Assembly: GCA_965246885.1 (NCBI GenBank)
Contig: OZ251992.1
Span: 704,001 to 768,000 of the forward strand
Reading direction: 5' to 3'
Length of the DNA stretch: 64,000 bases
Source of the DNA: Abditibacterium sp.
Lineage (GTDB): Bacteria; Armatimonadota; Abditibacteriia; Abditibacteriales; Abditibacteriaceae
A model generated the notes under the pieces. That model did no database searches. It was not told the DNA's origin and saw only the letters and a list, made by a program, of their open reading frames with translations. Positions within the stretch are counted from its first letter, which is position 1; every line of letters starts with the position of its first letter. Made by a program: the position numbers and the translations under genes. Shown here piece by piece: positions 1 through 64,000 of this stretch.

Positions 1-1442
1 GCGCGTTCAGGGGTGTTAAGCAAAAAGTCCACTTTCGCTTCTTTGAGCAGGGTGTTGATGTTTGGCTCGTCCTCGCGGATTTTGTGGACGAGTTCGCACG
101 CCACGCCGCGCGCTGCGAGGGCATCTTTGGTGCCCTGCGTCGCGTAGATTTTGTAGCCCAGTTCCGCGAAACCCTGCACGATCGGGGCGCCTTCGTCTTT
201 GGTGCCGGACGCGAGCGTGACGATGACCGCGCCGTGTCCGCGCGCTTCGCCGGGGAGCGGAATGTCGTAGCCCGAAGCGACCATCGCTTTGTAGAGCGCG
301 CGGGGAAAAGTGTTGTCCACGCCCATGATTTCGCCCGTTGACTTCATTTCGGGGCCGAGATCGGTGTCCACCATCGTGAGCTTTTGGAACGAGAAGACGG
401 GCGCTTTGACGGCGACTTGGTCGGGCGTGGGATACAAGCCCGACTTGTAACCGAGATCGAAGAGCTTCTCGCCCATCATGACGCGCGTCGCCAAGTCCAC
501 CATCGGCACGCCCGTAATTTTGCTCAGATACGGCACGGTGCGAGAAGCGCGCGGGTTGACTTCGATGATATACGCTTGCTCGCCCTCGATGACGTATTGG
601 ATGTTCATCAAGCCCTTCACTTTGAGTTCAAGCGCGACGCGAATGGCGTAGTCCTCGATTTGCTGGATGATGCGCGGCGAGAAGTTTTGCGGCGGATAGA
701 CCGCCATCGAGTCGCCCGAATGGACGCCCGCGCGCTCGATATGCTCCATGATGCCGGGCAGGAGGCAGGTCTCGCCGTCACTTATTACGTCCACTTCGGC
801 TTCTCGTCCGGTGATGTATTTGTCCACCAAAATGGGCCGATCCGAAGAAACTTCGGTCGAGGTGCGCATATACGAGCGCAGGTCGGCGTCGTTGTAAACG
901 ATCTCCATGCCGCGCCCGCCCAAAACATACGAGGGCCGAACCAAAACGGGGAAGCCGATTTCCGACGCGACGCGCGCGGCGGCTTCCGTCGTGGTGACGG
1001 CTTTTCCGGCGGGTTTGGGGATGCCCAAGCGCACGAGGAGGGTGTCGAAGCGGTCGCGGTCTTCGGCGAGGTCTATCGAATCGAACTGTGTGCCCAAGAT
1101 GGGCACGCCCGCGCGGTGCAAAGGCTTGGCGAGGTTAATTGCCGTTTGCCCCCCGAATTGCACGACGACGCCCAAGGGTTGTTCGCGGTCTACCACGTTG
1201 AGCACATCTTCGAGCGTAAGCGGCTCGAAGTAGAGCCGGTCGGAAATGTCGAAGTCGGTCGAGACGGTTTCGGGATTGTTGTTAATCACGACCGCTTCAT
1301 AGCCCGCCGCGCGGATGGCGCGGGTGCAGTGAACGCTCGCGTAGTCGAACTCGATGCCCTGCCCAATGCGGATGGGGCCGGAGCCGATGATGATGACGGT
1401 GCCTTTGGACGGGGAAGCGGAATCGGACGCGACGGAGTACAT
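1..1442 (-). CDS. carB: Carbamoyl-phosphate synthase large subunit, C-terminal half only (carbamoyl-phosphate ATP-grasp plus MGS domain); runs off window start
   Basis: Manual translation from ATG at 1442: MYSVASDSASPSKGTVIIIGSGPIRIGQGIEFDY...NNNPETVSTD...RPSYVLGGRGM...HIERAGVHSGD...EVNPRASRT...GPEMKSTGE...YATQGT (MGS). In-frame TGA 5 codons upstream of the ATG. Confidence 0.93.
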   Translation of the reverse strand, partial: MYSVASDSASPSKGTVIIIGSGPIRIGQGIEFDYASVHCTRAIRAAGYEAVVINNNPETVSTDFDISDRLYFEPLTLEDVLNVVDREQPLGVVVQFGGQTAINLAKPLHRAGVPILGTQFDSIDLAEDRDRFDTLLVRLGIPKPAGKAVTTTEAAARVASEIGFPVLVRPSYVLGGRGMEIVYNDADLRSYMRTSTEVSSDRPILVDKYITGREAEVDVISDGETCLLPGIMEHIERAGVHSGDSMAVYPPQNFSPRIIQQIEDYAIRVALELKVKGLMNIQYVIEGEQAYIIEVNPRASRTVPYLSKITGVPMVDLATRVMMGEKLFDLGYKSGLYPTPDQVAVKAPVFSFQKLTMVDTDLGPEMKSTGEIMGVDNTFPRALYKAMVASGYDIPLPGEARGHGAVIVTLASGTKDEGAPIVQGFAELGYKIYATQGTKDALAARGVACELVHKIREDEPNINTLLKEAKVDFLLNTPER

Positions 1443-1589
1443 GAAGAAAGGGTGGCTTCAACTCCGCGAGCGCGGCGGAAACCCGTCTCATTTTAGCAAG
1501 AGGAGCGCTCATCGGCCCGCAAAACTTCCTTTTGATGGTTTGAGATTGGCACGGCGATTGACCAATGGCGCGCGGCAACGCCCACTCTT

Positions 1590-2120
1590 ATGAACTCCAA
1601 CTCGATCTTTTCGCCATCGCGCTTGGTTATCGCGGCAGGTCTTTTGTCCGCTTTGTCGCTGGTTGGCTCTGCTTGGGCGGGGCCGCGTTACGTTGCGCCG
1701 GACGGCTACTCCTTCGAGGTGCCCGCCGGATACAAGCGCAGCGTCCACTCTGTCGCCAAAGACGTCGCCGCGTGGGTCGCACCAGATAACAGCGTCCTTG
1801 CTGTATCGAGCTTGCCCGTCAGCAAAGATGTTTCCGAAAAGCAGTTGCTGTATGTGGCGCGTTACCGGTTTGTGCACGAACACAGCAAAGCGGCAAAGCT
1901 CCTCCAAGCGAAGTCCATGACCGTCCAAGGAGATCATGGTGTGGTGTTATTGGCCGAAGACACGCGCGCTTCCCCGCCGCTCATCAAGCTCTCCGTCACC
2001 GAAGTGAGCATCTTGCACAACCATAAGTTTTACATCATCGGCCTCAGCGTTCCCCTCGCCAAGCGCAAAGTTGGTGTGAACACCATGTCCGCCCTTATTG
2101 GCTCGTGGAAATATAAATGA
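1590..2120 (+). CDS. Secreted hypothetical protein, possibly PsbP/DcrB-like fold
   Basis: Signal peptide ending AWA, then YVAPDGYSFEVPAGY and a C-terminal IGSWKYK pattern typical of PsbP-like proteins. Confidence 0.6.
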   Translation: MNSNSIFSPSRLVIAAGLLSALSLVGSAWAGPRYVAPDGYSFEVPAGYKRSVHSVAKDVAAWVAPDNSVLAVSSLPVSKDVSEKQLLYVARYRFVHEHSKAAKLLQAKSMTVQGDHGVVLLAEDTRASPPLIKLSVTEVSILHNHKFYIIGLSVPLAKRKVGVNTMSALIGSWKYK

Positions 2121-2168
2121 ACGGCGCTGCAAAGTGTGTACGTTTTTTAACCAAATTTCCCGGTCGTC

Positions 2169-2197
2169 TTGACCTTTGGCCGAGCATCACCTAAAAT
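2169..2197 (+). promoter_or_regulatory. Sigma70-type promoter of the cold-shock gene, followed by a roughly 110-nt structured 5' UTR
   Basis: TTGACC-N17-TAAAAT; CCGAATC (2204) can pair with GATTCGG (2236). Confidence 0.6.
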
Positions 2198-2312
2198 TGC
2201 CGTCCGAATCGAAGCCGCGCTTCCCACGCGGCACAGATTCGGTCGCTTCGCTTCTTCCGCCGTTTCGGGAAGTGGCTGCGACCACCCTGTTCAGGAGATT
2301 ATTTTCTACTTC

Positions 2313-2531
2313 ATGGCAAACGGCAAAGTCAAATGGTTCAACGACGCCAAAGGTTTTGGTTTCATCGAACAAAGCACCGGCGAAGATGTCTTCGTCCACT
2401 ACTCCGCGATTCAGACAGACGGCTACCGCTCCCTCAAGGAAGGGCAAGACGTCGAGTTTGAACTCGACAACGCCGACAAGGGCTTGCGCGCTGCCAACGT
2501 GCGCTCGCTCGCCGAAGTCGGCGCCGAGTAA
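2313..2531 (+). CDS. csp: Cold-shock protein (CspA family)
   Basis: [18 protein letters not shown]...DVFVHYSAI (RNP1 and RNP2 motifs). Confidence 0.97.
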
Positions 2532-2547
2532 CTGGTTTCGGAAAAGC

Positions 2548-2584
2548 AAACGCCGTGCTCCTTTTGGGGTGCGGCGTTTTGTTT
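2548..2584 (+). terminator. Intrinsic terminator after csp
   Basis: AAACGCCG-TGCTCC-TTTT-GGGGTG-CGGCGTTTT hairpin plus T tract. Confidence 0.8.
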
Positions 2585-2617
2585 GGTTAAAGCCGCCCCC
2601 TAAACTGCGCGCTTCTT

Positions 2618-3175
2618 ATGAGCATCGTAACACGCGGCGGCGACGCCGGACAAACCCGCCTCATCTTCGGCACCCGCGTTTCCAAAGCCGATTTGCAAGT
2701 CGAAGCCTACGGCGCGCAGGACGAACTCAACTCGTTTCTGGGGTTAGCCCGCGCCAGTTGCCCCGACGAACGCACGCGCGCCGCTTTGGAAGCCATGCAA
2801 CGCGATACCTTTGTCGTGGGCGCGGAACTGGCCTCGCCCGCCGACGAGCGCCCCAAACTCAAGACCCGCGTCTCACCCGACATGACCGCCCGGTTAGATG
2901 CCGTCGTCGCCGAAATCGAGAAGATTCCCGGCCTGCTCGACGACTGGGCGCTTCCCGGCGCCACGCCCGACGGCGCCGCCATTGACTGCGCCCGCACCGT
3001 CGCCCGCCGTGCCGAACGCGCCGCCGTGCGCCTCATCGAGTTCGAGAAAAGCGCCGAGCAAAGCGCCGAACTCCTGCGCTACCTCAACCGCGTGTCCGAT
3101 GTTCTGTGGCTGTTGGGCCGCCGCTTGGAGATTGAGCGCGGAGCGGATGGAGCGCTGCGGCATGAAAGCGACTGA
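2618..3175 (+). CDS. pduO: PduO-type cob(I)alamin adenosyltransferase
   Basis: SIVTRGGDAGQT, EAYGAQDELNS, RTVARRAER, YLNRVSD motifs. Confidence 0.92.
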   Translation: MSIVTRGGDAGQTRLIFGTRVSKADLQVEAYGAQDELNSFLGLARASCPDERTRAALEAMQRDTFVVGAELASPADERPKLKTRVSPDMTARLDAVVAEIEKIPGLLDDWALPGATPDGAAIDCARTVARRAERAAVRLIEFEKSAEQSAELLRYLNRVSDVLWLLGRRLEIERGADGALRHESD

Positions 3176-3189
3176 AGTCGCTTGCTACT

Positions 3190-6100
3190 TTACTCTCCCA
3201 CTCCCACTCCCACCCGCATCTCGTCGCTCGTCGCGCGGATTTCGGGGGCGTAAACGGCGTAGCCATTCGTCGGCAGGGCGTGGAATTGGCCGGGCGCCTC
3301 GGCGCGCACGCGGTAGCGCAAGACGCGGCGGCCTTGCGGCAGGCTACTGACGAAGAAGGCTGTTTTGTCGTCGCGCATTTCGACGTAAGAGCCGAGGCCG
3401 TTGCTATAGTCGTAGCCGGAGCGGATGTCCACCGGCTCGAAGCCCGCTGCTTTCATGTCCTCGAAGACGAGGTATTCATAATCGTTGCGGGCGTTGACGA
3501 CGAGTTCGACTTCGATCAAGTCGCCACTTTTCACGCTCGCGCCATCTTTGATTTCCTCGCGCTTGTATTCGGGCGCTGGCGGGGTGTAGTCCTGCGGCGG
3601 GAAGGGCACGATGACAGCGCGCCCCGCGACTTTGGCCGCCGTGCTGCCGGTTGTCGGCACGTCCACGCTCGCGGCGGGCTTGGTTTCGGCGCGGGTGAGC
3701 TTGTAGAAGGTGCGCCCGACGCTCAGTTCGTTGCCGCTACCCTTGATGGGGTCTTCGCGCGAGAACGAATCCTCGTAGGCGGAGAAATACAGCTTGCCGC
3801 GCCCCGTCTTGGTGATGGTGAGCGTGTTCTTCGCGGCGCCACTTTCGAGGAACAGGTCGCCCGCGCGGAAGCGGTTGTCGAACCAAAGGGCGTTATCGGC
3901 GGTGACGTGGTAGGTGCGCGCCAGCTTGCCGTTGAGACTGACCTGCACGTTCATATCCACGTCCAACTCGCGGTGGCGCGCGACGTATTGGGCAAGGGTA
4001 TAAACGACCTCGGCGGTTTCCTTGGTGCTTCTCCAGTGGTTGCCGCGCGAGTTGAGCGTAAGCCATTTGGCGAACATCGGCACCAACTTGTTGTCGGGCG
4101 CGATCTCGTCGAAGGCGCGCAGCGCGAGCGCGACTGTCTCCACATCGTTGTTCCACCACAGCCAGTAGTCGGGTTGCGTCTGGTAGCGCGCCGTGCCGTT
4201 GTCGGCGTCTATGCGGACGGTGTTTTCGAGGTTGCGCACCACGACGTTCGCTTTGTCGGTTTCGCCGTTGCGGGCGAGCGTCATGGCGAGGTAGCACTTG
4301 GCCAAAGGCGCCAACCGCTCGCGCTGCGTGAACAAACGCCCGGACGCGAGGCTCTTGGCCATGCTGTCACTCCCGTCTTGCGAGAGGGCGTAGGTCATAT
4401 ACGCGAGCAGTTGCAGGTTATCCTCGTCTTTAAGGTGGTTGCGCAGGTAGTCGCGGCCCCGGCTCAGGGTGTTCTCCTCGAACCCGATGCCCGCGCGCTT
4501 GGCTTGCGACAAGCCGTAAACGACGTAGGCGGAAATCCACTCGTCGCTTTGCGAGGCGCCCGGAAACCAGCCCCAGCCGCCGTCGTCTCGTTGCATCGAA
4601 GCGAGTTTCTGCATCCCCTCGCGCGTCATTTGCGCGGTCAGCTTCGCATCGTAGATGGGGTTGGAGCGACCGTGCCCGTCGTACCACCACATATGCGACG
4701 CCATTTCGTCCAAGTCGCGCGCGTTCGGCTCGCCCTTGGGGAACGAGTAGCCGGAGTTCTTCACCGTGCCCAACTTCGACTTGGTCTGCGCTTCGGCCTT
4801 GTAAGCGGCGGCGCGGGCGCGCAGCGTTTCGAGGTTGACGCCCGACGCTTTGAGCGAGCGTTCCACCAGAGCGGACGGCAGAAAGCGCGACATGGTTTGC
4901 TCGACGCAGCCATACGGGTAGTCGGCCAGATACGGCAGGGCATCGAGCGCCGTCGCCGCGAGCGAGGGGTTCAGTTGCACGTTGAGTTGCGACGCGCCGA
5001 ACTGCCGCTTGCCGGGAAAGGTGAGCGGGATGGTCGTCGTGCCGTCGGCGGCAATGACACCGGCGTGCGCCGCGAACTGCGGGGCGCCGTGCGTCAGGAC
5101 GGGGAAGGACAGCTTCACGGCATCGGAATCAGTCGCGGTGCGCGCCGACGCGCTGATGGTCGTCTTGCCTTCGCGCGCGGCGGTAACGACGGTATCCACG
5201 CGCTTCTCTTCGCCCGCCGCGAGCGTCACGGACTGCGGCGCGGGCGTGTTGCCGAGCAAGCCATCGAAGCCGAAGGCGACTTGCGCGGTTTGGGCGCGGT
5301 CGGAGTAGTTGTGGACGTTCGCCGAGATCGTCACTTGGTCGCCCTCGACGAAAAAGCGCGGGGCTTGCAAGCGCACGATGAGGTCTTTCTTCGTCGCGGC
5401 GTCCGATTCGGCGCTCCCGACTTGGACAGAGTTCGTCAGGCCGCGCGCTGTCGCGTGCCACTGCGTGAGCGAGTCGGGAAAGGTGACTTTCACCGTCGCC
5501 TCGCCGCCATTTGTCACTACGGCGGGCGACCAAAACGCGGTCTCGGCGAAGTTGGAACGGACGGGCTCGGCGTCAGGCGCACCGCCGCCCGCCACACTCT
5601 TTGCCGCCAGTTGTGCGTCTATCCTCGGCGCAGCCGCCGGGGTCGCAAGGGTTATTCCATTGGTGTCAGCCAAATAGTTGTTCCTGCCGCGCGCGTGGAG
5701 GAAAGTTACCCCGCCACTCATTCTGGCGCTCCGCGAGTATGAACCGTTGAAGGCATACCCATTATAATCGTGATACCCGTAATACCCGAACCCGCCCGGC
5801 ATGAGTTGCAGTTGGCCGAAGTCGTCGGGCAACTCCCATCCGTGCCGCTCGATGTTGGGTTCGGGCGGGGTTTCGGAGCGCGCTTCGATGTTCCCCGACC
5901 GGCTCGAATCGAGGTTGACGGAGTTGCCGCGCCGGTCGCCATAAAAGAACGAGCGCGCGTCGGGCGTGGTGTCGGCTTGGATGTAGAACAAACTGGCGTC
6001 CACCAAGGCGAGCGAGACTTCGGCGCGGGCGGGCTGGCCGCTCCAATCGCGCGCGCGGATGTGGAAGGTGCCGGTCTCGCCCGGTTTGTAGGTCGCTTTA

Positions 6101-9100
6101 TCGCCCTTGACATCGAGCGTCAGCAGTTGGCGCGTCGGCGGCACGATGACCTCGGTTTGCGCTTGGAACACCTCGTAGTCCTGCACAAGCGCCGCGCCCA
6201 AGAAGAAGTTCGGCACTTTGCTCTTGTCGATGGGGATGCTAACCTCGACCGATTGGCCGCCGGAGGGTAGGCGCATATAATAGGCGTCGCGGTTTATTGG
6301 CGCGCCGATTTGGATGATGTCCCGCTTGAGGATTTGCCCGTTCGCTTCTTGGGTGAAGAGGACGCTCGCGCCGGGGGTGTCGGCGACGAGGCGGGCGTGC
6401 AGGGTTTGGCCTTCTTCGTAGGCGGGCTTGTCGAGCAGGATGGTGACGCCGCGCAAGCGAATCTGCCCGACGTTCTCGCCGACGACCCACGCTTCCAAGG
6501 CGGCCTTGGGTTTGTCGCCCCACTCGGATTGGCCCTCGAACTCGATGCGGAACTGGCCCGAATCCCTCGCTTCCCACGTCCATGTGGCGCGGCCCGTCGC
6601 GTCGGTGCTGATGGGTTGTTCGAGGAGTTTTTCTTCCTTGTCGCTTGGGAGCAGGCGGAAAACGCGCATGACGCCCGACGCGGCGACGGGCTGGGCGTTG
6701 GCGTCTTGGGTGCGCAGTTCAACGGGCACGCGGTCGCCCTTTTGGGCGTAGCCTTGCGAGGTATTGAGGAACGCGAAATACGCTTGGTTGGCGACTTTGA
6801 CTTGGCCCTGCGCTTCGATGGTGCGACGGGAAGAGTCGGTGATTTCCGCTTCGACGGTGTAAAGCGGGTTGGGCCGCCCGCGCCACCAACCATTTTCAAT
6901 GACGTATTGCGGTTGGGCGTCCAGCGCCGATGTTTTGAAGGCGATTTTGGCGGCGCCTTGCGCGTCCGTCGTAGTGGTGCCCTCGAAGACGATCTCGCCT
7001 GACCCCTCACTCCCGATGTTGCGGCGGTTGCCGTAGGAGTCCATGCCCCACGCGGTGGTCAACCAGTCGTACGGCGAGGGAAAGCGGAACTCCGAATACC
7101 AGACCGACTTGCGGACGGTGTATTTGACGTGCGCGTTTGGCACGGGGGCGCCGAAGTAGTAGCGGGCCGACAAGCGCGCCTCGACGGTTTCACCCGGCTT
7201 TTTCACGTCTTTGGGCGCGGCGACGGTGACTTCAAATTCGGGCCGCTTGTATTCCTCGACGCGAAATCCGGCTTGGCTGCTAATCCGGTCGTCGTCGGAA
7301 ATGCTCAGCGAACACGCGCCGAGCGCCGATGAATCGAGTAGCTTGAACTCGCCCGACAAGGAGCCAAATTCGCCCGTCGTCGCTTCGCCTTCCCACAACT
7401 TCGCGCCGCGCGCGTCGTTCGCCGTGATGAAAAACTTGCGGCCAACAAGCGGTTTGCGGTCGTTGCCCGTCGTGCGGTTGGTGGCGACGAAGCGGAAGTG
7501 GACGGTTTGGCCGGGGCGATAGACGGGGCGGTCGGTGTAGCCGAGCACTTTGGGTTGGTTCTGGCTGTCGTGGCCCCAATAGCCGTAGCCGCCGTAGTTC
7601 TGGTCGCCCGTGAACGCGTAGCGGTTGCCGATGTGGGCGAAAGCGGCGAAGTTGGAGGGGTTGTTGGCCGCGCGGGTCTTGTCGAAGAAGCCGTCCGTCC
7701 CGGTCGCGCCGCGCGCGATGCTGACTTTGCGGTGGTTATCGTCCCACCATGTCTCTTTTATCGTGACATGGGCGCCGGGAACTTTGGCGCCGGTGCGGGC
7801 GTCGCACGCCCACACGAAAGCGCTTTTCACATCGCTCTTTTTCAAGAGCGCCAAGTCCGACACAACGACGATTTGACCGAAGCGAACCTTGCCCGCGCTC
7901 GCCACGACGACATAGGCGCCAAGGTCGGTGATGGGCGCGGCTAATTTTGCGACCCGCGCACTATAATTTCCCGCGTCCTCGGTCTTATGCATCCAGCGCG
8001 CAACGGGGGCGCCTAACTTGGCGGTGAGGTCGCCGATGGAGCCGAAGTTTTTTGGGAAGGAAGTGAAGGTCGCCTCGGCGTCTTGGAGCGGCTTGTCCGC
8101 GAGCAGGAAGTCTTCCAACTTCACCCGATAGGCCGCGAAGAAGACTTCCTTGACGTTGCGCGACTGCACTTGCAGTTGCGGCTTCTCTCCCGGTTTGGCG
8201 ACGCCCAAAACCGAGAAGGAGACCTCGCGCCGCTCGATGTCGCGGATGGCCGCGCGCGCATCGTTCGCCCATTTGGACTTGGGGTATTTTCGCGCAAGTT
8301 CCAGCCAGACGGCGCGCTGCTTGACGGCGCTGGGTTGACGTTGCGCGAGGGAAACGAGCGTTTGCGGCGCGAGCGGCGAAGCGGGGAAGGTGTCCACCAA
8401 GCCGCGCAGGGGCGCGTCGGGGTCGAGGCTTTGGAAGGGGAACGGCTTGACGATGGTTTTCTTGGTTTGCGCGTCGTAGCGCGTGGCCCACGCGAGGGTG
8501 CGGCTATGGTAGGCGCCCAGAAAGAGGCCCTCGCCGAGCAGGGCGCGCCCCGTTTTGGAGCGGCCCTCGCCCTCGTCAAGGGTGGGGGTTTGCCGATACA
8601 GGAACAGCACCTTCTTGGGCAAGCTCCAGCCCGTCGAGTAGCGCGCGCCCACGTCCAAGGCTTCGTCGAACGGCCCATCGCCGTGCTTGTCGAGGGTTTG
8701 GATGAACTCCTCGAAGCTCACCTGCGGCAAAAAGGCGGCGAGGTCGAGGTTCAGGTCGCACTCTTCATCCCACGCGAGCGGGTAGATGGGCGCGAAATAA
8801 CGGTTCGCCTTGGCGTCGCGGCGCTCCCCCTCGGCCAATACTTTCGCGGCTTCCATGTGCGCGAGCGCGGCTTTCTGGTCGCTTGCGTAAAGGGAGATTT
8901 GCTGCGGCGTTTCGCCGTTCTTGACGACCGGGTATTCGTTCTGGCGCAGGGTCTTGTCGCCGACCTTCCACGCATTGTGCGGGGCTTGGACGTAGATGAG
9001 GCCGAGCAGATACTCGAAACGCGCTTTCCACGCGGCGGTTTTGGCGCCTTCGGACGCGGCGGCGATGGCTTCGTCCCACTTTTGCGTCTTCCACAGCGCG

Positions 9101-9303
9101 AGCGCCATGTCGTACTGGACGCGCTCTGGCTCGCGCCCACCCGCTTTGGCGGCGCGCAGCAGTTCCAAGGCGTGGGCGTAAGATTTCTCGGTCATGGCTT
9201 GCTCGGCCCCGGCCAACGGGTCGGGCACGGTTTGCGCGCGGACGGACAGCGTGGCGCCCCAAAGGGCGGCGCACACGAGCAGGAAACGAGGATGGATTGT
9301 CAT
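3190..9303 (-). CDS. Bacterial alpha-2-macroglobulin with N-terminal TPR-like region
   Basis: About 2040 aa; signal peptide; YTDRPVYRPGQ (MG2), FPDSLTQW, thioester motif YPYGCVEQ, C-terminal GFEPVD...VEMRDD. Start placed at ATG 9303 (ORF open to 9351). Confidence 0.93.
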   Translation of the reverse strand: MTIHPRFLLVCAALWGATLSVRAQTVPDPLAGAEQAMTEKSYAHALELLRAAKAGGREPERVQYDMALALWKTQKWDEAIAAASEGAKTAAWKARFEYLLGLIYVQAPHNAWKVGDKTLRQNEYPVVKNGETPQQISLYASDQKAALAHMEAAKVLAEGERRDAKANRYFAPIYPLAWDEECDLNLDLAAFLPQVSFEEFIQTLDKHGDGPFDEALDVGARYSTGWSLPKKVLFLYRQTPTLDEGEGRSKTGRALLGEGLFLGAYHSRTLAWATRYDAQTKKTIVKPFPFQSLDPDAPLRGLVDTFPASPLAPQTLVSLAQRQPSAVKQRAVWLELARKYPKSKWANDARAAIRDIERREVSFSVLGVAKPGEKPQLQVQSRNVKEVFFAAYRVKLEDFLLADKPLQDAEATFTSFPKNFGSIGDLTAKLGAPVARWMHKTEDAGNYSARVAKLAAPITDLGAYVVVASAGKVRFGQIVVVSDLALLKKSDVKSAFVWACDARTGAKVPGAHVTIKETWWDDNHRKVSIARGATGTDGFFDKTRAANNPSNFAAFAHIGNRYAFTGDQNYGGYGYWGHDSQNQPKVLGYTDRPVYRPGQTVHFRFVATNRTTGNDRKPLVGRKFFITANDARGAKLWEGEATTGEFGSLSGEFKLLDSSALGACSLSISDDDRISSQAGFRVEEYKRPEFEVTVAAPKDVKKPGETVEARLSARYYFGAPVPNAHVKYTVRKSVWYSEFRFPSPYDWLTTAWGMDSYGNRRNIGSEGSGEIVFEGTTTTDAQGAAKIAFKTSALDAQPQYVIENGWWRGRPNPLYTVEAEITDSSRRTIEAQGQVKVANQAYFAFLNTSQGYAQKGDRVPVELRTQDANAQPVAASGVMRVFRLLPSDKEEKLLEQPISTDATGRATWTWEARDSGQFRIEFEGQSEWGDKPKAALEAWVVGENVGQIRLRGVTILLDKPAYEEGQTLHARLVADTPGASVLFTQEANGQILKRDIIQIGAPINRDAYYMRLPSGGQSVEVSIPIDKSKVPNFFLGAALVQDYEVFQAQTEVIVPPTRQLLTLDVKGDKATYKPGETGTFHIRARDWSGQPARAEVSLALVDASLFYIQADTTPDARSFFYGDRRGNSVNLDSSRSGNIEARSETPPEPNIERHGWELPDDFGQLQLMPGGFGYYGYHDYNGYAFNGSYSRSARMSGGVTFLHARGRNNYLADTNGITLATPAAAPRIDAQLAAKSVAGGGAPDAEPVRSNFAETAFWSPAVVTNGGEATVKVTFPDSLTQWHATARGLTNSVQVGSAESDAATKKDLIVRLQAPRFFVEGDQVTISANVHNYSDRAQTAQVAFGFDGLLGNTPAPQSVTLAAGEEKRVDTVVTAAREGKTTISASARTATDSDAVKLSFPVLTHGAPQFAAHAGVIAADGTTTIPLTFPGKRQFGASQLNVQLNPSLAATALDALPYLADYPYGCVEQTMSRFLPSALVERSLKASGVNLETLRARAAAYKAEAQTKSKLGTVKNSGYSFPKGEPNARDLDEMASHMWWYDGHGRSNPIYDAKLTAQMTREGMQKLASMQRDDGGWGWFPGASQSDEWISAYVVYGLSQAKRAGIGFEENTLSRGRDYLRNHLKDEDNLQLLAYMTYALSQDGSDSMAKSLASGRLFTQRERLAPLAKCYLAMTLARNGETDKANVVVRNLENTVRIDADNGTARYQTQPDYWLWWNNDVETVALALRAFDEIAPDNKLVPMFAKWLTLNSRGNHWRSTKETAEVVYTLAQYVARHRELDVDMNVQVSLNGKLARTYHVTADNALWFDNRFRAGDLFLESGAAKNTLTITKTGRGKLYFSAYEDSFSREDPIKGSGNELSVGRTFYKLTRAETKPAASVDVPTTGSTAAKVAGRAVIVPFPPQDYTPPAPEYKREEIKDGASVKSGDLIEVELVVNARNDYEYLVFEDMKAAGFEPVDIRSGYDYSNGLGSYVEMRDDKTAFFVSSLPQGRRVLRYRVRAEAPGQFHALPTNGYAVYAPEIRATSDEMRVGVGVGE

Positions 9304-9389
9304 CTGTGGGTCTTCGACTGTGGGGCGCGCGGCTTTGTTCCCTTGCCCCAAAACAACAGCGCGCGAACTTTCGTTCGCGCGCTGTTCAA

Positions 9390-11132
9390 CTACTTCCTTT
9401 GCGGCACGACCTGCAAGCCCGGCGAGCCGCCGAAGTTGAGGCCGCTCATGCCGCCCATCCCACCGGGCGCGGCGGGTTTAACCTTGGCGCGTTCGGCGGC
9501 GGCGAGCTTGGGTTCTTTGAGAAGCTCGAAGGCTTGCGCGAGGCGTTGCCGCAAGGGGGCGTTGGGGTCGCCCTGCGAGAACATCGAGGTGGGCATCGGG
9601 TTATTGTCGAGCGCTTTGGAAGCGGCTTTGAACTGCTCAAGCGCGGGTTTGGGTTGACCCGCGTCGCGCAGCGCTTCGGCGTAGGTGAGGAGCAATTCCA
9701 CGTCTTTCTTGGCGGCGTCGCTCGCGGCTTTAAGGGCTTGGAGGCGCGGCTCCTTTTGGCCCATATCGCTATAAAGCGCGGCGCGCTGGTAGTGAATGGC
9801 CGCCGCTTCGAGGCCCGTCCCCGACGTTTTGAGCGCGTCGTTATAGCGAGCGAGCACGTCCGCTCGCGCCTTTCGTTGCTCGTCGCCGACCTTTGTGTAT
9901 AGGTCTTTCGTCTGTAGTTGATACGCTTTAAGCGCGGGGTCGCTCACGTCGGGCGTGGCGGCTTTTTGAATGTCGGCCTGCTTTTTCGACCACGCGGCCC
10001 CGGCTTGCTGCGTTTGAAAGTCGGCGAGCAGTTTCTTCTTGTTTTTGGCGTAGTCCTTGGGCAGGTCGGTCTTGCGGCCCGCGATGAAGTAGATGGTCTG
10101 CGAGCCATCCCCCTCGCTTTTGAAGGGGCCGACGAGCGACCCCGCTGCTTTGGACAGCGCGGTGCCCACTTCGGGCGGCGAGAGTTCGGCGGGCAGCTTT
10201 TGTCCGAGCGCGCCGCTCTTGGCTTTGCTGATGACGTCGGGGTTCTCTTTGGCGGCGACGGCTTTGAAGGCGGCAAGGGTGGGCGTGGCCTTGAGTTGCG
10301 CGAACAGCTTGGTCGCTTTGGCGGCGGCCTCGTTTTGCAAGCGCGTTTGCTCGGCCTTGAAATCTTTCGCGCCGCCCTTGGGAAGATCGGGGCGCAGGGT
10401 GATGGAGTAAAGGTCGAGCTTGGTGAGGCTGCGCTTGTAGTCGTCTTCGGAAACGGTCGCGCTTGCGGCGTCTTTGACCTGCTTTTCGAGCTTGTCTACG
10501 GACAGTTTGTCGCGCACGTTGTCGCGTATATCGCTCGTGACCTTGGCTTTTTCCTGCGCAACAGCCTCGTCTATGCTGCTCACTTTATACTGCGCTTGCA
10601 CCAAGCGCAGAAAGGCGGCTTGGCTCTGGCCCGCTTGCGGCTTGAACTGCTCCTTGATCTCCTTGTCGAGTTCGGCGTCTATTTCGGCGTCCGAAACGAC
10701 AATGTTCGCCGCTTTTGCAGCTTCGGTGAGCGCGGCTTGGTTGGTCAGTTGCCTAAGGGCCGTTTGCTTTTGGTCGAGAAAAGTGGCGGCGGTCGGGATG
10801 CCCATGCCGTACTGCGCGTTGATTTGCACGGAGCGCGCGAAGGCGTTGTTCAATTGCCCTTCGCTGATGGTCTGGTTGCCAAGCGTTGCGGCGACCGCGT
10901 CAGGGCTTTGCCCGCTTCCGCCGTTGCCGTTGCGCGGCACGCCCGAAGGCGACAGGCTCGACACGAGGAAGGTGCCCGCCATGATGAGGCCCGACAGGAC
11001 GACGACCGTCTTCATCAAGCGCGACTGCACGGCGCCCGACCGGATGCCCTCAATGGAAAAGGGCGAGGGTTTGTCTACGTATTCCGGCTCGGCAACGCGT
11101 TTGGCCGGGGTTTTGGGTTCTTTGAGTGCCAT
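9390..11132 (-). CDS. Membrane-anchored SurA/PrsA/PpiD-like foldase with C-terminal TPR
   Basis: N-terminal TM, SurA_N-like (AATLGNQTISEGQL...VSDAEID), degenerate parvulin region, TPR-like helices. Confidence 0.75.
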   Translation of the reverse strand: MALKEPKTPAKRVAEPEYVDKPSPFSIEGIRSGAVQSRLMKTVVVLSGLIMAGTFLVSSLSPSGVPRNGNGGSGQSPDAVAATLGNQTISEGQLNNAFARSVQINAQYGMGIPTAATFLDQKQTALRQLTNQAALTEAAKAANIVVSDAEIDAELDKEIKEQFKPQAGQSQAAFLRLVQAQYKVSSIDEAVAQEKAKVTSDIRDNVRDKLSVDKLEKQVKDAASATVSEDDYKRSLTKLDLYSITLRPDLPKGGAKDFKAEQTRLQNEAAAKATKLFAQLKATPTLAAFKAVAAKENPDVISKAKSGALGQKLPAELSPPEVGTALSKAAGSLVGPFKSEGDGSQTIYFIAGRKTDLPKDYAKNKKKLLADFQTQQAGAAWSKKQADIQKAATPDVSDPALKAYQLQTKDLYTKVGDEQRKARADVLARYNDALKTSGTGLEAAAIHYQRAALYSDMGQKEPRLQALKAASDAAKKDVELLLTYAEALRDAGQPKPALEQFKAASKALDNNPMPTSMFSQGDPNAPLRQRLAQAFELLKEPKLAAAERAKVKPAAPGGMGGMSGLNFGGSPGLQVVPQRK

Positions 11133-11150
11133 GATGGGAAGGGCGCAAGT

Positions 11151-11801
11151 CTAAAGGCCTTCTACGTGCGCCGTTGAATTGATGTAAGACACCACGACGG
11201 GCGGCCCTTCAAGTTGCCCACCGGGGATGGTCTTGGCGTTTCCTATCTCAACTTTCGTCAAGGAGCAGTTGCCCACCACCAGACGCCGCGCGTTGGCCGG
11301 GGGAGCGCCCAACAGTTCGCACAGCAAGACGCGCAAGCTGCCGTTGTGCCCCACGACGGCGACCATACCGCCCTCGTTGGCGCCGATGATCTCGTTCCAC
11401 GCCGGTTCAAGCCGTGCCCACAGCATCTTGTAGGACTCGCCCCCCGGCGGCGCGTTGTTCCAAGGGTCTTCGACGCGCGCTTTCCACTGCGCGGCGTAGC
11501 GCTGGAGAATGTCGTCTTCCGACAACCCTTCCCAATCCCCGTAGTTCACTTCCTTAAGCGCCGCCATGCCCGTCACGCTGAGGCCGTGCTTAGACGCAAT
11601 GGCCTCGCCCGTTTGAAAAGCGCGCTGCAATGTCGAAGCATACACCGCCGTGAGCGGCATCTTTTCGAGCGCCTTGGCAACGGCTTCTTTTTGACGTTGC
11701 CCACGCTCGGTGAGCGGCAAGTCGCTCGCGCCCGCGAAGGTGCGATGCTCGCCCGTATTCCCGGCGACCTCGCCGTGACGAACTAAGTAGATGGTAGTCA
11801 T
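11151..11801 (-). CDS. Histidine phosphatase family protein (CobC/GpmB-like)
   Basis: YLVRHGE, STLQRA, EVNYGDWEG, PPGGES, VGHNG motifs. Confidence 0.92.
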   Translation of the reverse strand: MTTIYLVRHGEVAGNTGEHRTFAGASDLPLTERGQRQKEAVAKALEKMPLTAVYASTLQRAFQTGEAIASKHGLSVTGMAALKEVNYGDWEGLSEDDILQRYAAQWKARVEDPWNNAPPGGESYKMLWARLEPAWNEIIGANEGGMVAVVGHNGSLRVLLCELLGAPPANARRLVVGNCSLTKVEIGNAKTIPGGQLEGPPVVVSYINSTAHVEGL

Positions 11802-11839
11802 GGATGAAATGGCCGCAAAGGTTGCGCGCGGCCAAAAGA

Positions 11840-12865
11840 TTAAGACAGTTTGGCGGCCAGTTCCGCGTTGCGGCGCGCTTTACTCTTCAAGGCTTCCAGT
11901 GTCGCGGCGTCGGGCGCCTTCGCGCCTTCTATGCGCGCGCCCAAATCCCGCAGTTCCGCGTCCGTTGGCGCCGCCACCAAGGGCGCTCCGATGAGGCCCG
12001 CCAAAGCCCGCACCTTCGGGTCGTAGTCGAATGCCACGACCGGTACCCCCACCGACGCCGCGAAAATCAGCGCATGCAGCCGCATCGCCAGCACCCGCTC
12101 GGCCTTCCCCAATCGCTCGATAATTTGGCGCGGATGCCAACCCGCCGTGTCCATTATTTCCTCCGGCGACACGAGCGACCGCAACAACACATCATCCACC
12201 CCCATTTGCATCGCCAAAAACCGCAGTTCTACGCCCGCCGTCGCCGCTTCCCGCTTGAGCGCTGCCACCAATCGCGGCAACGCCCCCGCGTCCGCCCCCG
12301 GCCACGACCGCAAAGCCGCCACCCACTCCCTTTCTTCCGCGTTCCGGCTTGCGACTTCCGCGTTCCCCAAGTCCCACACCGGGTCTGCCGTCACCTCAAC
12401 GGCGCGCGTCACGCCGATTTCGCGCAACAGCCCCGCCGATTCCGGGTCGCGCACCGTCAAAACCCGCGCGCCCTGAAACGCCGAACGCGCCGCTTTGCGG
12501 GCCAAGGGCGAGCGAAGTGGCCCGACACCCTGCGCATACACCATCGTCGGGCGCCCCAGCATCCCCGCGACGCGCAGCAGGGTCGTGTAATAAACCGCGC
12601 TCCGCACGCTCGTTACGTCCTGCACCAAACTCCCGCCGCCGCTCAGGAAGACATCGCATTTCTGCATGGCCCGAAGCAGTTCGCGCGGGTTCTGCCGCCC
12701 AATCGCTTCGATGCCATGCATTTCCCGCGTTCCGGCGGGGTCGCCCGAAGTCGCCGTGAACGTCGCCGACGAATCCAGCACCCGCAAATGCGCGATCATC
12801 GCCGCCAACACCGCCTCATCCCCCGCGTTCGCATAGCCGAAATACCCGTTGATTAAAAATTTCAC
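11840..12865 (-). CDS. csaB: Polysaccharide pyruvyl transferase CsaB
   Basis: GYFGYANAGDEA, GGGSLVQDVTS, AQGVGPL, VRDPES, MRLHALI, YDPKV. Confidence 0.92.
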   Translation of the reverse strand: MKFLINGYFGYANAGDEAVLAAMIAHLRVLDSSATFTATSGDPAGTREMHGIEAIGRQNPRELLRAMQKCDVFLSGGGSLVQDVTSVRSAVYYTTLLRVAGMLGRPTMVYAQGVGPLRSPLARKAARSAFQGARVLTVRDPESAGLLREIGVTRAVEVTADPVWDLGNAEVASRNAEEREWVAALRSWPGADAGALPRLVAALKREAATAGVELRFLAMQMGVDDVLLRSLVSPEEIMDTAGWHPRQIIERLGKAERVLAMRLHALIFAASVGVPVVAFDYDPKVRALAGLIGAPLVAAPTDAELRDLGARIEGAKAPDAATLEALKSKARRNAELAAKLS

Positions 12866-12917
12866 GCGCCTTCCATTTTACGGCCCCCTCGCGCCCTTGG
12901 AGGCCCCGGCGAGTGGT

Positions 12918-13080
12918 TCACCGGTACCGGCGAACCGTCGGCGCGCCTAATTCTTCCGTCCGCCGGGTTGCGCCGATGGTTCACCGGCATACGCGAACGG
13001 TTGGCGCAGCTAATTCTTTCGTCGGCGCGCATGGGCGGCTGACTCCCGTAGCTAACTCAACGGTTCCCGCAGGTCTGTCA
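12918..13080. repeat. 21-bp-phased mosaic array (8 degenerate units)
   Basis: 16-nt units every 21 nt from 12918 (TCACCGGT...) to 13065 (TCCCGCAGGTCTGTCA); 63-nt super-repeat TGGTTCACCGG at 12914 and 12977. Confidence 0.75.
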
Positions 13081-13179
13081 ACGGAAGCGCACGGCCCGCG
13101 TCTTTGAGTGGTGACATACTTGTGCCTCTTGACGACTCCGCATCTTGATTAGCGCAAGGGGCGGGAAACGGGAACATGT

Positions 13180-13204
13180 GGACGAACACAAGATTCGCCC
13201 CTAC
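13180..13204 (-). repeat. REP-like element (GTAG plus short palindrome)
   Basis: Minus strand reads GTAG-GGGCGAA-TCTTGTG-TTCGTCC. Confidence 0.6.
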
Positions 13205-13258
13205 AGTTGACTGGCGGGAATATCGAAACGCAACGGCAATGGGGAATTTTAACTTCGC

Positions 13259-13849
13259 ATGAAACTCGGTCTCATGGGCGGCACCTTTGACCCGATTCAT
13301 TTTGGGCACCTGTTCATCGCCGAAGAAGCGCGCGTGCGGTGCGGGTTGGATGAGGTGTGGTTCGTGCCCAACAACACGCCCGCCCACGTGCAGGGCAAGG
13401 CGGCGCAGTTATCGGCGGAGGAGCGGTTGGCATTGTGCGAGTTGGCCGTCGCGGATAACCCGCATTTCAAGGTGTCTGCGGTCGAGGTCGAGCGCGCCGG
13501 GAAGTCGTACGCCTTCGATACGCTGGGGGAGTTGGGCGCGCAAACGGGGGCGGAACTGTTTTGGATTTTGGGCGCCGACGCCATTGGTGAAGTTTTGACG
13601 TGGTATCGCGGGGCGCAACTGTTCGAGATGTGCCGCTTCGTCGCGGCGTCGCGGCCCGGATTTTCGCTTCAAACGGCGCAAGGAACCCTGAACGCCGCCC
13701 AAGCCTCGCGCGTCGAGTGGATGGAAGTTCCCGGTTTGCACATCGCTTCGCGCGACCTGCGCGAGCGAATCGAGCGCGGCCAATCCATCCGCTACCTCGT
13801 GCCCGACGCGGTGCGAGTGGCCATTGAAACGCGCGGCCTTTACAGGTAG
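13259..13849 (+). CDS. nadD: Nicotinate-nucleotide adenylyltransferase
   Basis: GGTFDPIHFGH, ILGAD, IASRDLRER, YLVPDAV; adjacent to rsfS. Confidence 0.96.
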   Translation: MKLGLMGGTFDPIHFGHLFIAEEARVRCGLDEVWFVPNNTPAHVQGKAAQLSAEERLALCELAVADNPHFKVSAVEVERAGKSYAFDTLGELGAQTGAELFWILGADAIGEVLTWYRGAQLFEMCRFVAASRPGFSLQTAQGTLNAAQASRVEWMEVPGLHIASRDLRERIERGQSIRYLVPDAVRVAIETRGLYR

Positions 13850-13874
13850 AATGGGAACCGACCTCTTTCATTTA

Positions 13875-14339
13875 ATGACAGCCACCCAATTCCAAACCGA
13901 AGAACGCGAAGCGCCGCCCAAGCCCACAATTGACGTGGCCGCGCTCAAAACGCAGATCGCCGGAAACAAAACCGCGCTCATTTGCCAAAGCGCCGACGAA
14001 ATCAAGGCGCTCGATATTACCGTCCTCGACGTGCGCGACCAAACGATTTTGACCGACTACTTCATCATCGCTACGGGCACCTCGAACACCCACATCCAGT
14101 CCATCGCCCGCAACGTCCTCGACAAACTGCGCGACAACGGCATCCGCGCCCGAAGTGAGGGCAACGCCGATTCGTTCTGGGTTGTCCTCGACTACGGCGA
14201 TGCCATCCTCCACGTCCAAACCGAGGAGACACGCGAGTTCTACGACTTGGAGCGTTTATGGGCCGACGCCCAAATCTCCGTCTGGCCCGCCGAAATCACC
14301 GTCGAAGAAACGCCCATTAAACGCGGGCTTTTTCGGTGA
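13875..14339 (+). CDS. rsfS: Ribosome silencing factor
   Basis: KALDITVLDV, DYFIIATGTSNTH, WVVLDYGDAILHV, REFYDLERLW; start uncertain (13851 or 13875). Confidence 0.95.
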   Translation: MTATQFQTEEREAPPKPTIDVAALKTQIAGNKTALICQSADEIKALDITVLDVRDQTILTDYFIIATGTSNTHIQSIARNVLDKLRDNGIRARSEGNADSFWVVLDYGDAILHVQTEETREFYDLERLWADAQISVWPAEITVEETPIKRGLFR

Positions 14340-14382
14340 GGCGGTGATATACTGGGCGTGGACGCCCACAAGGAGCCACCTC

Positions 14383-14640
14383 ATGTATCGGAAAATCGCT
14401 TTGACTTCGGTCACAATCAACGTCGCGCTCGTGTTCGCTTGGCTAGTCGTCTTCATGCCTTGGTGCTTGGATCGCTTCAAGGAAGGCAAAGTTGAGATGC
14501 CCGCGCCCGTGATGTTGCTCATCAACATCTCGCATTTCCTCACCAATCCGCAGACCATTGTGCCGACGCTGATGCTCTTGCTCCTTAGTTTCTTCGGTGC
14601 GAAGGCGCTCCGCAAGCGGACGCCGCGCCGCACTGTGTAA
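14383..14640 (+). CDS. Small two-TM membrane protein (85 aa)
   Basis: AGGAG RBS at 14371; two hydrophobic helices; loop FKEGKVEMPAPVMLLINISHFL resembles the PilC/GspF periplasmic loop. Confidence 0.7.
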   Translation: MYRKIALTSVTINVALVFAWLVVFMPWCLDRFKEGKVEMPAPVMLLINISHFLTNPQTIVPTLMLLLLSFFGAKALRKRTPRRTV

Positions 14641-14688
14641 GAAGTCCCACAATTTTCCCCGTGACAGCCGCTAAACCCGCTTGCCCTG

Positions 14689-14717
14689 TTGAAACGCGCC
14701 CTCTCCCTTGATATAAT
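14689..14717 (+). promoter_or_regulatory. Near-consensus sigma70 promoter with extended -10
   Basis: TTGAAA-N17-TATAAT preceded by TGn. Confidence 0.65.
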
Positions 14718-14720
14718 GCG

Positions 14721-14750
14721 AAGCGCCGAAATTAATTTCGGCGCTTTTTT
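14721..14750 (+). terminator. Perfect 26-bp palindrome plus T tract (terminator of the nadD-rsfS transcript and/or operator)
   Basis: AAGCGCCGAAATTAATTTCGGCGCTT followed by TTTT. Confidence 0.7.
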
Positions 14751-15070
14751 GGTTCCGCGATGACCTTGCACTTGACCTTCCCGACCACGACGCCGTGCCT
14801 TTTGGCATTGGCGAAGGGTGCCACTCATCTCGATAGTGGCGCGCATGGTTGGCAGATGGGCGGCGAGTCGGGCGGGGAACGAAGCATCCGCGCGCGCGGG
14901 CAGTATGGGTTTCGACATCCGAGGCGGCACCCTCAAACGAGGAGGAGCCATTGCCCCCGACCCGAACCCGGCCCGATACCGAGTGACGCGCGCTTTCCCA
15001 AGCCTTCGTCCTCCCATGCGGCGCCGGGTTTTTTTGTTGGTTTTTCTTCGGCCATCGGGGGAGAGATGCC

Positions 15071-15811
15071 ATGACGCAGCCGAACCAACGCGCGGCGGCG
15101 GCGCGGCCCCTCGACCTGAAGGAAGAATACGAAGCGCAGCGTCGGAGCGAGCGGGCGGGCGTGTTCGTGTTGGCCGCGCGGCGCGCGCTTCAACGCGGCG
15201 AACTGGAGGAAGCCAAAGTTCAACTCAAGCAAGCCTTCGCCGTCAACCCCGGCGACGAAAAAGCGGTGGACGTGTTTGGCGACCTCTACCTCGCCGAAGG
15301 CGAAACCGAAAAGGCGCTGGAACTGTTCGAGAAAGCGTTCGCGCGCTTTCCGGGCAACGCCAGCTTCGAGGAGCGCGCCGCGCTGTGCCGCCTCGATTTG
15401 GCCGAAATGGAAGCCGACAAAGTCGTGGCTCCTCTGCTGGTCGAAACGGGCGACAAAGGGAAAATCTTCGAGCGGTCGCCGCAAAAGGCACTTTCCCTGT
15501 CGGTGCTCCTGCCGGGGGCGGGGCAGTTCTACAACGAGGAGAACGAGAAAGGAGCCGCGCTGTTGGGCGCCTATTTACTCTCGTCGGTGTGCTGGTTTTA
15601 CCCGTTGTTTACCCAACTGTCGAACCAGACGCTCCACGATCGCTTGAACTTCGGCATGGCGATGGCGAACCTGAGCGGCTTGGGCGCGCTGATGTTCAAA
15701 GCCGGGACGGTGGTCAGCACCGTCGTTTACATCTACGCACTGTGGGACGCGAAAACCGCCGCCGACAAGTGGAACAAAGAGCGCCGCAAGGCGCTGGGGT
15801 TGGAAAAGTAA
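15071..15811 (+). CDS. TPR-containing membrane protein
   Basis: Two to three TPR-like motifs, then SPQKALSLSVLLPGAGQFYN and TM helices ending IYALWDA. Confidence 0.8.
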   Translation: MTQPNQRAAAARPLDLKEEYEAQRRSERAGVFVLAARRALQRGELEEAKVQLKQAFAVNPGDEKAVDVFGDLYLAEGETEKALELFEKAFARFPGNASFEERAALCRLDLAEMEADKVVAPLLVETGDKGKIFERSPQKALSLSVLLPGAGQFYNEENEKGAALLGAYLLSSVCWFYPLFTQLSNQTLHDRLNFGMAMANLSGLGALMFKAGTVVSTVVYIYALWDAKTAADKWNKERRKALGLEK

Positions 15812-15841
15812 GGAGAAACGCAGAAAGGAGAACTTGCAATT

Positions 15842-16483
15842 ATGGCACGTAATTCCAAAACGAAGCACCCGCCTTCTTCGGAGGCCCACAGGCGCAAGGG
15901 CGCCATTCAAACCGCGCGCGGCGACGGCGCCGCCTCCTCGCTCGACAGCGCACCGACGCAGTTGCCGGGAGTTTTGGTCCTGAACCAGAACTTCGAGCCG
16001 CTCAACATCTGCTCGCTCCATCGCGGCATCGCGCTCCTTTTGCTCGACAAAGCCGAAGTGCTGCGCTTTTCCGAGCAAACGCTGCGCTCCGCCGACGAGG
16101 AGCATCTCGTGCCGTCCGTCCTGCGCCTCCATTCCGGCGTGCGCCGCCCGACGCCGGAGCTTAAAATCTCGCGCAAAAGCGTTCTCGCCCGCGACAGCTA
16201 CACCTGCGTCTACTGCGGCTCGCGCGAGTCGCTCACGCTCGACCACGTCTTCCCGCGCTGTCGCGGCGGCGAAACGACGTGGGAAAACGTCGTCTGCTCG
16301 TGCCTCAAGTGCAACAACAAAAAAGGCAACCGCACCCCCTCCGAGTGCGGCCTGCGCTTGCCGCACCCCCCGCGCAAACCGCGCTACGTCCCCTACATCT
16401 CCTTCCCCCGCTTCGTTTCAGCCGTCCGCCGCGACGAATGGCGCGAGTTTTTGGAGGGGTACGGGAAGGGATTAGAAAGCTAA
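15842..16483 (+). CDS. HNH endonuclease (McrA-like)
   Basis: VLVLNQNFEPL, RDSYTCVYCG, LTLDHVFPRCRGG, WENVVCSCLKCNNKKG. Confidence 0.93.
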   Translation: MARNSKTKHPPSSEAHRRKGAIQTARGDGAASSLDSAPTQLPGVLVLNQNFEPLNICSLHRGIALLLLDKAEVLRFSEQTLRSADEEHLVPSVLRLHSGVRRPTPELKISRKSVLARDSYTCVYCGSRESLTLDHVFPRCRGGETTWENVVCSCLKCNNKKGNRTPSECGLRLPHPPRKPRYVPYISFPRFVSAVRRDEWREFLEGYGKGLES

Positions 16484-16514
16484 GCTGTGAGCGGCCCCGC
16501 TTCCTTGGGGCCGC

Positions 16515-17534
16515 TCATCCCCCCGCCAGCCGCCTTCCTATTTCTTCTGGCGAGCAGGTAAACTGGGCGGCGCCCAGTTCGATGGCGACGCGGGGCATGC
16601 CAAACACGACGCAGGAGGCTTCGTCTTGCGCGAAGGTTTCGCCGCGCGCTTGGCGCACCCGTAGGAGGCCGCTTGCGCCATCGCTTCCCATGCCCGTCAA
16701 TAGAATCGCCGTTGCGCGCGAGCCATACGCGCGGGCGACGGAGTCGAACAGCACTGTGACCGACGGGCGATGGCCGTCGCGCGGCGGGGTTGTGGACAAG
16801 CACACGCGGCCTCCGGCGGTGACTTCCAGATGATGGTCTTCCGGCGGGAATAGCGCCGTCCCGATGGGCGCGATCTCGCCGTCGCGGGCCAGCCTTACGC
16901 GCACGCGGCAACCCTCATCCAACCACGTCACCAACCCCGCCAAGAACCCCTTCGCCACGTGTTGTACGCATACCACTGGAACTGGAAAGTCGGCGGGAAG
17001 CGCGGAAAGGATGGTCAGCAGCGCGCCGGGGCCACCCGTTGATGCGCCAATGGCGACGACCCCACGCGGCGCGCCAAGCGGTGTCGCGTTGGGAAGCGGC
17101 GCAGGCGCGGCGAGCAGGGGCGGCGTCCAGACGCCGCGCCGCCCAATCACCGGCACGCGCGCCAGCATCCGTAAGCGGGCGACGAAGGCCGGGGCTTGGG
17201 TGGGGAGCGTCGGGCGCTCGATGCAATCCAGCGCGCCCGCATCCAACGCCGCGCGGCGGGCGGCGTCATCGGGAGATGGACAAAACAGCAGAATCGGGCA
17301 GGGCAGGGCGCGCATAATTTGGCGCGTGAGTTCCAGCCCGTCCACAAGCGGAAGCGCAGCGTCGGCGCACACCAAGTCCGGGCAGGCGGCGGGCAACATC
17401 GCTATGGCTTCGCGTCCATGCGCGGCCACGCCCACCACCTCAATGTCCGGCGTGCCCGCCAACAGCCGCTCCAAAGCGCGGCCCGCCAAGGGAGAGGCGA
17501 CCACGAGCAACACGCGCACGCGCGCGCCCGTCAC
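16515..17534 (-). CDS. cheB: Chemotaxis methylesterase REC-CheB (WspF-like)
   Basis: GASTGGP, VQH, HRPSVTVLF, LTGMGSDGA, VVFGMP; N-terminal REC. Confidence 0.95.
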   Translation of the reverse strand: MTGARVRVLLVVASPLAGRALERLLAGTPDIEVVGVAAHGREAIAMLPAACPDLVCADAALPLVDGLELTRQIMRALPCPILLFCPSPDDAARRAALDAGALDCIERPTLPTQAPAFVARLRMLARVPVIGRRGVWTPPLLAAPAPLPNATPLGAPRGVVAIGASTGGPGALLTILSALPADFPVPVVCVQHVAKGFLAGLVTWLDEGCRVRVRLARDGEIAPIGTALFPPEDHHLEVTAGGRVCLSTTPPRDGHRPSVTVLFDSVARAYGSRATAILLTGMGSDGASGLLRVRQARGETFAQDEASCVVFGMPRVAIELGAAQFTCSPEEIGRRLAGG

Positions 17535-19783
17535 GCCAACCTCCGCAACGCCTCGACCAGCGCGTTCCCGTCAAAGGCGCTTTTGATGATGTAAGCATCC
17601 GCGCCCGCTTCCGCGCCGCGCAAGCGGTCTGCCTCCGAACCCAGCGACGTTACGAGCAGAACCGGCATCTCCGCGTATTGGGCCTCCTCCCGTATCCGCG
17701 CGGTCAGCGCCAAGCCGTTCAAGCGCGGCATCTCGATGTCGGAAACGACCGCGTCAAAACTCCCCGCCGCCAACTTCTCCCAGCCGTCGAGACCGTCAAC
17801 GGCGACCGTGACGTCATACCCCGCCGCTTCCAGAATCCGCTTTTCTTGCGTGCGCACCGTAATGGAGTCCTCGACGAGCAACACGCTTTTGGGGCGCGGC
17901 GCGTCGGGCGCGGGGATGGGCTGAGGCGCGCTCCCCCGTGTCGCGCGGTGCAGGAGTTCGGCGGCATCGAGCACGAGGCACACCTCGCCGTCTTGCAGAA
18001 TCGTCGCACCCGCGACGTGCGGCACCCGGTCGGCAAGCGCGCCGAGTGGCTTGAGGATGATTTCCTGCTCCTCTAACAGGGCATCCAATATCAACCCCGC
18101 GCGCTCCTGCCCCACTTCTAAGACCACGCACGGCGCGGCGCCTTGCGGCTGCGATGGCAAACCGAGCACGTCCGATAAGCGCGCGAGCGATGTCGGCGCG
18201 CCGTTCCACAAGACCGTGTCGCGCCCGCCAAACGGAAACACATCTTCCGGCGCCAAACGAAACAGGCCGCGCACCGCCTCAATGGGTAGGCCGAAGGTTT
18301 GCCCCGCTCCGGCGCGCACCAGCAGCACCCGCGTCGTTGCCAGAGTGACCGGCAAGGACAGCCGAAACAGGCAGCCGCGCCCCGGATGGGACTCGACTTC
18401 CACCGTTCCGCGCAAGCGCGCCACCCCTGCGCGCACGATGTCCAACCCCACGCCGCGCCCCGATAGCTCCGACACTTCCGCGCGCGTCGAAAAGCCGGGA
18501 GCGAAGATTAGCTCGATGATCTCGCGCGTGGTCAGGGCGTCGAGTTCCGCTTCGCTTCGCAGCCCTTTACGCGCCGCCGAAGCGCGAATCGCCGCCGCGT
18601 TGAGGCCGCGCCCGTCGTCTTCGACTTCGACCACAATGCGCTGCGCCGTGCTGTATCCGCGCAGTCGCAGCGTCGCCGTTTCGGGTTTGCCGGTGTGGGC
18701 GCGCTCTTCGGGCGATTCCAAACCGTGATCAACCGCGTTGCGAATCAGGTGCATGAGCGGGTCTTTAAGGGCTTCCAGTATCCGCTTGTCGGCGTGCGTG
18801 TCGCCGCCTTCGACTTCGAGGCGCACCGCTTTATTAGCCGTGCGCCCCAAATCGCGCACGGTGCGCGGAAACAGGCCAAAGAGCGTGGCCAAGGGCAAGA
18901 GGCGCACGCCGCGAATGGCGGCTTCCATCTGCCCGACGACAGTCGCCATTCTGTCCAAGTCGCCGCCCGCGATGCCCAAACGCCCCAACGCGCCGTCCAA
19001 TTGTTCGAGCCGCTCGCTTTGCGCTTGCACCAACCGCTCCAATTCGCGGAGCGCCCGCGCGTCGCCGGGAGCGTCGGGCGTGCTCATCAGTTCGCGCAGC
19101 GTGCGTTTGGCCGCCGAGGTCGCGCGTCCCCACTCGTCGCGCAACTCTTCGAGCGCCACCAGTTCGCCGCGCCCGCGCACCGCGCGCGACGTGGACACCA
19201 CCAGTTCGCCCGCCATCGAAAGCAGTCCGTCCAACTTCGCGGGGTCAACGCGCATCGTTTCGATGCTCCAGCCCGCGTCCGCCGCCTTCCCGCTCGCAGT
19301 GGCGGACGGCGGCGGAGCGATGGCAGACGTCTGGGGTTCGGCGACAGAGGTTTGGGGTTCAGTGACAGACGTCTGGGGTTCGGCGACAGACGGCGGTGGC
19401 GGAGCGGCGGACGTTTCTCGAAGCGAGCCGAGCAGCGCTGGAACATCCACCGACGCCGGTTGGTCGCCCAGCGCCTGCGCCACCAAAGCGCGCATGCCGT
19501 CCAAGGCGCCGAGCAACCGCTCGACGCTGCCCACCGCCAGAAAACTCTGTCCGCGCGCCGCCGCGCCGAGGGCGTCCTCGAAGCCGTGCGCAAGCGTTTC
19601 CACTTCGCTTAGACCCAACATCCGCGCCGCGCCCTTGAGCGAGTGCGCATGCCGAAAGACATCCGCGAGCGTCGCATTATCCTGCGGGTCGCTTTCCAGA
19701 CGCAACAACCCCTCGTCGAGGTGCTGCAAATGCTCCTCGCTTTCGGCGCCAAATAAAGCGCGCAGTTCGCGGTCGAGAATCAT
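17531..19783 (-). CDS. cheA: Hybrid CheA kinase Hpt-HATPase-CheW-REC (WspE-like)
   Basis: FRHAHSLKGAA, HLIRNAVDHG, DDGRG, SGRGVGLD, CheW domain, C-terminal REC. Confidence 0.95.
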   Translation of the reverse strand: MILDRELRALFGAESEEHLQHLDEGLLRLESDPQDNATLADVFRHAHSLKGAARMLGLSEVETLAHGFEDALGAAARGQSFLAVGSVERLLGALDGMRALVAQALGDQPASVDVPALLGSLRETSAAPPPPSVAEPQTSVTEPQTSVAEPQTSAIAPPPSATASGKAADAGWSIETMRVDPAKLDGLLSMAGELVVSTSRAVRGRGELVALEELRDEWGRATSAAKRTLRELMSTPDAPGDARALRELERLVQAQSERLEQLDGALGRLGIAGGDLDRMATVVGQMEAAIRGVRLLPLATLFGLFPRTVRDLGRTANKAVRLEVEGGDTHADKRILEALKDPLMHLIRNAVDHGLESPEERAHTGKPETATLRLRGYSTAQRIVVEVEDDGRGLNAAAIRASAARKGLRSEAELDALTTREIIELIFAPGFSTRAEVSELSGRGVGLDIVRAGVARLRGTVEVESHPGRGCLFRLSLPVTLATTRVLLVRAGAGQTFGLPIEAVRGLFRLAPEDVFPFGGRDTVLWNGAPTSLARLSDVLGLPSQPQGAAPCVVLEVGQERAGLILDALLEEQEIILKPLGALADRVPHVAGATILQDGEVCLVLDAAELLHRATRGSAPQPIPAPDAPRPKSVLLVEDSITVRTQEKRILEAAGYDVTVAVDGLDGWEKLAAGSFDAVVSDIEMPRLNGLALTARIREEAQYAEMPVLLVTSLGSEADRLRGAEAGADAYIIKSAFDGNALVEALRRLA
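19321..19391. repeat. 21-bp-phased array in frame within the cheA linker
   Basis: TGGCAGACGTCTGGGG / CGACAGAGGTTTGGGG / TGACAGACGTCTGGGG / CGACAGAC; encodes (SVxEPQT)x3. Confidence 0.9.
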
Positions 19784-19808
19784 GGGACGAATAAGAAGTT
19801 GGATGCCA

Positions 19809-19849
19809 GAGGTTAGAGGTTAGATTGCGTGATTCTAACCTCTAACCTC
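19809..19849. repeat. Inverted heptamer repeat hairpin between MCP and cheA
   Basis: GAGGTTAGAGGTTAGA-N9-TCTAACCTCTAACCTC, perfect 16-bp arms built from AGAGGTT units. Confidence 0.85.
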
Positions 19850-19868
19850 CGACTTCTGTCCTCTGGAG

Positions 19869-21362
19869 CTAAACCATCGCTTGCAATTGACTCGCGGCGT
19901 CGCGCAGGTGGCGCACGCTTTCCTTGGTTTGGCCCAGTCCGTCGGCGGTTTCTTTGGCGCCGCGATTGATGGACTCCATCGCTATCAGCACTTGCTTGAC
20001 CGCCGCGACCTGTTGCGGGACAGCGAGCAGAGTTTGCTGGGCCGCTTCGCTCGCGGTGTTGGAATCGCGCACGATGCCGCCAAAGGAGTGCGCGGTCGCT
20101 TCAGCCAAGCGGATGTCGGCTTCGACGGCTTTGGCGCCCGCTTCGGTCGCCATCACGGTCGAATCGGTGGAACGCTTGATTTCCTCGACGAGGGCACCGA
20201 TGCGCTCGGCGCTCCGCTTGCTTTCGTCGGCCAACTTGCGGATTTCGGCGGCCACCACGCCAAAACCTTTGCCGTGCTCGCCTGCGCGGGCGGCTTCGAC
20301 GGCGGCGTTGAGGGCGAGCATATTGGTTTGGTTGGCCAAATCGCCGACGGCGCGGGTGATGGCGCCGATCTGCCCGGTTTGTTCGGACAAATTGGCGATT
20401 TGCTCGGACACGGTGCTGACTTTGGTTTTGAGGGCGCGCATGCCGTCGAGCGTTTGGCGAACCGTGTCCAGCCCTCCTTCGGCACTCGTGGCGGCTTGTT
20501 GGGCGGTTTGGGCGGCAGTTTTAACCATCTCGGCGGTCTGGTGGAACGAGGCGTCCAGTTCGTCCATCGTCGTGGTAGTCTGGTGGACGGCGGCGCTTTG
20601 ACCTACTGCCGTGCGCTCGTGTTGCTCGACCGTCGCCGCCATTTGCGCGGACGTGGTCGAAAGCGCGTTGACCGTGCCGTTGAGTGCGCCAGCAATGGAG
20701 CGGCCCAACAGGGTGCCCAACCCCAGTCCGATGGGGCCGACGAGCGCAAGCGCGAGTAGCGTCAGCCAAAGAGTGCGCGAGGCAATGGCATTGCGCGCTT
20801 CGTCCTCGACGTGGATATTATAGGTGTTGGCGCTTTGAACGACGTGGTCAATGGCGGCGCGGTGGCGCTCGTAGGAGCTTTGCAACGGCCCGCTCACCAA
20901 CTGCCGTGCGCGCGCATAATTGCCGCTTTGCACGGCAGGCAGAAGCTCGCGGTCACGCACGTCGAAGAACTCTTGCGCGGGGCCGTACGATTCTTCGAGG
21001 AGCGCCCGCGCCATCGGCGTGTCCCGCACCAATTCGTTCTTGCGCCAGAATTCGTGGCGCGCGTTGTAATCGTCGTGCAGCGATTTGGCGCGCTTTTGAA
21101 GGTCGGGCAGTTGCGCGCGGTTGGACGGCTCGGCCATCTGGAGCGTCACCAGATACGACTCCAAGATGTATTCGGGCGGTGGGAGCACGTCCGCGATGAT
21201 GTCTTTGCCCGCCACGATCCGTTGGTAGTACGGCCCGTTCACCTTGAGCGCGCCCAGCGTCGAGAACGCCACCGCCGCGAAGAGGGCCAAGCCCGCCACA
21301 AACGCCCCGACGAGGAGCGCGAGTTTGCCTTTCACCGTCCAATGCTTAAATGAAGTCAACAT
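19869..21362 (-). CDS. Methyl-accepting chemotaxis protein (WspA-like)
   Basis: Two TMs around a helical sensor; [34 protein letters not shown] hairpin tip. Confidence 0.95.
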
Positions 21363-21427
21363 GCTGTTCTCCTCGCTAACAAGGTGTTGGCCAATTCGGT
21401 AGGTTTAAGGGTTGTTCTTGGAGGGTG

Positions 21428-21667
21428 TTAATAAACGCATCCCTCTTCAAGGGGCCAAGGCGGGTCGCAGTGCAGCAGTTGGCCCCCGAACATATTGGCG
21501 AGCGCGCGAGCGCGTGTTTCTTCGGGATGAGGGTCACTTGTTGGAATGTCGGGTATGTCACGCGCCCCGTTGAGGCAGCGCGCGACGTGTTCGTTCGCGC
21601 ACTCCCACTCGCCCGTCTCGTCGTCGGAGATAGCGACCCATTTGCCGATACGGATGATGGCGCTCAT
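21428..21667 (-). CDS. Small hypothetical protein (79 aa) inside the chemosensory operon
   Basis: ATG ORF filling the gap between cheW and MCP on the operon strand; protein-like composition. Confidence 0.55.
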   Translation of the reverse strand: MSAIIRIGKWVAISDDETGEWECANEHVARCLNGARDIPDIPTSDPHPEETRARALANMFGGQLLHCDPPWPLEEGCVY

Positions 21668-21700
21668 GGTTTCTGCTCGGCGCTTCCTTTAAGTAAGTGT

Positions 21701-22753
21701 TTACGTCGCAACCGCCGCTCCGCCCCAACCCGCGCGCGCCAAGAGGGGCGCCAAGTCGAGAATGGCGAGGGTTTGGCCGCCGTAAGATGCGGCGGCGCGC
21801 ACGCTTTCTCCGCCCGCGTTAGCGCCCGATGGTGCCGCCATCAGTTCGCTCGCCGGGGGCGACCACACGCCGAGCACGTCTTCGACGGCCAAGCCAAGAG
21901 GGGCGCCGCCGCTTTCGACAAAGGCGATGTGCGCACCCGCGTCGCCGCCGGTGGGAAGCCCCAAGGCACCGCGCAAATCCAGCAGGGGCACGACTTCGCC
22001 GCGCCGGTTGACGAGGCCCAGCAAGTCGGGCGGCCCGCCGGGGACGGGGGTGACGTGCGGGGTCGCCGCGAACTCGCGCACGCCCTCCAAAGGAAGACCG
22101 AACGTTTCGCCGCCCAAGCGCACCGCGACAAACGAAGTGACGCGCTCGTTGGACGGCGAGGCAGTGGTTGGCGCGCGCAAAACCCGCGCTCGCTCGCGCC
22201 AAAGGGCGCGCTCGTCGGGTGACGCGTCGGGGCAAAAGGGGCGGGCGGGCGCCGCGCCATCGGCCTCGCCACGCGCCGCGAAGCCGAGCAAAGACCCCGC
22301 ATCGAGCACGCGCACCAGTTCCCCCTCGACGCGCGCCACCCCCGCGCCCCCACCCGTCGGGGCAAGTTCGATGTCACCCGGCGCAATGGCTCGCACTTCG
22401 CGTACCCGCTCGACGATCAAGCCCAAAGCAGCGCTGTCGCTTTGGATGACGATGACGTTGTCCGTCGTTTCAAAGCGGCGCGGCGCGGCCCCGCTCACTT
22501 CTCCCAAGTCCACAACGGGCAGCAAGCGCCCGCGCACATCGAGAACCCCGACCCACCCCGGCGCTCCATCAACGGGCGTTGCTTCGGGCAAGGGCAAAAC
22601 TTCGCCGACCGCACTCGCGGGCAAGGCAGTTAGCAAACCGCGCGACTCGAACAATAAGTAAGGCGTTTCGTCGCCGCTTGGCGGGGCTATAGGCGCCGCG
22701 CGAAACGCGCTCTTAGAAGAAGGGCGCGGGTGGTTGCCATTGAGATGGTTCAT
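21701..22753 (-). CDS. cheW: Tandem double CheW protein
   Basis: Two CheW domains (GVLDVRGRLLPVVDL; GLVNRRGEVVPLLDL); ATGA overlap with the cheR stop. Confidence 0.9.
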   Translation of the reverse strand: MNHLNGNHPRPSSKSAFRAAPIAPPSGDETPYLLFESRGLLTALPASAVGEVLPLPEATPVDGAPGWVGVLDVRGRLLPVVDLGEVSGAAPRRFETTDNVIVIQSDSAALGLIVERVREVRAIAPGDIELAPTGGGAGVARVEGELVRVLDAGSLLGFAARGEADGAAPARPFCPDASPDERALWRERARVLRAPTTASPSNERVTSFVAVRLGGETFGLPLEGVREFAATPHVTPVPGGPPDLLGLVNRRGEVVPLLDLRGALGLPTGGDAGAHIAFVESGGAPLGLAVEDVLGVWSPPASELMAAPSGANAGGESVRAAASYGGQTLAILDLAPLLARAGWGGAAVAT

Positions 22754-24105
22754 GGTAAGGTGTGTCCCGTTGCTGGAGAAAGCAACGCTTGCAGATGGGT
22801 TTCGAGCGCGTCGTTGGCCGTGCCGCGCACCAGTTCCAGCGCGTGCGCCCATAGTTGCCGCGCCCGCGCGCCGTTGCCCTCGCGTTGATACAAGGCGCCC
22901 AATTCGGCATACGCTTCGGCTTCGGAGGGAGCGAGGTAAATCCCTTTGCGGAGCAACGTTTTCGCTTGCTCAAAGTCGGCCTGTTCAATGGCGACGCGCG
23001 CCCAGAGCAGGTGGGCGCCGACGTGCGCGGCGTCGGTTGCGAGCGCGCTTCGACAACACCGCGCTGCGTCTTCGTGCCGTCCGGCATCAGCGTGGGCGCC
23101 CGCATCGGCAAGCCATTCGTCGGCGCTCTTGCATGGGCAGGGCACCGTCGGAGTGGGGAGTTCGCGGGGCGCGGGCGCCGCTTCGATGGCGCGCGGCGCC
23201 AAGACGGGGGGCGCGGGACGCGTTGCGGCGTCCTTTTGATAAACGAGCGACTCCCGAAACAGCCGCACCCGAAGCGGCGCAGGGTTTTGATCGTGCAGTT
23301 CGGCGTGTCCAGTCAACAACAAGCCGCCCGCGCGCAACGTGCGTCCAAAGCGCGCCACCACCCCCGCGAGGGCCGCGCGGTCGAAGTAAATCAACACGTT
23401 GCGGCACACGATCAAGTCCATGTCCGTAAGGCCGCGCGCCGCGTCGGGCCAGTCGCTCGCCGCCAAGTTGCAATGCTCGAACGTCACAGCGTCGCGTAAC
23501 GCCGGAATCGGCTCGAAGCCGCCGGGCGCGGAACGGAAGAAGCGTGCCCGCGTCGTGGTTTCGACACCGCGAAACGACCACTCGCCATACACCCCGCGCC
23601 GCGCCGCTTGCAAGGCGGCGCCGTTGATGTCCGTGCCCCACACGCGCACTTTCCAACCGGGAGGCATCACCGTTTGCGCCGCCATTGCGAGCGAGTAGGC
23701 TTCTTCGCCCGTCGAACAGCCCGCGCTCCACACGCGCAACACGCGCTCGCCGACTGCACTCTTGGCGGCGATGAGTTCGGGCAGGAGCGTATCGCGCAAT
23801 AGGGCGAACTGCCCCCGGTCGCGCTCGAAGTACGATTCGCCGTTGGTTAAAAGCGGCATCAAATGCGCCCACTCAACGCTTTGCGTGTCTCCCCGTTCTA
23901 ATAAAGCGAGGTAAACACGCGCATCCATTCCCAACGCCGCGCGCCGCGCCGCCAATTGCGCCGCGAGCGCGTCTTGGTCTTTGACGCGGATGTGTAAGCC
24001 CGTGCGCGCGCTGAGCAGGGCGTGAAACTCTTCGATGAAAAAATCGCCTGACGCACCGTTTGCCGACACGAGGTTGGGCGAGGCACTTGTTTTATAGAGT
24101 GACAT
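22750..24105 (-). CDS. cheR: CheR methyltransferase with C-terminal TPR (WspC-like)
   Basis: TNGESYFER, RVWSAGCSTGEEAYSLA, GTDIN, DLIVCRNVLIYF, TPRs; start placed at ATG 24105. Confidence 0.93.
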   Translation of the reverse strand: MSLYKTSASPNLVSANGASGDFFIEEFHALLSARTGLHIRVKDQDALAAQLAARRAALGMDARVYLALLERGDTQSVEWAHLMPLLTNGESYFERDRGQFALLRDTLLPELIAAKSAVGERVLRVWSAGCSTGEEAYSLAMAAQTVMPPGWKVRVWGTDINGAALQAARRGVYGEWSFRGVETTTRARFFRSAPGGFEPIPALRDAVTFEHCNLAASDWPDAARGLTDMDLIVCRNVLIYFDRAALAGVVARFGRTLRAGGLLLTGHAELHDQNPAPLRVRLFRESLVYQKDAATRPAPPVLAPRAIEAAPAPRELPTPTVPCPCKSADEWLADAGAHADAGRHEDAARCCRSALATDAAHVGAHLLWARVAIEQADFEQAKTLLRKGIYLAPSEAEAYAELGALYQREGNGARARQLWAHALELVRGTANDALETHLQALLSPATGHTLP

Positions 24106-24195
24106 TGTGTCAACTGGGATGAAACCGTTTGTGGCGCCTCTGCTTTGCGAGCCGACAGTGGCCCCTAAATTGAAAGCCTTGGCGCTAAAACCTTC

Positions 24196-25353
24196 ATGCC
24201 TCCTGAATTTTTGCCTCCCGCCGCGCCGTTTCGTGCGCGCATCGTCATCGCCGACGATTCGCGCACGCAGGCCACGTTGCTCCACCACCTATTGCAACAA
24301 AACGGCTATGAAGTTTTCTCCGGGGCCGATGGGCAAGAAGCCCTCGACGCCGTGACGCAGCACCAACCGGACATCGTGATTTCCGACATCCTGATGCCGG
24401 TCATGGACGGCTACGAACTGTGCCAACGCCTCAAGGCCGATCCGGTCGCCGCTCAAACGCCGGTGATCCTGCTCACTGCGCTCAACGACCCCACCGACAT
24501 CGTGCGCGGCCTGCAAGCGGGCGCCGATTATTACCTGACCAAACCGTTCTCCTCTCCTTATTTGTTGTCCACCGTCGCCGGGGTGTTGGCACGGCCAGAC
24601 ACAAGCGGGCAGGGCGAAGACGCGCTCGAAGTCGAAGTGAACGGCGAACGCTATCTTATCCGTTCGGGCCGCCAACAAATGCTGAATCTGCTGCTTTCGA
24701 CCTACGGCAGCGCCGTCGAACAGAATCAGGAACTCCTGCGCGCGCAGCATGAACTGCGCACCCTCAACGACAAGCTGCTCGCACAAAAAACACAAATCGA
24801 GGCCCAGCAACGCGAACTGCGCGAAGCGAACATCCGCTTGCACCGCGAAGCGACGCGCGATTCCCTCACCGGTCTTCGCAACCGCCGCGCTTTTACCGAG
24901 CGCTTGCACGAGGAAGTGGATCGCGCCCGCCGCCGCAACGAACCGCTTTCCTTAGTGATGCTCGACGTGGACAGCTTTAAAAGTTTCAACGATACCTACG
25001 GTCACCCGGCGGGCGACGAGGTGTTGCAGGAAGTCGCGCGCCGCTTGGAACATCACGCCCGCGTCAGCGACTTCGCCGCCCGCTACGGCGGCGAAGAGTT
25101 TACGCTTCTACTCCCCGACACCGACGGCCCCACCGCCCTCCGCGTTGCCGAACGGTTGCGCGAAACCGTCGCCGCCATGCCTTGGCCCCGCCGCCCCATC
25201 ACCATCTCCATCGGCATCGCCACCTTTTCCGCCAACACCCCCACCCACGACGACCTCACCGTCCTCATCGCCCGCGCCGACGCCGCGCTGTATGCTTCTA
25301 AAAACGCGGGGAGGAATAGGAGTACGCACGCGGATGAGGTGAACAGTAATTAA
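24196..25353 (+). CDS. REC-coiled-coil-GGDEF diguanylate cyclase (WspR/PleD-like)
   Basis: REC with DILMP and YLTKP; DSLTGLRNRR, FNDTYGH, RVSD I-site, RYGGEEF. Confidence 0.93.
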   Translation: MPPEFLPPAAPFRARIVIADDSRTQATLLHHLLQQNGYEVFSGADGQEALDAVTQHQPDIVISDILMPVMDGYELCQRLKADPVAAQTPVILLTALNDPTDIVRGLQAGADYYLTKPFSSPYLLSTVAGVLARPDTSGQGEDALEVEVNGERYLIRSGRQQMLNLLLSTYGSAVEQNQELLRAQHELRTLNDKLLAQKTQIEAQQRELREANIRLHREATRDSLTGLRNRRAFTERLHEEVDRARRRNEPLSLVMLDVDSFKSFNDTYGHPAGDEVLQEVARRLEHHARVSDFAARYGGEEFTLLLPDTDGPTALRVAERLRETVAAMPWPRRPITISIGIATFSANTPTHDDLTVLIARADAALYASKNAGRNRSTHADEVNSN

Positions 25354-25358
25354 GGAGG

Positions 25359-25784
25359 TTAACATCCGCTCGATAACGCGAGCAAACCGAACCAAGCCGC
25401 AAAAAGAAGGCAGAAGGCAGCGGCAACTTGAAAAGACAGTAGCGCAGAGTGAAACGCTTCTGGTTCATCTATGAGCGCTTCTTCCGGCTTCGCCTCCTCA
25501 TATAGCACGCTCACGCGCTGCCCCGGCTGGTAGCTGTTGGAGTTCACGTCAGACCAAAACTTTACCTGCTCGCCTGTCGCCAAGGAAAAGCGCACCGTTG
25601 GATAAGCCCAGCCATCTTTGTCTCTATCCAGCAACACAATTTCGCCGGTTGCTTTCCTGAAGCCCGCCCGCAACTGCTGAAACTTGTGATGTTCGTTCCA
25701 AGCCAACGCGCCAAGCATTAGGCCGCACAAAAGAAAGAAGAGAGCGCAAAACATCATCGGCCCAACTCTATTGTAGCGCACCAC
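25359..25784 (-). CDS. DUF3592-like membrane protein
   Basis: TM-ATGEIV...YPTVRF...YQPGQRVSVLYE...P-TM pattern; start may be 25757. Confidence 0.75.
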   Translation of the reverse strand: MVRYNRVGPMMFCALFFLLCGLMLGALAWNEHHKFQQLRAGFRKATGEIVLLDRDKDGWAYPTVRFSLATGEQVKFWSDVNSNSYQPGQRVSVLYEEAKPEEALIDEPEAFHSALLSFQVAAAFCLLFAAWFGLLALSSGC

Positions 25785-25788
25785 AACG

Positions 25789-25822
25789 CAAAAAGCCCGA
25801 TTCGATTGAGTCGGGCTTTTTG
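25789..25822 (-). terminator. Intrinsic (bidirectional) terminator of the 16S transcript
   Basis: CAAAAAGCCCGA-N10-TCGGGCTTTTTG. Confidence 0.85.
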
Positions 25823-25955
25823 GGTGCGGCCATTATCTGAAAACTGAATAGCGAGATTTGAAGCAAAGGTCAAACTGAAACGAACAAGAGCAAGTGTTTG
25901 GTAAATTTTCGAGTTTTGTCGTTCTGCCCGAAGGCTTACTTGATTTGGACTCCAG

Positions 25956-27463
<1,508 letters not shown>

Positions 27464-27574
27464 AAATGGTGGTGTTGATCTGGAAATCGCTTTCCAGCAC
27501 ACTTCGCTTGACCTTTTGCCTCGCACTTGCATCTATCAAAGCCGATTGCTCGACTTTGGCTTGTTCGTAAAAAC

Positions 27575-27607
27575 GCTTCAAATCCACTATTCAGTTTTCA
27601 AAGAACG
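27575..27607 (-). promoter_or_regulatory. rRNA leader boxA-like element and 5' arm of the processing stem
   Basis: Minus strand GTTCTTTGAAAACTGAATAGTGGATTTGAAGC; complementary arm in the trailer at 25838-25864. Confidence 0.75.
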
Positions 27608-27668
27608 CGCCGCAATTCACGTTGTTGGCTCCTCATCGGGAGCGCCTCTTCGCAAAGGGCAAGGAGAA

Positions 27669-27698
27669 ATTTTACCGTCTCCGGCCTTCCTTTGTCAA
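27669..27698 (-). promoter_or_regulatory. rRNA promoter P2
   Basis: TTGACA-N18-TAAAAT on the minus strand. Confidence 0.7.
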
Positions 27699-27861
27699 CC
27701 CCTTCTCGCCAATTATTTTTTCGGCGTGTCGTAGTTGGCTCGGTTGGGCTTTTATTTAACGGACTGTCTTTCTCTTGGTTCCACCCGGTTTGGAAATTTT
27801 TTCGGCGCTTTAGCTGACTTTGTCAGTTGCTTTGGCGCCTTTCCATTTGGGGCAACGGGAG

Positions 27862-27889
27862 ATTATACGGGATTTTCCGGCCAGCGCAA
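27862..27889 (-). promoter_or_regulatory. rRNA promoter P1
   Basis: TTGCGC-N16-TATAAT on the minus strand; 16-nt spacer is typical of rrn promoters. Confidence 0.65.
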
Positions 27890-27948
27890 GTCCTTCCGCC
27901 GAAAATTCCCAGATTTATTTTTTCCGCCCGCCGCTATCGGCGAGTCGG

Positions 27949-28082
27949 TGACAGACGTGCGGGAACGGGCGAACGCCGTCCGACACCCATTCCCAGACGT
28001 CGGTGACCGGATGACAGGCAGCGTTCGCCCGTTCCCGCACGTCTGTCATTCGTCGGCGCGCGTCTGTCATCCGTCGGCGCGG
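27949..28082. repeat. 21-bp-phased mosaic array containing a perfect 28-bp inverted repeat
   Basis: Units at 27949, 27970, 27991, 28012, 28033, 28054, 28075; 27949-27976 is the exact reverse complement of 28021-28048. Confidence 0.9.
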
Positions 28083-29776
28083 CCCGTTAGTTGGGTCAGC
28101 TCGCGCAGCAACGCCATCGGGGTGAGGGGTTTAGCGAGGTGGGCGTTGAAGCCCGCGTTGTGGGCACGCTCGCGGTCGGTCGCGCCCGCATATGCGGTGA
28201 GGGCGAGGGCGGGCAAGCGCTGAAACGACGAGGGCGTTTGGCGAATGCGTTCCATCAGTTGATAGCCGTTTTCGCTTGGCATCCCGATATCCGATACCAG
28301 CACGTCCGGCTTCCACTCTTGCAGCACGCCCCATGCTTCTCCCACCGAAGCGGCGGCGCGCGTTTGGGCGCCGTGCATTTTGAGGATCGTCGTGACCAAG
28401 GCGCGCGCTTCGGGTTCGTCGTCCACCACCAACACGCGCAAATCCCGCAACGCGCCGCCTTGGGTTGGGGGCGCGGCGTGCGCTTCCTCTTTGTGCCCTT
28501 CGGCAACGGCGCGAATGGGAAGCGACACGGTGAACTTGGCGCCGCGACCCAACCCCTCGCTTTCGACGCGCACCGTGCCGCCGTGCATTTCGACCAAATG
28601 GCGCACGATGGACAAGCCCAGCCCCAATCCGCCGTGCGCGCGGGTCATGGACGAGTCGGCTTGGCGGAAGCGGTCGAAGACGTGCGGCAAAAACTCCGGC
28701 GCGATGCCCTCGCCGGAATCTTGCACTTCGATGACGCTCGTCGAATGGTCGCGGCGCAGCGTAAGACGCACTTCGCCGCTCTTGGGCGTGAACTTGATGG
28801 CGTTGCTCAAAAGGTTCCACACCACCTGCTGCAAGCGCGCGGCGTCGCCCAACACGAGGGCGTCTTTGTCTTCGATGTCGAGCGCCAAGCGGACGTTTTT
28901 GGCACGCGCGGCGGGTTCGGCGGAAGTGTAGGCCGCCGACACGACGGGCGCCAACTCAAGTGGCATGGACTCGATGACCATTTTGCCCGTGATGATGCGC
29001 GAGACTTCCAGAATGTCGTCCACCAAGCGCGTTTGCGCCCAGCAGTTGCGCTCGATGGATTCTAAGGCTTGCTCGCGCGCTCCGTCGTCCAACTGGCCAG
29101 AGCGAAGCAGGCTCGACCAGCCGACAATGACGTTGAGCGGCGTGCGCAACTCGTGCGAGAGCGTCATCAAGAACTCGTCCTTGGCGCGGTTGTTCCCCTC
29201 GGCTTCTTCGCGCAATCGTTCGGCTTCGCCGCGCGCAGATTCGGCTTCGCGGCGGGCCTCTTGTTCGCTACGCAGGAGGTCGTCCTTTTGGGCGTTGAGC
29301 AAGTGCAACTCTGCCGTGCGCGCGCGCACTTCGCCTTCTAACTCGTCGGGGCTACGCATGGAGAGGGCGCGTGGAATGGCGGGCGCCAGCGCCAGAACAG
29401 TGGCCCACGACACAACGGCAGTGACGAATTTGATTAGCCCAGCCAAGCGGTAGACCGGGTGGTAGAACATTACGATGTCCATAAAATGCGTCGTGCCGCA
29501 GGAAACGATGAACATCCCGAAGAGAATGAACAAGCTGCGAAACGGCAAAGTCGCTTTGCGCCGGAACACGAAATACAGCAGCACTACAGGGATGGCGAGG
29601 TAGGCGGCCCAGATAGCGAAGTCGGAAGCGTTGTGCAGCCAGATTTCGCCGGGTGTCCAAATCCCGCACACGCGACGGGGCATATACCCGTCGGTGGAAA
29701 AGAGGTTGCGCCAAAACCCCGGCGAGGAGAGTGGGTGAACGGGCGGCATCCCGTCAGAGGAAGGCATCGGAGGCAT
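28067..29776 (-). CDS. Hybrid histidine kinase with ETR1-type ethylene-binding domain (EBD-HisKA-HATPase-REC)
   Basis: SDFAIWAAYLAIP, FIVSCGTTH, LIKFVTAVVS; LSHELRTPL, NLLSNAIKFT, GGLGLGL, REC; GAGGAG RBS before ATG 29776. Confidence 0.9.
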   Translation of the reverse strand: MPPMPSSDGMPPVHPLSSPGFWRNLFSTDGYMPRRVCGIWTPGEIWLHNASDFAIWAAYLAIPVVLLYFVFRRKATLPFRSLFILFGMFIVSCGTTHFMDIVMFYHPVYRLAGLIKFVTAVVSWATVLALAPAIPRALSMRSPDELEGEVRARTAELHLLNAQKDDLLRSEQEARREAESARGEAERLREEAEGNNRAKDEFLMTLSHELRTPLNVIVGWSSLLRSGQLDDGAREQALESIERNCWAQTRLVDDILEVSRIITGKMVIESMPLELAPVVSAAYTSAEPAARAKNVRLALDIEDKDALVLGDAARLQQVVWNLLSNAIKFTPKSGEVRLTLRRDHSTSVIEVQDSGEGIAPEFLPHVFDRFRQADSSMTRAHGGLGLGLSIVRHLVEMHGGTVRVESEGLGRGAKFTVSLPIRAVAEGHKEEAHAAPPTQGGALRDLRVLVVDDEPEARALVTTILKMHGAQTRAAASVGEAWGVLQEWKPDVLVSDIGMPSENGYQLMERIRQTPSSFQRLPALALTAYAGATDRERAHNAGFNAHLAKPLTPMALLRELTQLTGRADG

Positions 29777-29870
29777 AATAACTCCTCTTAGTATCCGGCA
29801 CACGCTTGCCACTCGTTCGTCTTTTTGGGTGACGACAAGCGGCTCAACCGGTCAAACTTCGCTTGCTTTT

Positions 29871-31070
29871 ATGAACTTCCGTCGCTTTGGCCGCACCGAC
29901 CTTCAGATGTCCGTCTTCTCGTGTGGGGGGATGCGCTACCAGCAAGCATGGAGCGAACTCGCCCCCGATGCCATCGAACCCGATAACCAAGCCAACCTCG
30001 AAGCGTGCATCCATCGCGCTCTTGAAGTCGGTATTAACCACATCGAGACCGCGCGCGGCTACGGCTCCTCCGAGATGCAACTGGGCCGGATTTTGCCCTC
30101 GCTTCCCCGCGAAACGCTCATTGTGCAAACCAAAGTGGGGCCAAGCGAAGACCCGCAGGCGTTTGTGGAGAACTTTGAGAAGTCGCTGTCTCTGCTTAGG
30201 TTGGAGTATGTGGACTTGCTGGCCTTTCACGGCATCAACACTCCCGAAATCCTCGATTGGGTGATACGCAAAGGCGGGTGTTTGGACGTGGTGCGCCGCC
30301 TTCAGAAGGAGGGCCGCGTCCGCTTTGTAGGGTTTTCGACGCACGGGCCAACGGACACCATCGCCAAGGCGTGCGCGACGGGCGAGTTCGACTACTTCAA
30401 CCTGCATTACTATTACGTCAACCCGTTCAATTGGCCCGCCATACAGGAAGCGAAGCGGCAGGACATGGGCACGTTCATCATCTCGCCCACCGATAAGGGC
30501 GGGCAACTGCAAAGCCCGTCGGACAAGATGTGCGGGTTGTGCGCGCCGCTTTCGCCGATGCAGTTCAACGACCTGTGGTGTCTGAACCACCCGGAAATTC
30601 ATACGCTCTCCATTGGCGCGGCGCAGCCCTCGGACTTCGAGGAGCACGTCGCCGCGCTCGCGCATTATGACGACATTCCCGCCATTGTTGCTCCCATCGA
30701 GGCGCGCCTGCGGGAGGAAATCGCGCGCACTTTTGGCGACGACTGGGCCGCGCAGTGGAACACCGCGCTCCCGCAACACCCCGAAATGCCGCACGGCTAT
30801 AACGCCGGAGAGATTTTGCGCTTGCTCACGTACGGCAAGTCGCTCGACCTCATGGAGTGGGCGGAGGGCCGCTACCGCATGATGACGGGCGACGACCATT
30901 GGGTGCCCGGCGCGCACGGCGGCGCCTTGGGCGAGGACGAGGACAAGTGGGCCAAAGTCTTCGATGCCCTGAAAGCGCACCCCCTCGCCGCGCAAATTCC
31001 CGCGCGCTTGCGCGAAGCGCACGACCTGTTTGGCGGCGAGGAAAAGAAGCGGCTCTCGCAAGGCGGTTAA
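29871..31070 (+). CDS. Aldo/keto reductase family protein
   Basis: FRRFGRT, GINHIETARGYGSSE, QTK, VGFSTHG. Confidence 0.9.
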   Translation: MNFRRFGRTDLQMSVFSCGGMRYQQAWSELAPDAIEPDNQANLEACIHRALEVGINHIETARGYGSSEMQLGRILPSLPRETLIVQTKVGPSEDPQAFVENFEKSLSLLRLEYVDLLAFHGINTPEILDWVIRKGGCLDVVRRLQKEGRVRFVGFSTHGPTDTIAKACATGEFDYFNLHYYYVNPFNWPAIQEAKRQDMGTFIISPTDKGGQLQSPSDKMCGLCAPLSPMQFNDLWCLNHPEIHTLSIGAAQPSDFEEHVAALAHYDDIPAIVAPIEARLREEIARTFGDDWAAQWNTALPQHPEMPHGYNAGEILRLLTYGKSLDLMEWAEGRYRMMTGDDHWVPGAHGGALGEDEDKWAKVFDALKAHPLAAQIPARLREAHDLFGGEEKKRLSQGG

Positions 31071-31088
31071 ATCGGGTGCGGCGTCGGT

Positions 31089-32237
31089 TCACGCCAAGAC
31101 GGAGCGATACAACTCCAACACGCGGCGCGCGTGGTCGGGCCACGAGTAAGTTTGCGCCCGCTTTGGCCCCTCGAAGCGCAGTTTGGCTTCTAATTCGGGC
31201 GAGGTGACGAGGGTTTCGATGGCGGCAGCGAGCGCTTCGGGGCTGCCGTCTTCGGCCAATACGCCCGCGTCGGCGACGACCTCAGGAACGGCGCCCCCGG
31301 CCTTGGAACCGACGACGGGCACGCCCATCGCCATCGCTTCTTGCGGCGGCATGCCAAAACCCTCGTAAATTGAGGGGAAGACTAACCCTTTGGACGCGCG
31401 CATCACCGATGGAAGCGTATCGCGGCTTAGATAGCCGGGGGCGAGTGTGCGCGGCACATCGCGCTCTTGGACAAGCGAGACCAACGCTTGCGGCCCGGCC
31501 AACACCAGCAACAATTCGGGGTGTTTGGGCGCCACGATGCGCCACGCTTCTAAAAGCGCCGGGATGTTCTTGCGCTGCGAAGCGCCGCCCGCGTAGATCA
31601 GAAATTGGCTCTCGATGCCAATTTCGCGTAGCGTCGCTTCGTCCGCAACGGGCACGTCGAGATTGAAGCGGTCGTGCTCCAAGCCGTAGGGGATAACCTC
31701 GACGCGGCTTGGCTCGACTTCGAGCAGTTCGACGATTTCGCGCTTGGCAAATTCCGACGGCGTCATGATGAGGCGGGCGTTGCGCGCCGCATCTTTCGAC
31801 CAGCGCGGCAGCCGTCCTTCGTCGGAAAAGCGGGCGGGGGGCAGGTCGTGGATGGTGTAGATGGCCGGTTTGTTGGTGGGGGCCGCGAAGGTGAGCGCGA
31901 GGGAGTGGAACAGGTCGGGCGCCACCCACGCGCCTTTTTTGAGCGAACTGCTGCTGCGCGAGAAGCGGGCGTTGGCGAGGGCGCGCACGACCGGGTAGGG
32001 CGCGTCGAGCAAGCGCGCGTTGGCGATGCCTAAACTGTCCCGCGCGGCGAAATCGGGGTGTTGCGAGGGGTCGGCCCGCCACATCTCTTCGGAAATGCGG
32101 CCATCGCTGGTAAAGGCGAACTGCCACTGGGCGCGGCTCGATTCGCTCATGAGGTGCGAAATCAGCAGCCGTTCGTAATGCCCCATGCCCATGCGGGGGC
32201 CGGGGCGGTTTTGCGAGAGAAAATGAACGCGAGGCAT
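31089..32237 (-). CDS. Glycosyltransferase family 4
   Basis: TIHDL, RKNIPALL, FPSIYEGFGMPPQEAMAMGVPVV. Confidence 0.93.
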   Translation of the reverse strand: MPRVHFLSQNRPGPRMGMGHYERLLISHLMSESSRAQWQFAFTSDGRISEEMWRADPSQHPDFAARDSLGIANARLLDAPYPVVRALANARFSRSSSSLKKGAWVAPDLFHSLALTFAAPTNKPAIYTIHDLPPARFSDEGRLPRWSKDAARNARLIMTPSEFAKREIVELLEVEPSRVEVIPYGLEHDRFNLDVPVADEATLREIGIESQFLIYAGGASQRKNIPALLEAWRIVAPKHPELLLVLAGPQALVSLVQERDVPRTLAPGYLSRDTLPSVMRASKGLVFPSIYEGFGMPPQEAMAMGVPVVGSKAGGAVPEVVADAGVLAEDGSPEALAAAIETLVTSPELEAKLRFEGPKRAQTYSWPDHARRVLELYRSVLA

Positions 32238-32369
32238 TAACTTCTTATAGGCTACTGGGTGCGCGTTCAAAGCGCGTCGCGCGGTGCGAGAAAGCCGACA
32301 TTCTTTCCGTTCCTTGGCTCCGCTTCTGCGTCCATTCCGTGTTCCTTGAAACACCCTTGCCAACTCGCT

Positions 32370-33842
32370 ATGACAGACGAAATCCTTGCGCGCGCTTTGC
32401 ACTCGACCGGCACCTTAACGCGCGAACAACTTCAAGCGGCGGCGCACGATCGCGGCCCTCAGGAGCGCTTGGGGCATACCCTGATTCGCATGGGTTTGCT
32501 GACCCCGGCCCAATTGGGGCGCATCACGTCGGGCCATTTTGAAAGCAACGGGCACCTTCCCCAGTCGTCGGAGCAAGCTCCGACGACGCCCAAGCCCGCT
32601 CCTGAAGTCGTCGAAGACTTGACCTCGCTGCCGCTTTTCGTGGTCGGCAGCGACGACTCCACCGACGCGGCTCAAGCGCCCGTTGTGCGCTACGCCAACG
32701 AACTGTTGCGCTACGCCATCACCTTGGGCGCCTCCGACGTCCACTTTGAGCCGCAACCCGATGGACTTTTGCCGCGTTACCGCATAGACGGCGCCTTGCA
32801 AGCGGGCCAACTGCTGCCGGTTGAACTCTCTTTGCCCATCTTGTCTCGCTTTAAGGTGCTGGCGAACCTCGACATCACCGAGCAACGCATGCCTCAAGAC
32901 GGGCGCTTCCGCGTTACCATCGGGAGCAAAACCATTGACTTCCGCGTTTCCAGTCTTCCCTCGTTGCACGGCGAAAAGATCGTCCTGCGCTTGCTCAATC
33001 ACTCCTCCTTGGAAACCGATTTGGGCCGCTTGGGGTTCGCGCGCCGCCACAAAGCGCAGTTCGAGAAGATGCTGAGTCGCTCGCACGGCATGATTTTAGT
33101 CACCGGCCCGACCGGTTCGGGCAAAACCACCACTCTTTATGCCGCCCTTGGCGCCGCCCGCGACGACACCAAGAACGTCATGACCATTGAAGACCCGGTC
33201 GAATACGAACTGGCGGGCATCACCCAAACTTCCATTCAAGCCGACATCGGTCTTACCTTCGCCCGCGTCCTGCGCGCCGCGCTGCGCCAAGACCCCGACG
33301 TGGTGCTCGTCGGCGAGATACGCGACGAAGAAACCGCCGACATCGCCGTGCGCGCCGCGCTGACGGGGCACTTGTTGCTTTCGACCATCCACACCAATTC
33401 GGCGATTGGCACCATTGGGCGTCTGCGGGATATGGGCGTTCCGTCCTACTTGCTCGCCTCTTCAATGGCGGGCATTCTCGCGCAACGCTTGGCGCGGCTC
33501 ACTTGCCGCTCGTGCCGGGTCATTGCCGCGCCGGACGACCCGCGCCGGACGGAGTGGGCGCAGTTCTTCGACTTGCCCGCCGATGCCCCCTTTCAAATCG
33601 GCGCCGGTTGCGACAAGTGCCGGGGCAAGGGCACGCGGGGCCGCGTCGCCATCATCGAGATATTGGAAATTGACTCCGCCCTGCGCCGCGCCATCAGTTC
33701 GGACGAAGACGCCGAATCGCTGCGCGACCGCGCGCGCTCCGAGGGCTTTCTCTCTCTCATGGACGACGCCCGCGACAAAATCCTCGCCGGGTTCCTATCT
33801 CCCGAAGAAGCCATGAAGGTGCTGATGGGGCACGAAGAGTGA
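32370..33842 (+). CDS. GspE/PilB-family secretion/pilus ATPase
   Basis: ASDVHFEP, PQDGR, GPTGSGKTTT, IEDPVEY, LRQDPD, TGHLLLSTIHTN, CxxC...CxxC. Confidence 0.95.
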   Translation: MTDEILARALHSTGTLTREQLQAAAHDRGPQERLGHTLIRMGLLTPAQLGRITSGHFESNGHLPQSSEQAPTTPKPAPEVVEDLTSLPLFVVGSDDSTDAAQAPVVRYANELLRYAITLGASDVHFEPQPDGLLPRYRIDGALQAGQLLPVELSLPILSRFKVLANLDITEQRMPQDGRFRVTIGSKTIDFRVSSLPSLHGEKIVLRLLNHSSLETDLGRLGFARRHKAQFEKMLSRSHGMILVTGPTGSGKTTTLYAALGAARDDTKNVMTIEDPVEYELAGITQTSIQADIGLTFARVLRAALRQDPDVVLVGEIRDEETADIAVRAALTGHLLLSTIHTNSAIGTIGRLRDMGVPSYLLASSMAGILAQRLARLTCRSCRVIAAPDDPRRTEWAQFFDLPADAPFQIGAGCDKCRGKGTRGRVAIIEILEIDSALRRAISSDEDAESLRDRARSEGFLSLMDDARDKILAGFLSPEEAMKVLMGHEE

Positions 33843-33870
33843 CGTGGGGCCTCCTATAAACTCGCGCCCC

Positions 33871-34536
33871 ATGCCTTCCACTCCGCACGGCCTGCCGCGC
33901 GCTTATCGCTTGACGTTCCCGCTCTACTACGCCTTTATCCGCACGCTTACGCGCGCCATGTGCCCACGCTTTCGGGTGACGGGGCGCGCGAATGTGCCCT
34001 ATCGGGGGCCGGTCATCTTCGCGCCCAATCACTTGTCCGACTTCGACCCGCCCCTGATTGGCGCGGCGGCGCGCTACCCGCTTTGTTACATGGCCAAGCG
34101 AGCGCTGTGGGAGGTGGGTTGGCTCGGCAAACTGCTGACGTTCATGGGCTGTATTCCCGTTGACCCCGGCTCGCCCGACCGCGCCGCGCTTAAAGCGTGC
34201 CGCGCCATGCTCGACGCGGGCGAGTCGGTGGTGGTGTTTCCCGAAGGCAAAATCTCTGAGAACAGTGAGACCGGGCCACTGCTTCCGGGCACGGTCGCGC
34301 TCGCGCTGGGCGCGCGGGTGCCGATTATTCCCGTTGGCATTTGGGGCGTGCAATACGCCTTGCCCTATGGAGAGGTTCTCCCGCGCCCCACGTTCGAGCG
34401 CGTGCGCCTGCATTTCGGCGCGCCGCTTCGCTTTGACGACCTGCAAGAGTTGCAGGGCCGCGCAGCGCGCGAGGCGGCGCTCGACCGCTTGGAAACGGCG
34501 CTGCACGCGGCGATAGAAGTGGCCAAGCGAGGGTAA
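33871..34536 (+). CDS. plsC: 1-acyl-sn-glycerol-3-phosphate acyltransferase
   Basis: NHLSDFD, YMAKRAL, FPEG, PIIPVGI; GTG at 33844 is an alternative start. Confidence 0.9.
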   Translation: MPSTPHGLPRAYRLTFPLYYAFIRTLTRAMCPRFRVTGRANVPYRGPVIFAPNHLSDFDPPLIGAAARYPLCYMAKRALWEVGWLGKLLTFMGCIPVDPGSPDRAALKACRAMLDAGESVVVFPEGKISENSETGPLLPGTVALALGARVPIIPVGIWGVQYALPYGEVLPRPTFERVRLHFGAPLRFDDLQELQGRAAREAALDRLETALHAAIEVAKRG

Positions 34537-34597
34537 GGTGACAAACCAAAACCCGCGACGAGATTCGGCGCGGGCTTTGGGGGTTGGGGCCTTCGGT

Positions 34598-35356
34598 TTA
34601 CTTGCCGAAGGTGTAGCCGACTTGGACGAAGATGCGGCCATCGTTACCCGCGAAGCCCGAACGCTGGATGCCGACGGTGGCCCCGAACGGTTGCTCGGCG
34701 GCGCGATAGCGCAGACCAAGCGAGTAGGGCGCGCTGCCGCCCTTGATGGTCTTGGTGCCAAATTCGCCGACGGCCTGCACTTCACCGGTGCGGGTTAGGG
34801 GCACTTCGGCGCCCGCGAAAACGGAGGCGCGGTTGGTGCTACCGCTGAACCCCTTGACTTGATAGTGGTCGTAGCGCACGCCCAAATGACCGATGATGCT
34901 GGGGTTGGTCTCGTTGGTGGCGTTGCCAAAGGACTTGGACGCGACGAGGTAGCCGCGCGTGTTTTGCAAGGTGGTGACTTCCGAATAGCCAACGCCAGCC
35001 GCCAAACGCACGCCGAGCTTGTCGGTTTCGCGGGTGAACAAATACTTGGCGCCCACGCTGAAGCGGGTTTTGGAGCCGGAGCTAACGCCATTGGCATCGA
35101 GGTAGTTGACGGCGCCGTTGATTTCAAACGGAGCTTTGGCCGACGGGCGCACCGCGACGCCGACGGAGTAGAAGTTGGTGGAGCTACCCAGATCGTAATA
35201 GTTGCCCTGCAAGCGGACGCCGCCTTGTTGGGGCACTTGGGCGGTGGGGTTGATGGGCAAGCCGACTTCGCCGTTGTAGTTGAGGTCGGCGTGTGCGAGG
35301 CCGGACGTTCCGGCGATGGTGAGCGTCGCCAAGGCGACTTTGAAGATGGTCTTCAT
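34598..35356 (-). CDS. Outer-membrane beta-barrel-like protein
   Basis: Signal peptide ending AHA; GEVGLPINPTA; alternating amphipathic strands; C-terminal VQVGYTF. Confidence 0.7.
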   Translation of the reverse strand: MKTIFKVALATLTIAGTSGLAHADLNYNGEVGLPINPTAQVPQQGGVRLQGNYYDLGSSTNFYSVGVAVRPSAKAPFEINGAVNYLDANGVSSGSKTRFSVGAKYLFTRETDKLGVRLAAGVGYSEVTTLQNTRGYLVASKSFGNATNETNPSIIGHLGVRYDHYQVKGFSGSTNRASVFAGAEVPLTRTGEVQAVGEFGTKTIKGGSAPYSLGLRYRAAEQPFGATVGIQRSGFAGNDGRIFVQVGYTFGK

Positions 35357-35566
35357 GGTGAGAAATCCGCGCGCGTCGGCTTTTGCCCTACCGTTTTCCT
35401 TTGGTTTCATGCCTCGATAAAGCGGTGCAGTGTCCACGTTTCCTACACCAATATCGAAGCGCTCACCTCGCGGAACGTGCGGCTGGGCGTAAAGCGTTCG
35501 CAATGCGGATGAAACAATTTTGATTGTCTTGCGGTGATTCGTCAAGTTTGGCGCCTGAACGCCCTC

Positions 35567-36196
35567 TCAATCAATGGAAATGACGACGTGCTCGCTCGAC
35601 TTGCAGTTGGGACAGACCATCTTGATGTTGCCCCACAAATCCTCCTTCTCGAACTGCGCGCGCGGGGCTTGGTGGCCGCACAAATCGCACGCAGCCCAGC
35701 CCGGAGCGAGGGCGCCCGTGCTTTCCTCGTCCTCGACGGGCAGGCCAAAGGGGTTCTCGTAAACCTTGGGCGGGGCGTTGTAACGGTAGGCGCGCCGCAA
35801 ATGCGCCACGACGCGCGCCATCAGTGCGGCAGGGCGCAAGGGGAGCGCGAGATAGTCATCGGCCCCGGTTTTCAGCGCGGCGATTTCGCTGGATTCTTGG
35901 CCTGCGCCCATCATCACGACCGGAACGCCCGATGCTTCGCGCACCCATTTGCAAAAAGCGAGGCCGTCCATTCCCGCACTGTTTGCTTCGCATAGCAGTA
36001 AGTGCGGCTGCAAGTCAGCAAAGAGGTGTTGTCCTGCGACGAACTCGCTTGCGTGGTGGCAATCGAATCCGGTGCGCGCCAGATGCCCCAACAGTTGCGC
36101 GGCAAATTCGGCGTCGTCTTCTAACAAGAGGATGCGAAAGCGGTTATCGGGCGGCGCGGCGGGTAGAACGAGGGAGGTGGAAGAAGCGATGGCCAT
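35567..36196 (-). CDS. Atypical response regulator: pseudo-REC plus C-terminal zinc ribbon
   Basis: RILLLEDD, GMDG, GADDYL, ARVVAHLRR; then CDLC-X17-CPNC. Confidence 0.85.
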   Translation of the reverse strand: MAIASSTSLVLPAAPPDNRFRILLLEDDAEFAAQLLGHLARTGFDCHHASEFVAGQHLFADLQPHLLLCEANSAGMDGLAFCKWVREASGVPVVMMGAGQESSEIAALKTGADDYLALPLRPAALMARVVAHLRRAYRYNAPPKVYENPFGLPVEDEESTGALAPGWAACDLCGHQAPRAQFEKEDLWGNIKMVCPNCKSSEHVVISID

Positions 36197-36295
36197 TGCA
36201 GATGAGACAAGCAGGAGACGCGCCGCCCCGCCGGACTACGGTGGAATTGTGTCAAAGCCCGCCGCGCCGTCTGGGAAGCGCGCCGTCCGAGGGGC

Positions 36296-37448
36296 ATGCC
36301 CTTGACGGCGCTTTCTCCAACGACGGAAAGAGTTCCTTCGCCACGCACGAACCGGGCGGCTTTGCCAGCATGGACTTCGGCCATGCACGACGCGTGGCGT
36401 TCCTCCATATCAAGGGTGGCGACGACTGGGACGGCGCGAAACTGCAAGGCGCGGGCGACGCGAACGGGCCTTGGACGGACTTGTTCTCCCCAAATACTCG
36501 CCCAAAGGCTGGCCCGACCAGAGGATCACCGTCAACGATTCGACGCCCTTCCGCTTCTTGCGCTACCTGAGCGGGCCGGGCAACAGCTTCAGCCTCAGCT
36601 ACTTCGACCCCCTACACCCTGAGCGCCTCCGCCAAGGGCTGCGTGCTCAAGTTCTCGCCCGACGGTTGCCAGTTAACCACCCTTGACATCGAGAACGCCT
36701 CCGCCGTCGCGTGGGACGCCCACAACAAGCGCCTCCGCACAACGCGGGCTATATGGGCCGGGGCGCTTCGACGAGATTCGCGGCATCGGCGTGCATATGG
36801 GCGGCAACGTCTATGTCGGCATGGTCGGCTCGTATGGCGTAGACCAAACGCGCTTGGAAGCCTACACCCCCAACGGCAAGCAGTTATTGAAGATGATGGG
36901 GCTTGGCTTCGAGAACCACTGCGCCGTATCCCCGTCGCCTTTTTCGCGGGCCTCAACACCGGCTCCACTTGGCCGCCCAACCCCTTGGCGTCGGGCGCTT
37001 TTGTGGAACGCCCTGAACTGCGACGGCAAGTTTCAAGGCGACGAGTACGAGAAGACTGACTCCTATCCCGCGCCTTTTGCTGCCACCAATACCACCCAAA
37101 GCATCGGCTACGACAACGCCAGCCGCGCCCTTTTCGTGGCCGGTTTTACGCCCGACCTCAAGAACAGCGTCGGCGGCAAGCAGGGCTTTGGCCGCGTCTT
37201 GGTGCGTTACGCCGTCGCGGGCAACAAGGTCGAGCGCATGGATCACTTCCTTTCTGGACTGGGGCGAGTGGAAGGAGATCGGCCTTCTTCGCACCCCCAA
37301 CGCTGCTTCTTACGCCGACGCAAACCTCAAGACTGGCCAGAAATACGCCTACCGCTTGCGCGCTTACAGCATGGGCCAAGGGCACGGCGGCAGCGACTAC
37401 ACGGCCAGCGTCTTTATCCAAGCGGGACAGGAAGATGCAAAGAAGTAG
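36296..37448 (+). pseudogene. Fragmented remnant of a large secreted protein (discoidin-like, propeller-like and Fn3 pieces)
   Basis: Protein-like segments hop between frames: KLQGAGDANGPWTDL / TPFRFLRYLSGPG / GPGRFDEIRGIGV / YDNASRALFVAGFT / SYADANLKTGQKYAYRLRA. Confidence 0.7.
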
Positions 37449-37481
37449 ACCGCGTCGCGCACCCTAAGCTCTCTTGCTAAA

Positions 37482-38564
37482 ATGACGGATATGAATTCAT
37501 CTTCAGTGCGTGTTGGCTTCATAGGCACCGGGCGGGCGGACGTAGCCCGCAGTGGCAAGGGCTACGCGATGGCGCACGAGCATGCGCGCGGCTACGGAGC
37601 GTTGCCGCAGTGTCAGCTAACGGCCTGCGCCGACATCGTCGAGGACAACGCGCGCGCCTTCGCCGACAAGTTCGGCGTTCCCGGCGTATACACAAGCTAC
37701 GACGAGATGCTCCAGCACGAGCAATTGGACATCGTGAGCATTTGCACGTGGCCGTTCTTGCACGCGCCGATGACCATCGCCGCTTGCCGTGCTGGGGTGC
37801 GCGCCGTTCACTGCGAAAAGCCGATGGCGCTCACCCTTGGCGACGCGCATGCCATGAGCGACGCCGCGCAAGCAAGCGGCACGAAGCTAACATTCAACCA
37901 TCAGCGCCGCTTCGGGCGCCTCTTCGTTGCCGTCAAGGAACTTGTCGAAGGCGGCGCCATCGGCCAATTGAAGCGCATCGAAGCCTCGTGCGGGGACTTG
38001 TATGACTTTGGCACGCACTGGGTAGACATGATGTGCTTTTGGAACCGCGAAACCCCCGGCGAGTGGGTGATGGCGCAAATAGACCGCGCCAGCGACAAGC
38101 GCGTCTTCGGCGCGCCCGTCGAAACATCCGCTGTCTGCTTGTTCGGCTTCGCCAATGGCGTCGAGGGGTTGGTGCTAACCGGCGACGACGCCCAAACGCG
38201 CCCCGCCTTCACCTTGCACGGCGACAAGGGCCACATCGTCGTCAACTGGGGCGGCGAGCGCGGCCCCATCGTCGAACTGCACCCGCTTGGCGGCGCGGTG
38301 CAAGCCGTTGAGGTCGGCGACGACCACTTGCACGGCCCCGGCTACGTCGAGCGCGCCATCGCCGACGCCGTGCGCTGCTTGCAAAGCGGCGAGGAATCCC
38401 AAATGTCGGCGCGCCACGCCCTTCATGCGACGGAGATCGTCTTCGGCGCCTACGAGTCGTCGCGGCGCCGGGGCCGCGTCGCCCTGCCGTCGGGTGTTTC
38501 CGACTCGCCCCTGCTTTCGATGATCGAGGGTGGCCAACTGCCCGAAGTCCCACCCGCCGAATAA
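37482..38564 (+). CDS. Gfo/Idh/MocA oxidoreductase
   Basis: VGFIGTG, DIVSICT, HCEKPMA, NHQRRF, DFGTHWVD. Confidence 0.92.
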   Translation: MTDMNSSSVRVGFIGTGRADVARSGKGYAMAHEHARGYGALPQCQLTACADIVEDNARAFADKFGVPGVYTSYDEMLQHEQLDIVSICTWPFLHAPMTIAACRAGVRAVHCEKPMALTLGDAHAMSDAAQASGTKLTFNHQRRFGRLFVAVKELVEGGAIGQLKRIEASCGDLYDFGTHWVDMMCFWNRETPGEWVMAQIDRASDKRVFGAPVETSAVCLFGFANGVEGLVLTGDDAQTRPAFTLHGDKGHIVVNWGGERGPIVELHPLGGAVQAVEVGDDHLHGPGYVERAIADAVRCLQSGEESQMSARHALHATEIVFGAYESSRRRGRVALPSGVSDSPLLSMIEGGQLPEVPPAE

Positions 38565-38582
38565 GGAAGAACAAGCACCACC

Positions 38583-39346
38583 ATGCCAAGCCTCAACATA
38601 GACCAACACGTGGATGAACTGTAAGATCAGGGCTTCACCGCCTTGCACGCCCTGTGGAGCGAGGCGGACTGCCAACGGATGCGCGACATCATGGACGACT
38701 TTTGGCGCTCGCAAGGCAGCCCGTCCTTGGCGAGTCACGCTTTCGGCTTCACCATCCATCCCATGATGGCGCGCGTGCCGCGTACGGCGCCCTTCTTCGA
38801 GCGCGACGAACCCAACGAAATCATGCGCCGCGCCTTGGGCAAAGAGCCGCGCTTGGTGCACATGGGCGCGCGGGTGTCCGGCCCCGCGTCCGTCCCGCGC
38901 ATCCCTTGGCACCACCACTACGGCAATAGCGGCCAATCCGAGTGGAATCCCGATGACCTTTCCACCCGCACCCGCTTGGAGCGCGTTTTGTCCGGCGTGT
39001 ATGTGGATGGCACCTTGCCCGCAAGCGGCCCCTTCATCGCCCTGCCGCGCCGCTGCGCTGACCCGCTCGGCGACCCCAAGGCGACTTGAATGAGGCGTGG
39101 GCGGGCGAGATCAAAGTCGAAATGCCGCCCGGCTCCATCGCCGTCTTCGACACCGCCCTCTGGCACGCCGCCGCCAAAGGCACGGGCACCGTCGCCCGCC
39201 GCTTGTGGGGCGGGCACTACCAAGGTTGGGACGAAACCGGCACCCACCCCGAAGATAACGAGGTGGATTCCCCCACAATCGCCGACCAACTGCCCGCGCT
39301 CCCGCAATTGCGCGCCCTACTGGGAGGCGACGCGGTGAGGGCCTAA
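38583..39346 (+). pseudogene. Phytanoyl-CoA dioxygenase (PhyH)-like pseudogene
   Basis: ATG 38583 with upstream AAGGA; in-frame TAA at 38622; frameshift near 39080 separates WHHH...VYVDG..SGPF from PGSIAVFDTALWHA. Confidence 0.8.
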
Positions 39347-39403
39347 CTCGCGGCGCGAGAGAAAGGAAGAACCGACCGCGCGCCGCGTTGTCTATTCCTG
39401 TCC

Positions 39404-42400
39404 ATGAAACTTTTGAAGTCCGCCGCCATTATCGGGCGTTTGGCTGCTTTGGGCGCGGCGTTGTCGGGAAGCTGTGCCCGCGCCGCCGATGTGCCCACCG
39501 ATAAGACCCCCGGCGCTTGGGATGGCGTGACCGCTTCGGCCAAGCTCGCCGAGCCGTATGAGAACTCGCTCCAAGCGCGCGCGCAAACGACGGGTTTGCT
39601 GTCTTACTACGAGCAGCCTTGGCGCGCTTACATGGACACCTGGGACGCGCGGCAGTGGAACGACTGCCTCGCAGTGAACTTCAACGTCCTGCCCAAAGAC
39701 GCCGAAGCGACGGCGCAGGTGTTGGCCGATGCGGGCTTCAAACACGCCCGCGTCGAGTTCGGCTGGGGCAACTTCGACTACGACAAGGAAACCCTGCTCT
39801 CCGATAAACGACAGGGGATGTTGGATTCCCTCCGCCTCCTGCAAAAGCACGGACTGCGGCCCTTGCTCTTGCTCAACTCCCACCACGCCGCGCCCTGCCC
39901 ATTTCGCAACGTCTTCGTGGAGCTTACCGCCGACGCCAAAAAGGGTGACAAAACACTCAAAGTCAAAGACGGCTCGGCGATTCGTGTGGGCTACACCGGC
40001 CCGATGTATGGCCCCGAATACTGCGCCGCCAAACCGCTCGTCACCAAGGTGGACGCCGACGGGACGTGTCACCTTTCCACCGCCTTGGCCGACGACCTTC
40101 CCGCCGGTCGTCAGCCCTTGTGGGAACTGAAATACCAGCCCTTTCACGGTTCCAAAGTCACCGGCGCGAGCGATGCCGAGAACGCGGTCTGGGCCGCCTC
40201 CTCGCAAGCCACCATGAAGGGCTGGGAACGCTATGTGAGCGAGACCTGCGCCTTGGCGCAAGAAGCGCTGGGCACCAAAGGCAAGCCCGACGCGGGCTTT
40301 GACCTCGAAGTGTGGAACGAATTCACCTTCGGCTCCAATTACCTGAATTACAACAACTACACCGACGACAAGCTCGCCTTTGCGCCCTTCACCTACTCCC
40401 ACACCCGCCCGATGCAAGCGGGTTACGCGCCCGATGCCAAGCGGACGTTCTCCTACTCCGGCGATGCTTCGGGCGAAATGTTCGGGCGCACCTGCGATTT
40501 CATCACCAGCCATAGCGCCGACTTCCCCGGCGTCAAGGTGGACAACGGCTTCTTGAACCAAGTGCCCTACGGTTCGGGCGCCGATTCATGGGATGGGCAG
40601 GCCGCCATCTCGCGGCACTTCTACACCGGCAACTGGGTCGAAATCAACTCCAAAACCGCGCGCCCCGACATGGGCACCATTGACGCCTTGGGCAATCTCG
40701 ACGGCACCAAAGGCCCGAAAGACTACTTCGACATCGTTCCCGGCACCAACTTTATCCCCACCTTTCGCGCCGGATTCCCGGAGTGGGGCTTTTCCGCTTT
40801 CCAGTTGGAAAAGACCATCTCCAATCTTCTGCCCGACGCGCGGCTGGGCGGCTCGCGCTACTCGCACAACGGCGACTTCCACCCCGTCGAACTGTGGCAG
40901 ACCGAGTTCAACTACGGGCGCGCCGCGATGTTCGAGGCCATCTTCAAAGACACCCACGCCGCCCACGACGACCCGCGCATGGTGGCCCTCGATGACTTCA
41001 TAGACGGCAAGTTCATGCTGCGCTCGTTCGTTTTCCAGAACCACAAGGGACTTAAGCGCCTGTATATGTTCGCGCCCGTAGACGCGCCCTTCCAAATCGG
41101 CATGTTTTCCCCCGCCTACTTCGCTGCTTTGGGCAAAAGCGGCGGCAAACTCACTCCCGACGTGCGGGCGCATATCCCCTCGGCCTACGCGGGCCTTTCT
41201 TGGATGAGCAAGCAACTGGGCGCCGCCGACAAGTTGGACGCGCCGCGTCCCTTGCGTGTGGATGGCTTGACCGAATACAAGCCGCGCCTCATCTTCGCGG
41301 GCGACGGGAGCGCCAAGCACCCCGACCGCTTCAACCGCGACTGGTTCGCCTTTTTGCCCTACCAACTGAGCGCGAACAAGTTCCTCGTGCCCTATTACGT
41401 CGTCGTCCCCGACGCCTCGAAAATCTGGTCGCCCGCCAAAGACCCCTTCGACAAGACGCGCTACGTCATGCCCGACCAAGAGTTCGACGTCCAAATCGGC
41501 AACTGCGCGGGAACCGGCGCCAAGGTTTCGGCTTACGACCCGCTCACTAATACCGCCGTTCCCGTCAAAGTCGTCAGCGCCACAGGGAATAGCCTGACCG
41601 TGCGCTTGCAAACCAGCGATTACCCGCGCGTTTTGACAGTCGAAGAAGCCAAAGTCGGCCCGCAGATTCTCGACCCCCGCGTTACCTCCGATGGCGCGGG
41701 CAAGCTGACCGTCAGTTGGAAAACCAACGTGCCCGTCAACGCCGCCAAGGTGACATACGGCAAAGGTTGGCAGAACCGGGGAGCGCAAGAAGTCGTGCTC
41801 AAAGGCGGCGTGAGCGCCTACTCCGTCAGCATCCCGACCGGACAAAAGGGCATCTTGGCCGCCCGCATCAAGGTCACGACGAACGGGCTTTCCGACGTGT
41901 GGCCACGCTGGGACGAGGATGTCCAAGGCCAAACTGTCGTTCCCGGTTCCACGCCTGATGATGTGAAAGCCGCGCCTTCGACGCTCCCGACGACCCCCGG
42001 AGGTGTCGCGCCCGCCGCTCCTACGCCGCTTGTCGCGCCTGCCAACGTGAAGTTGCCCGTCCTCGAAACCAACGCCACGCGCGGCTATCGCCTCGGCCTG
42101 CCTGCCGGAACCACCTTGAGCGGCCCCGACGACGAGCGCGAAGGCAACCTCGGAAGCGGCGCGAACGCGGTGCGCTTGCGCGTCCGTTTCTTGCCCGGAG
42201 CCGCCGCGTCCGCCGCGCAGTTCCTGCCCGCCACCTCCGCCATTGACGCTTCCTCGCTACGAGCCTTGACCCTGCCGGACAAAACCGCCGCGACTTTGGC
42301 GACCTTCGACCTCGCCGAGGCCGCCCACCCCGGCATGACGAATTTGGCGCAACGCTTTTTGCTCGTGCCTACCGGCAAGGGAAATGGTGACCTCCTGCTT

Positions 42401-42487
42401 CTGGCCATTACGGGCACTTCCGCCGCCATCAAGGAAAACGAGCCGCTCATCGCCGCCATTTTCGCGGGGGTGAAAGTCAATCAGTGA
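39404..42487 (+). CDS. Large secreted glycoside-hydrolase-like protein (clan GH-A-like motifs)
   Basis: Signal peptide; ARVEFGW, LEVWNE (acid/base-like), LWQTEF (nucleophile-like); Ig/Fn3-like and Pro-rich C-terminal parts. Confidence 0.65.
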   Translation: MKLLKSAAIIGRLAALGAALSGSCARAADVPTDKTPGAWDGVTASAKLAEPYENSLQARAQTTGLLSYYEQPWRAYMDTWDARQWNDCLAVNFNVLPKDAEATAQVLADAGFKHARVEFGWGNFDYDKETLLSDKRQGMLDSLRLLQKHGLRPLLLLNSHHAAPCPFRNVFVELTADAKKGDKTLKVKDGSAIRVGYTGPMYGPEYCAAKPLVTKVDADGTCHLSTALADDLPAGRQPLWELKYQPFHGSKVTGASDAENAVWAASSQATMKGWERYVSETCALAQEALGTKGKPDAGFDLEVWNEFTFGSNYLNYNNYTDDKLAFAPFTYSHTRPMQAGYAPDAKRTFSYSGDASGEMFGRTCDFITSHSADFPGVKVDNGFLNQVPYGSGADSWDGQAAISRHFYTGNWVEINSKTARPDMGTIDALGNLDGTKGPKDYFDIVPGTNFIPTFRAGFPEWGFSAFQLEKTISNLLPDARLGGSRYSHNGDFHPVELWQTEFNYGRAAMFEAIFKDTHAAHDDPRMVALDDFIDGKFMLRSFVFQNHKGLKRLYMFAPVDAPFQIGMFSPAYFAALGKSGGKLTPDVRAHIPSAYAGLSWMSKQLGAADKLDAPRPLRVDGLTEYKPRLIFAGDGSAKHPDRFNRDWFAFLPYQLSANKFLVPYYVVVPDASKIWSPAKDPFDKTRYVMPDQEFDVQIGNCAGTGAKVSAYDPLTNTAVPVKVVSATGNSLTVRLQTSDYPRVLTVEEAKVGPQILDPRVTSDGAGKLTVSWKTNVPVNAAKVTYGKGWQNRGAQEVVLKGGVSAYSVSIPTGQKGILAARIKVTTNGLSDVWPRWDEDVQGQTVVPGSTPDDVKAAPSTLPTTPGGVAPAAPTPLVAPANVKLPVLETNATRGYRLGLPAGTTLSGPDDEREGNLGSGANAVRLRVRFLPGAAASAAQFLPATSAIDASSLRALTLPDKTAATLATFDLAEAAHPGMTNLAQRFLLVPTGKGNGDLLLLAITGTSAAIKENEPLIAAIFAGVKVNQ

Positions 42488-42488
42488 T

Positions 42489-42664
42489 TCCCAGACGTCC
42501 GGCGACGGCTGACAGGCGTTTGTCAGCCGATGACAGAAGCGCGCCACTCGCCGACAGAGGCGCGCCACTCGCCGACAGAGGCGCGCCACTCACTGGCAGA
42601 AGCGCGCCACTCACTGGCAGAGGCGCGCCACTCACTGGCAGACGTCTGTCAACGGCTCACCGAT
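42489..42664. repeat. 21-bp-phased mosaic/tandem array between convergent genes (9 units)
   Basis: TCCCAGAC.., TGACAGGCGTTTGTCA, 5x (T/C)G(A/G)CAGA(A/G)GCGCGCCA-CTC(A/G)C, TGGCAGACGTCTGTCA, TCACCGA. Confidence 0.93.
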
Positions 42665-45119
42665 GCGTGGTGGCGCTATGCCGACCGGGGCCGACCTCGT
42701 AGGAGTGCAGTTGGCCGTCCGCATCCCATGTGTTCAAATGGGCGCGGATGCCGTCGGGGATGTGAATGTCGAGGTCATGGCCCGCCCCACCCCCGTTGGG
42801 CTGGGAACGGAACTCGATAATGCCGTGCGGAGTGTGGCAGGCCAGCGAGAGGGCGCCCAAGTCGCCCAACAGGGGCGCGATGCGGGTTTCGCTCCATCCC
42901 GGAACGAGCGGCTGGAACCCCGCGATGTGGAAGAGGAGCAAGCTGAGCGGCGCCATCGGGCAGTGGCTCCACTCGCTGTTCGAGTCGGGCGTCGCGTGCC
43001 AGTCCTCTTGGAGGGTATTGTTCCATTGGACGGACGGCAGAGTCGCCCAGACTTCGCGCAGTTCGCGCAGCACGACATCCATGCGCCCGAAGCGCGCCAA
43101 CGCTTGCAGGCGCCAGATGGCGTTGGCGGGGTAGGAGTAGCCCATCTCCGGCGGGCAATCGGCCAGACTCTGGATGCTCGCCGCCCTCTGTACCGACGGA
43201 TAGAAGCCGAACAGCAGGGCGGTTGCGAGGGAGCGGTCGCAGGTGCGCGGGCGCCCTTCCTTGCGCTCCCAAGGCAGATTGGCCACGAAGAGGCCGCGCT
43301 CGGCGCACCAAAAGCGCGCTTGTGCCGCCTCCACGATTTGCTTGCTGCGCACGCGAAGCGTTTGGGCGAGCGACTCTTCCCCGAACATCTCGCACAGGGG
43401 CGCAAGCGCCTCGCGCAGCATCGCGGCGAGGTAGAGATTGAACGCGCACTCCTTGTGGCGCTGCTGCTCATAAGCGTCGTGGTCTATCCACACGGATGGC
43501 ACGCCCAAGTTCTCGACGGGCACGAGTCCGTCCTTGCGCAAGGTTTCGAGGTAGTCGGCGAAGCGGAGCAAGCGCTCGAAAGGGGTAGCGACGGCATCGC
43601 GGTCGCCGGTGTCTTGGTAGTGATGCCAGCAGTCGAAGCCAAAGCCCACGCCGTGATCGAGAAGTGGCCCCCAGCGCGTCGCCCCGACTTGGCGCTGCAT
43701 GACGCGGCACAGGCGGTCATAGCCCGGCCAGCAGTCGAGAAAGAAGCCGTCGGGCGTTTGGCCTTGGCTCCACGTGCGCAAGAAGCGGCGCGGGATGCGG
43801 GTGTCGCCGAACGCGGCGCGCAGCACGGGCAACTGGTGCCCGCAGTCGCCGGAATACTGTTGCCGCTCGCGCGCCATGCCGTCCACGACGGTTTCCTGCG
43901 CGCTGTTGACGAGGGTATTTAGCGAGGCGTCGAACAAGCGCTGAAGCGGCGCTTCGGAGCACACGATGCGCGCGGCGGGCCAAGGCGCGGAGCGCCTGAG
44001 TATATCCACGCGCTTCACCACAACGGGGCGGCTGTTGCCTCGGATGTGCAGTTGCAGCCAGCGCAAGGACTCGTACTCGAACGCCAAAAAGCGCGTCGTG
44101 CCTTCTGCGCAGACGACCTGCGACCACGCCCAGAACGGCGCGACCAACTTGGGCGGGGCGTTGGCGTCGTGCGCTTCGAGGTTGAGCACCTCGATGACCG
44201 TGCCTTGCGGCGCTTCGACTTCCACGAGCGGATACCCGACGATTTGCTCCGGCCACTCGAACGACAACAGGTGCGCGGTTCCATCCTCGGCGGGTGGGAC
44301 GAGCCAACCGGCGTCGGTGCGCGCGACTTCGAGCGGCGCCCCGACGCTGAAGCAGTCGGGCAGGAAGAACTCGAAGTAATCGCGCGGGTCGCGGTGCCAC
44401 CGGATCTGCCACGCGGCGCGTAACCTAAGGGCGGGGAGAAACTCCTCGCGTAGCATCGGAACGTCCCTTTGGAGAAGAACGCCTGCCCCCGGCAAAAGAG
44501 CGGCGTCGTTGAGGTAGTTGGCGACCCCCGCGCTCCCAGAGGGCGCATTGGCGGGGCCGGGCAGTTCGGCGGCGCTCATCCAGCGAGAAGCGTTAGGGGC
44601 GAAGTCGGGGGAGTTCGTGCTCCATCCGGCGGGGTGCTCGCGGGCATCAAAGCGCTCTTGCAGGGCGCGCAAAAAGAAGCGCGGCGCCCCACCCGGCGGG
44701 CGCGAGCGATCCAAACAGCAGCGCCAAGCGGCGTCCGAGACGAGTTGCTGGCGCGCGCCGCCGCGCTCTTCGATGTCCAAGCGCAGCAGCAACCCCGGCC
44801 ACGACAGGGCCGAGGTGCCGTCGCCGTGCCCGTAATAAAGCACCTCGATCCCTATGACATTCGCGCCGCGCCGGAGGTAAGCCGACAGGTCGAGCGGATC
44901 GGCTTCCAAGGCGCGCGGGTCACACGGCGCGGGGCCGTTCTGGACGCGCTCGCCGTTGACCCACAGCCGGTAGCGCGAGTCGGCGGCAATCCACCCGCGC
45001 GCCGCGAGCGGCTCGGCGTTGAGGTGCAGTTCGCGCCGAAACAGCGCGAAAGTAACGGGCAAAGTACGCCCTGCGGGCAGCCAAATCCAGCGCGCGGGCG
45101 ACAGGTCGAGGGGAATCAT
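42657..45119 (-). CDS. Alpha-L-rhamnosidase-like protein (GH78)
   Basis: ARWIW, ADSRYRLWVNG, VDGMARERQQYSGD, NNTLQEDW, SHCP, TPHGII. Confidence 0.85.
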   Translation of the reverse strand: MIPLDLSPARWIWLPAGRTLPVTFALFRRELHLNAEPLAARGWIAADSRYRLWVNGERVQNGPAPCDPRALEADPLDLSAYLRRGANVIGIEVLYYGHGDGTSALSWPGLLLRLDIEERGGARQQLVSDAAWRCCLDRSRPPGGAPRFFLRALQERFDAREHPAGWSTNSPDFAPNASRWMSAAELPGPANAPSGSAGVANYLNDAALLPGAGVLLQRDVPMLREEFLPALRLRAAWQIRWHRDPRDYFEFFLPDCFSVGAPLEVARTDAGWLVPPAEDGTAHLLSFEWPEQIVGYPLVEVEAPQGTVIEVLNLEAHDANAPPKLVAPFWAWSQVVCAEGTTRFLAFEYESLRWLQLHIRGNSRPVVVKRVDILRRSAPWPAARIVCSEAPLQRLFDASLNTLVNSAQETVVDGMARERQQYSGDCGHQLPVLRAAFGDTRIPRRFLRTWSQGQTPDGFFLDCWPGYDRLCRVMQRQVGATRWGPLLDHGVGFGFDCWHHYQDTGDRDAVATPFERLLRFADYLETLRKDGLVPVENLGVPSVWIDHDAYEQQRHKECAFNLYLAAMLREALAPLCEMFGEESLAQTLRVRSKQIVEAAQARFWCAERGLFVANLPWERKEGRPRTCDRSLATALLFGFYPSVQRAASIQSLADCPPEMGYSYPANAIWRLQALARFGRMDVVLRELREVWATLPSVQWNNTLQEDWHATPDSNSEWSHCPMAPLSLLLFHIAGFQPLVPGWSETRIAPLLGDLGALSLACHTPHGIIEFRSQPNGGGAGHDLDIHIPDGIRAHLNTWDADGQLHSYEVGPGRHSATTHR

Positions 45120-45189
45120 ACGTGCCCCGTCAGTTTGCCCACTGCGGCGAAGTCGGGAAACGCGCCGCCGATGGAGGTGTTTCTGCCGT

Positions 45190-45289
45190 CGAAATCCCGA
45201 TTTCTTCGGAGGAAATCGGGATTTCCTCTGAAGAAACCCGGATGCCGCGCAGGGGAATCGGTATTTCCCTCGAAGAAATCGGGATTCGC
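45190..45289. repeat. Second 21-bp-period array type (GAAATC-NN-GATTTC core)
   Basis: Units at 45190, 45211, 45232, 45253, 45274; GAAATCCCGATTTC-N7-GAAATCGGGATTTC is a perfect inverted repeat. Confidence 0.8.
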
Positions 45290-45493
45290 CCCATCACTTT
45301 CCCGACCGGGATGACAAAGCGCTCGGCTTCGCTGGTTGGGTGCCGCCGCTCCGCCGGGGAGCCGCGCGCCGATGAAATTAACGCCGAAGATTTAACAACA
45401 ACTTAACATAGGGGGGTGAAACGGTGGTATGCTTCCCGTCAGCTTTTGCCGAGGAGCCGTTGGCGACGGATTCGAGGGCGAAGGCAGTTGCCC

Positions 45494-45691
45494 ATGAACC
45501 TCGAAGAACGCTTTGAATTCGTTGATTTGGTTGCCCAAGCCGTCGTGGACAAGATGGAAGAGCGCGACCGCATCAATGGCATGGTGAACATGGTCGTGGC
45601 GCGCGTTATCGAGATGCAGCGCGCCGAAGCCGAACTCCCACCCGCCAAAGCCGAGCCGACCGCCACCCCCACCCACCCGAACGCCGCTTAA
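45494..45691 (+). CDS. Small helical hypothetical protein (65 aa), first gene of the Tat-cargo cluster
   Basis: MNLEERFEFVDLVAQAVVDKMEERDRINGMVNMVVARVIEMQ; host-like codon usage. Confidence 0.75.
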   Translation: MNLEERFEFVDLVAQAVVDKMEERDRINGMVNMVVARVIEMQRAEAELPPAKAEPTATPTHPNAA

Positions 45692-45727
45692 TTTTCCTTT
45701 TCGCCCGCCGGGAAAGGATTCATCCCA

Positions 45728-46378
45728 ATGTTCAACCACAACAGCAAGACCAAAGCGCCGGAGAAAAGCGAAGCCATCCCAGCCTCGTCCGACGCCGTTT
45801 CGCCCCGCGCGAAGTTCGAGGAAGAGCGCCTCAGCCGTCGTCAGGCGCTCAAAAAGCTGGGCATCAGCGCGGGCATCATGCTCGTCGCCATGCCCTCCAT
45901 AGACGAACTGGCACGCTTAGCGTCCAAACAACTTGCTGCCAACGCAGGCGATTCGGATTTGGCGAAATCGCTGCGAAATGCGGGTGTGGCTATGGCCGAC
46001 CCAAACAATGAGATTAGTCAGTATGGCCCTTTCCAGTTGGCGGACTGCGAAGAGAGGTGTAAGCTTAAAGCTGCTCAATACGTGATGATAGACGGCGTCA
46101 ATGTCACTGGAACATTAACAAATGCTACAGCGAATAGCCTTGTAGATTATTGTAGGTCTCATCACCCGAACGTAGCGGGTGGCAACTGGGGGCCATACTT
46201 GGATTGTCTAGTTGATGGATTGAACCGCGCTACCAGTGGAAAATATCAATCTGGAACGGATCGTTATATTTTATGTTGCGAGCAGAATTGCATGGATAGT
46301 ATTGACTATCCAAACGGCGGAACTTGCACAAGATACCTTGTATATAATCCGTCTGGAATTTACCATCCCGGGAGATAA
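45728..46378 (+). CDS. Twin-arginine-leader protein with low-GC 8-cysteine C-terminal domain
   Basis: AAGGA RBS; SRRQALKK at aa 36-43, h-region, AxA site (AMA/D) at aa 88-91, then about 126 aa with 8 Cys. Confidence 0.85.
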   Translation: MFNHNSKTKAPEKSEAIPASSDAVSPRAKFEEERLSRRQALKKLGISAGIMLVAMPSIDELARLASKQLAANAGDSDLAKSLRNAGVAMADPNNEISQYGPFQLADCEERCKLKAAQYVMIDGVNVTGTLTNATANSLVDYCRSHHPNVAGGNWGPYLDCLVDGLNRATSGKYQSGTDRYILCCEQNCMDSIDYPNGGTCTRYLVYNPSGIYHPGR

Positions 46379-46429
46379 GCATATTTTCTAAATCCCGCCC
46401 AAAGACCATCAACATATTAAAGACTTTAA

Positions 46430-47494
46430 TTGTATTGTCCGTCTTTTTTTGTCTTGGTGAGATATTTAAGACAACCTCATGTAGTCCTGTCCCCGTTCAA
46501 CAGCATCGTCATTTCTTTTGACGGCTCACAGTTGGCCTCCGTTGGTTACGACACGGCGAGTTCCCAAGGAGTCCTCTATATTCTGCGTCCCAACGGAAAA
46601 CAAATCTCCAAGATTTCAGAAAAGTATTTTATGGACTCTCCTGCGTGGGCGGCAGACTCCAAGACACTATTTTTCTGCATCGACGGAAGCGATAAGCAAG
46701 GTCAAATTGTCAACGCAATTTGCTCGATGGATACCGAGAACCCACCGCAGAGGACGACTGTGGTCGCCAACCCTAAGATGCGTTTGGATCAGCCCGCCGC
46801 TTCTTCGGATGGCGTTCATCTGGCCTACATTCAACAGAACTCAACATCTTTGTCTGGCACGGTTTGGACGACGCGCATACGTGACCTAAACACCAAACAA
46901 GAGTGGGGCATGGATCCGTATCGCAACTTCAAACTCACTCGTCCCACATGGTCAGCCGATGGAACCGTCGTTGCGTTTCAAGGCAGAACGACAATGTCTG
47001 CTGACTCTGAACCGCACTACCTTTCAGAAGACCTCATTCCCTCTCTCGCTGGAGCGGGCGGATTAGTGTGGACAACCGCCAAAGACGGCTTCACCCCCCA
47101 CCTCATCCCCGCCAGATTTGCTGCTTTCGAACCTAACAACGATGGAAGCCAGTTCGCCCTAATAGGTGGGCAAGACAAGAGAGGGCGCAAGCATTTAATG
47201 CAGGTCGTGGATGCCAAGGGCACTCAAATCGCCAGCGTCAAGCGCGAATCCATCAGCGTGGATGTCGCTTGGAACGCGGACAATACAGCCATTTTCTTCT
47301 TCGACCACTTCTACAGCAAAAAGGATTTGGAACTGTGCCGATGGGACATCAAGACGGGCAAGGTGGACGTTCTGCAGGAACTTCCCACATTGCGCGGTAG
47401 AATTTTGGGTTACCGCAACGGCACGTTGTTTTATACGACGGCCACTTGGAAAGAGGACGACACCTGCCAGATCAACCAACTCCGCACCGACTAA
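46430..47494 (+). CDS. TolB/PD40-like beta-propeller protein (5' end possibly frameshifted)
   Basis: Repeats SFDGSQLA, PAWAADSKTL, PAASSDGVHLAY, PTWSADGTVVAF, VAWNADNTAIFF. Confidence 0.8.
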   Translation: MYCPSFFVLVRYLRQPHVVLSPFNSIVISFDGSQLASVGYDTASSQGVLYILRPNGKQISKISEKYFMDSPAWAADSKTLFFCIDGSDKQGQIVNAICSMDTENPPQRTTVVANPKMRLDQPAASSDGVHLAYIQQNSTSLSGTVWTTRIRDLNTKQEWGMDPYRNFKLTRPTWSADGTVVAFQGRTTMSADSEPHYLSEDLIPSLAGAGGLVWTTAKDGFTPHLIPARFAAFEPNNDGSQFALIGGQDKRGRKHLMQVVDAKGTQIASVKRESISVDVAWNADNTAIFFFDHFYSKKDLELCRWDIKTGKVDVLQELPTLRGRILGYRNGTLFYTTATWKEDDTCQINQLRTD

Positions 47495-47500
47495 CTCCTC

Positions 47501-47978
47501 ATGTCGCTCAAGTTTTCTTCTCCGTTGCCCCCGCTAGAGGGCGTGACCCGTTGGGTGGGCGCGGCGCCGATGGATGCCGACCTTGCGGGGCATCCCGTGT
47601 TCGTGCAGTTTTGGGCGGTGTCGTGCGGCTACTGTTTGATGAACGCGCCGCTTATCGCCGGATGGAAGGAGTATTATGGGCCGTTGGGGTTGCGCCTCGT
47701 GACGGTTCACGCTTCGCCGCCTTTAACCGATGCACAGCGCGAGGGGGTCGGCGCGACCATCGAGCGCGCACGGCATCCTGACGCCGTGCGCGCTCGATGA
47801 AGACGACGTGTTGGGCGGACGCTTTCAAACTGACGGCATCTGCCCGCACTACTTCTTCGACGCGAGCCACCGCTTGCGCTCGCGCGCGGCGGGGATGCAA
47901 GGGCTGCACTTGGTCGAAGCATCCATCCGCCGCAGTTTAGGGTTGCCTGAGTTGGTGGTGGAGAAAGCGGGGCGGTGA
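47501..47978 (+). pseudogene. TlpA/redoxin-family thiol-disulfide oxidoreductase, frameshifted
   Basis: PVFVQFWAVSCGYC...VTVH continues in another frame after about 47768 as HGILTPCALD...PHYFFD. Confidence 0.8.
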
Positions 47979-48017
47979 AGCGCCAAGCGCGTCGAGAAGC
48001 AGTAGCAGGAGAAAACC

Positions 48018-48692
48018 ATGAGACGCTCCGCGTTCACCCTTGTAGAAATTTTGGTCGTGCTGGGCATCATCACGCTGCTCGCCGCCATTCTGTTCCCGGC
48101 GTTTGCCCGCGTGCGCGAAGGTGGGCGCTCGGCGTCGTGTCAGGAGAACTTGCACCAAATCGGGCTGGCGACGGCGATGTATGCCGGAGACTACGAGAGC
48201 CATTTCCCCCTTGGCGGCGACCCGATTGATTTGCATTCCAATGTGTGGAGCGCCCAAGACGGGGGGAAGTGGGGCGCTGTCGTGCCGACGCTCAAACCGT
48301 TGCCGGGTGTCATGGCGCCTTATCTCAAAGCTGACGCGACATGGCGCTGCCCTTCGGACTTCGGTTTCAGTCACGCCGAGGGGCACCCGATGAGCCTTCT
48401 CAACACCTACCCCTCGTGCGCCGACAAGTGGGGCATGAGCTACTTTTACAACACGCGCTTAGCGCTCAAGGGCAAGACGCTCGCGGGCGTGCAAGCCTAC
48501 GACGACTTCCTGCCCTACGACACCTACGGCCCCGACCAGATTAGCCTCTTCTACGACGCCGATGGCAGTTGGCACGGCGGCGAGAAGGACGAGCGCCGTT
48601 ACAACGTCCTCATGGCCGATGGACACGTTAAGTCGCAGACGCGCGACCAGTTCACCACGCAACTCTTGCTCGTTCTCGACCCGCCGACATGA
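48018..48692 (+). CDS. Prepilin-type N-terminal cleavage/methylation protein with H-X9-DG motif (DUF1559-like)
   Basis: AFTLVEILVVLGII, LFPAFARVRE, SCQENLHQIG, WRCPSD, H...YNVLMADGHVK; AGGAG RBS. Confidence 0.93.
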   Translation: MRRSAFTLVEILVVLGIITLLAAILFPAFARVREGGRSASCQENLHQIGLATAMYAGDYESHFPLGGDPIDLHSNVWSAQDGGKWGAVVPTLKPLPGVMAPYLKADATWRCPSDFGFSHAEGHPMSLLNTYPSCADKWGMSYFYNTRLALKGKTLAGVQAYDDFLPYDTYGPDQISLFYDADGSWHGGEKDERRYNVLMADGHVKSQTRDQFTTQLLLVLDPPT

Positions 48693-49612
48693 GCGCCCCG
48701 CTCCACTTACACCGCTTCGCCGTCCACTCGTCGCTGCCGCTTCCGGCAGACCCGACGTGCCGGAGCCTCGCGGTGGACGAAACGCGCGACCGCTTGGACA
48801 TCTCGCTGCACCCCTTCGCGGAGTTGCCTTGCCAGTCAGCCCTCGTGCAAACCAAGGAGGTGTACGATTTAGGCGATAGCGTGCTGATTTGGGCGAACGG
48901 TTATGGGATGCAGGTGGACTTCGCCGTCAGTCGCGTCCGCAACTACCTCAACAGCCCCGACTACGCGCCGCAGATCATGAGCCGTCTGCTCAATGTGGGC
49001 TTGTCGGCGGCAACATATCTTCGCGGCGAACTGCCATTGCACGCGGGCGCCGTGTCGCTCGATGGGCAGTTCGTCGGCGTGCTGGCCGCGTCGGGCACGG
49101 GCAAGTCCACGCTCGTCTGGTCGCTTGTGCAGGGCGGCGCGCTTTTTGGTAACGACGATCTTGTGAACGTTGGGATGGGCGGCGCGTCTCCCGTCGCCAT
49201 GCCGTTGGTGTCGCTGGTCCCAAAGCTACGCGCGCCCAGCCTCGAAGCGTGCGCCAATGGCACGTCTGCCGTTGAGACTTACTCCGATTCGGGCGAGTTT
49301 TGGATGCACATCCGCCCCGCGCAGCGCCTGACCGAGCCGCAACCGCTCCGGTGCTTGTTCGCCCTCGAACCGGAGGCGGACGCGACGGACATCACCGCCC
49401 GCCGTTGGAGCGAAGCGGAAGCGTCCCTCCTGTTGCCCACGCACTTGCACGGCGCCCATTTTGGGCGGGCCTTCGTGGGCGCCAAGGCTCTGGACGCGCG
49501 TTTGAAAAAGCTGGCCGAAGCAGTACCCGTTTACTCGCTGTGCTATCCCAAACGCTTCGACCTCCTTCCGGCGCTCATTGACACCATGCGCGGGGTGGCG
49601 GCTGGGGTTTAA
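48689..49612 (+). CDS. HPr kinase-related P-loop kinase
   Basis: LHAGAV, AASGTGKST, NDD motifs; ATGA overlap with the upstream gene. Confidence 0.8.
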   Translation: MSAPLHLHRFAVHSSLPLPADPTCRSLAVDETRDRLDISLHPFAELPCQSALVQTKEVYDLGDSVLIWANGYGMQVDFAVSRVRNYLNSPDYAPQIMSRLLNVGLSAATYLRGELPLHAGAVSLDGQFVGVLAASGTGKSTLVWSLVQGGALFGNDDLVNVGMGGASPVAMPLVSLVPKLRAPSLEACANGTSAVETYSDSGEFWMHIRPAQRLTEPQPLRCLFALEPEADATDITARRWSEAEASLLLPTHLHGAHFGRAFVGAKALDARLKKLAEAVPVYSLCYPKRFDLLPALIDTMRGVAAGV

Positions 49613-49626
49613 TGTGTTGTGGGCGC

Positions 49627-51483
49627 TCAAGGCGCCTTGGGCGGCTCGATGAATTGGACGACGGCGACGGCGTAGGGGGCGAGGCGGATGGTTTGGAAGG
49701 GGCTTTTCGGCAGGTTCTCGAAGCGCACGCTTTGGCGGGCGTCGTCGAAGATGCGCAGGCGCGCTTCGCGCAGGACGGGGAAGCCGCGTATTCCCAACTG
49801 CGCGGTCTGCGGGGCGTCGGTGGTGTTGATGAGCCAGACATTGTGGGCGGTGGAGGTATTGGCGGCAACGGCGAACACCGCCTCGCTCGAACTTTTGGTG
49901 CCAACGCGCACGCTGCCCGACGGGAAGAAGGTGTTCCACATCCACGCGGCGTAGTAGGCCGGATACGCTTTGGAGCCAGAGTCGAGCAGGCCCTGTTCGG
50001 GGCTACTGGCGTCGGCGGTGAAGATTTGGTCGGCCAAGCGCGAACCCGACGCGAGGAACTGGCCCCACCATGCCCCCGCGATCATCTGCGTGAGGCGCGG
50101 GTCGTCCGGTGTGCTTGCGGGGGTAGCGGCTCCGGCGAGGCCCGCTTCGGTCACGAACAGCGCGGCGCGGGGAAAGCGGCTTTTGTCGAGCAAACCCGCG
50201 ACGGTCTTCAAACTCCCGACGGTGCGCGCGGCACTGATGGCTGCGGCGTCGCTTGCACCCCCATCCGGCGAGCCGAAAAAGCGCACGGACAGGAAATCCA
50301 GCCCGCGCGCGCCGCGCAAAAGCGCCGAGACGCTCGCGCTTTGCCCCGAAAAGTTGCCCGTCCCGCCGACTAAATACGTCTTCGAGACGGCTTTGAGGGC
50401 GTCGCGGCCCGCGTTGTAAAAGGCCAACGAGGTGGTGTCGTTCTGGTCGGGGCTGGCGGTGGCCAGTTCCCACGCGCGCACTTTCTGGTCGCGCAGGGCG
50501 CGCGCGGCTTGGGTGCACAGCGCAGCATAGCCCCGTTCGTCCAAGCCCCATTCGGGGGCGTTGGGCAAAGACACCAAGACCTGCGCGCGCAGACTCCGGG
50601 CGCGCGCCGCCGCAACGACCAAGCGGGCGAAGCTAAAACTGGGTTGGCTGGAGTCGGCGATATCCACAAGCGCGCCCGCGTCGAGACGTATCCAGCGCGG
50701 CGCGAGCACGCCGATGGCGCCGCGAAAGGCGGGGTTGGCATCCAAGACGACCTGCGTGCGCGCGTCGGCGGGGGCGCCCAACGACACGTCGGCCGCCGCC
50801 CGAATCAGGCCGCTCGTTTTGAGAAAGTCGGCTTGCACGGACACATCCCCACTCGCAAGGGGCGCACGGGTGGGGATGGGCGCCGGAGTCGGGGTCGGCG
50901 CCACCAACGGGCGGCCCGTCCCCCGCACTTCGATGTCGTCCACCGAAAAGAAGCGCGAACTCCACGCCCCGCTTTGCTCGAACTGAAGCAAATACACGCT
51001 CCCCATGCGCGGCGCGAGGGCTTCGCCGCGCGGCCCCCGGAAGTCAGATAGAGGAATGACAACTTGGCGCCAGCGCGGAGTGTCGAGGCGGATGGGACGG
51101 GGTAAGGAAAACGTCGCGTCGCGCCCGCCGATTTTACCGCGCAGTTGCAGCGTCACGCCTTGCGCTTCGCCGCCGCCATCCAGCGCGAAACGCAAGGTCT
51201 GCGCGCCCGCGTCGCTCCACTTCTGCCCATCAACGGGCCGCGACAAACTGGCCCAAGCCGCGCGGCCCGCGCGGAAGGTGAGGAGCGCGGCGCCCTTGGA
51301 TTTGCCAAACGCGCCGGGCGAAGTCGCCACGATGTCAGCCAACCCCACACGATTTTTGTCGGCGCGCACCCAGTTGCCCACGCCCGCCTCGAAGTTGTCT
51401 ACGGCGATGGTCACGGGCGTTTGCGCCTGAGCGCGGGCGCAGAAAGAAAGCAACAGGACGGTGGCGAAAGAAGTGCGGTTCAT
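49627..51483 (-). CDS. Secreted protein: CBM11/CIA30-like domain plus GH39/GH79-like TIM barrel
   Basis: Signal peptide; WRQVVIPLSDF; PT linker; LFVTE; C-terminal LAPYAVAVV beta-sandwich. Confidence 0.65.
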   Translation of the reverse strand: MNRTSFATVLLLSFCARAQAQTPVTIAVDNFEAGVGNWVRADKNRVGLADIVATSPGAFGKSKGAALLTFRAGRAAWASLSRPVDGQKWSDAGAQTLRFALDGGGEAQGVTLQLRGKIGGRDATFSLPRPIRLDTPRWRQVVIPLSDFRGPRGEALAPRMGSVYLLQFEQSGAWSSRFFSVDDIEVRGTGRPLVAPTPTPAPIPTRAPLASGDVSVQADFLKTSGLIRAAADVSLGAPADARTQVVLDANPAFRGAIGVLAPRWIRLDAGALVDIADSSQPSFSFARLVVAAARARSLRAQVLVSLPNAPEWGLDERGYAALCTQAARALRDQKVRAWELATASPDQNDTTSLAFYNAGRDALKAVSKTYLVGGTGNFSGQSASVSALLRGARGLDFLSVRFFGSPDGGASDAAAISAARTVGSLKTVAGLLDKSRFPRAALFVTEAGLAGAATPASTPDDPRLTQMIAGAWWGQFLASGSRLADQIFTADASSPEQGLLDSGSKAYPAYYAAWMWNTFFPSGSVRVGTKSSSEAVFAVAANTSTAHNVWLINTTDAPQTAQLGIRGFPVLREARLRIFDDARQSVRFENLPKSPFQTIRLAPYAVAVVQFIEPPKAP

Positions 51484-51765
51484 GGGTGCAAAGCAGCGAG
51501 AAGCAACGGCGCGCAGTTTAGCGGGAGACCTTGCGGCCTTCCGACTTCGCATTTGCTTGCGCGCGGCGTGCGCCGCACTTCTTGGGTTGTGGCACTCACG
51601 CGGTCAGCCGCCTTTCGCGGGCCGACGCACGCGCGAGTTATCCCCGCATGGGGAAAACCATAGGGATAAATCAGGGGAAAAGCGCGACCGTGAAATTTTT
51701 AGGCGAGGCCGCCAACGTGCGCGCGCCAAGGGAAAGGGAAAAAGCCTCTTGCGCGGGGCGCCCGA

Positions 51766-52383
51766 TTATGCTTGGGAGCCTTCTATTTCCCCAACTTGCG
51801 ACAGGGTATGTGTCACGACGAAGGCGCTCAACAGGGAAAGCGGGGCGCCCACGACCAGTGGCACGGCAGCGAGCGTGGGCAGGGCTGCCGACAAACCAAA
51901 CAGCGTCACTATCCCACAAATGAGGGCGGGTGTCGTGAACGAGGGAAAGATGAGCGCAAACGAGCGCGCCGTTGCGGGAGCCGCATCGGACGACGAATCA
52001 CTCGAATCATTCAAGCTCGCCCGCGACAGGATGTCGGCGTTGGGCGCGACAGTTTCCAAGTCGCGCAAAAGAGAGGGCAAGAACTCCTCGAACGCCATGC
52101 GCGGCGATTGCATTTCCACAGCTTGACGGTAGGCGTCGTAGCGGCGGCGGCGCTTGGCGTCGAGCAAAACGGTGCGCGCTTGGGGCAGCAGTTCAAGTTG
52201 CAACCCCGCTTCTTGGCGGCGCGCGGGGGTGCGGTGGTCGCGGTCGGTTTGCGCTTCTTTGTAGCGGGCGTTAATGTGCTCGCGCAGTTCATCGGCGCCA
52301 AGATCGGTGGAAGCGCCGATGAGAGCGTAGAAGTCCACGAAACCGTCGGCGTGTTGCGCTCCGAGGGTAGGTTGGGTAATCAT
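51766..52383 (-). CDS. J-domain-like membrane protein lacking HPD
   Basis: DFYALIG...ARTVLLDAKRRRRYD; two C-terminal TMs; ORF open to TTG 52410. Confidence 0.7.
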   Translation of the reverse strand: MITQPTLGAQHADGFVDFYALIGASTDLGADELREHINARYKEAQTDRDHRTPARRQEAGLQLELLPQARTVLLDAKRRRRYDAYRQAVEMQSPRMAFEEFLPSLLRDLETVAPNADILSRASLNDSSDSSSDAAPATARSFALIFPSFTTPALICGIVTLFGLSAALPTLAAVPLVVGAPLSLLSAFVVTHTLSQVGEIEGSQA

Positions 52384-52416
52384 AATGGTGTTCGTATCCG
52401 GGTTGAGCAAGTCGTT

Positions 52417-53940
52417 TTACGCGACGACGGCGCGCGACAGCATCTCCTGTTCGAGCGCGACGAGCGCGCTGGAGCGTTCGCCAGACAGGCTCAGAAGCGC
52501 GCGCCCTTCGCGGCCCGTGATCTGATCGCGGGCGAAGACGGTGATGCGCCCGTTTTCGTCGCACCTGAACTCCACTTCGATTTGCGGCTCTCCGGCGGGA
52601 CGAAGCGGCGATGTGTCGAGGTCGAAGCGCCCCACTGGGGCGGAGTAAGAGTCCATGTCGCGCGCCTCGCCCTCGTAGATGAGGACGTTTACGACGGCTT
52701 GGTCGTCTTTTACCGTCGTATAGCCGCGCCGTATCTCGGTGTGCGGAAGCGGCGTCAGAGCGGGCACGACCGGGTCTACTCTCACGTTGCCCTTATGACT
52801 GGTCGCCACGCCGAGGGTATGTGACAGGACATGCCCCACCTTGATGTCGGGCAAAGACCCATCGCCCAACAGTAAGCCCGCTTGGATGGCGGCGCCCTTG
52901 GCCACGCACTCGTCGGGGTCGAAGAGTTGCGGACGCTTGCCCGTCGCGCGCAGCAGCATTTCCCGCACCATCGGCATACGCGAACTGCCGCCCACGCAAA
53001 GCACTTCCGCGATGTCGTCCCATTCCAAACCGGCCTGAGCCAAGACGTTCTCCAGCAGCATTTCGGTGCGCGCGAGCAGGTCGGCGCACAGCGAATCGAG
53101 GTCGGCGCGCGTCACTTCCACGCGCACCGGAAGCAGGGCATCGAGGGCGCTCGTCGGGTTGGCTTTGCGCGCCTTGAACGCGATGGGAGCCGACATCCGC
53201 GCCGAGAGTTGTATCTTGGCGGTTTCAGCCTTGAGGCGAAGCTCCGCTTCAAGGGCGCCGTCGTGGACGATCTCTTCGCCCAGTTCGGCGACCTTTTCCT
53301 CGACGAAGTTCATGATGCGGTCGTCGAAGTCTTTGCCGCCCAAAAACGGGTCGCCACCGACAGCTAATACGTGCAACTCGTCTTGGGAGATTTCGAGGAT
53401 GGTCACGTCGAAGGTGCCGCCGCCAAGGTCGTAGACGAGAATGTTGCGCGTTTCGTCGCGGTTGTTCAATCCGTAAGCGAGGGCTGCCGCCGTCGGCTCG
53501 GAAATGATGCGCAAGACGTTGAGGCCCGCCATTTTCCCGGCTTCAAGGGTCGCTTGACGCTGGTTTTCGTTGAAATAGGCGGGGACAGTGATGACCGCGT
53601 CCGACAAACTCTCGCCCAGTTCAGTCTCGGCGTCTTGAACGAGCTTGCGCAGGATAATGCTCGACAAGAACTCTGGCGAGTAGGAGCGTCCGTCCACGTG
53701 CAAGCGGTGATCGCTTTGGCCCATGAAGCGTTTAACGAACTGGACGACGCGCTCCGGGTCGTTGACGGTGGACTGCAGGGCGACTTCTCCCACGACGAAT
53801 TGCGGCTCGTCCACGAAAATGACGGAAGGCGTGGTGGTGCGGCCTTCGGAGTTCTTGATGATGGCGGGCTTGCCGTATTCGTCCAAGTAGGCAACGGCGG
53901 AATAGGTGGTGCCCAAATCAATGCCAATGGCGCGGTTCAT
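52417..53940 (-). CDS. Non-canonical Hsp70 (DnaK paralogue, 507 aa)
   Basis: GIDLGTTYS, TTPS, VITVPAYF, EPTAAA, YDLGGGTFD, LGGKDFD, VGGSSRMP, PDECVAKGAA. Confidence 0.93.
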   Translation of the reverse strand: MNRAIGIDLGTTYSAVAYLDEYGKPAIIKNSEGRTTTPSVIFVDEPQFVVGEVALQSTVNDPERVVQFVKRFMGQSDHRLHVDGRSYSPEFLSSIILRKLVQDAETELGESLSDAVITVPAYFNENQRQATLEAGKMAGLNVLRIISEPTAAALAYGLNNRDETRNILVYDLGGGTFDVTILEISQDELHVLAVGGDPFLGGKDFDDRIMNFVEEKVAELGEEIVHDGALEAELRLKAETAKIQLSARMSAPIAFKARKANPTSALDALLPVRVEVTRADLDSLCADLLARTEMLLENVLAQAGLEWDDIAEVLCVGGSSRMPMVREMLLRATGKRPQLFDPDECVAKGAAIQAGLLLGDGSLPDIKVGHVLSHTLGVATSHKGNVRVDPVVPALTPLPHTEIRRGYTTVKDDQAVVNVLIYEGEARDMDSYSAPVGRFDLDTSPLRPAGEPQIEVEFRCDENGRITVFARDQITGREGRALLSLSGERSSALVALEQEMLSRAVVA

Positions 53941-54758
53941 GGTGTGTCTCCTTCTGTTTTAGGGGCTTTGCCCACGACGACTTCGGTTGGACGCAGGACA
54001 TGGCCTTTGAGCGTCCAACCGGGACGCGCCACGCTTTGCACGAGGCCGTCTTGTTCCGGCGCGACGGGAACTGTCGCCACCGCTTTTTGTCCGTGCGCGT
54101 CGAAGTGGCCTGCCGGTGTCGGCAACAGTTCGACTTCGCATGTGAGAAGCGCCTGCTCGAACTGGTCGCGCACGAACGCGATGTTGTCGCGGACTTTGTC
54201 GGCGCGTAGCGCGTTGGGCGCGAGGTTTTGGGCGGTCTGCGCCGTCTGATGAAGCGCCATTTCACGGTCGAACTCTTCGAGTGCGTCGAACACGAACAGC
54301 AGGGGGCGCAGAAGGGGCTTGACGTGTTCAAATACGAAGTCGCGCTTGTAATTCAACATTTCGGCGTGCAACGCGTCGAAGAGGCGCTCCGACTCGGAGT
54401 TCCTATGCCGCATGCCCGCGACATCGGTGCGCACCGCTTCAAGGCACCCCTGCATTTGCGTGATGGCCCCGGCCATCGCGCCAAGGGCATCGAGCAAATC
54501 TATCTCGTCGGGCGCGTGCTCTGGCTCGAGCGCCGCCATCGGCGCGTCAGTGGCAGACGTCTGGGAACCATTCCCGGACGTCTGGGAACCGGCGGCGGGC
54601 GTCGGCGGAACGGTTACGGGTGGCGCTCCGCGCCCCACGACCCTCCCGCGAACGCCCGCGAGCATCGCGGACACACTGGGTTTGGCTGTCGGCGCGTCTG
54701 GGGCGGCGGCGGGAGAAGCGCCGACAAACGCCAATTGGGAATTGAAGGAGTTGAACAT
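53937..54758 (-). CDS. grpE: GrpE-family nucleotide exchange factor
   Basis: Coiled coil, LLFVFDALE, FDAHGQKAV, RPGWTLKGHVLRPTEVVV; ATGA overlap with hsp70. Confidence 0.85.
   Translation of the reverse strand: MFNSFNSQLAFVGASPAAAPDAPTAKPSVSAMLAGVRGRVVGRGAPPVTVPPTPAAGSQTSGNGSQTSATDAPMAALEPEHAPDEIDLLDALGAMAGAITQMQGCLEAVRTDVAGMRHRNSESERLFDALHAEMLNYKRDFVFEHVKPLLRPLLFVFDALEEFDREMALHQTAQTAQNLAPNALRADKVRDNIAFVRDQFEQALLTCEVELLPTPAGHFDAHGQKAVATVPVAPEQDGLVQSVARPGWTLKGHVLRPTEVVVGKAPKTEGDTP
54551..54592. repeat. Two-unit 21-bp array in frame within the grpE linker
   Basis: TGGCAGACGTCTGGGA-ACCAT-TCCCGGACGTCTGGGA; encodes GSQTSGN-GSQTSAT. Confidence 0.8.
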
Positions 54759-54764
54759 GAGTGG

Positions 54765-56207
54765 TTAAGCGATCACCGCCTCCGCCTCGGATGTAGCGAT
54801 GGGCAGTTCGTCCGTCGAGTAGGCATCTTCGGCGTGCTGCGAGTTGTCCAACCCCATCTCTTCGTCTTCGGCGGGAACGCGCAAGCCCATCGTTAGCTCG
54901 ATGGCGCGCAACAGGAAGAACGTCATCACAAAGCAAAAGAGCGCGACGACAAACGCACAGCCGACTTGGTGCACGAAGGTGGCGGTGCCGCCTTCGAGCA
55001 ATCCGGGCAGGGCCGAGGAGTTCAGGCCGTTGCGCGCCAAGGCGCCTGTTGCGAACACGCCGGTCAGGATGGTGCCGGTCATGCCGCCGATGCCGTGCAC
55101 GGCGAAGACATCGAGCGAATCGTCAATGGTGCCCTGCGAGCGCCACCACACCATGAGGTAACACACGACGGTCGCAATGGCGCCTACGAAAATGGCGCCC
55201 AGAGGCGAGACGAACCCCGCCGCCGGGGTAATGGCGACCAAGCCGACGACCACGCCCGTAATGGCGCCAAGCGACGTGATGGCGCGGCGCACCAGCAAGT
55301 CCACCATCATCCACGCGAACATCGCCGCGCACGCCGCCAAAATCGTATTGGCCACCGCGAGGCCGCCCAAAGCGTCGGCGTGCAATGCCGACCCGCCGTT
55401 GAAGCCGCACCAACCGATCCACAACAAGCAGCCGCCCAACAAGCAAAGCGGCATGGAGTGGGGGTTCATCGCCACGCGCCCGTAACCCCGGCGCCGCCCC
55501 AAGAGGATGGCGGCGGCGAGCGCCGAGAACCCGGCACTTGTGTGGACGACCGTGCCGCCCGCGAAGTCCATCAGGCCCAGATTCGCTTCCCATCCGCCCG
55601 GAGACCACGCCCAGTGCGCGATAGGACAGTAGACCAATAACCCCCACAGGGAAATGAAGACCAGATACGAGGAGAACTTGATCCGCTCGATGAGCGCGCC
55701 GGAGATTAGCGCGGGGGTGATGAGAAAGAACATCGCCTGAAACAGCGAATGGACGCTTATCGGAATGGTGGGCGCGGCGACGTGCGCGGTTTTGGACACG
55801 AAGTCCCACAGGCCGAAGAACTCCGGCCCGCCAATCCAGCCGTTGGCCGCGCCGCCGTTGCCAAACGCGAGCGAGTAGCCGCCCACCGCCCACAAAAGTC
55901 CCAAGACCGCCATTGCCGCGAGCGACATCATCAGCGTGTTGATGGCGTTCTTGGTGCGCACGAGGCCGCCATAAAAGAAGGCGAGGCCGGGCGTCATCAT
56001 CAAAACGAGAACGGTGGCGACGATGACCCATGCGGTGTCGCCGGTGTCCAATTTGAGCGGAACGGCGTTGGTGGCCGGTTGCGCCCACGCACCCGGCGCG
56101 CTCAGCAGTAATGCCGCTACGCCGGGAACGCCCACCGCCAAGGCGCGCGCGAAGTGGCGGGCGCGCCCCCGTGCGGGCGTCGAAGAAGAGAAGTTGATAG
56201 GATTCAC
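54765..56207 (-). CDS. amtB: Ammonium transporter
   Basis: PGLAFFYGGLVR, FQAMF, DFAGGTVVH, GWCGFNGGS, GLVAITPAAG, DDSLDVFAVHG. Confidence 0.97.
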   Translation of the reverse strand: MNPINFSSSTPARGRARHFARALAVGVPGVAALLLSAPGAWAQPATNAVPLKLDTGDTAWVIVATVLVLMMTPGLAFFYGGLVRTKNAINTLMMSLAAMAVLGLLWAVGGYSLAFGNGGAANGWIGGPEFFGLWDFVSKTAHVAAPTIPISVHSLFQAMFFLITPALISGALIERIKFSSYLVFISLWGLLVYCPIAHWAWSPGGWEANLGLMDFAGGTVVHTSAGFSALAAAILLGRRRGYGRVAMNPHSMPLCLLGGCLLWIGWCGFNGGSALHADALGGLAVANTILAACAAMFAWMMVDLLVRRAITSLGAITGVVVGLVAITPAAGFVSPLGAIFVGAIATVVCYLMVWWRSQGTIDDSLDVFAVHGIGGMTGTILTGVFATGALARNGLNSSALPGLLEGGTATFVHQVGCAFVVALFCFVMTFFLLRAIELTMGLRVPAEDEEMGLDNSQHAEDAYSTDELPIATSEAEAVIA

Positions 56208-56636
56208 GAGAACTTTGGAGGTGTTGGTTTTAGAACAACATCTTGGCGCTTAAAGCTGCGCCACTGCTGGAAGAGGAGTTGACACCGTTATTGCCACTTG
56301 GACGGCGGCACTTTGGCTTTATAAAGCCACAGTTAACGCGGCGGAAACAAAGGACTCAGGGAGAACCCTTAAATTTCGCGCAGATGACGGCGTTTCCAGC
56401 AATCAGGATTAAACGGCGTGTCAAGCGGCGGCGCGGGGAAAAGCTACTGCTCCATAGGGAAAACTCGCGCCGCGCGCGCAAACAGTCGCGTCAGTGAAAA
56501 TCGGGTCTGGGACGGACACGCAAAACCTGCCGCTCCCCCGGCGCCGCGCGCGGTTTCGGGCGCCATTTTCGGGTGCTATCCTCAAATGCACCCTGCGCGC
56601 CGCAACACCCCGCGATGCGCCGGACGGTTTTCTTCC

Positions 56637-59600
56637 ATGAGCAAGTGTCCCTGCGGTTTCTGCCACCTTCACGTCCATTCCGAGTATTCGCTTCTCGACG
56701 GCGCCAATCGCTTGCAAGACTTGGCCAAGCGCGCCGCCGCGCTCGATATGCCCGCCCTCGCCCTCACCGATCACGGCGTGATGTATGGCGCCATAGACCA
56801 CTACGTCGCTTGCAAAAAGGAAGGCATCAAACCAATCTTGGGCGTCGAAGCCTATGTCGCGCCGCGCACCCATTTGGACAAGGATTCGCAACTTGACTCG
56901 CAGAAGAAGACCTGCCACCTGACTCTTTGGGCGAAGAACAAAAAGGGCTACGAAAATTTGGTCAAGCTGACCTCGACCGCGCACCTCAAGGGCTTCTATT
57001 ACAAGCCGCGCATTGACCACGACCTCCTCGCGCAGCACTCCGAAGGCATCATCTGCGGCAGCGCGTGCTTGGGCGGCGAAGTGCCGCAACTCATCATGGC
57101 CAAGAAGTTCGACGAAGCCGTCGAGCGCGCCCTGATGTACCGCGACCTCTTCGGCAAAGAGAACTACTTCTTGGAACTGATGGATCACGACCTGACGGGG
57201 CAGGGCGAGGTGAACGACCGACTCATAGATATTCACCACCAAACGGGCATCCCGCTCATCTGCTCGAACGATGCCCACTACTTGCGCCGCGAGGACGAGG
57301 AGATGCACAAGATTCTGGTCGCCATCGGAACCAACTCCCAGATACAGAACATGGCCTTGCACTACGGGCCGAACTTTTACCTTAAAGACCGCGAGGAGAT
57401 GTGGGAAAAGTTCAAGCACGTCCCGTCCGCCTTGGAAAACACCATGCGCATCGCGGACATGGTGGATTTGGAACTCGACCTTAAGACCACGCACTTCCCC
57501 AATTTCGACGTGCCCGCCGGACACGACAAGACCTCCTTCTTGCGCGAACTGTGCAAACAACGCTTCGATAAGCGTTACCCCGTCGGCCACCCGCGCCGCG
57601 CCGAGGCCATTCCGCGCATGGAATATGAACTCCAAGTCATCATAGACAAAGGCTATCCGGGCTACTTCTTGGTGGTGCAGGACTTCATCAACTGGTCGAA
57701 AGAGCGCGGGATTTTGGTCGGTTGCAGGGGTAGCGCGGCGGGGTGTCTGGTGTCTTATGTGTTGGGCATCACTAACCTCGATCCGCTCCCTTATGGTCTC
57801 TTGTTCGAGCGCTTTCTCAACCCGGAACGCGTCTCGATGCCCGACATAGACGTGGACTTTCCCGACAAGCGCCGCGACGAGGTGATGAAGTACGTGACCG
57901 ACAAATACGGCAAGGACAAAGTCGCCCAAATCATCACCTTCGGAACCCTGCAAGCCCGCGCCGCCGTGAAGGACACCGCGCGCGCGACCGGCCTGGAACT
58001 CAAACTCGCCGACCAAGTCGCCAAGCTCATCCCGGCCATCCCCTCGCATCCGATGACCATTGCCAAAGCGCTGGACGAGGTGAAGGAGTTGCGGGACATG
58101 TACGAGTCCGATTCGACCGTGCGCACCCTGCTTGACCGCGCGCAAAACATCGAGGGCATGACGCGCCACTCCTCGCGCCACGCGTGCGGCGTCGTGATTG
58201 GAGATGCGCCACTCGATACGATGGTGCCCCTCGAAGAGAAAGATGGGCTGGTCGTCACTCAATACCATTCCAAGGCCATTGAGAAGATCGGCCTCGTCAA
58301 GATGGACTTCCTTGGGCTAACCAACAACTCCGTTATAGACGAAAGTTTGGCGCTTATCAAAGAGCGCTACAACGAAGACATAGATTTAGAAACCCTCGAC
58401 CTAACCGATAAGAAGGTTTACGATATGATGTCGCGGGGAGATGGTATCGCGGTGTTTCAGATGGAAGGCAGTGGCATGAGGAACCTTCTGCGTGAGATGA
58501 AGCCGGAAAATATGGAGCACATCATCGCGCAGATTTCCTTGTATCGCCCCGGCCCGATGGACGACATCCCAACTTACATCAAGGGACGGCACGGCGGCGC
58601 AGTGACCTATCCCCACCCCAAGTTGGAACCCATCCTGAAAGACACCTACGGCATGCTTCTCTACCAAGAGCAAGTCATGCGCGCCGCGCAAGAGTTAGCG
58701 GGCTTTACCGGCGGCCAAGCGGACGAACTGCGCGGCGCAATGGCGAAAAAGAAAGCGGACTTGATGGCAAAGCTCAAGCCGCTTTTCGTGGATGGCTGTG
58801 TCCAGAACAAGATAAAGCGCGACGACGCAACCGACATCTTCGACAAGATGGAGTCCTTTGCCAAGTACGCGTTTAATAAATCCCACGCCGCTTACTACGG
58901 GTTGGTTTCTTACTGGACGGGCTACCTCAAGGTGCACTACACCTCGGAATTTCTGGCGTGCAACATGACTTCGCGGCTGGATGCCAAGCCCAAGCTGCTC
59001 GCGGTCATCGAAGATGCGCGGCGGCATGGCATCGAAGTGTTGCCGCCTGATGTCAACGAGTCGAACCAAGACTTTACTGTTGTGGGCGCCGCCAAAAACT
59101 CGCCGATTCGCTTCGGGCTGCTCGCCATCAAGGGCATCGGCGAAGGGCCGGTCGGCGCCGTCTTGGAAGCGCGGCGCGAGGGCGGCAAGTTCGTCTCGCT
59201 CCACGACTTTTGCGAGCGCGTGCCGCTTCGGGGGTGCAACAAATCGTGCATCGAAACCTTCATCAAGGCGGGGGCGTTCGACTCGATACAAACCAATCGC
59301 TGCGCCCTTTTGGAAGGTTTGGACGCAGCACTCACTGATGCCAAGAGCACGTTGGAGGGCAACCTCTCGATCTTCGGTGAAGCGCCCACTGAAGCGGGGC
59401 GTCCCAAAACGATGGGTGTTTTGCCGGAGTGCGAAGACTTCGGCAGCGCACAACGCTTGGCGTGGGAGAAGGAGTACATAGGACTGTATGTGTCGGATCA
59501 CCCCCTGTCTCCTCTGCGCGAGTATTTGGAATCGGCGGCCATCCCACTGTCGAAAATCACCGAGGAACGGGCGCTGTCGGACGGCGCGCGGGTGACGGTG

Positions 59601-60500
59601 GGCGGCCTTGTGACGACGGCGCAAAAGCGGGTGGACAAAAACGGGCGCGCGTGGGCGATTTTCACCCTCGAAGATTTGACGGGCCAAATTGAGGTTCTGA
59701 CCTTCGCCAAAGCCTACGAGAAGTGCGGCGAGCACATTAACGAGGACGCCAAGCTCTTAGTGACGGGGCGCCTGAGCGCCGATTCGCGCGGCGGCTTCGG
59801 CGGTAACAGTGGCGGCGAAGAGGGCGAATCGAACGAGGACGTGCGCTTTAAAATCATGGCCGACGACATCGAAATCATCCCCGAAGACGCCGAAAGCGCG
59901 GCGGGCAAGCGCGCCAAGCCGCTCGAAGAGCGCATCAGTGGCGCCAACGAAAAGGCCGACAAAGCCGCCGAGCGCACCGCCAACGGCACCGGTTGGAACG
60001 GCGGAAACGGCAACGGCGCAAATGGTGGCGCCGCCAAGGGGCACAAAATCCTTGACTCGCTCCCGAAAAACGGCGGGGCGAACGGCAACGGACACGGCGC
60101 AACCAATGGCAACGGGAGTAACGGTGGCGGCATCTCGATTAACCGCTCCTCGGCCCCAACTTTTGTGCTTCCCCCGCCCGATGCCGCGCCGCCCGCCCAG
60201 TTTCGGGCGACCGAGGAAGGGCCGCTCCCGATCCCCCACATTTTCGAGGTGCCCTCCGAAGCCGAGGCGGACGTGCACTTGCACATCCCGCCGGACATGG
60301 CTTCGCAAGCCGTGATTCACAAGTTGTATACCGTTGTGCGCCGTCATCCCGGCACGCAGCAGGTCTGGCTGCATCTCGACAACGGCCAAGAGATGGTGCA
60401 GATGAAAGTTTCGGCGAGCTATTGGGTGGCCGCGACCCCGCAATTCTGCGAGGACGTCGCCGCCCTGCTCGGCGACGAGAATATCGTCCCCCCGCTTTGA
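56637..60500 (+). CDS. dnaE: DNA polymerase III alpha subunit
   Basis: HLHVHSEYSLLDG, LTDHG, RGSAAG, FERFLNPERVSMPDIDVDF, KMDFLGL, YAFNKSH, OB fold. Confidence 0.98.
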   Translation: MSKCPCGFCHLHVHSEYSLLDGANRLQDLAKRAAALDMPALALTDHGVMYGAIDHYVACKKEGIKPILGVEAYVAPRTHLDKDSQLDSQKKTCHLTLWAKNKKGYENLVKLTSTAHLKGFYYKPRIDHDLLAQHSEGIICGSACLGGEVPQLIMAKKFDEAVERALMYRDLFGKENYFLELMDHDLTGQGEVNDRLIDIHHQTGIPLICSNDAHYLRREDEEMHKILVAIGTNSQIQNMALHYGPNFYLKDREEMWEKFKHVPSALENTMRIADMVDLELDLKTTHFPNFDVPAGHDKTSFLRELCKQRFDKRYPVGHPRRAEAIPRMEYELQVIIDKGYPGYFLVVQDFINWSKERGILVGCRGSAAGCLVSYVLGITNLDPLPYGLLFERFLNPERVSMPDIDVDFPDKRRDEVMKYVTDKYGKDKVAQIITFGTLQARAAVKDTARATGLELKLADQVAKLIPAIPSHPMTIAKALDEVKELRDMYESDSTVRTLLDRAQNIEGMTRHSSRHACGVVIGDAPLDTMVPLEEKDGLVVTQYHSKAIEKIGLVKMDFLGLTNNSVIDESLALIKERYNEDIDLETLDLTDKKVYDMMSRGDGIAVFQMEGSGMRNLLREMKPENMEHIIAQISLYRPGPMDDIPTYIKGRHGGAVTYPHPKLEPILKDTYGMLLYQEQVMRAAQELAGFTGGQADELRGAMAKKKADLMAKLKPLFVDGCVQNKIKRDDATDIFDKMESFAKYAFNKSHAAYYGLVSYWTGYLKVHYTSEFLACNMTSRLDAKPKLLAVIEDARRHGIEVLPPDVNESNQDFTVVGAAKNSPIRFGLLAIKGIGEGPVGAVLEARREGGKFVSLHDFCERVPLRGCNKSCIETFIKAGAFDSIQTNRCALLEGLDAALTDAKSTLEGNLSIFGEAPTEAGRPKTMGVLPECEDFGSAQRLAWEKEYIGLYVSDHPLSPLREYLESAAIPLSKITEERALSDGARVTVGGLVTTAQKRVDKNGRAWAIFTLEDLTGQIEVLTFAKAYEKCGEHINEDAKLLVTGRLSADSRGGFGGNSGGEEGESNEDVRFKIMADDIEIIPEDAESAAGKRAKPLEERISGANEKADKAAERTANGTGWNGGNGNGANGGAAKGHKILDSLPKNGGANGNGHGATNGNGSNGGGISINRSSAPTFVLPPPDAAPPAQFRATEEGPLPIPHIFEVPSEAEADVHLHIPPDMASQAVIHKLYTVVRRHPGTQQVWLHLDNGQEMVQMKVSASYWVAATPQFCEDVAALLGDENIVPPL

Positions 60501-60501
60501 A

Positions 60502-60706
60502 TCACCGGGTCGCGCCATCCGCTCACCGGGTCGCGCCCATCATTGGCCGGGCTACGCCAATCACTGGCGCGACCCGGTGAGCGGATGGCGCGACCCGGTG
60601 AGCGGATGGCGCGACCCGGTGAGCGGATGGCGCGACCCGGTGAGCGGATGGCGCGACCCGGTGAGCGGATGGCGCGACCCGGTGAGCGGATGGCGCGACC
60701 CGGTGA
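60502..60706. repeat. 21-bp-phased array: 2 units, 1 degenerate unit, then 7 inverted identical units
   Basis: TCACCGGGTCGCGCC(A/C) x2, then TGGCGCGACCCGGTGA-GCGGA x7 (60565-60706); phase is kept through the inversion. Confidence 0.95.
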
Positions 60707-60807
60707 AGCAATGAACGGTGAGAAAAATTGAGGAAAAGTGGCGCGCACCCGTTTCGCTCGCCGCCGAATCGCGCTAACCTTGGGCGGTTCTTTGGAGAAC
60801 GAACACT

Positions 60808-61803
60808 ATGTCTAAAGTCAAAATGGCCATCTTGGGTTGCGGCGGCATGAGCGGCGCGCACGCCGGACGCTACAAAGCCAACCCCGATGTCGAAATCGTC
60901 GCGCTGTGCGATGTCAGCGAGGAAATCGTCGAGGGCTACATCGCCCGCAACCTGCCCGATACTGCGCCCAAGCCGCGCGTTTTTACCGACTTCGCGGCGA
61001 TGCTCGCCGAGTCCGGCGCCGACGCCGTCACCATCGTCACGCCGCACACCATGCACTTCCAACACGGTTTGCAGGCCATTGAAGCGGGTGTGCACGTCTT
61101 CATGGAGAAGCCGATGGTAACGGATTCCGGCGACGCGGCGAAATTGAAGCAAGCGGTCGAGAAGTCCGGAAAAATCCTCGTGATTGGCTATAACACGCCG
61201 TGCACGCCCGCTTTTCGTTGGTTGCGCGACGCGATTCGGTCGAGCCGCTTTGGAAAGTTGGAAACCGTCACCGGCTGGCAAACGCAGAACTGGGCCAAAG
61301 CGACAGTCGGCACATGGCGCCAAAAGCCGGAGCTTTCCGGCGGCGGGCAGATGTACGATTCCGGCGCGCACATGTTCAACTCGCTCGTGTGGAGCGTCGA
61401 ATCCAACGTGGACAGCGTCTTCGCGTTCGCGGACAACCTCGACACGCCCGTTGACATCAACGGCGTCGTGACGGTGAAATTCACCAACGGCGTGTTGGCG
61501 ACCATGACCATTTCGGGCGACTGCAAGGTGGACGGGGCCGGGATGTACTACGCCTTTGAGAACGCCCGCGTGGACGTGGACGGCTGGGGCGGCGGCTGGA
61601 TCAAGCTGTTCACCGAGAACGGCAAGGAAGAGAAAATCGCGCTCGAAGGCGTCGCCCAATCGCCCAACGACAACTTCGTGGACGCCATCTTGGGCCGCGC
61701 GCCCGCGCAAACCTCGCCGCTCAACGGGCTGATTCAGTCGCAGCTCATGGACGCTATCTACCAAAGCGCCGCGAGCGGCCAAGTGGCGCGGCCCAAGAAT
61801 TAG
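60808..61803 (+). CDS. Gfo/Idh/MocA oxidoreductase
   Basis: ILGCGGM, DAVTIVTPH, HVFMEKP, SGGGQMYDSGAH. Confidence 0.93.
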   Translation: MSKVKMAILGCGGMSGAHAGRYKANPDVEIVALCDVSEEIVEGYIARNLPDTAPKPRVFTDFAAMLAESGADAVTIVTPHTMHFQHGLQAIEAGVHVFMEKPMVTDSGDAAKLKQAVEKSGKILVIGYNTPCTPAFRWLRDAIRSSRFGKLETVTGWQTQNWAKATVGTWRQKPELSGGGQMYDSGAHMFNSLVWSVESNVDSVFAFADNLDTPVDINGVVTVKFTNGVLATMTISGDCKVDGAGMYYAFENARVDVDGWGGGWIKLFTENGKEEKIALEGVAQSPNDNFVDAILGRAPAQTSPLNGLIQSQLMDAIYQSAASGQVARPKN

Positions 61804-61805
61804 TA

Positions 61806-61911
61806 GGCCAGCGAATGAATTCGCAGCCAGCGAAAACGTGAACCTTTGTTGACGTGCTACCTTGTCGGCGAAGGCCGACGACTTTGCTGGCTGCGACTTC
61901 AGTCGCTGGCC
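61806..61911. repeat. REPIN/BIME-like inverted pair of hairpin elements between convergent genes
   Basis: GGCCAGCGAATGAATTCGCAGCCAGCGAA vs reverse complement GGCCAGCGACTGAAGTCGCAGCCAGCAAA (26/29); inner hairpin GTCGGC-GAAG-GCCGAC. Confidence 0.8.
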
Positions 61912-61915
61912 ACAC

Positions 61916-63475
61916 TCACTTCCCCGCCGCCAGCGCCGCCCTTAACGCGGTATGGGCGACGGGCTTGGTGAGGTGACTGTCAAATCCCGCGTCGTGGGCG
62001 CGCCTCGCGTCTTCGGGTTGGCCGTACCCTGTCACGGCGATGAGGCGGATGGAGTGGCCAAGCGCGGCGCGCGCGGCGGCGGCGACTTCATAACCGTCCA
62101 ACAAGGGAAGCCCGACATCCACGAAGGCGGCATCGGGACGGGTTTGCAGAATGAGTTCCAAACCGCTTTGTCCGTCGCCCGCCGCTTCGACGCTGTGCCC
62201 GTCGCGGCGCAAAAGCAGGCAGACGAGTTCGCGCGCGTCGTCGTTATCTTCGACAACGACGACGCGCCGGGGGGTGGCGGGTTCGGGGGGAATTGCGGCT
62301 TCGGCGTTGGGACGTTTCGCGACGCGAAGCGGCAAGCGCACCTCGAAGGTCGAGCCGCGCCCGACGCCTTCGGAATGGGCTGCGACCTGCCCGCCATGCA
62401 ACTTCACCAAGCCCTGCACAAGCGTCAGACCGATGCCAAGGCCGCCGCGCGCGCGGTCAATAGCTTGCTCGGACTGGGAGAACAAGTCGAAAACGCGCGG
62501 CAATAAATGCGCGTCCATGCCGATGCCGTTGTCCCGCACAGCGACGCGCGCGGCGTCATCCGCGACTTCGAGGCAAATCTCGATGCGTCCGCCGCGCGGG
62601 GTGTATTTGATGGCGTTGAAGAGCAGGTTGGACAACACTTGCTCCAAGCGCACGGGGTCTCCCTCGACTTCGAGGGGCGCCGAGTGCGGCGAAAAGGCGA
62701 TGTCGTGGTCGGCGCTTTTCTGGGCGACTTCAAGAGAGGACAGCGTGCGGCGCGCGACTTCGTTGAGGTCAACGGGTTGCATGTCGAGCGCGATTTTGCC
62801 GCGCGTGACGCGCGCGACATCGAGCAGATCGTCCACCAAGCGCGACAGAGTGCGGGTTTGGCGGGCGATGACTTCGCGCGGTGTTTTGGTCGGAGCGGCC
62901 TCGCCTTCGTCCAACAGGTCGAGCAATTCGACGGCGTAGCCGATGGCGGCGAGGGGGTTGCGCAGTTCGTGGCCGAGCATGGCGAGGAACTCGTCGCGGC
63001 GCGCGACTTCGCGCTCTTTTTCGGCGATGAGGTCGCGCTGAAGGTATTGGCGGGCGCGGGCTTTGAGGGCGAACTCGGTCGCGGCAACGAGGGTGGCGCG
63101 GCGCAGGGGGCGCTCCAAGATGGACAGGTTGCCGCCGGGGATGAGCTTGGAGATGCGCTCGAAGCCGTCGCCGTTTTCACTTTTGGCGGCGCGCGCGGGG
63201 CGCAGGAAGAGGATGGGCAAGTCGCTCCAGACGGGCTGAGAGGCCAAAAACACGTTCAGCCCTTGCAAGACGGCGGGCGTGCAGGCTTCTTCGGCGAGCA
63301 GAAGGGCGCCACTGCGCGGCAGGATGTCAGCCAGTTGCGTGGCGTCACCGACGACTTCGCCGTGCCACGCCGCGCGCTGGAGCGTGTCGCGCGCTAAGCC
63401 CGCGTCGCGCGCCGTCGCCGCGAGGATGGCGACAGTTTCGCCCGCGAGCGGTGGAAGAGAGTAGGGCGCGAACAT
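61916..63475 (-). CDS. Hybrid histidine kinase (pseudo-REC-HisKA-HATPase-REC)
   Basis: QPVWSDLPI...ILERP...RARQY; MLGHELRNPL, NAIKYT, GGLGIGL, C-terminal REC. Confidence 0.92.
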   Translation of the reverse strand: MFAPYSLPPLAGETVAILAATARDAGLARDTLQRAAWHGEVVGDATQLADILPRSGALLLAEEACTPAVLQGLNVFLASQPVWSDLPILFLRPARAAKSENGDGFERISKLIPGGNLSILERPLRRATLVAATEFALKARARQYLQRDLIAEKEREVARRDEFLAMLGHELRNPLAAIGYAVELLDLLDEGEAAPTKTPREVIARQTRTLSRLVDDLLDVARVTRGKIALDMQPVDLNEVARRTLSSLEVAQKSADHDIAFSPHSAPLEVEGDPVRLEQVLSNLLFNAIKYTPRGGRIEICLEVADDAARVAVRDNGIGMDAHLLPRVFDLFSQSEQAIDRARGGLGIGLTLVQGLVKLHGGQVAAHSEGVGRGSTFEVRLPLRVAKRPNAEAAIPPEPATPRRVVVVEDNDDARELVCLLLRRDGHSVEAAGDGQSGLELILQTRPDAAFVDVGLPLLDGYEVAAAARAALGHSIRLIAVTGYGQPEDARRAHDAGFDSHLTKPVAHTALRAALAAGK

Positions 63476-63607
63476 GGGCAAGAAGGCGAGCGAACTCCCT
63501 ATGAGCCGCCCCGCCTTGCCGATTTCTCAGGCAAGGCGGGTGCCATCGGTGGGTGGGCACGCCCTTGAATTGGTCTGTTAACCTTTCTCCCCGTTCAAGG
63601 AACCACT

Positions 63608-64000
63608 ATGGCAGCAAAACGCATCGGAATTTTAACAGGCGGCGGCGATTGCCCCGGCCTCAACCCCACCATCAAAGGCATTGTCACGCGCGCCGCCGAT
63701 CACGGCATCGAGTGCGTCGGCCTACTCAACGGCTGGAAGTCGCTCGTGGGCGACGCGCCCTTGTCGCGCCCGCTCACCGTAGACGACGTGCGCCCCATCA
63801 TCAAGCACGGCGGCACCATGCTGCACACCTCGCGCACCAACGCTTACAACGCCAAACAGCCCGAATTGTTGCCCAACCTCTTGCGCAACGTCGAGCGTTT
63901 GGGCCTCGATGCCCTCGTCGCCATCGGCGGCGACGACACCCTTTCCGTCGCCTCGCGCCTCACCAAAGGAGAGCGCCTCGCGCATCCCGTGCCGTGCGTG
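63608..64000 (+). CDS. pfkA: 6-phosphofructokinase (partial, runs off window end)
   Basis: Manual translation MAAKRIGILTGGGDCPGLN...GGTMLHTSRTN...IGGDDT. Confidence 0.93.
   Translation, partial: MAAKRIGILTGGGDCPGLNPTIKGIVTRAADHGIECVGLLNGWKSLVGDAPLSRPLTVDDVRPIIKHGGTMLHTSRTNAYNAKQPELLPNLLRNVERLGLDALVAIGGDDTLSVASRLTKGERLAHPVPCV

Follow-up and report, generated by a model that had tools for sequence, protein, structure and literature searches.

Evenly spaced arrays of 21-bp dyad units as candidate protein-docking sites in an Abditibacterium genome

A 64,000-nucleotide stretch of an Abditibacterium sp. genome (contig OZ251992.1, positions 704,001 to 768,000; hereafter the window) carries at six loci runs of short, imperfect palindromes that recur every 21 bp, and these runs raise the question of what such arrays are and what they might do. 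We suggest, with somewhat less than even confidence, that they are phased protein-docking arrays organising the chromosome, akin to a dispersed version of the phage 186 CI wheel site, the binding itself being putative. No description of such arrays was found in the literature.

Direct parsing of the six loci bears out the architecture given in a preliminary description of this DNA: all six consist of 8 + 8 + 5 units in a single continuous 21-bp register that is kept even through an orientation flip at 60565. The regularity far exceeds chance: on C1, lag 21 yields 3701 exact 12-mer matches, lag 20 yields 12 and lag 22 a single one; 291 of 304 GACGTC pairs no more than 130 bp apart are separated by a multiple of 21; and, when different loci are compared, 479 of 482 main-family alignments fall in one common phase. 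The vocabulary of 8-nt half-sites said to be shared among the loci is likewise borne out, since 58% of half-sites recur in at least five arrays vs 0% after per-array column permutation; TGACAGAC, an example of a specific main-family half-site, is kept at 151 places. The units had also been called quasi-palindromic, and here the dyad is present but loose: fully complementary halves occur in 15 of 1429 units, and complementarity is typically 3-5 of 8. CGTC sits at the centre of a dyad that has no loop, the 5-nt spacer too has weak dyad symmetry, and a strong pyrimidine-purine step pattern runs through the 21-bp frame. Some arrays are strings of identical units. The arrays are not built on a hidden 7-bp period, since identity within them is 0.59 at lag 21 but 0.29 at lags 7 and 14, nor are they a CRISPR array, the units being variable, 16 nt long and separated by 5-nt spacers, and the genome's own CRISPR repeat forming a separate family. 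An Rfam search of the window returned the 16S gene only.

A profile search adds one or two weaker edge units to several of the six arrays, all of which belong to the main family and none of which is assigned a strand. The array at 12897..13085 (nine units) lies between divergent genes, and an 82-bp portion has a copy of 98.8% identity at a distance of 512 kb. The array at 19300..19425 (six units) is in frame within an inter-domain linker of ORF 17531-19783 (-), which we take, from its sequence, to be a CheA-like kinase, and that at 27928..28095 (seven to eight units) spans the 3' end of ORF 28067-29749 (-) and part of the stretch upstream of the 16S rRNA gene (25956-27463, -). Convergent genes flank the array at 42489..42677 (nine units) and co-oriented genes the one at 54551..54613 (three units), while the array at 60502..60711 (ten units, seven of them near-identical), which contains the flip, starts directly after the stop of ORF 56637-60500 (+). 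All six arrays of the preliminary description thus stand, and a seventh was overlooked, a weaker 21-bp array of a sister subfamily at 45191..45274 (no strand assigned), 2.6 kb from the array at 42489. This seventh array is among the rare exceptions to the spacing described below. At 19321, 27949 and 54551 the arrays are bridged without any difference by short-read contigs from X1 and X2, two DNA runs that possibly represent the source sample, and these arrays are therefore not an assembly artefact; neither run yielded empty sites or variants at arrays.

Further copies, the existence of which had been proposed as a test, number in the hundreds. Profile search recovers 226 main-family arrays genome-wide, where controls gave 1 and 3, and about 290 with the sister subfamilies, in a genome made up of a chromosome and a 72-kb second replicon. 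Most are 5-9 units long, or about 150 bp (median, 7 units; 79% of arrays of at least 3 units have 5-9), and the modal length is 7 x 21 bp, about 147 bp. Outside called genes lie 183 of 216 arrays; those inside genes use all three reading frames (9/8/4), and arrays overwrite the linkers of core genes. Arrays occupy 142 of 2089 tandem, 55 of 436 divergent and 35 of 437 convergent junctions. Because three frames are used, every junction orientation carries arrays and the units pair poorly, the constraint on the arrays acts on DNA.

The main result on the family is its spacing. Only 2 of 215 gaps are shorter than 4 kb, against 47.3±5.5 expected under uniform placement and 45.9±5.5 under placement at gene junctions (2000 draws each; the lowest simulated count was 28), and the coefficient of variation of the gaps is 0.60 vs 0.99 expected. 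Spacing averages about 12 kb with a mutual exclusion of about 5 kb, and density is even along the chromosome, at 12-19 arrays per 250 kb. Exclusion reaches beyond the main family: of 43 arrays of other sequence, 5 have a main-family array no more than 3.5 kb away vs 42% of random points, and among 40 further weak intergenic peaks 18% lie close to one vs 43% expected. Arrays with closer neighbours have lower scores (rho 0.21, p 0.003). Long-range order is absent: past 6 kb g(r) stays near 1, and each gap is uncorrelated with the next. A model in which arrays insert blindly at random, but never within 5-6 kb of one another, yields the observed gaps, as insertion immunity would. The large gaps bear no relation to low-GC islands (rho 0.03), and genes with ribosomal-like codon use are not farther from arrays (p 0.13).

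Individual arrays vary by whole-unit changes and in-place inversion. Comparison with a 97-99% identical contig shows three orthologous arrays to have changed by +6, -4 and -1 units, and because lengths are narrow although orthologues differ to this extent, the data suggest that selection maintains the narrow length. The view that slippage is insufficient holds across the family and fails within arrays, where slippage and in-place inversion account for the variation. Sequence has also been copied between loci (the 82 bp at 98.8% noted above and 169 bp at 100%), sister subfamilies share ends, and one 169-bp sister element has inverted ends. In array-bearing gene linkers the net length change is a multiple of 21 in one of five genes (5 x 21 bp), the orthologues being only 65-83% identical and the linkers themselves variable. 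The 25-bp flanks of 207 main-family arrays, whose ends are fuzzy, have no excess of direct repeats (p 0.6), and local hopping left no signal. Of the micro-mobile element proposed earlier, the copying between loci survives, whereas target duplication, local hopping and an adjoining transposase were not found.

A candidate binder emerges from the sister arrays, two of which stand directly upstream of small (~210-240 aa) genes for helical+FN3 proteins, of which this genome has two (C1:525622-526317 and C1:1335829-1336473). The pairing of array and gene holds across the phylum: a 21-bp array, each different in sequence, lies upstream at 12 of 13 full-length P0002-family loci (at the remaining one the period is 22), and a lag-21 peak lies 243-410 bp upstream of the match at 10 of 11 full-length P0001-family loci, each count including this genome's own gene. 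A lag-21 score of at least 31 is reached at 9 of 11 P0001-family loci vs 0 of 16 FN3-only controls. P0002 is modelled as a helical domain with an FN3-like sandwich (pLDDT 88.9), and a fold search that covered residues 136-231 gave a match with Z 12.1, rmsd 2.4 and 89 aligned. It is predicted to homodimerise through a long helix, with a score of 0.84 (best control, 0.00), at least 92% of contacts shared between runs and pLDDT at least 85. Of 30 solved pairs 20 attained that mark, as did 1 of 23 single chains. Neither P0001 nor P0002 matched a known DNA-binding family, helix-turn-helix (HTH) families included. No helical+FN3 gene stands beside main-family arrays, the six listed ones included; the genes' own upstream arrays score z 2.5 (P0001) and 0.0 (P0002) against the main-family core, and genomes rich in helical+FN3 genes have few, unrelated arrays. 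Searches for another partner found no paralogue family enriched beside arrays, none among called or uncalled ORFs adjoining them, neither DUF6261 nor DUF4469, and no match in this genome to an all-helical candidate partner. Both helical+FN3 cassettes adjoin copies of one REP family.

In phage 186, the operators bound by CI are spaced at two turns, and a stretch of about 147 bp could be wrapped by seven dimers (PMC3675496). The arrays share this wheel-type geometry, with dyads set at two-turn intervals along about 147 bp, their modal length; and, as weaker flanking sites join the CI wrap (PMC3675496), so the arrays have degenerate edge units. They differ from the 186 system as set out there, with one locus, three operators and an HTH repressor, in forming hundreds of arrays and in having a candidate protein that lacks an HTH match. 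On the docking reading, protein dimers would line up along each array on a single DNA face, one dimer probably bound per 16-bp dyad and about seven coating or wrapping ~150 bp. The likeliest candidate binder would be one of the two helical+FN3 proteins, orphan copies of whose upstream arrays may have spread by patchwise copying between loci. Bound complexes might then serve as loop anchors or twist barriers, in which case, we propose, new arrays would be neither gained nor kept near existing ones. Three observations favour the phased binding arrays of the preliminary description: lengths vary little, spacing is even, and a protein family predicted to be dimeric is linked to such arrays.

Bacterial chromosomes are thought to be split into supercoiled domains of roughly 10 kb, and we know of no fixed, sequence-encoded domain boundaries at that scale. 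A more ambitious version of the docking reading, in which an operator-plus-gene cassette became a scaffold, with ~290 nucleosome-length arrays each wrapped by a ring or row of FN3-fold dimers and delimiting ~12-kb domains on the chromosome and the 72-kb replicon, spaced by mutual exclusion, strikes us as rather unlikely; were it true, bacteria would have a position-encoded system of domain boundaries that relies on a new class of DNA-binding protein.

Such spacing could also arise with no host benefit at all, if the arrays were a selfish, non-autonomous element whose copying by recombination or transposition is inhibited within ~5 kb of a protein-marked array. Target immunity is known for Mu, Tn7 and Tn3, and the array spacing has its trait, new copies being excluded near old ones. 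Arrays far apart that are almost the same in sequence, ends common to sister subfamilies, gaps that fit a hard-core insertion model with no long-range order, and confinement to this lineage all fit; yet mutual exclusion extends to arrays unrelated in sequence, length is narrow despite fast slippage, net length change is a multiple of 21 in only one of five gene linkers, and the signals of target duplication and local hopping are absent. The Tn3 transposase (PF01526) was not found in the genome by a search whose controls worked, nor was the Mu/TnsB C-terminal family (PF09299), for which the controls gave no match either. We consider this explanation somewhat unlikely; if insertion immunity is nevertheless the cause, the arrays would be a very small mobile element that gauges kilobase distances with no recognised transposase. 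Under either this or the docking reading, the widespread helical+FN3 family gains a testable function; about 290 candidate sites have been mapped and two candidate proteins named.

The arrays might instead be chromosome-organising sites read through DNA shape by a housekeeping factor (gyrase, SMC, HU or another nucleoid protein), the helical+FN3 genes having only supplied, or sharing, the array type. Exclusion across subfamilies of differing sequence, the pyrimidine-purine pattern, the even density and a main family with no adjoining cognate gene all point that way, but specific half-sites such as the one kept at 151 places exceed the needs of shape reading, and congeners share the housekeeping genes yet lack arrays in their sampled DNA, so that we judge it improbable. 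More doubtful still is a REP/BIME-type family moved by one of the genome's RAYT-like transposases and acting as RNA hairpins. The mosaic arrays in both orientations, the GACG/CGTC core, some in-frame copies, the genome's five Y1_Tnp genes and the REP family beside both cassettes recall such elements. All five Y1_Tnp loci, however, lack a 21-bp array and are flanked by other, ordinary hairpin repeats or by none on a side. The earlier REP/BIME analogy fails both on this absence of RAYT flanking and on the units, which are not stem-loops with an unpaired GTAG or CGTC end tag; units pair poorly, convergent junctions are not favoured, and the genome's pooled REP clusters clump (CV 1.35; 21 gaps <4 kb vs 12 expected). 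Minisatellites that arose independently by slippage, or repeats coding for heptads, in either case without a common function, would suit the shifting unit number, the runs of identical units and a 21-bp period of seven codons, but they are refuted by half-sites and phase common across loci and by mutual exclusion, and the extragenic majority (183/216) and the three frames further reduce their probability to almost nothing.

Cyanobacterial small dispersed repeats, SDR1-8, reportedly described by Elhai et al. in 2008 as discrete units of 21-27 nt that insert at empty sites and have a secondary structure, resemble the arrays in having very short units of ~21 nt that are dispersed, nested in arrays and found in genes; SDRs are not known to be evenly spaced, and the arrays overwrite linkers, a clean 21n insertion being seen in one of five genes. 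Plasmid iterons and centromere arrays share a two-turn repeat of copy-specific sequence beside a presumed binder gene, but they work with Rep, ParB or ParR, whereas here dyads occur in both orientations, the gene is helical+FN3 and most arrays are orphans. The arrays are many, dispersed, mostly extragenic and lineage-restricted, and, like REP and REPIN elements (PMC3733652; bioRxiv 10.1101/2022.05.22.493013) and BIMEs, they number in the hundreds as species-restricted palindromic repeats in mosaic clusters, with some in-frame copies within replication and repair genes. Unlike those elements, they lack a flanked RAYT or tagged stem-loop, keep a strict two-turn phase and exclude one another where REPs cluster. 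The HIP1 octamer is likewise palindromic and non-randomly distributed chromosome-wide, at 10-90 kb, with a proposed role in chromosome structure (PMC5861425); it is, however, a single 8-mer with a statistical periodicity, whereas the arrays are phased over ~150 bp, with hard short-range exclusion and no long-range period.

The system appears restricted to this lineage. No comparably dense system occurs in the sampled DNA of 12 other genomes of the genus, and the arrays therefore cannot be a general need. A core motif common to all subfamilies was not established (p 0.06), the sister subfamilies standing barely above foreign arrays. Motif pairs number 89 in this genome vs 0-3 in 40 relatives. 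A GTDB-wide pattern scan returned at least 97 stretches, of which the 80 examined were mostly chance or two-unit doublets, and a metagenome scan returned one locus.

The strict 21-bp phase that the preliminary description claimed for six loci holds at all of them, with units of two 8-nt half-sites plus a 5-nt spacer in one register throughout each locus. These loci, which all lie in the window (positions 704001-768000 of the main contig, C1), belong to a genome-wide family: a symmetric profile seeded on them settled on 226 arrays comprising 1500 units in this genome (3.56 Mb, two contigs, 62.5% GC), versus one array in reversed and three in complemented C1. By autocorrelation, exact 12-mer matches on C1 peaked at lag 21, with 3701, whereas lag 20 gave 12 and lag 22 a single one. 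Among GACGTC pairs no more than 130 bp apart, 291 of 304 were separated by a multiple of 21, and 479 of 482 cross-locus alignments kept one phase. The proposed half-site vocabulary is likewise borne out, as 58% of half-sites are present in at least five arrays versus 0% in permuted controls. The units had also been called quasi-palindromic; dyads are present, but only loosely so, with 15 of 1429 units fully complementary. A sequence-blind lag-21 scan added 82 strong peaks, many of them sister subfamilies with different sequence. GACGTC is scarce on C1 (683 sites, 245 inside arrays, versus 1349 expected from 5-mers), and its scarcity outside arrays may mark a restriction or methylation site.

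After fusion of neighbours no more than 200 bp apart, C1 holds 216 arrays, and only 2 of their 215 gaps are shorter than 4 kb, versus 47.3±5.5 expected if arrays were placed uniformly and 45.9±5.5 if they were placed at gene junctions; the lowest count in 2000 random draws was 28. The gap CV is 0.60 versus 0.99 expected. Intergenic sister arrays lie within 3.5 kb of a main-family array in 5 of 43 cases (random points, 42%). A union of 264 arrays, comprising 207 main arrays (9 weak ones dropped) and 57 sister arrays (25 peaks resembling protein repeats or a simple 7-mer run removed by hand), has a median gap of 11.9 kb, a CV of 0.55, no correlation between successive gaps, and g(r) of 0.07-0.1 below 4 kb, 0.6 at 4-6 kb, and ~1 beyond. 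The arrays therefore keep a minimum distance and form no lattice. A random-insertion model with an exclusion distance of 5-6 kb gives the same gaps, and density is even at 12-19 arrays per 250 kb. Forty weaker intergenic lag-21 peaks likewise avoid known arrays (neighbouring lags give 0-14 such peaks); adding 23 of them yields 287 arrays with a CV of 0.51. The ribosomal-protein cluster sits in an array-free gap of 27 kb, among the largest (C1:1786392-1813482), and 21-bp arrays at 2525558 and 2544848 flank a large CRISPR array at ~2530000-2545000 (~217 repeat copies genome-wide). The second contig (72 kb), with what we take to be Rep-like and ParA-like genes, has five main-family arrays at intervals of 8-23 kb.

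Two analogues had been suggested: cyanobacterial small dispersed repeats, reportedly studied by Elhai et al. in 2008, and REP/BIME elements. We reject the latter. Each of five Y1_Tnp/RAYT-like genes (C1 10567, 567387, 1335203, 1381523, and 1930539) has its own hairpin repeat family and none is flanked by 21-bp arrays; moreover, the pooled REP clusters are clumped (CV 1.35), whereas the arrays keep apart. Nor did any family of paralogues show enrichment next to arrays.

Array length is narrowly distributed (5-9 units in 79%, median 7) despite whole-unit changes between orthologues. Three arrays have orthologues in a contig of genome G010 that matches an island of this genome at 97-99% identity. 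Their unit counts differ by +6, -4, and -1, always in whole units, and a segment of 12 bp flanked by short inverted repeats has been inverted in place; unit gain and loss with in-place inversion thus generate mosaics and orientation flips without loss of phase. This 32-kb contig (G010:C24; L006, L222) is possibly misbinned or recently transferred, the rest of G010 being without the motif. Two identical copies of a 169-bp sister-family element, which has inverted ends, stand in direct orientation 4.9 kb apart at C1 ~668010-668180 and ~672900-673070, with four genes between. Called genes, for which positions without tool output come from our own caller (3014 genes), contain 33 of the 216 arrays, mostly in linkers. 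The 21 mid-gene arrays use all three reading frames (9/8/4), and constraint is evident at the DNA level. An array replaces the native linker in five core genes, whose names, like that of CheA, are presumptive labels given from their sequences: UvrA (168 nt between anchors; four orthologues, 144-153 nt), PrmA (43 residues versus 8, a net 5 x 21 bp), RecG (linker 74 versus 49), urea carboxylase (78 versus 25, counted by hand), and DnaX (74 versus 111 in one orthologue). The UvrA edge units still code homologous residues and fit the profile better than orthologues do, in one case with profile-chosen edges. We found neither a target-duplication signal nor local hopping at arrays.

Two sister arrays immediately precede genes for helical+FN3 proteins, one encoding P0002 (231 aa), the other P0001 (214 aa); a place upstream of such genes is habitual for arrays of this kind. 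Among full-length loci, 12 of 13 in the P0002 family (three truncated hits excluded) have an upstream 21-bp array, all different in sequence, and the thirteenth has an array of period 22 (L164 near 2127); in the P0001 family (one split and two fragment hits excluded), 10 of 11 have a lag-21 peak 243-410 bp upstream, and 9 of 11 score at least 31 versus 0 of 16 FN3-only controls. In those cases in which a promoter could be recognised by eye, its -35 box is preceded by the array. P0001 has 508 relatives among 50% clusters, with a Pfam fn3 match in 56 of 122 aligned members. P0002 is predicted to fold into helices 14-27, 39-79, 104-116, and 122-127 plus an FN3-like sandwich, and to homodimerize through the long helix (score 0.84, best control 0.00; among solved pairs 20 of 30 attain that mark, among single chains 1 of 23; contact agreement is 92% or more and pLDDT 85 or more). 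A 236-aa protein of another type in G019 (contig C277; L208:11215-11923), by eye without an FN3-like tail, also has a 21-bp array upstream, which suggests more partner families. Both helical+FN3 cassettes of this genome (C1:525622-526900 and 1335000-1336800) adjoin copies of one REP family with only 13 clusters on C1, and several foreign cassettes have REP-like hairpins downstream.

We tentatively favour the arrays as putative dimer-docking sites, by analogy with the geometry that PMC3675496 describes for the 186 CI wheel, where sites are two turns apart and ~147 bp could be wrapped by seven dimers. Dyads two turns apart would place candidate dimers on one DNA face, with some seven of them coating or wrapping 147 bp. 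Such complexes would anchor loops or form barriers to twist, and nearness would make a second array useless or harmful. That weaker arrays have closer neighbours is in line with such a cost. Orphan arrays would spread by patchwise copying between loci. The arrays would act like a phased operator or a wheel site repeated along the whole chromosome, and the preliminary interpretation is partly supported: its phased-binding reading gains support, its REP/BIME analogy does not. Against a link to P0001 and P0002, only two such genes occur in the genome, neither beside a main-family array; their upstream arrays fit the main-family core unevenly; and four genomes with such genes have few, unrelated arrays (368 kb sampled). 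A selfish element with insertion immunity would explain the gaps as well as docking does and is the somewhat less probable reading, though a search of the genome found no Tn3 transposase; one for a Mu-type transposase gave no match in the genome or in its controls. The literature searched, which took in only a minority of subscription papers, describes neither the arrays nor their pairing with genes nor spacing of this kind, and the even-spacing rule is an addition for which we could find no precedent there; we drew on PMC5861425, PMC3675496, bioRxiv 10.1101/2022.05.22.493013, PMC3733652, and PMC4679880.

The family is narrowly distributed. The 89 occurrences of the paired motif in this genome compare with 0-3 per genome in 40 relatives, and no 21-bp arrays were seen in 380 kb of G012 or, one coding heptad aside, in 329 kb of 11 other genus genomes (3 sampled for <7 kb), whereas this genome has 7 per 100 kb. 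A 16-bp palindrome centred on GACGTC forms doublets, its two units 21 bp apart, that recur among the matches listed in several Myxococcota/deltaproteobacteria-like genomes, where they are intergenic, near position 3000 of L060, L065, L074, L077, L079, L080, L082, L097, and L102.

Follow-up and report, generated by a model that had tools for sequence, protein, structure and literature searches.

An operon in Abditibacterium sp., carried by a 64,000-nucleotide stretch of its chromosome (GCA_965246885.1 OZ251992.1:704001-768000; hereafter the window), appears from sequence comparison to combine a constant twin-arginine leader with variable cargos, which are exchanged together with a downstream partner gene as cassettes. 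The chance is about even that the locus is a polymorphic secretion operon specific to this lineage, in which Cys-rich antibacterial effectors would be exported by Tat and neutralised by the cognate downstream partner. The operon is widespread in Armatimonadota, with up to 4 copies per genome and a patchy spread, and was absent from 26 of 26 genomes of the same family. No Pfam or NCBIfam family covering the leader or the accompanying small protein was found, nor any published description of the leader/cargo operon, and the accessible part of PMC8692599 contains nothing on it.

The locus consists of six closely packed, co-oriented ORFs (45494..49612, + strand), all found where the first-pass annotation had placed them. 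Its domain calls also stand, namely a PD40/TolB-like propeller, a thioredoxin-like protein, an N_methyl, DUF1559 and H-X9-DG protein and an HprK-related kinase, with all domain matches below cut-off except the Pfam matches of the propeller and the pilin. The reported fall from a high-GC leader to a low-GC cargo agrees with the recomputed values: GC is 0.70 and 0.62 over 45781-45900, 0.45 at 46081-46140, 0.40 at 46261-46320 and 0.32 at 46381-46440, and is again at least 0.60 from 47521. Only 0.15% of 9139 non-overlapping 381-nt chromosome windows are as AT-rich as the cargo. No paralogue of the leader, cargo or small gene was found in the same genome, and this window probably carries an imported, partly decayed copy. 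Among 20 loci searched there were no Rfam matches; no sigma-70-type promoter was found, and terminators occur at chance level.

The leader (45728..45997, +; called from motif counts and low-confidence AF2 helices) forms 298 protein clusters at 50% identity over aa ~25-90. It comprises an n-region of ~35 aa, the motif SRRQALKK (RR at 45836-45841), an h-region consisting of a 15-aa hydrophobic stretch, an acidic pair, an insert (~45902-45982) and a G-V-A-M-A site. As placed earlier, SRRQ begins at aa 36 and AMAD at aa 88, with the predicted cut following aa 90, and the 126-aa cargo has 8 Cys. The insert consists of two amphipathic helices, and the AF2 model, at low confidence, has helices at 26-43, 58-71 and 76-84. 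The RR pair, whose loss would have counted against the original proposal, is retained in 246 of 247 leader-bearing proteins, and the h-region and AxA-type site are also conserved. The spacing from RR to the AxA-type site is exactly 58 aa in 245 of 246, the sole exception being this window's leader (54 aa). The main-branch motif is RRxALK, and this leader scores 15.2 bits against the TIGR01409 cut-off of 16.7 bits; 4 of 31 leader members match TIGR01409 at E<=0.1. In a distant branch, 11 of 12 leaders carry the canonical RRxF[LI], and one small gene abuts tatA. TatC was found in 6 of 6 genomes tested, and the leader is likely, judging by these motifs, to be a Tat export signal for the cargo. 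Ordinary Tat signals (TIGR01409) share the RR motif, the n-h-c order, the AxA-type site and a dedicated small partner gene, Tat substrates having dedicated chaperones of the TorD/NapD type. Unlike these signals, the leader has a c-region that is not short, with a fixed-length two-helix addition of ~35 aa that the small partner resembles, and the predicted site 58 aa past RR is atypical. A weak PDB match (E 0.24) raised a PqqD/RRE origin for the insert, which was rejected by profile comparison (hhalign of leader or small protein versus PqqD: score 13.7, shuffles up to 13.0, i.e. chance level).

The small helical protein (65 aa with a conserved 46-aa core; 45494..45691, +) was characterized by homologue and neighbourhood searches and by hhalign. 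It has 445 homologues, with no Pfam assignment in any of the 120 among the matches listed, and its gene lies immediately 5' of the leader gene in 45 of 50 cases, bearing out the expectation that it consistently precedes the leader. Comparison of the small protein with the leader insert gave an hhalign score of 23.6, above the maxima of 100 column shuffles (17.4) and of 60 seven-column block shuffles (20.7), and in P0216 the small protein is fused in frame with the precursor. By this profile evidence the small protein resembles, as a separate polypeptide, the helical insert within the leader, and it is likely to act as a leader-binding targeting factor or chaperone. The ESM Atlas returned nothing for it (best 0.78), and there was no solved-structure match for the small protein, leader or propeller. 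One homologue, P0081, is assigned in a source to Capsulimonas corticalis, and tests in a cultured strain therefore look feasible. A comparable arrangement occurs in the LXG polymorphic toxins (type VIIb), where the small helical proteins Lap1 and Lap2 bind a conserved helical N-terminal domain (PMC9600955); common to both are a conserved helical N-terminal trafficking region, a variable C-terminal domain and a small helical protein alongside. By contrast, the system described here has a twin-arginine leader, small Cys-rich cargos and a diderm host phylum, and includes a redoxin and a pseudopilin as operon members. No LXG/WXG100-family Pfam match was found at E<=1 among 31 leaders and 29 small proteins.

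The cargo in the window (45998..46378, +; 126 aa, GC 0.45) was delimited by sequence, clustering and modelling, and has Cys at positions 107, 111, 142, 160, 183, 184, 188 and 200. Its AF2 model is an all-helical prediction (pLDDT 56), with which a fold search gave no Z>=5 among 48161 chains (best Z 4.7), an outcome that says little about the fold given the model's low confidence. Once ten proteins whose cargo is shorter than 35 aa are set aside, the remaining 237 cargos fall into 127 sequence clusters with no common residue pattern or length (core lengths 60-290 aa); 233 of these are Cys-rich, 213 of the 233 with an even Cys count, and three to four long cargos are Cys-free or Ser-rich. The predicted picture of one RR leader bearing unrelated Cys-rich C-termini thus holds. 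Full-length conservation, named beforehand as an argument against the proposal, is found locally, in P0004 (52%), P0005 (45%) and P0006 (39%), but not family-wide: this cargo clusters with P0004 and P0005 only, in one of the 127 clusters. Most cargos are neutral or acidic, with a median net charge of -2, unlike cationic antimicrobial peptides, and related cargos show dN/dS of about 0.2, with no sign of positive selection. No Pfam match was found for this cargo; none of 26 cargos and none of 4 full-length homologues passed a Pfam cut-off, and there was no toxin-family match. A pattern scan of genome contigs with P0001 and a search of viral contigs gave no match.

Across 1035 pairs from 46 complete units, median identity is 49% for leaders versus 24% for cargos (23% for shuffled cargos), and among pairs with leaders at least 80% identical the cargos are unrelated in 53 of 58. 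Five broken or open units were left out of this comparison, and the near-duplicate loci L086, L101, L107 and L111, together with three loci that stop at the small gene (L090, L096, L099), were removed before counting. All loci share ancestry, and they themselves supplied the seeds for the neighbour profiles. Tandem arrays occur in L040, L046 and L108, and the L046 copies have identical leader DNA (pS 0) with cargos at pS 0.58. L046 also holds an extra partner-like gene, while L061 contains an orphan cassette with a truncated leader amid three partner-like genes. In a low-depth contig of run X1, the leader end and the propeller 3' end are in common with this locus, with 1303 other letters between them.

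The gene downstream of the cargo appears to vary together with it, as had been suggested. Where two cargos match at E<1e-15 and each is followed by a gene, the two following genes are homologous in 5 of 5 pairs (one a tandem duplicate, and one with a pilin as downstream gene), L042 and L049 have cargos 72% and partners 64% alike on leaders only 45% alike, and L061 and L048 likewise combine related cargos with homologous downstream genes. Elsewhere the slot holds membrane-anchored or lipoprotein-like proteins of 60-240 aa; downstream genes have a hydrophobic N-terminus in 40 of 44 cases and a GC more than 0.05 below their own locus in 41 of 44. Weakly related cargo pairs have common partners in only 2 of 17 cases. 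Partner specificity is loose, because 38 of 45 homologous downstream-gene pairs accompany unrelated cargos and a pilin directly follows the cargo in 4 of 44 units. In the window the slot is taken by the TolB-like beta-propeller (46430..47494, +; PD40 28.2 bits, GC 0.52), which by its position would be the cognate partner (immunity protein or receptor). The first-pass view of the propeller as partner is retained for its place in the variable slot, but not as a conserved component, no homologue at E<=1e-10 being found in 400 other genomes of the phylum. Its ORF lacks an in-frame hydrophobic N-terminus; a different frame contains, over a T7 run (46423..46458, +), a 12-aa signal- or anchor-like hydrophobic stretch (mean 2.5) that is possibly the lost N-terminus.

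A signal-less TlpA/ResA-like CPxC redoxin (family motif FWxxSCPxC) is present in 36 of 47 loci. The CxxC redoxin of the first-pass annotation is thus a recurrent operon member, but it is not intact in this window (47501..47978, +; motif CGYC), where its two parts, 47501-47800 and a second one up to 47978, are read in different frames and match positions 1-87 and 91-151 of the redoxin-family profile. The break lies near 47761-47772, within one arm of an inverted repeat (20 bp, 47758-47799). Contigs of two public runs, which come from one study and one of which may be the assembly's source, cover both this break and the propeller start without a single differing letter or gap; with these contigs in agreement, assembly error as the origin of the frameshifts is unsupported. 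Lacking a signal peptide, the redoxin could assist folding only in the cytoplasm. The H-X9-DG prepilin-like protein (48018..48692, +), rightly taken as an operon member, belongs to a dedicated pseudopilin clade present in 26 of 47 loci: it scores 256 bits against the locus profile, compared with at most 126 for 64 other matches in its own genome, and 22 of 23 locus pilins form a clade (support 0.998) with no own-genome paralogue inside. Secretins were found in 5 of 5 genomes. Optional members include a peroxiredoxin (19 of 47 loci), an HprK-like kinase (9), GT-like (9, largely one set of related metagenome contigs), NTP_transf_5 (5) and AbiEii-like (4) genes. The window's kinase (48689..49612, +; TIGR04352 22.8 bits, far below cut-off), for whose profile this genome has no second copy, is a possible tailoring enzyme. 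In the same genome, no close AhpC-type peroxiredoxin and no DsbB were found, and VKOR and a weak MauE match occur elsewhere; with VKOR present, the redoxin broken and no close AhpC-type peroxiredoxin, disulfides could here form after export.

In the proposed mechanism, cargo peptides would likely be folded in the cytoplasm and then exported by Tat. The small protein would pair with the homologous two-helix insert, holding or escorting the precursor to Tat as a chaperone or hitch-hiker, and the redoxin would set the cargo cysteines before export, with the 2-Cys peroxiredoxin of many loci as a possible oxidant; this order of events would explain the use of Tat. Tailoring of the cargo may fall to an optional kinase or nucleotidyltransferase or, in the distant branch, to radical SAM enzymes. 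The 58-aa leader would be cut at the AxA-type site, the pseudopilin would connect cargo with a type II secretion/type IV pilus apparatus, and the membrane-anchored partner would protect the producer. Toxin/immunity is the likeliest function, with the chances evenly balanced: it is favoured by the tandem arrays, orphan cassette, extra partner gene, multiple copies and patchy spread, and disfavoured by the lack of toxin-family matches, the non-cationic cargos, the loose partner specificity and the lack of any sign of positive selection. A fuller scheme is more tentative and rather doubtful as a whole, in which a folded two-helix domain inside the leader oligomerises with its free-standing copy, so that a single leader could serve hundreds of unrelated peptides, a cytoplasmic peroxiredoxin-to-redoxin relay writes disulfides ahead of export (thioethers by radical SAM in the sister branch), and the pseudopilin delivers via the secretin.

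Other functions could be served by the same export module. Cargo and partner might act as ligand and receptor in signalling or in the recognition of kin, in keeping with neutral or acidic helical cargos (ciliate pheromones are acidic helical Cys-rich peptides), purifying selection inside cargo families, and partners with membrane-anchored TPR/HEAT or propeller binding folds common to unrelated cargos; since the orphan cassettes, the additional partner genes and the 127 clusters of cargos suit conflict systems, and no recurrent signal-transduction gene occurs among 87 neighbours scanned, this is considered unlikely. A reading in the manner of RiPPs, in which the leader is chiefly a handle for cytoplasmic maturases, Tat exports the modified peptide and the pilin serves as display scaffold, is compatible with the polymorphic-effector explanation. 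Known RiPP systems include ranthipeptides (PapB, QhpD-type radical SAM), glycocins with BdbA/B, and lasso peptides with HprK-like kinases, and have in common with this operon a conserved leader, a hypervariable Cys-rich core and co-encoded redox or tailoring enzymes, here the HprK-like, NTP_transf_5, AbiEii-like and GT-like genes and, in the distant branch, PapB/QhpD-like radical SAM/SPASM enzymes beside FxC-repeat cores (L146, L149). The leader, however, is Tat-type with an h-region rather than a double-glycine leader with C39 exporter, and a cognate membrane partner and pseudopilin are present. Neither a PqqD-like RRE nor a C39 exporter occurs among the 87 neighbours, the leader lacks RRE likeness, the cores are long, the GT-like loci are largely one related set, and the redoxin alone is near-universal among candidate maturases, making this reading rather unlikely too.

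An enzymatic role is still less probable, with the cargo as a MauA-like small subunit or a metal-binding or redox protein; the redoxin would then correspond to MauD and the propeller to the large subunit. MauA is exported by Tat, and in the ESM Atlas the features of P0001 come close to those of methylamine dehydrogenase light chains (0.90, 117 of 256 shared, a weak lead); a CxxC redoxin adjoins the cargo locus, with a peroxiredoxin nearby. In methylamine dehydrogenase, the MauA small subunit is accompanied by MauD and MauE (bioRxiv 10.64898/2026.03.05.709764); besides the ESM feature likeness, the two systems both pair a Cys-rich protein with a dedicated CxxC thioredoxin-fold protein encoded next to it. 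Unlike MauA and MauD, the present cargos are exchangeable and have no conserved catalytic core, the redoxin has no signal peptide, and the loci contain no conserved large subunit, nor MauE among the 87 neighbours; the cargos' lack of a common residue pattern or length largely refutes this reading, with no PF02975 match and a propeller confined to this locus. Least probable of all, the RR stretch would not be a Tat signal, and leader and small protein would form a cytoplasmic or membrane-anchored scaffold to which the cargo stays attached. The departure of RRxALK from the consensus, the missed TIGR01409 cut-off and the distance of the AxA site from RR suit such a scaffold, against which stand the near-invariant RR, the conserved h-region and AxA site, and the canonical motifs and tatA adjacency of the distant branch.

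The leader and the small protein define two protein families without a name, and the operon is a conserved one in a phylum that has received little study; its 127 cargo clusters are a source of new disulfide-rich scaffolds. If the inferred steps are true, the operon would provide a case of polymorphic effectors exported by Tat, of cytoplasmic cysteine maturation tied to peroxiredoxin, of a signal peptide that contains a domain for binding a partner, and of a role for H-X9-DG pilins. Under the more tentative, fuller scheme, this role would be the first one assigned to H-X9-DG prepilin-like proteins, and the cargos would amount to well over 100 new disulfide-rich folds used in bacterial conflict.

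The window operon (45494..49612, forward strand) combines a constant twin-arginine leader, an exchangeable cassette of cargo and downstream partner gene, a fixed small gene, and a dedicated redoxin and pilin. It is real and conserved, and a modular export architecture is highly probable. All six ORFs claimed by the first-pass annotation are present. Its account of the window precursor P0001 (RR motif spanning aa 36-43, AMA/D site placed after residue 90, eight cysteines) is borne out, as are the GC values it gave, on recomputation; the window cargo lies within the most AT-rich 0.15% of the chromosome's equal-sized windows. Family scans recover the domains named (TolB-like propeller, thioredoxin fold, N-methyl/DUF1559/H-X9-DG prepilin, HprK-related kinase) and, for the small protein and precursor, nothing except a sub-threshold Tat-signal match.

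P0001 has four homologues, three almost full-length and one matching the leader alone. The profile built from them matches in 25 of 401 phylum genomes (in one, two matches are ordinary Tat signals) with at most four copies per genome, and in none of the 26 other genomes of its own family. A leader profile, run on 8000 candidates at most, picks up at least 149 proteins of the 90% database; at 50% identity it matches 298 clusters. Among the 247 best-scoring proteins retrieved, a choice that favours ungapped leaders, RR is kept in 246, and a G-x-A-x-A-type site lies 58 aa past it in 245 and 54 aa past it in the window protein. The column profile reads E-x-E-[RK]-L-[TS]-R-R-x-A-L-K-K-F-G, then a hydrophobic stretch of 15 residues and an acidic pair, followed by the insert, made of two amphipathic helices, and a cleavage-like motif. 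Leaders in P0247, P0248 and P0249 are partly duplicated and carry an extra RR-like segment ahead of the usual one. Leader, small protein and cargos all fall outside the Pfam and NCBIfam families. TatC was found in 6/6 genomes tested.

The proposal of one leader carrying variable cargos is upheld by 46 complete units, where median identity is 49% for leaders versus 24% for cargos, equal to shuffled cargos. Cargos are unrelated in 53 of 58 pairs whose leaders are ≥80% identical, and in the tandem copies at locus L046 cargo pS is 0.58 although the leader DNA is identical; loci L042 and L049 have cargo and partner in common, with leaders only 45% alike. The downstream gene is common to 5/5 closely related cargo pairs having one on both sides, and also to L048 and L061, the latter an orphan cassette whose leader is truncated and which sits amid three partner-like genes. 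Of 44 downstream genes, 41 have a low GC content and 40 begin with a hydrophobic segment; many have a lipobox, and some have TPR or HEAT repeats. Cargos are unrelated in 38 of 45 homologous partner pairs, and the pilin directly follows the cargo in four units; these cases count against strict one-to-one cargo-partner pairing. The propeller, suggested as partner, does sit in the partner slot but is not a recurrent component, and is assigned to the variable slot because it has no other match among 400 phylum genomes. The public sequencing run X1 holds a second, related organism at depth ~2 with the same operon (small gene and leader about 87% identical at the nucleotide level; window 45403-45866, 47172-47267), and a low-depth X1 contig matches leader end and propeller 3' end with 1303 letters <80% alike between, which may reflect divergence instead of replacement.

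The 237 cargos at least 35 aa long form 127 clusters (BLAST E<1e-8), that of the window grouping with P0004 and P0005 only. At least four cysteines occur in 233, the number being even in 213 of these; cargos are enriched in C, G, A, S and N, with a median net charge of -2. Related cargos have dN/dS of about 0.2, which points to purifying selection. In an AlphaFold model (5 sequences, mean pLDDT 56) the window cargo is a four-helix domain, and a fold search returned nothing at Z≥5. The same leader also occurs on a 292-aa Cys-free cargo lacking a Pfam match, followed by a 240-aa exported protein (L100:1950-3827; P0175, P0196, P0220), and on long Ser/Gly-rich cargos at L067 and L069.

As predicted, the small gene precedes the leader gene, directly upstream of 45 of the 50 leader genes in the loci read; the other five comprise a contig start, two copies inside a tandem array, an orphan and a distant Ser-rich protein. 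The small protein has 445 homologues, and 28 of 29 loci found with it are recorded as Armatimonadota, the L095 record being labelled Janthinobacterium lividum. Its profile aligns ungapped with the leader insert at an hhalign score of 23.6 (E 1e-4), whereas 100 column shuffles peak at 17.4 and 60 seven-column block shuffles at 20.7. The likeness is modest, weakens with a larger alignment and may stem from convergence between amphipathic helices. In P0216 small protein and precursor are fused in frame; P0345, a similar fusion with an N-terminal HTH-like part, may be a gene-calling artefact. Upstream of the window's small gene, the stretch 45179-45286 carries three imperfect palindromic repeats of ~31 nt that are REP-like or operator-like.

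Neighbours were counted within 5 kb of the precursor at 47 loci, which are not independent and from which the profiles were seeded: redoxin at 36 (out of 39 whose sequence does not break off within 700 nt), pilin at 26, AhpC-type peroxiredoxin at 19, HprK-like and GT-like at nine each, NTP_transf_5 at five and AbiEii-like at four. Locus redoxins have the motif FWxxSCPxC (CPxC in 34/36), and no signal peptide was seen in them. Of the locus pilins, 22/23, the window one included, form one clade (support 0.998) with zero own-genome paralogues inside; secretins occur in 5/5 genomes tested. The window's genome has 65 matches to the prepilin/H-X9-DG profile and six to secretins. AbiEii-like nucleotidyltransferase genes lie co-oriented in or beside operons L037, L038, L054 and L069, and an unnamed GT-A-like family, in one to three copies, within L041, L055, L100, L102-L106 and L110.

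The redoxin, cast as folding factor, recurs in the operon, but the window copy is broken across two frames at about 47761-47772, a point overlooked in the first-pass annotation. The frameshift falls exactly on a 20-bp, 95% inverted repeat with a 2-nt spacer (47758-47799), which fits a quasi-palindrome-templated mutation. Also overlooked, the window propeller lacks an in-frame hydrophobic N-terminus; such a stretch is present in a different frame, across a T7 run. Two runs of a single study have contigs with the same letters in both regions. The window copy is likely both acquired from another lineage and decaying, since the operon is absent from the 26 family members, its leader is 4 aa shorter, its redoxin broken and its propeller anchorless, and the genome has no close peroxiredoxin. 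Farther downstream, GrpE-like, Hsp70-like and J-domain-like ORFs, assigned by reading the sequence, are co-oriented at 51766-54758 (reverse strand).

A distant small-gene branch occurs in 12 further genomes. Of its 19 matches examined, 12 have a long RR leader next, one has tatA, three stop at a contig edge and three showed neither; the canonical RRxF[LI] occurs in 11 of the 12, and 10 have ≥10 Cys. An AEAVVRK-motif small gene, RRxF[LI] leader and FxC-repeat cores (10-31 Cys) are found at L146, L148, L149, L156, L159, L160, L161, L169, L170 and L172, with a prepilin-like gene after the core at the first three. At L150:3736-4340 (reverse strand) the small-gene homologue lies directly against tatA, which scores over the TIGR01411 cut-off; a multiheme cytochrome c gene comes next. 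Radical SAM/SPASM genes at L146 and L149 have peptide thioether maturases as nearest relatives, and the branch looks like an undescribed ranthipeptide-like family. For the leader-cargo operon itself, a modified-peptide (RiPP) reading is rather improbable.

Tat transports folded proteins and also partner subunits, its substrates can be taken up by type II secretion, and thioredoxin-fold proteins can be oxidised by peroxiredoxins. On these grounds, the leader insert would pair with the small protein, the redoxin would set the cargo cysteines in the cytoplasm, Tat would export the precursor before leader cleavage, a pseudopilin would hand the cargo to the secretin machine, and the anchored partner would bind it. 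Antagonism with immunity has an even chance of being the function. Kin signalling is unlikely, though slightly less so than the RiPP reading; an enzyme or metal-binding subunit is very unlikely, and a non-Tat route, set against the RR kept in nearly all leaders, more unlikely still.

In its way of working the operon comes closest to LXG toxins and their Lap targeting factors (PMC9600955), and it has in common with MauA/MauD (bioRxiv 10.64898/2026.03.05.709764) a Cys-rich substrate adjacent to a CxxC protein; membership in either system was rejected by family scans. No description was found in the full-text literature searched (subscription journals and supplements, outside this scope, may hold one), and the operon is apparently undescribed so far. 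It belongs, as a variant, among the polymorphic effector/peptide export systems.
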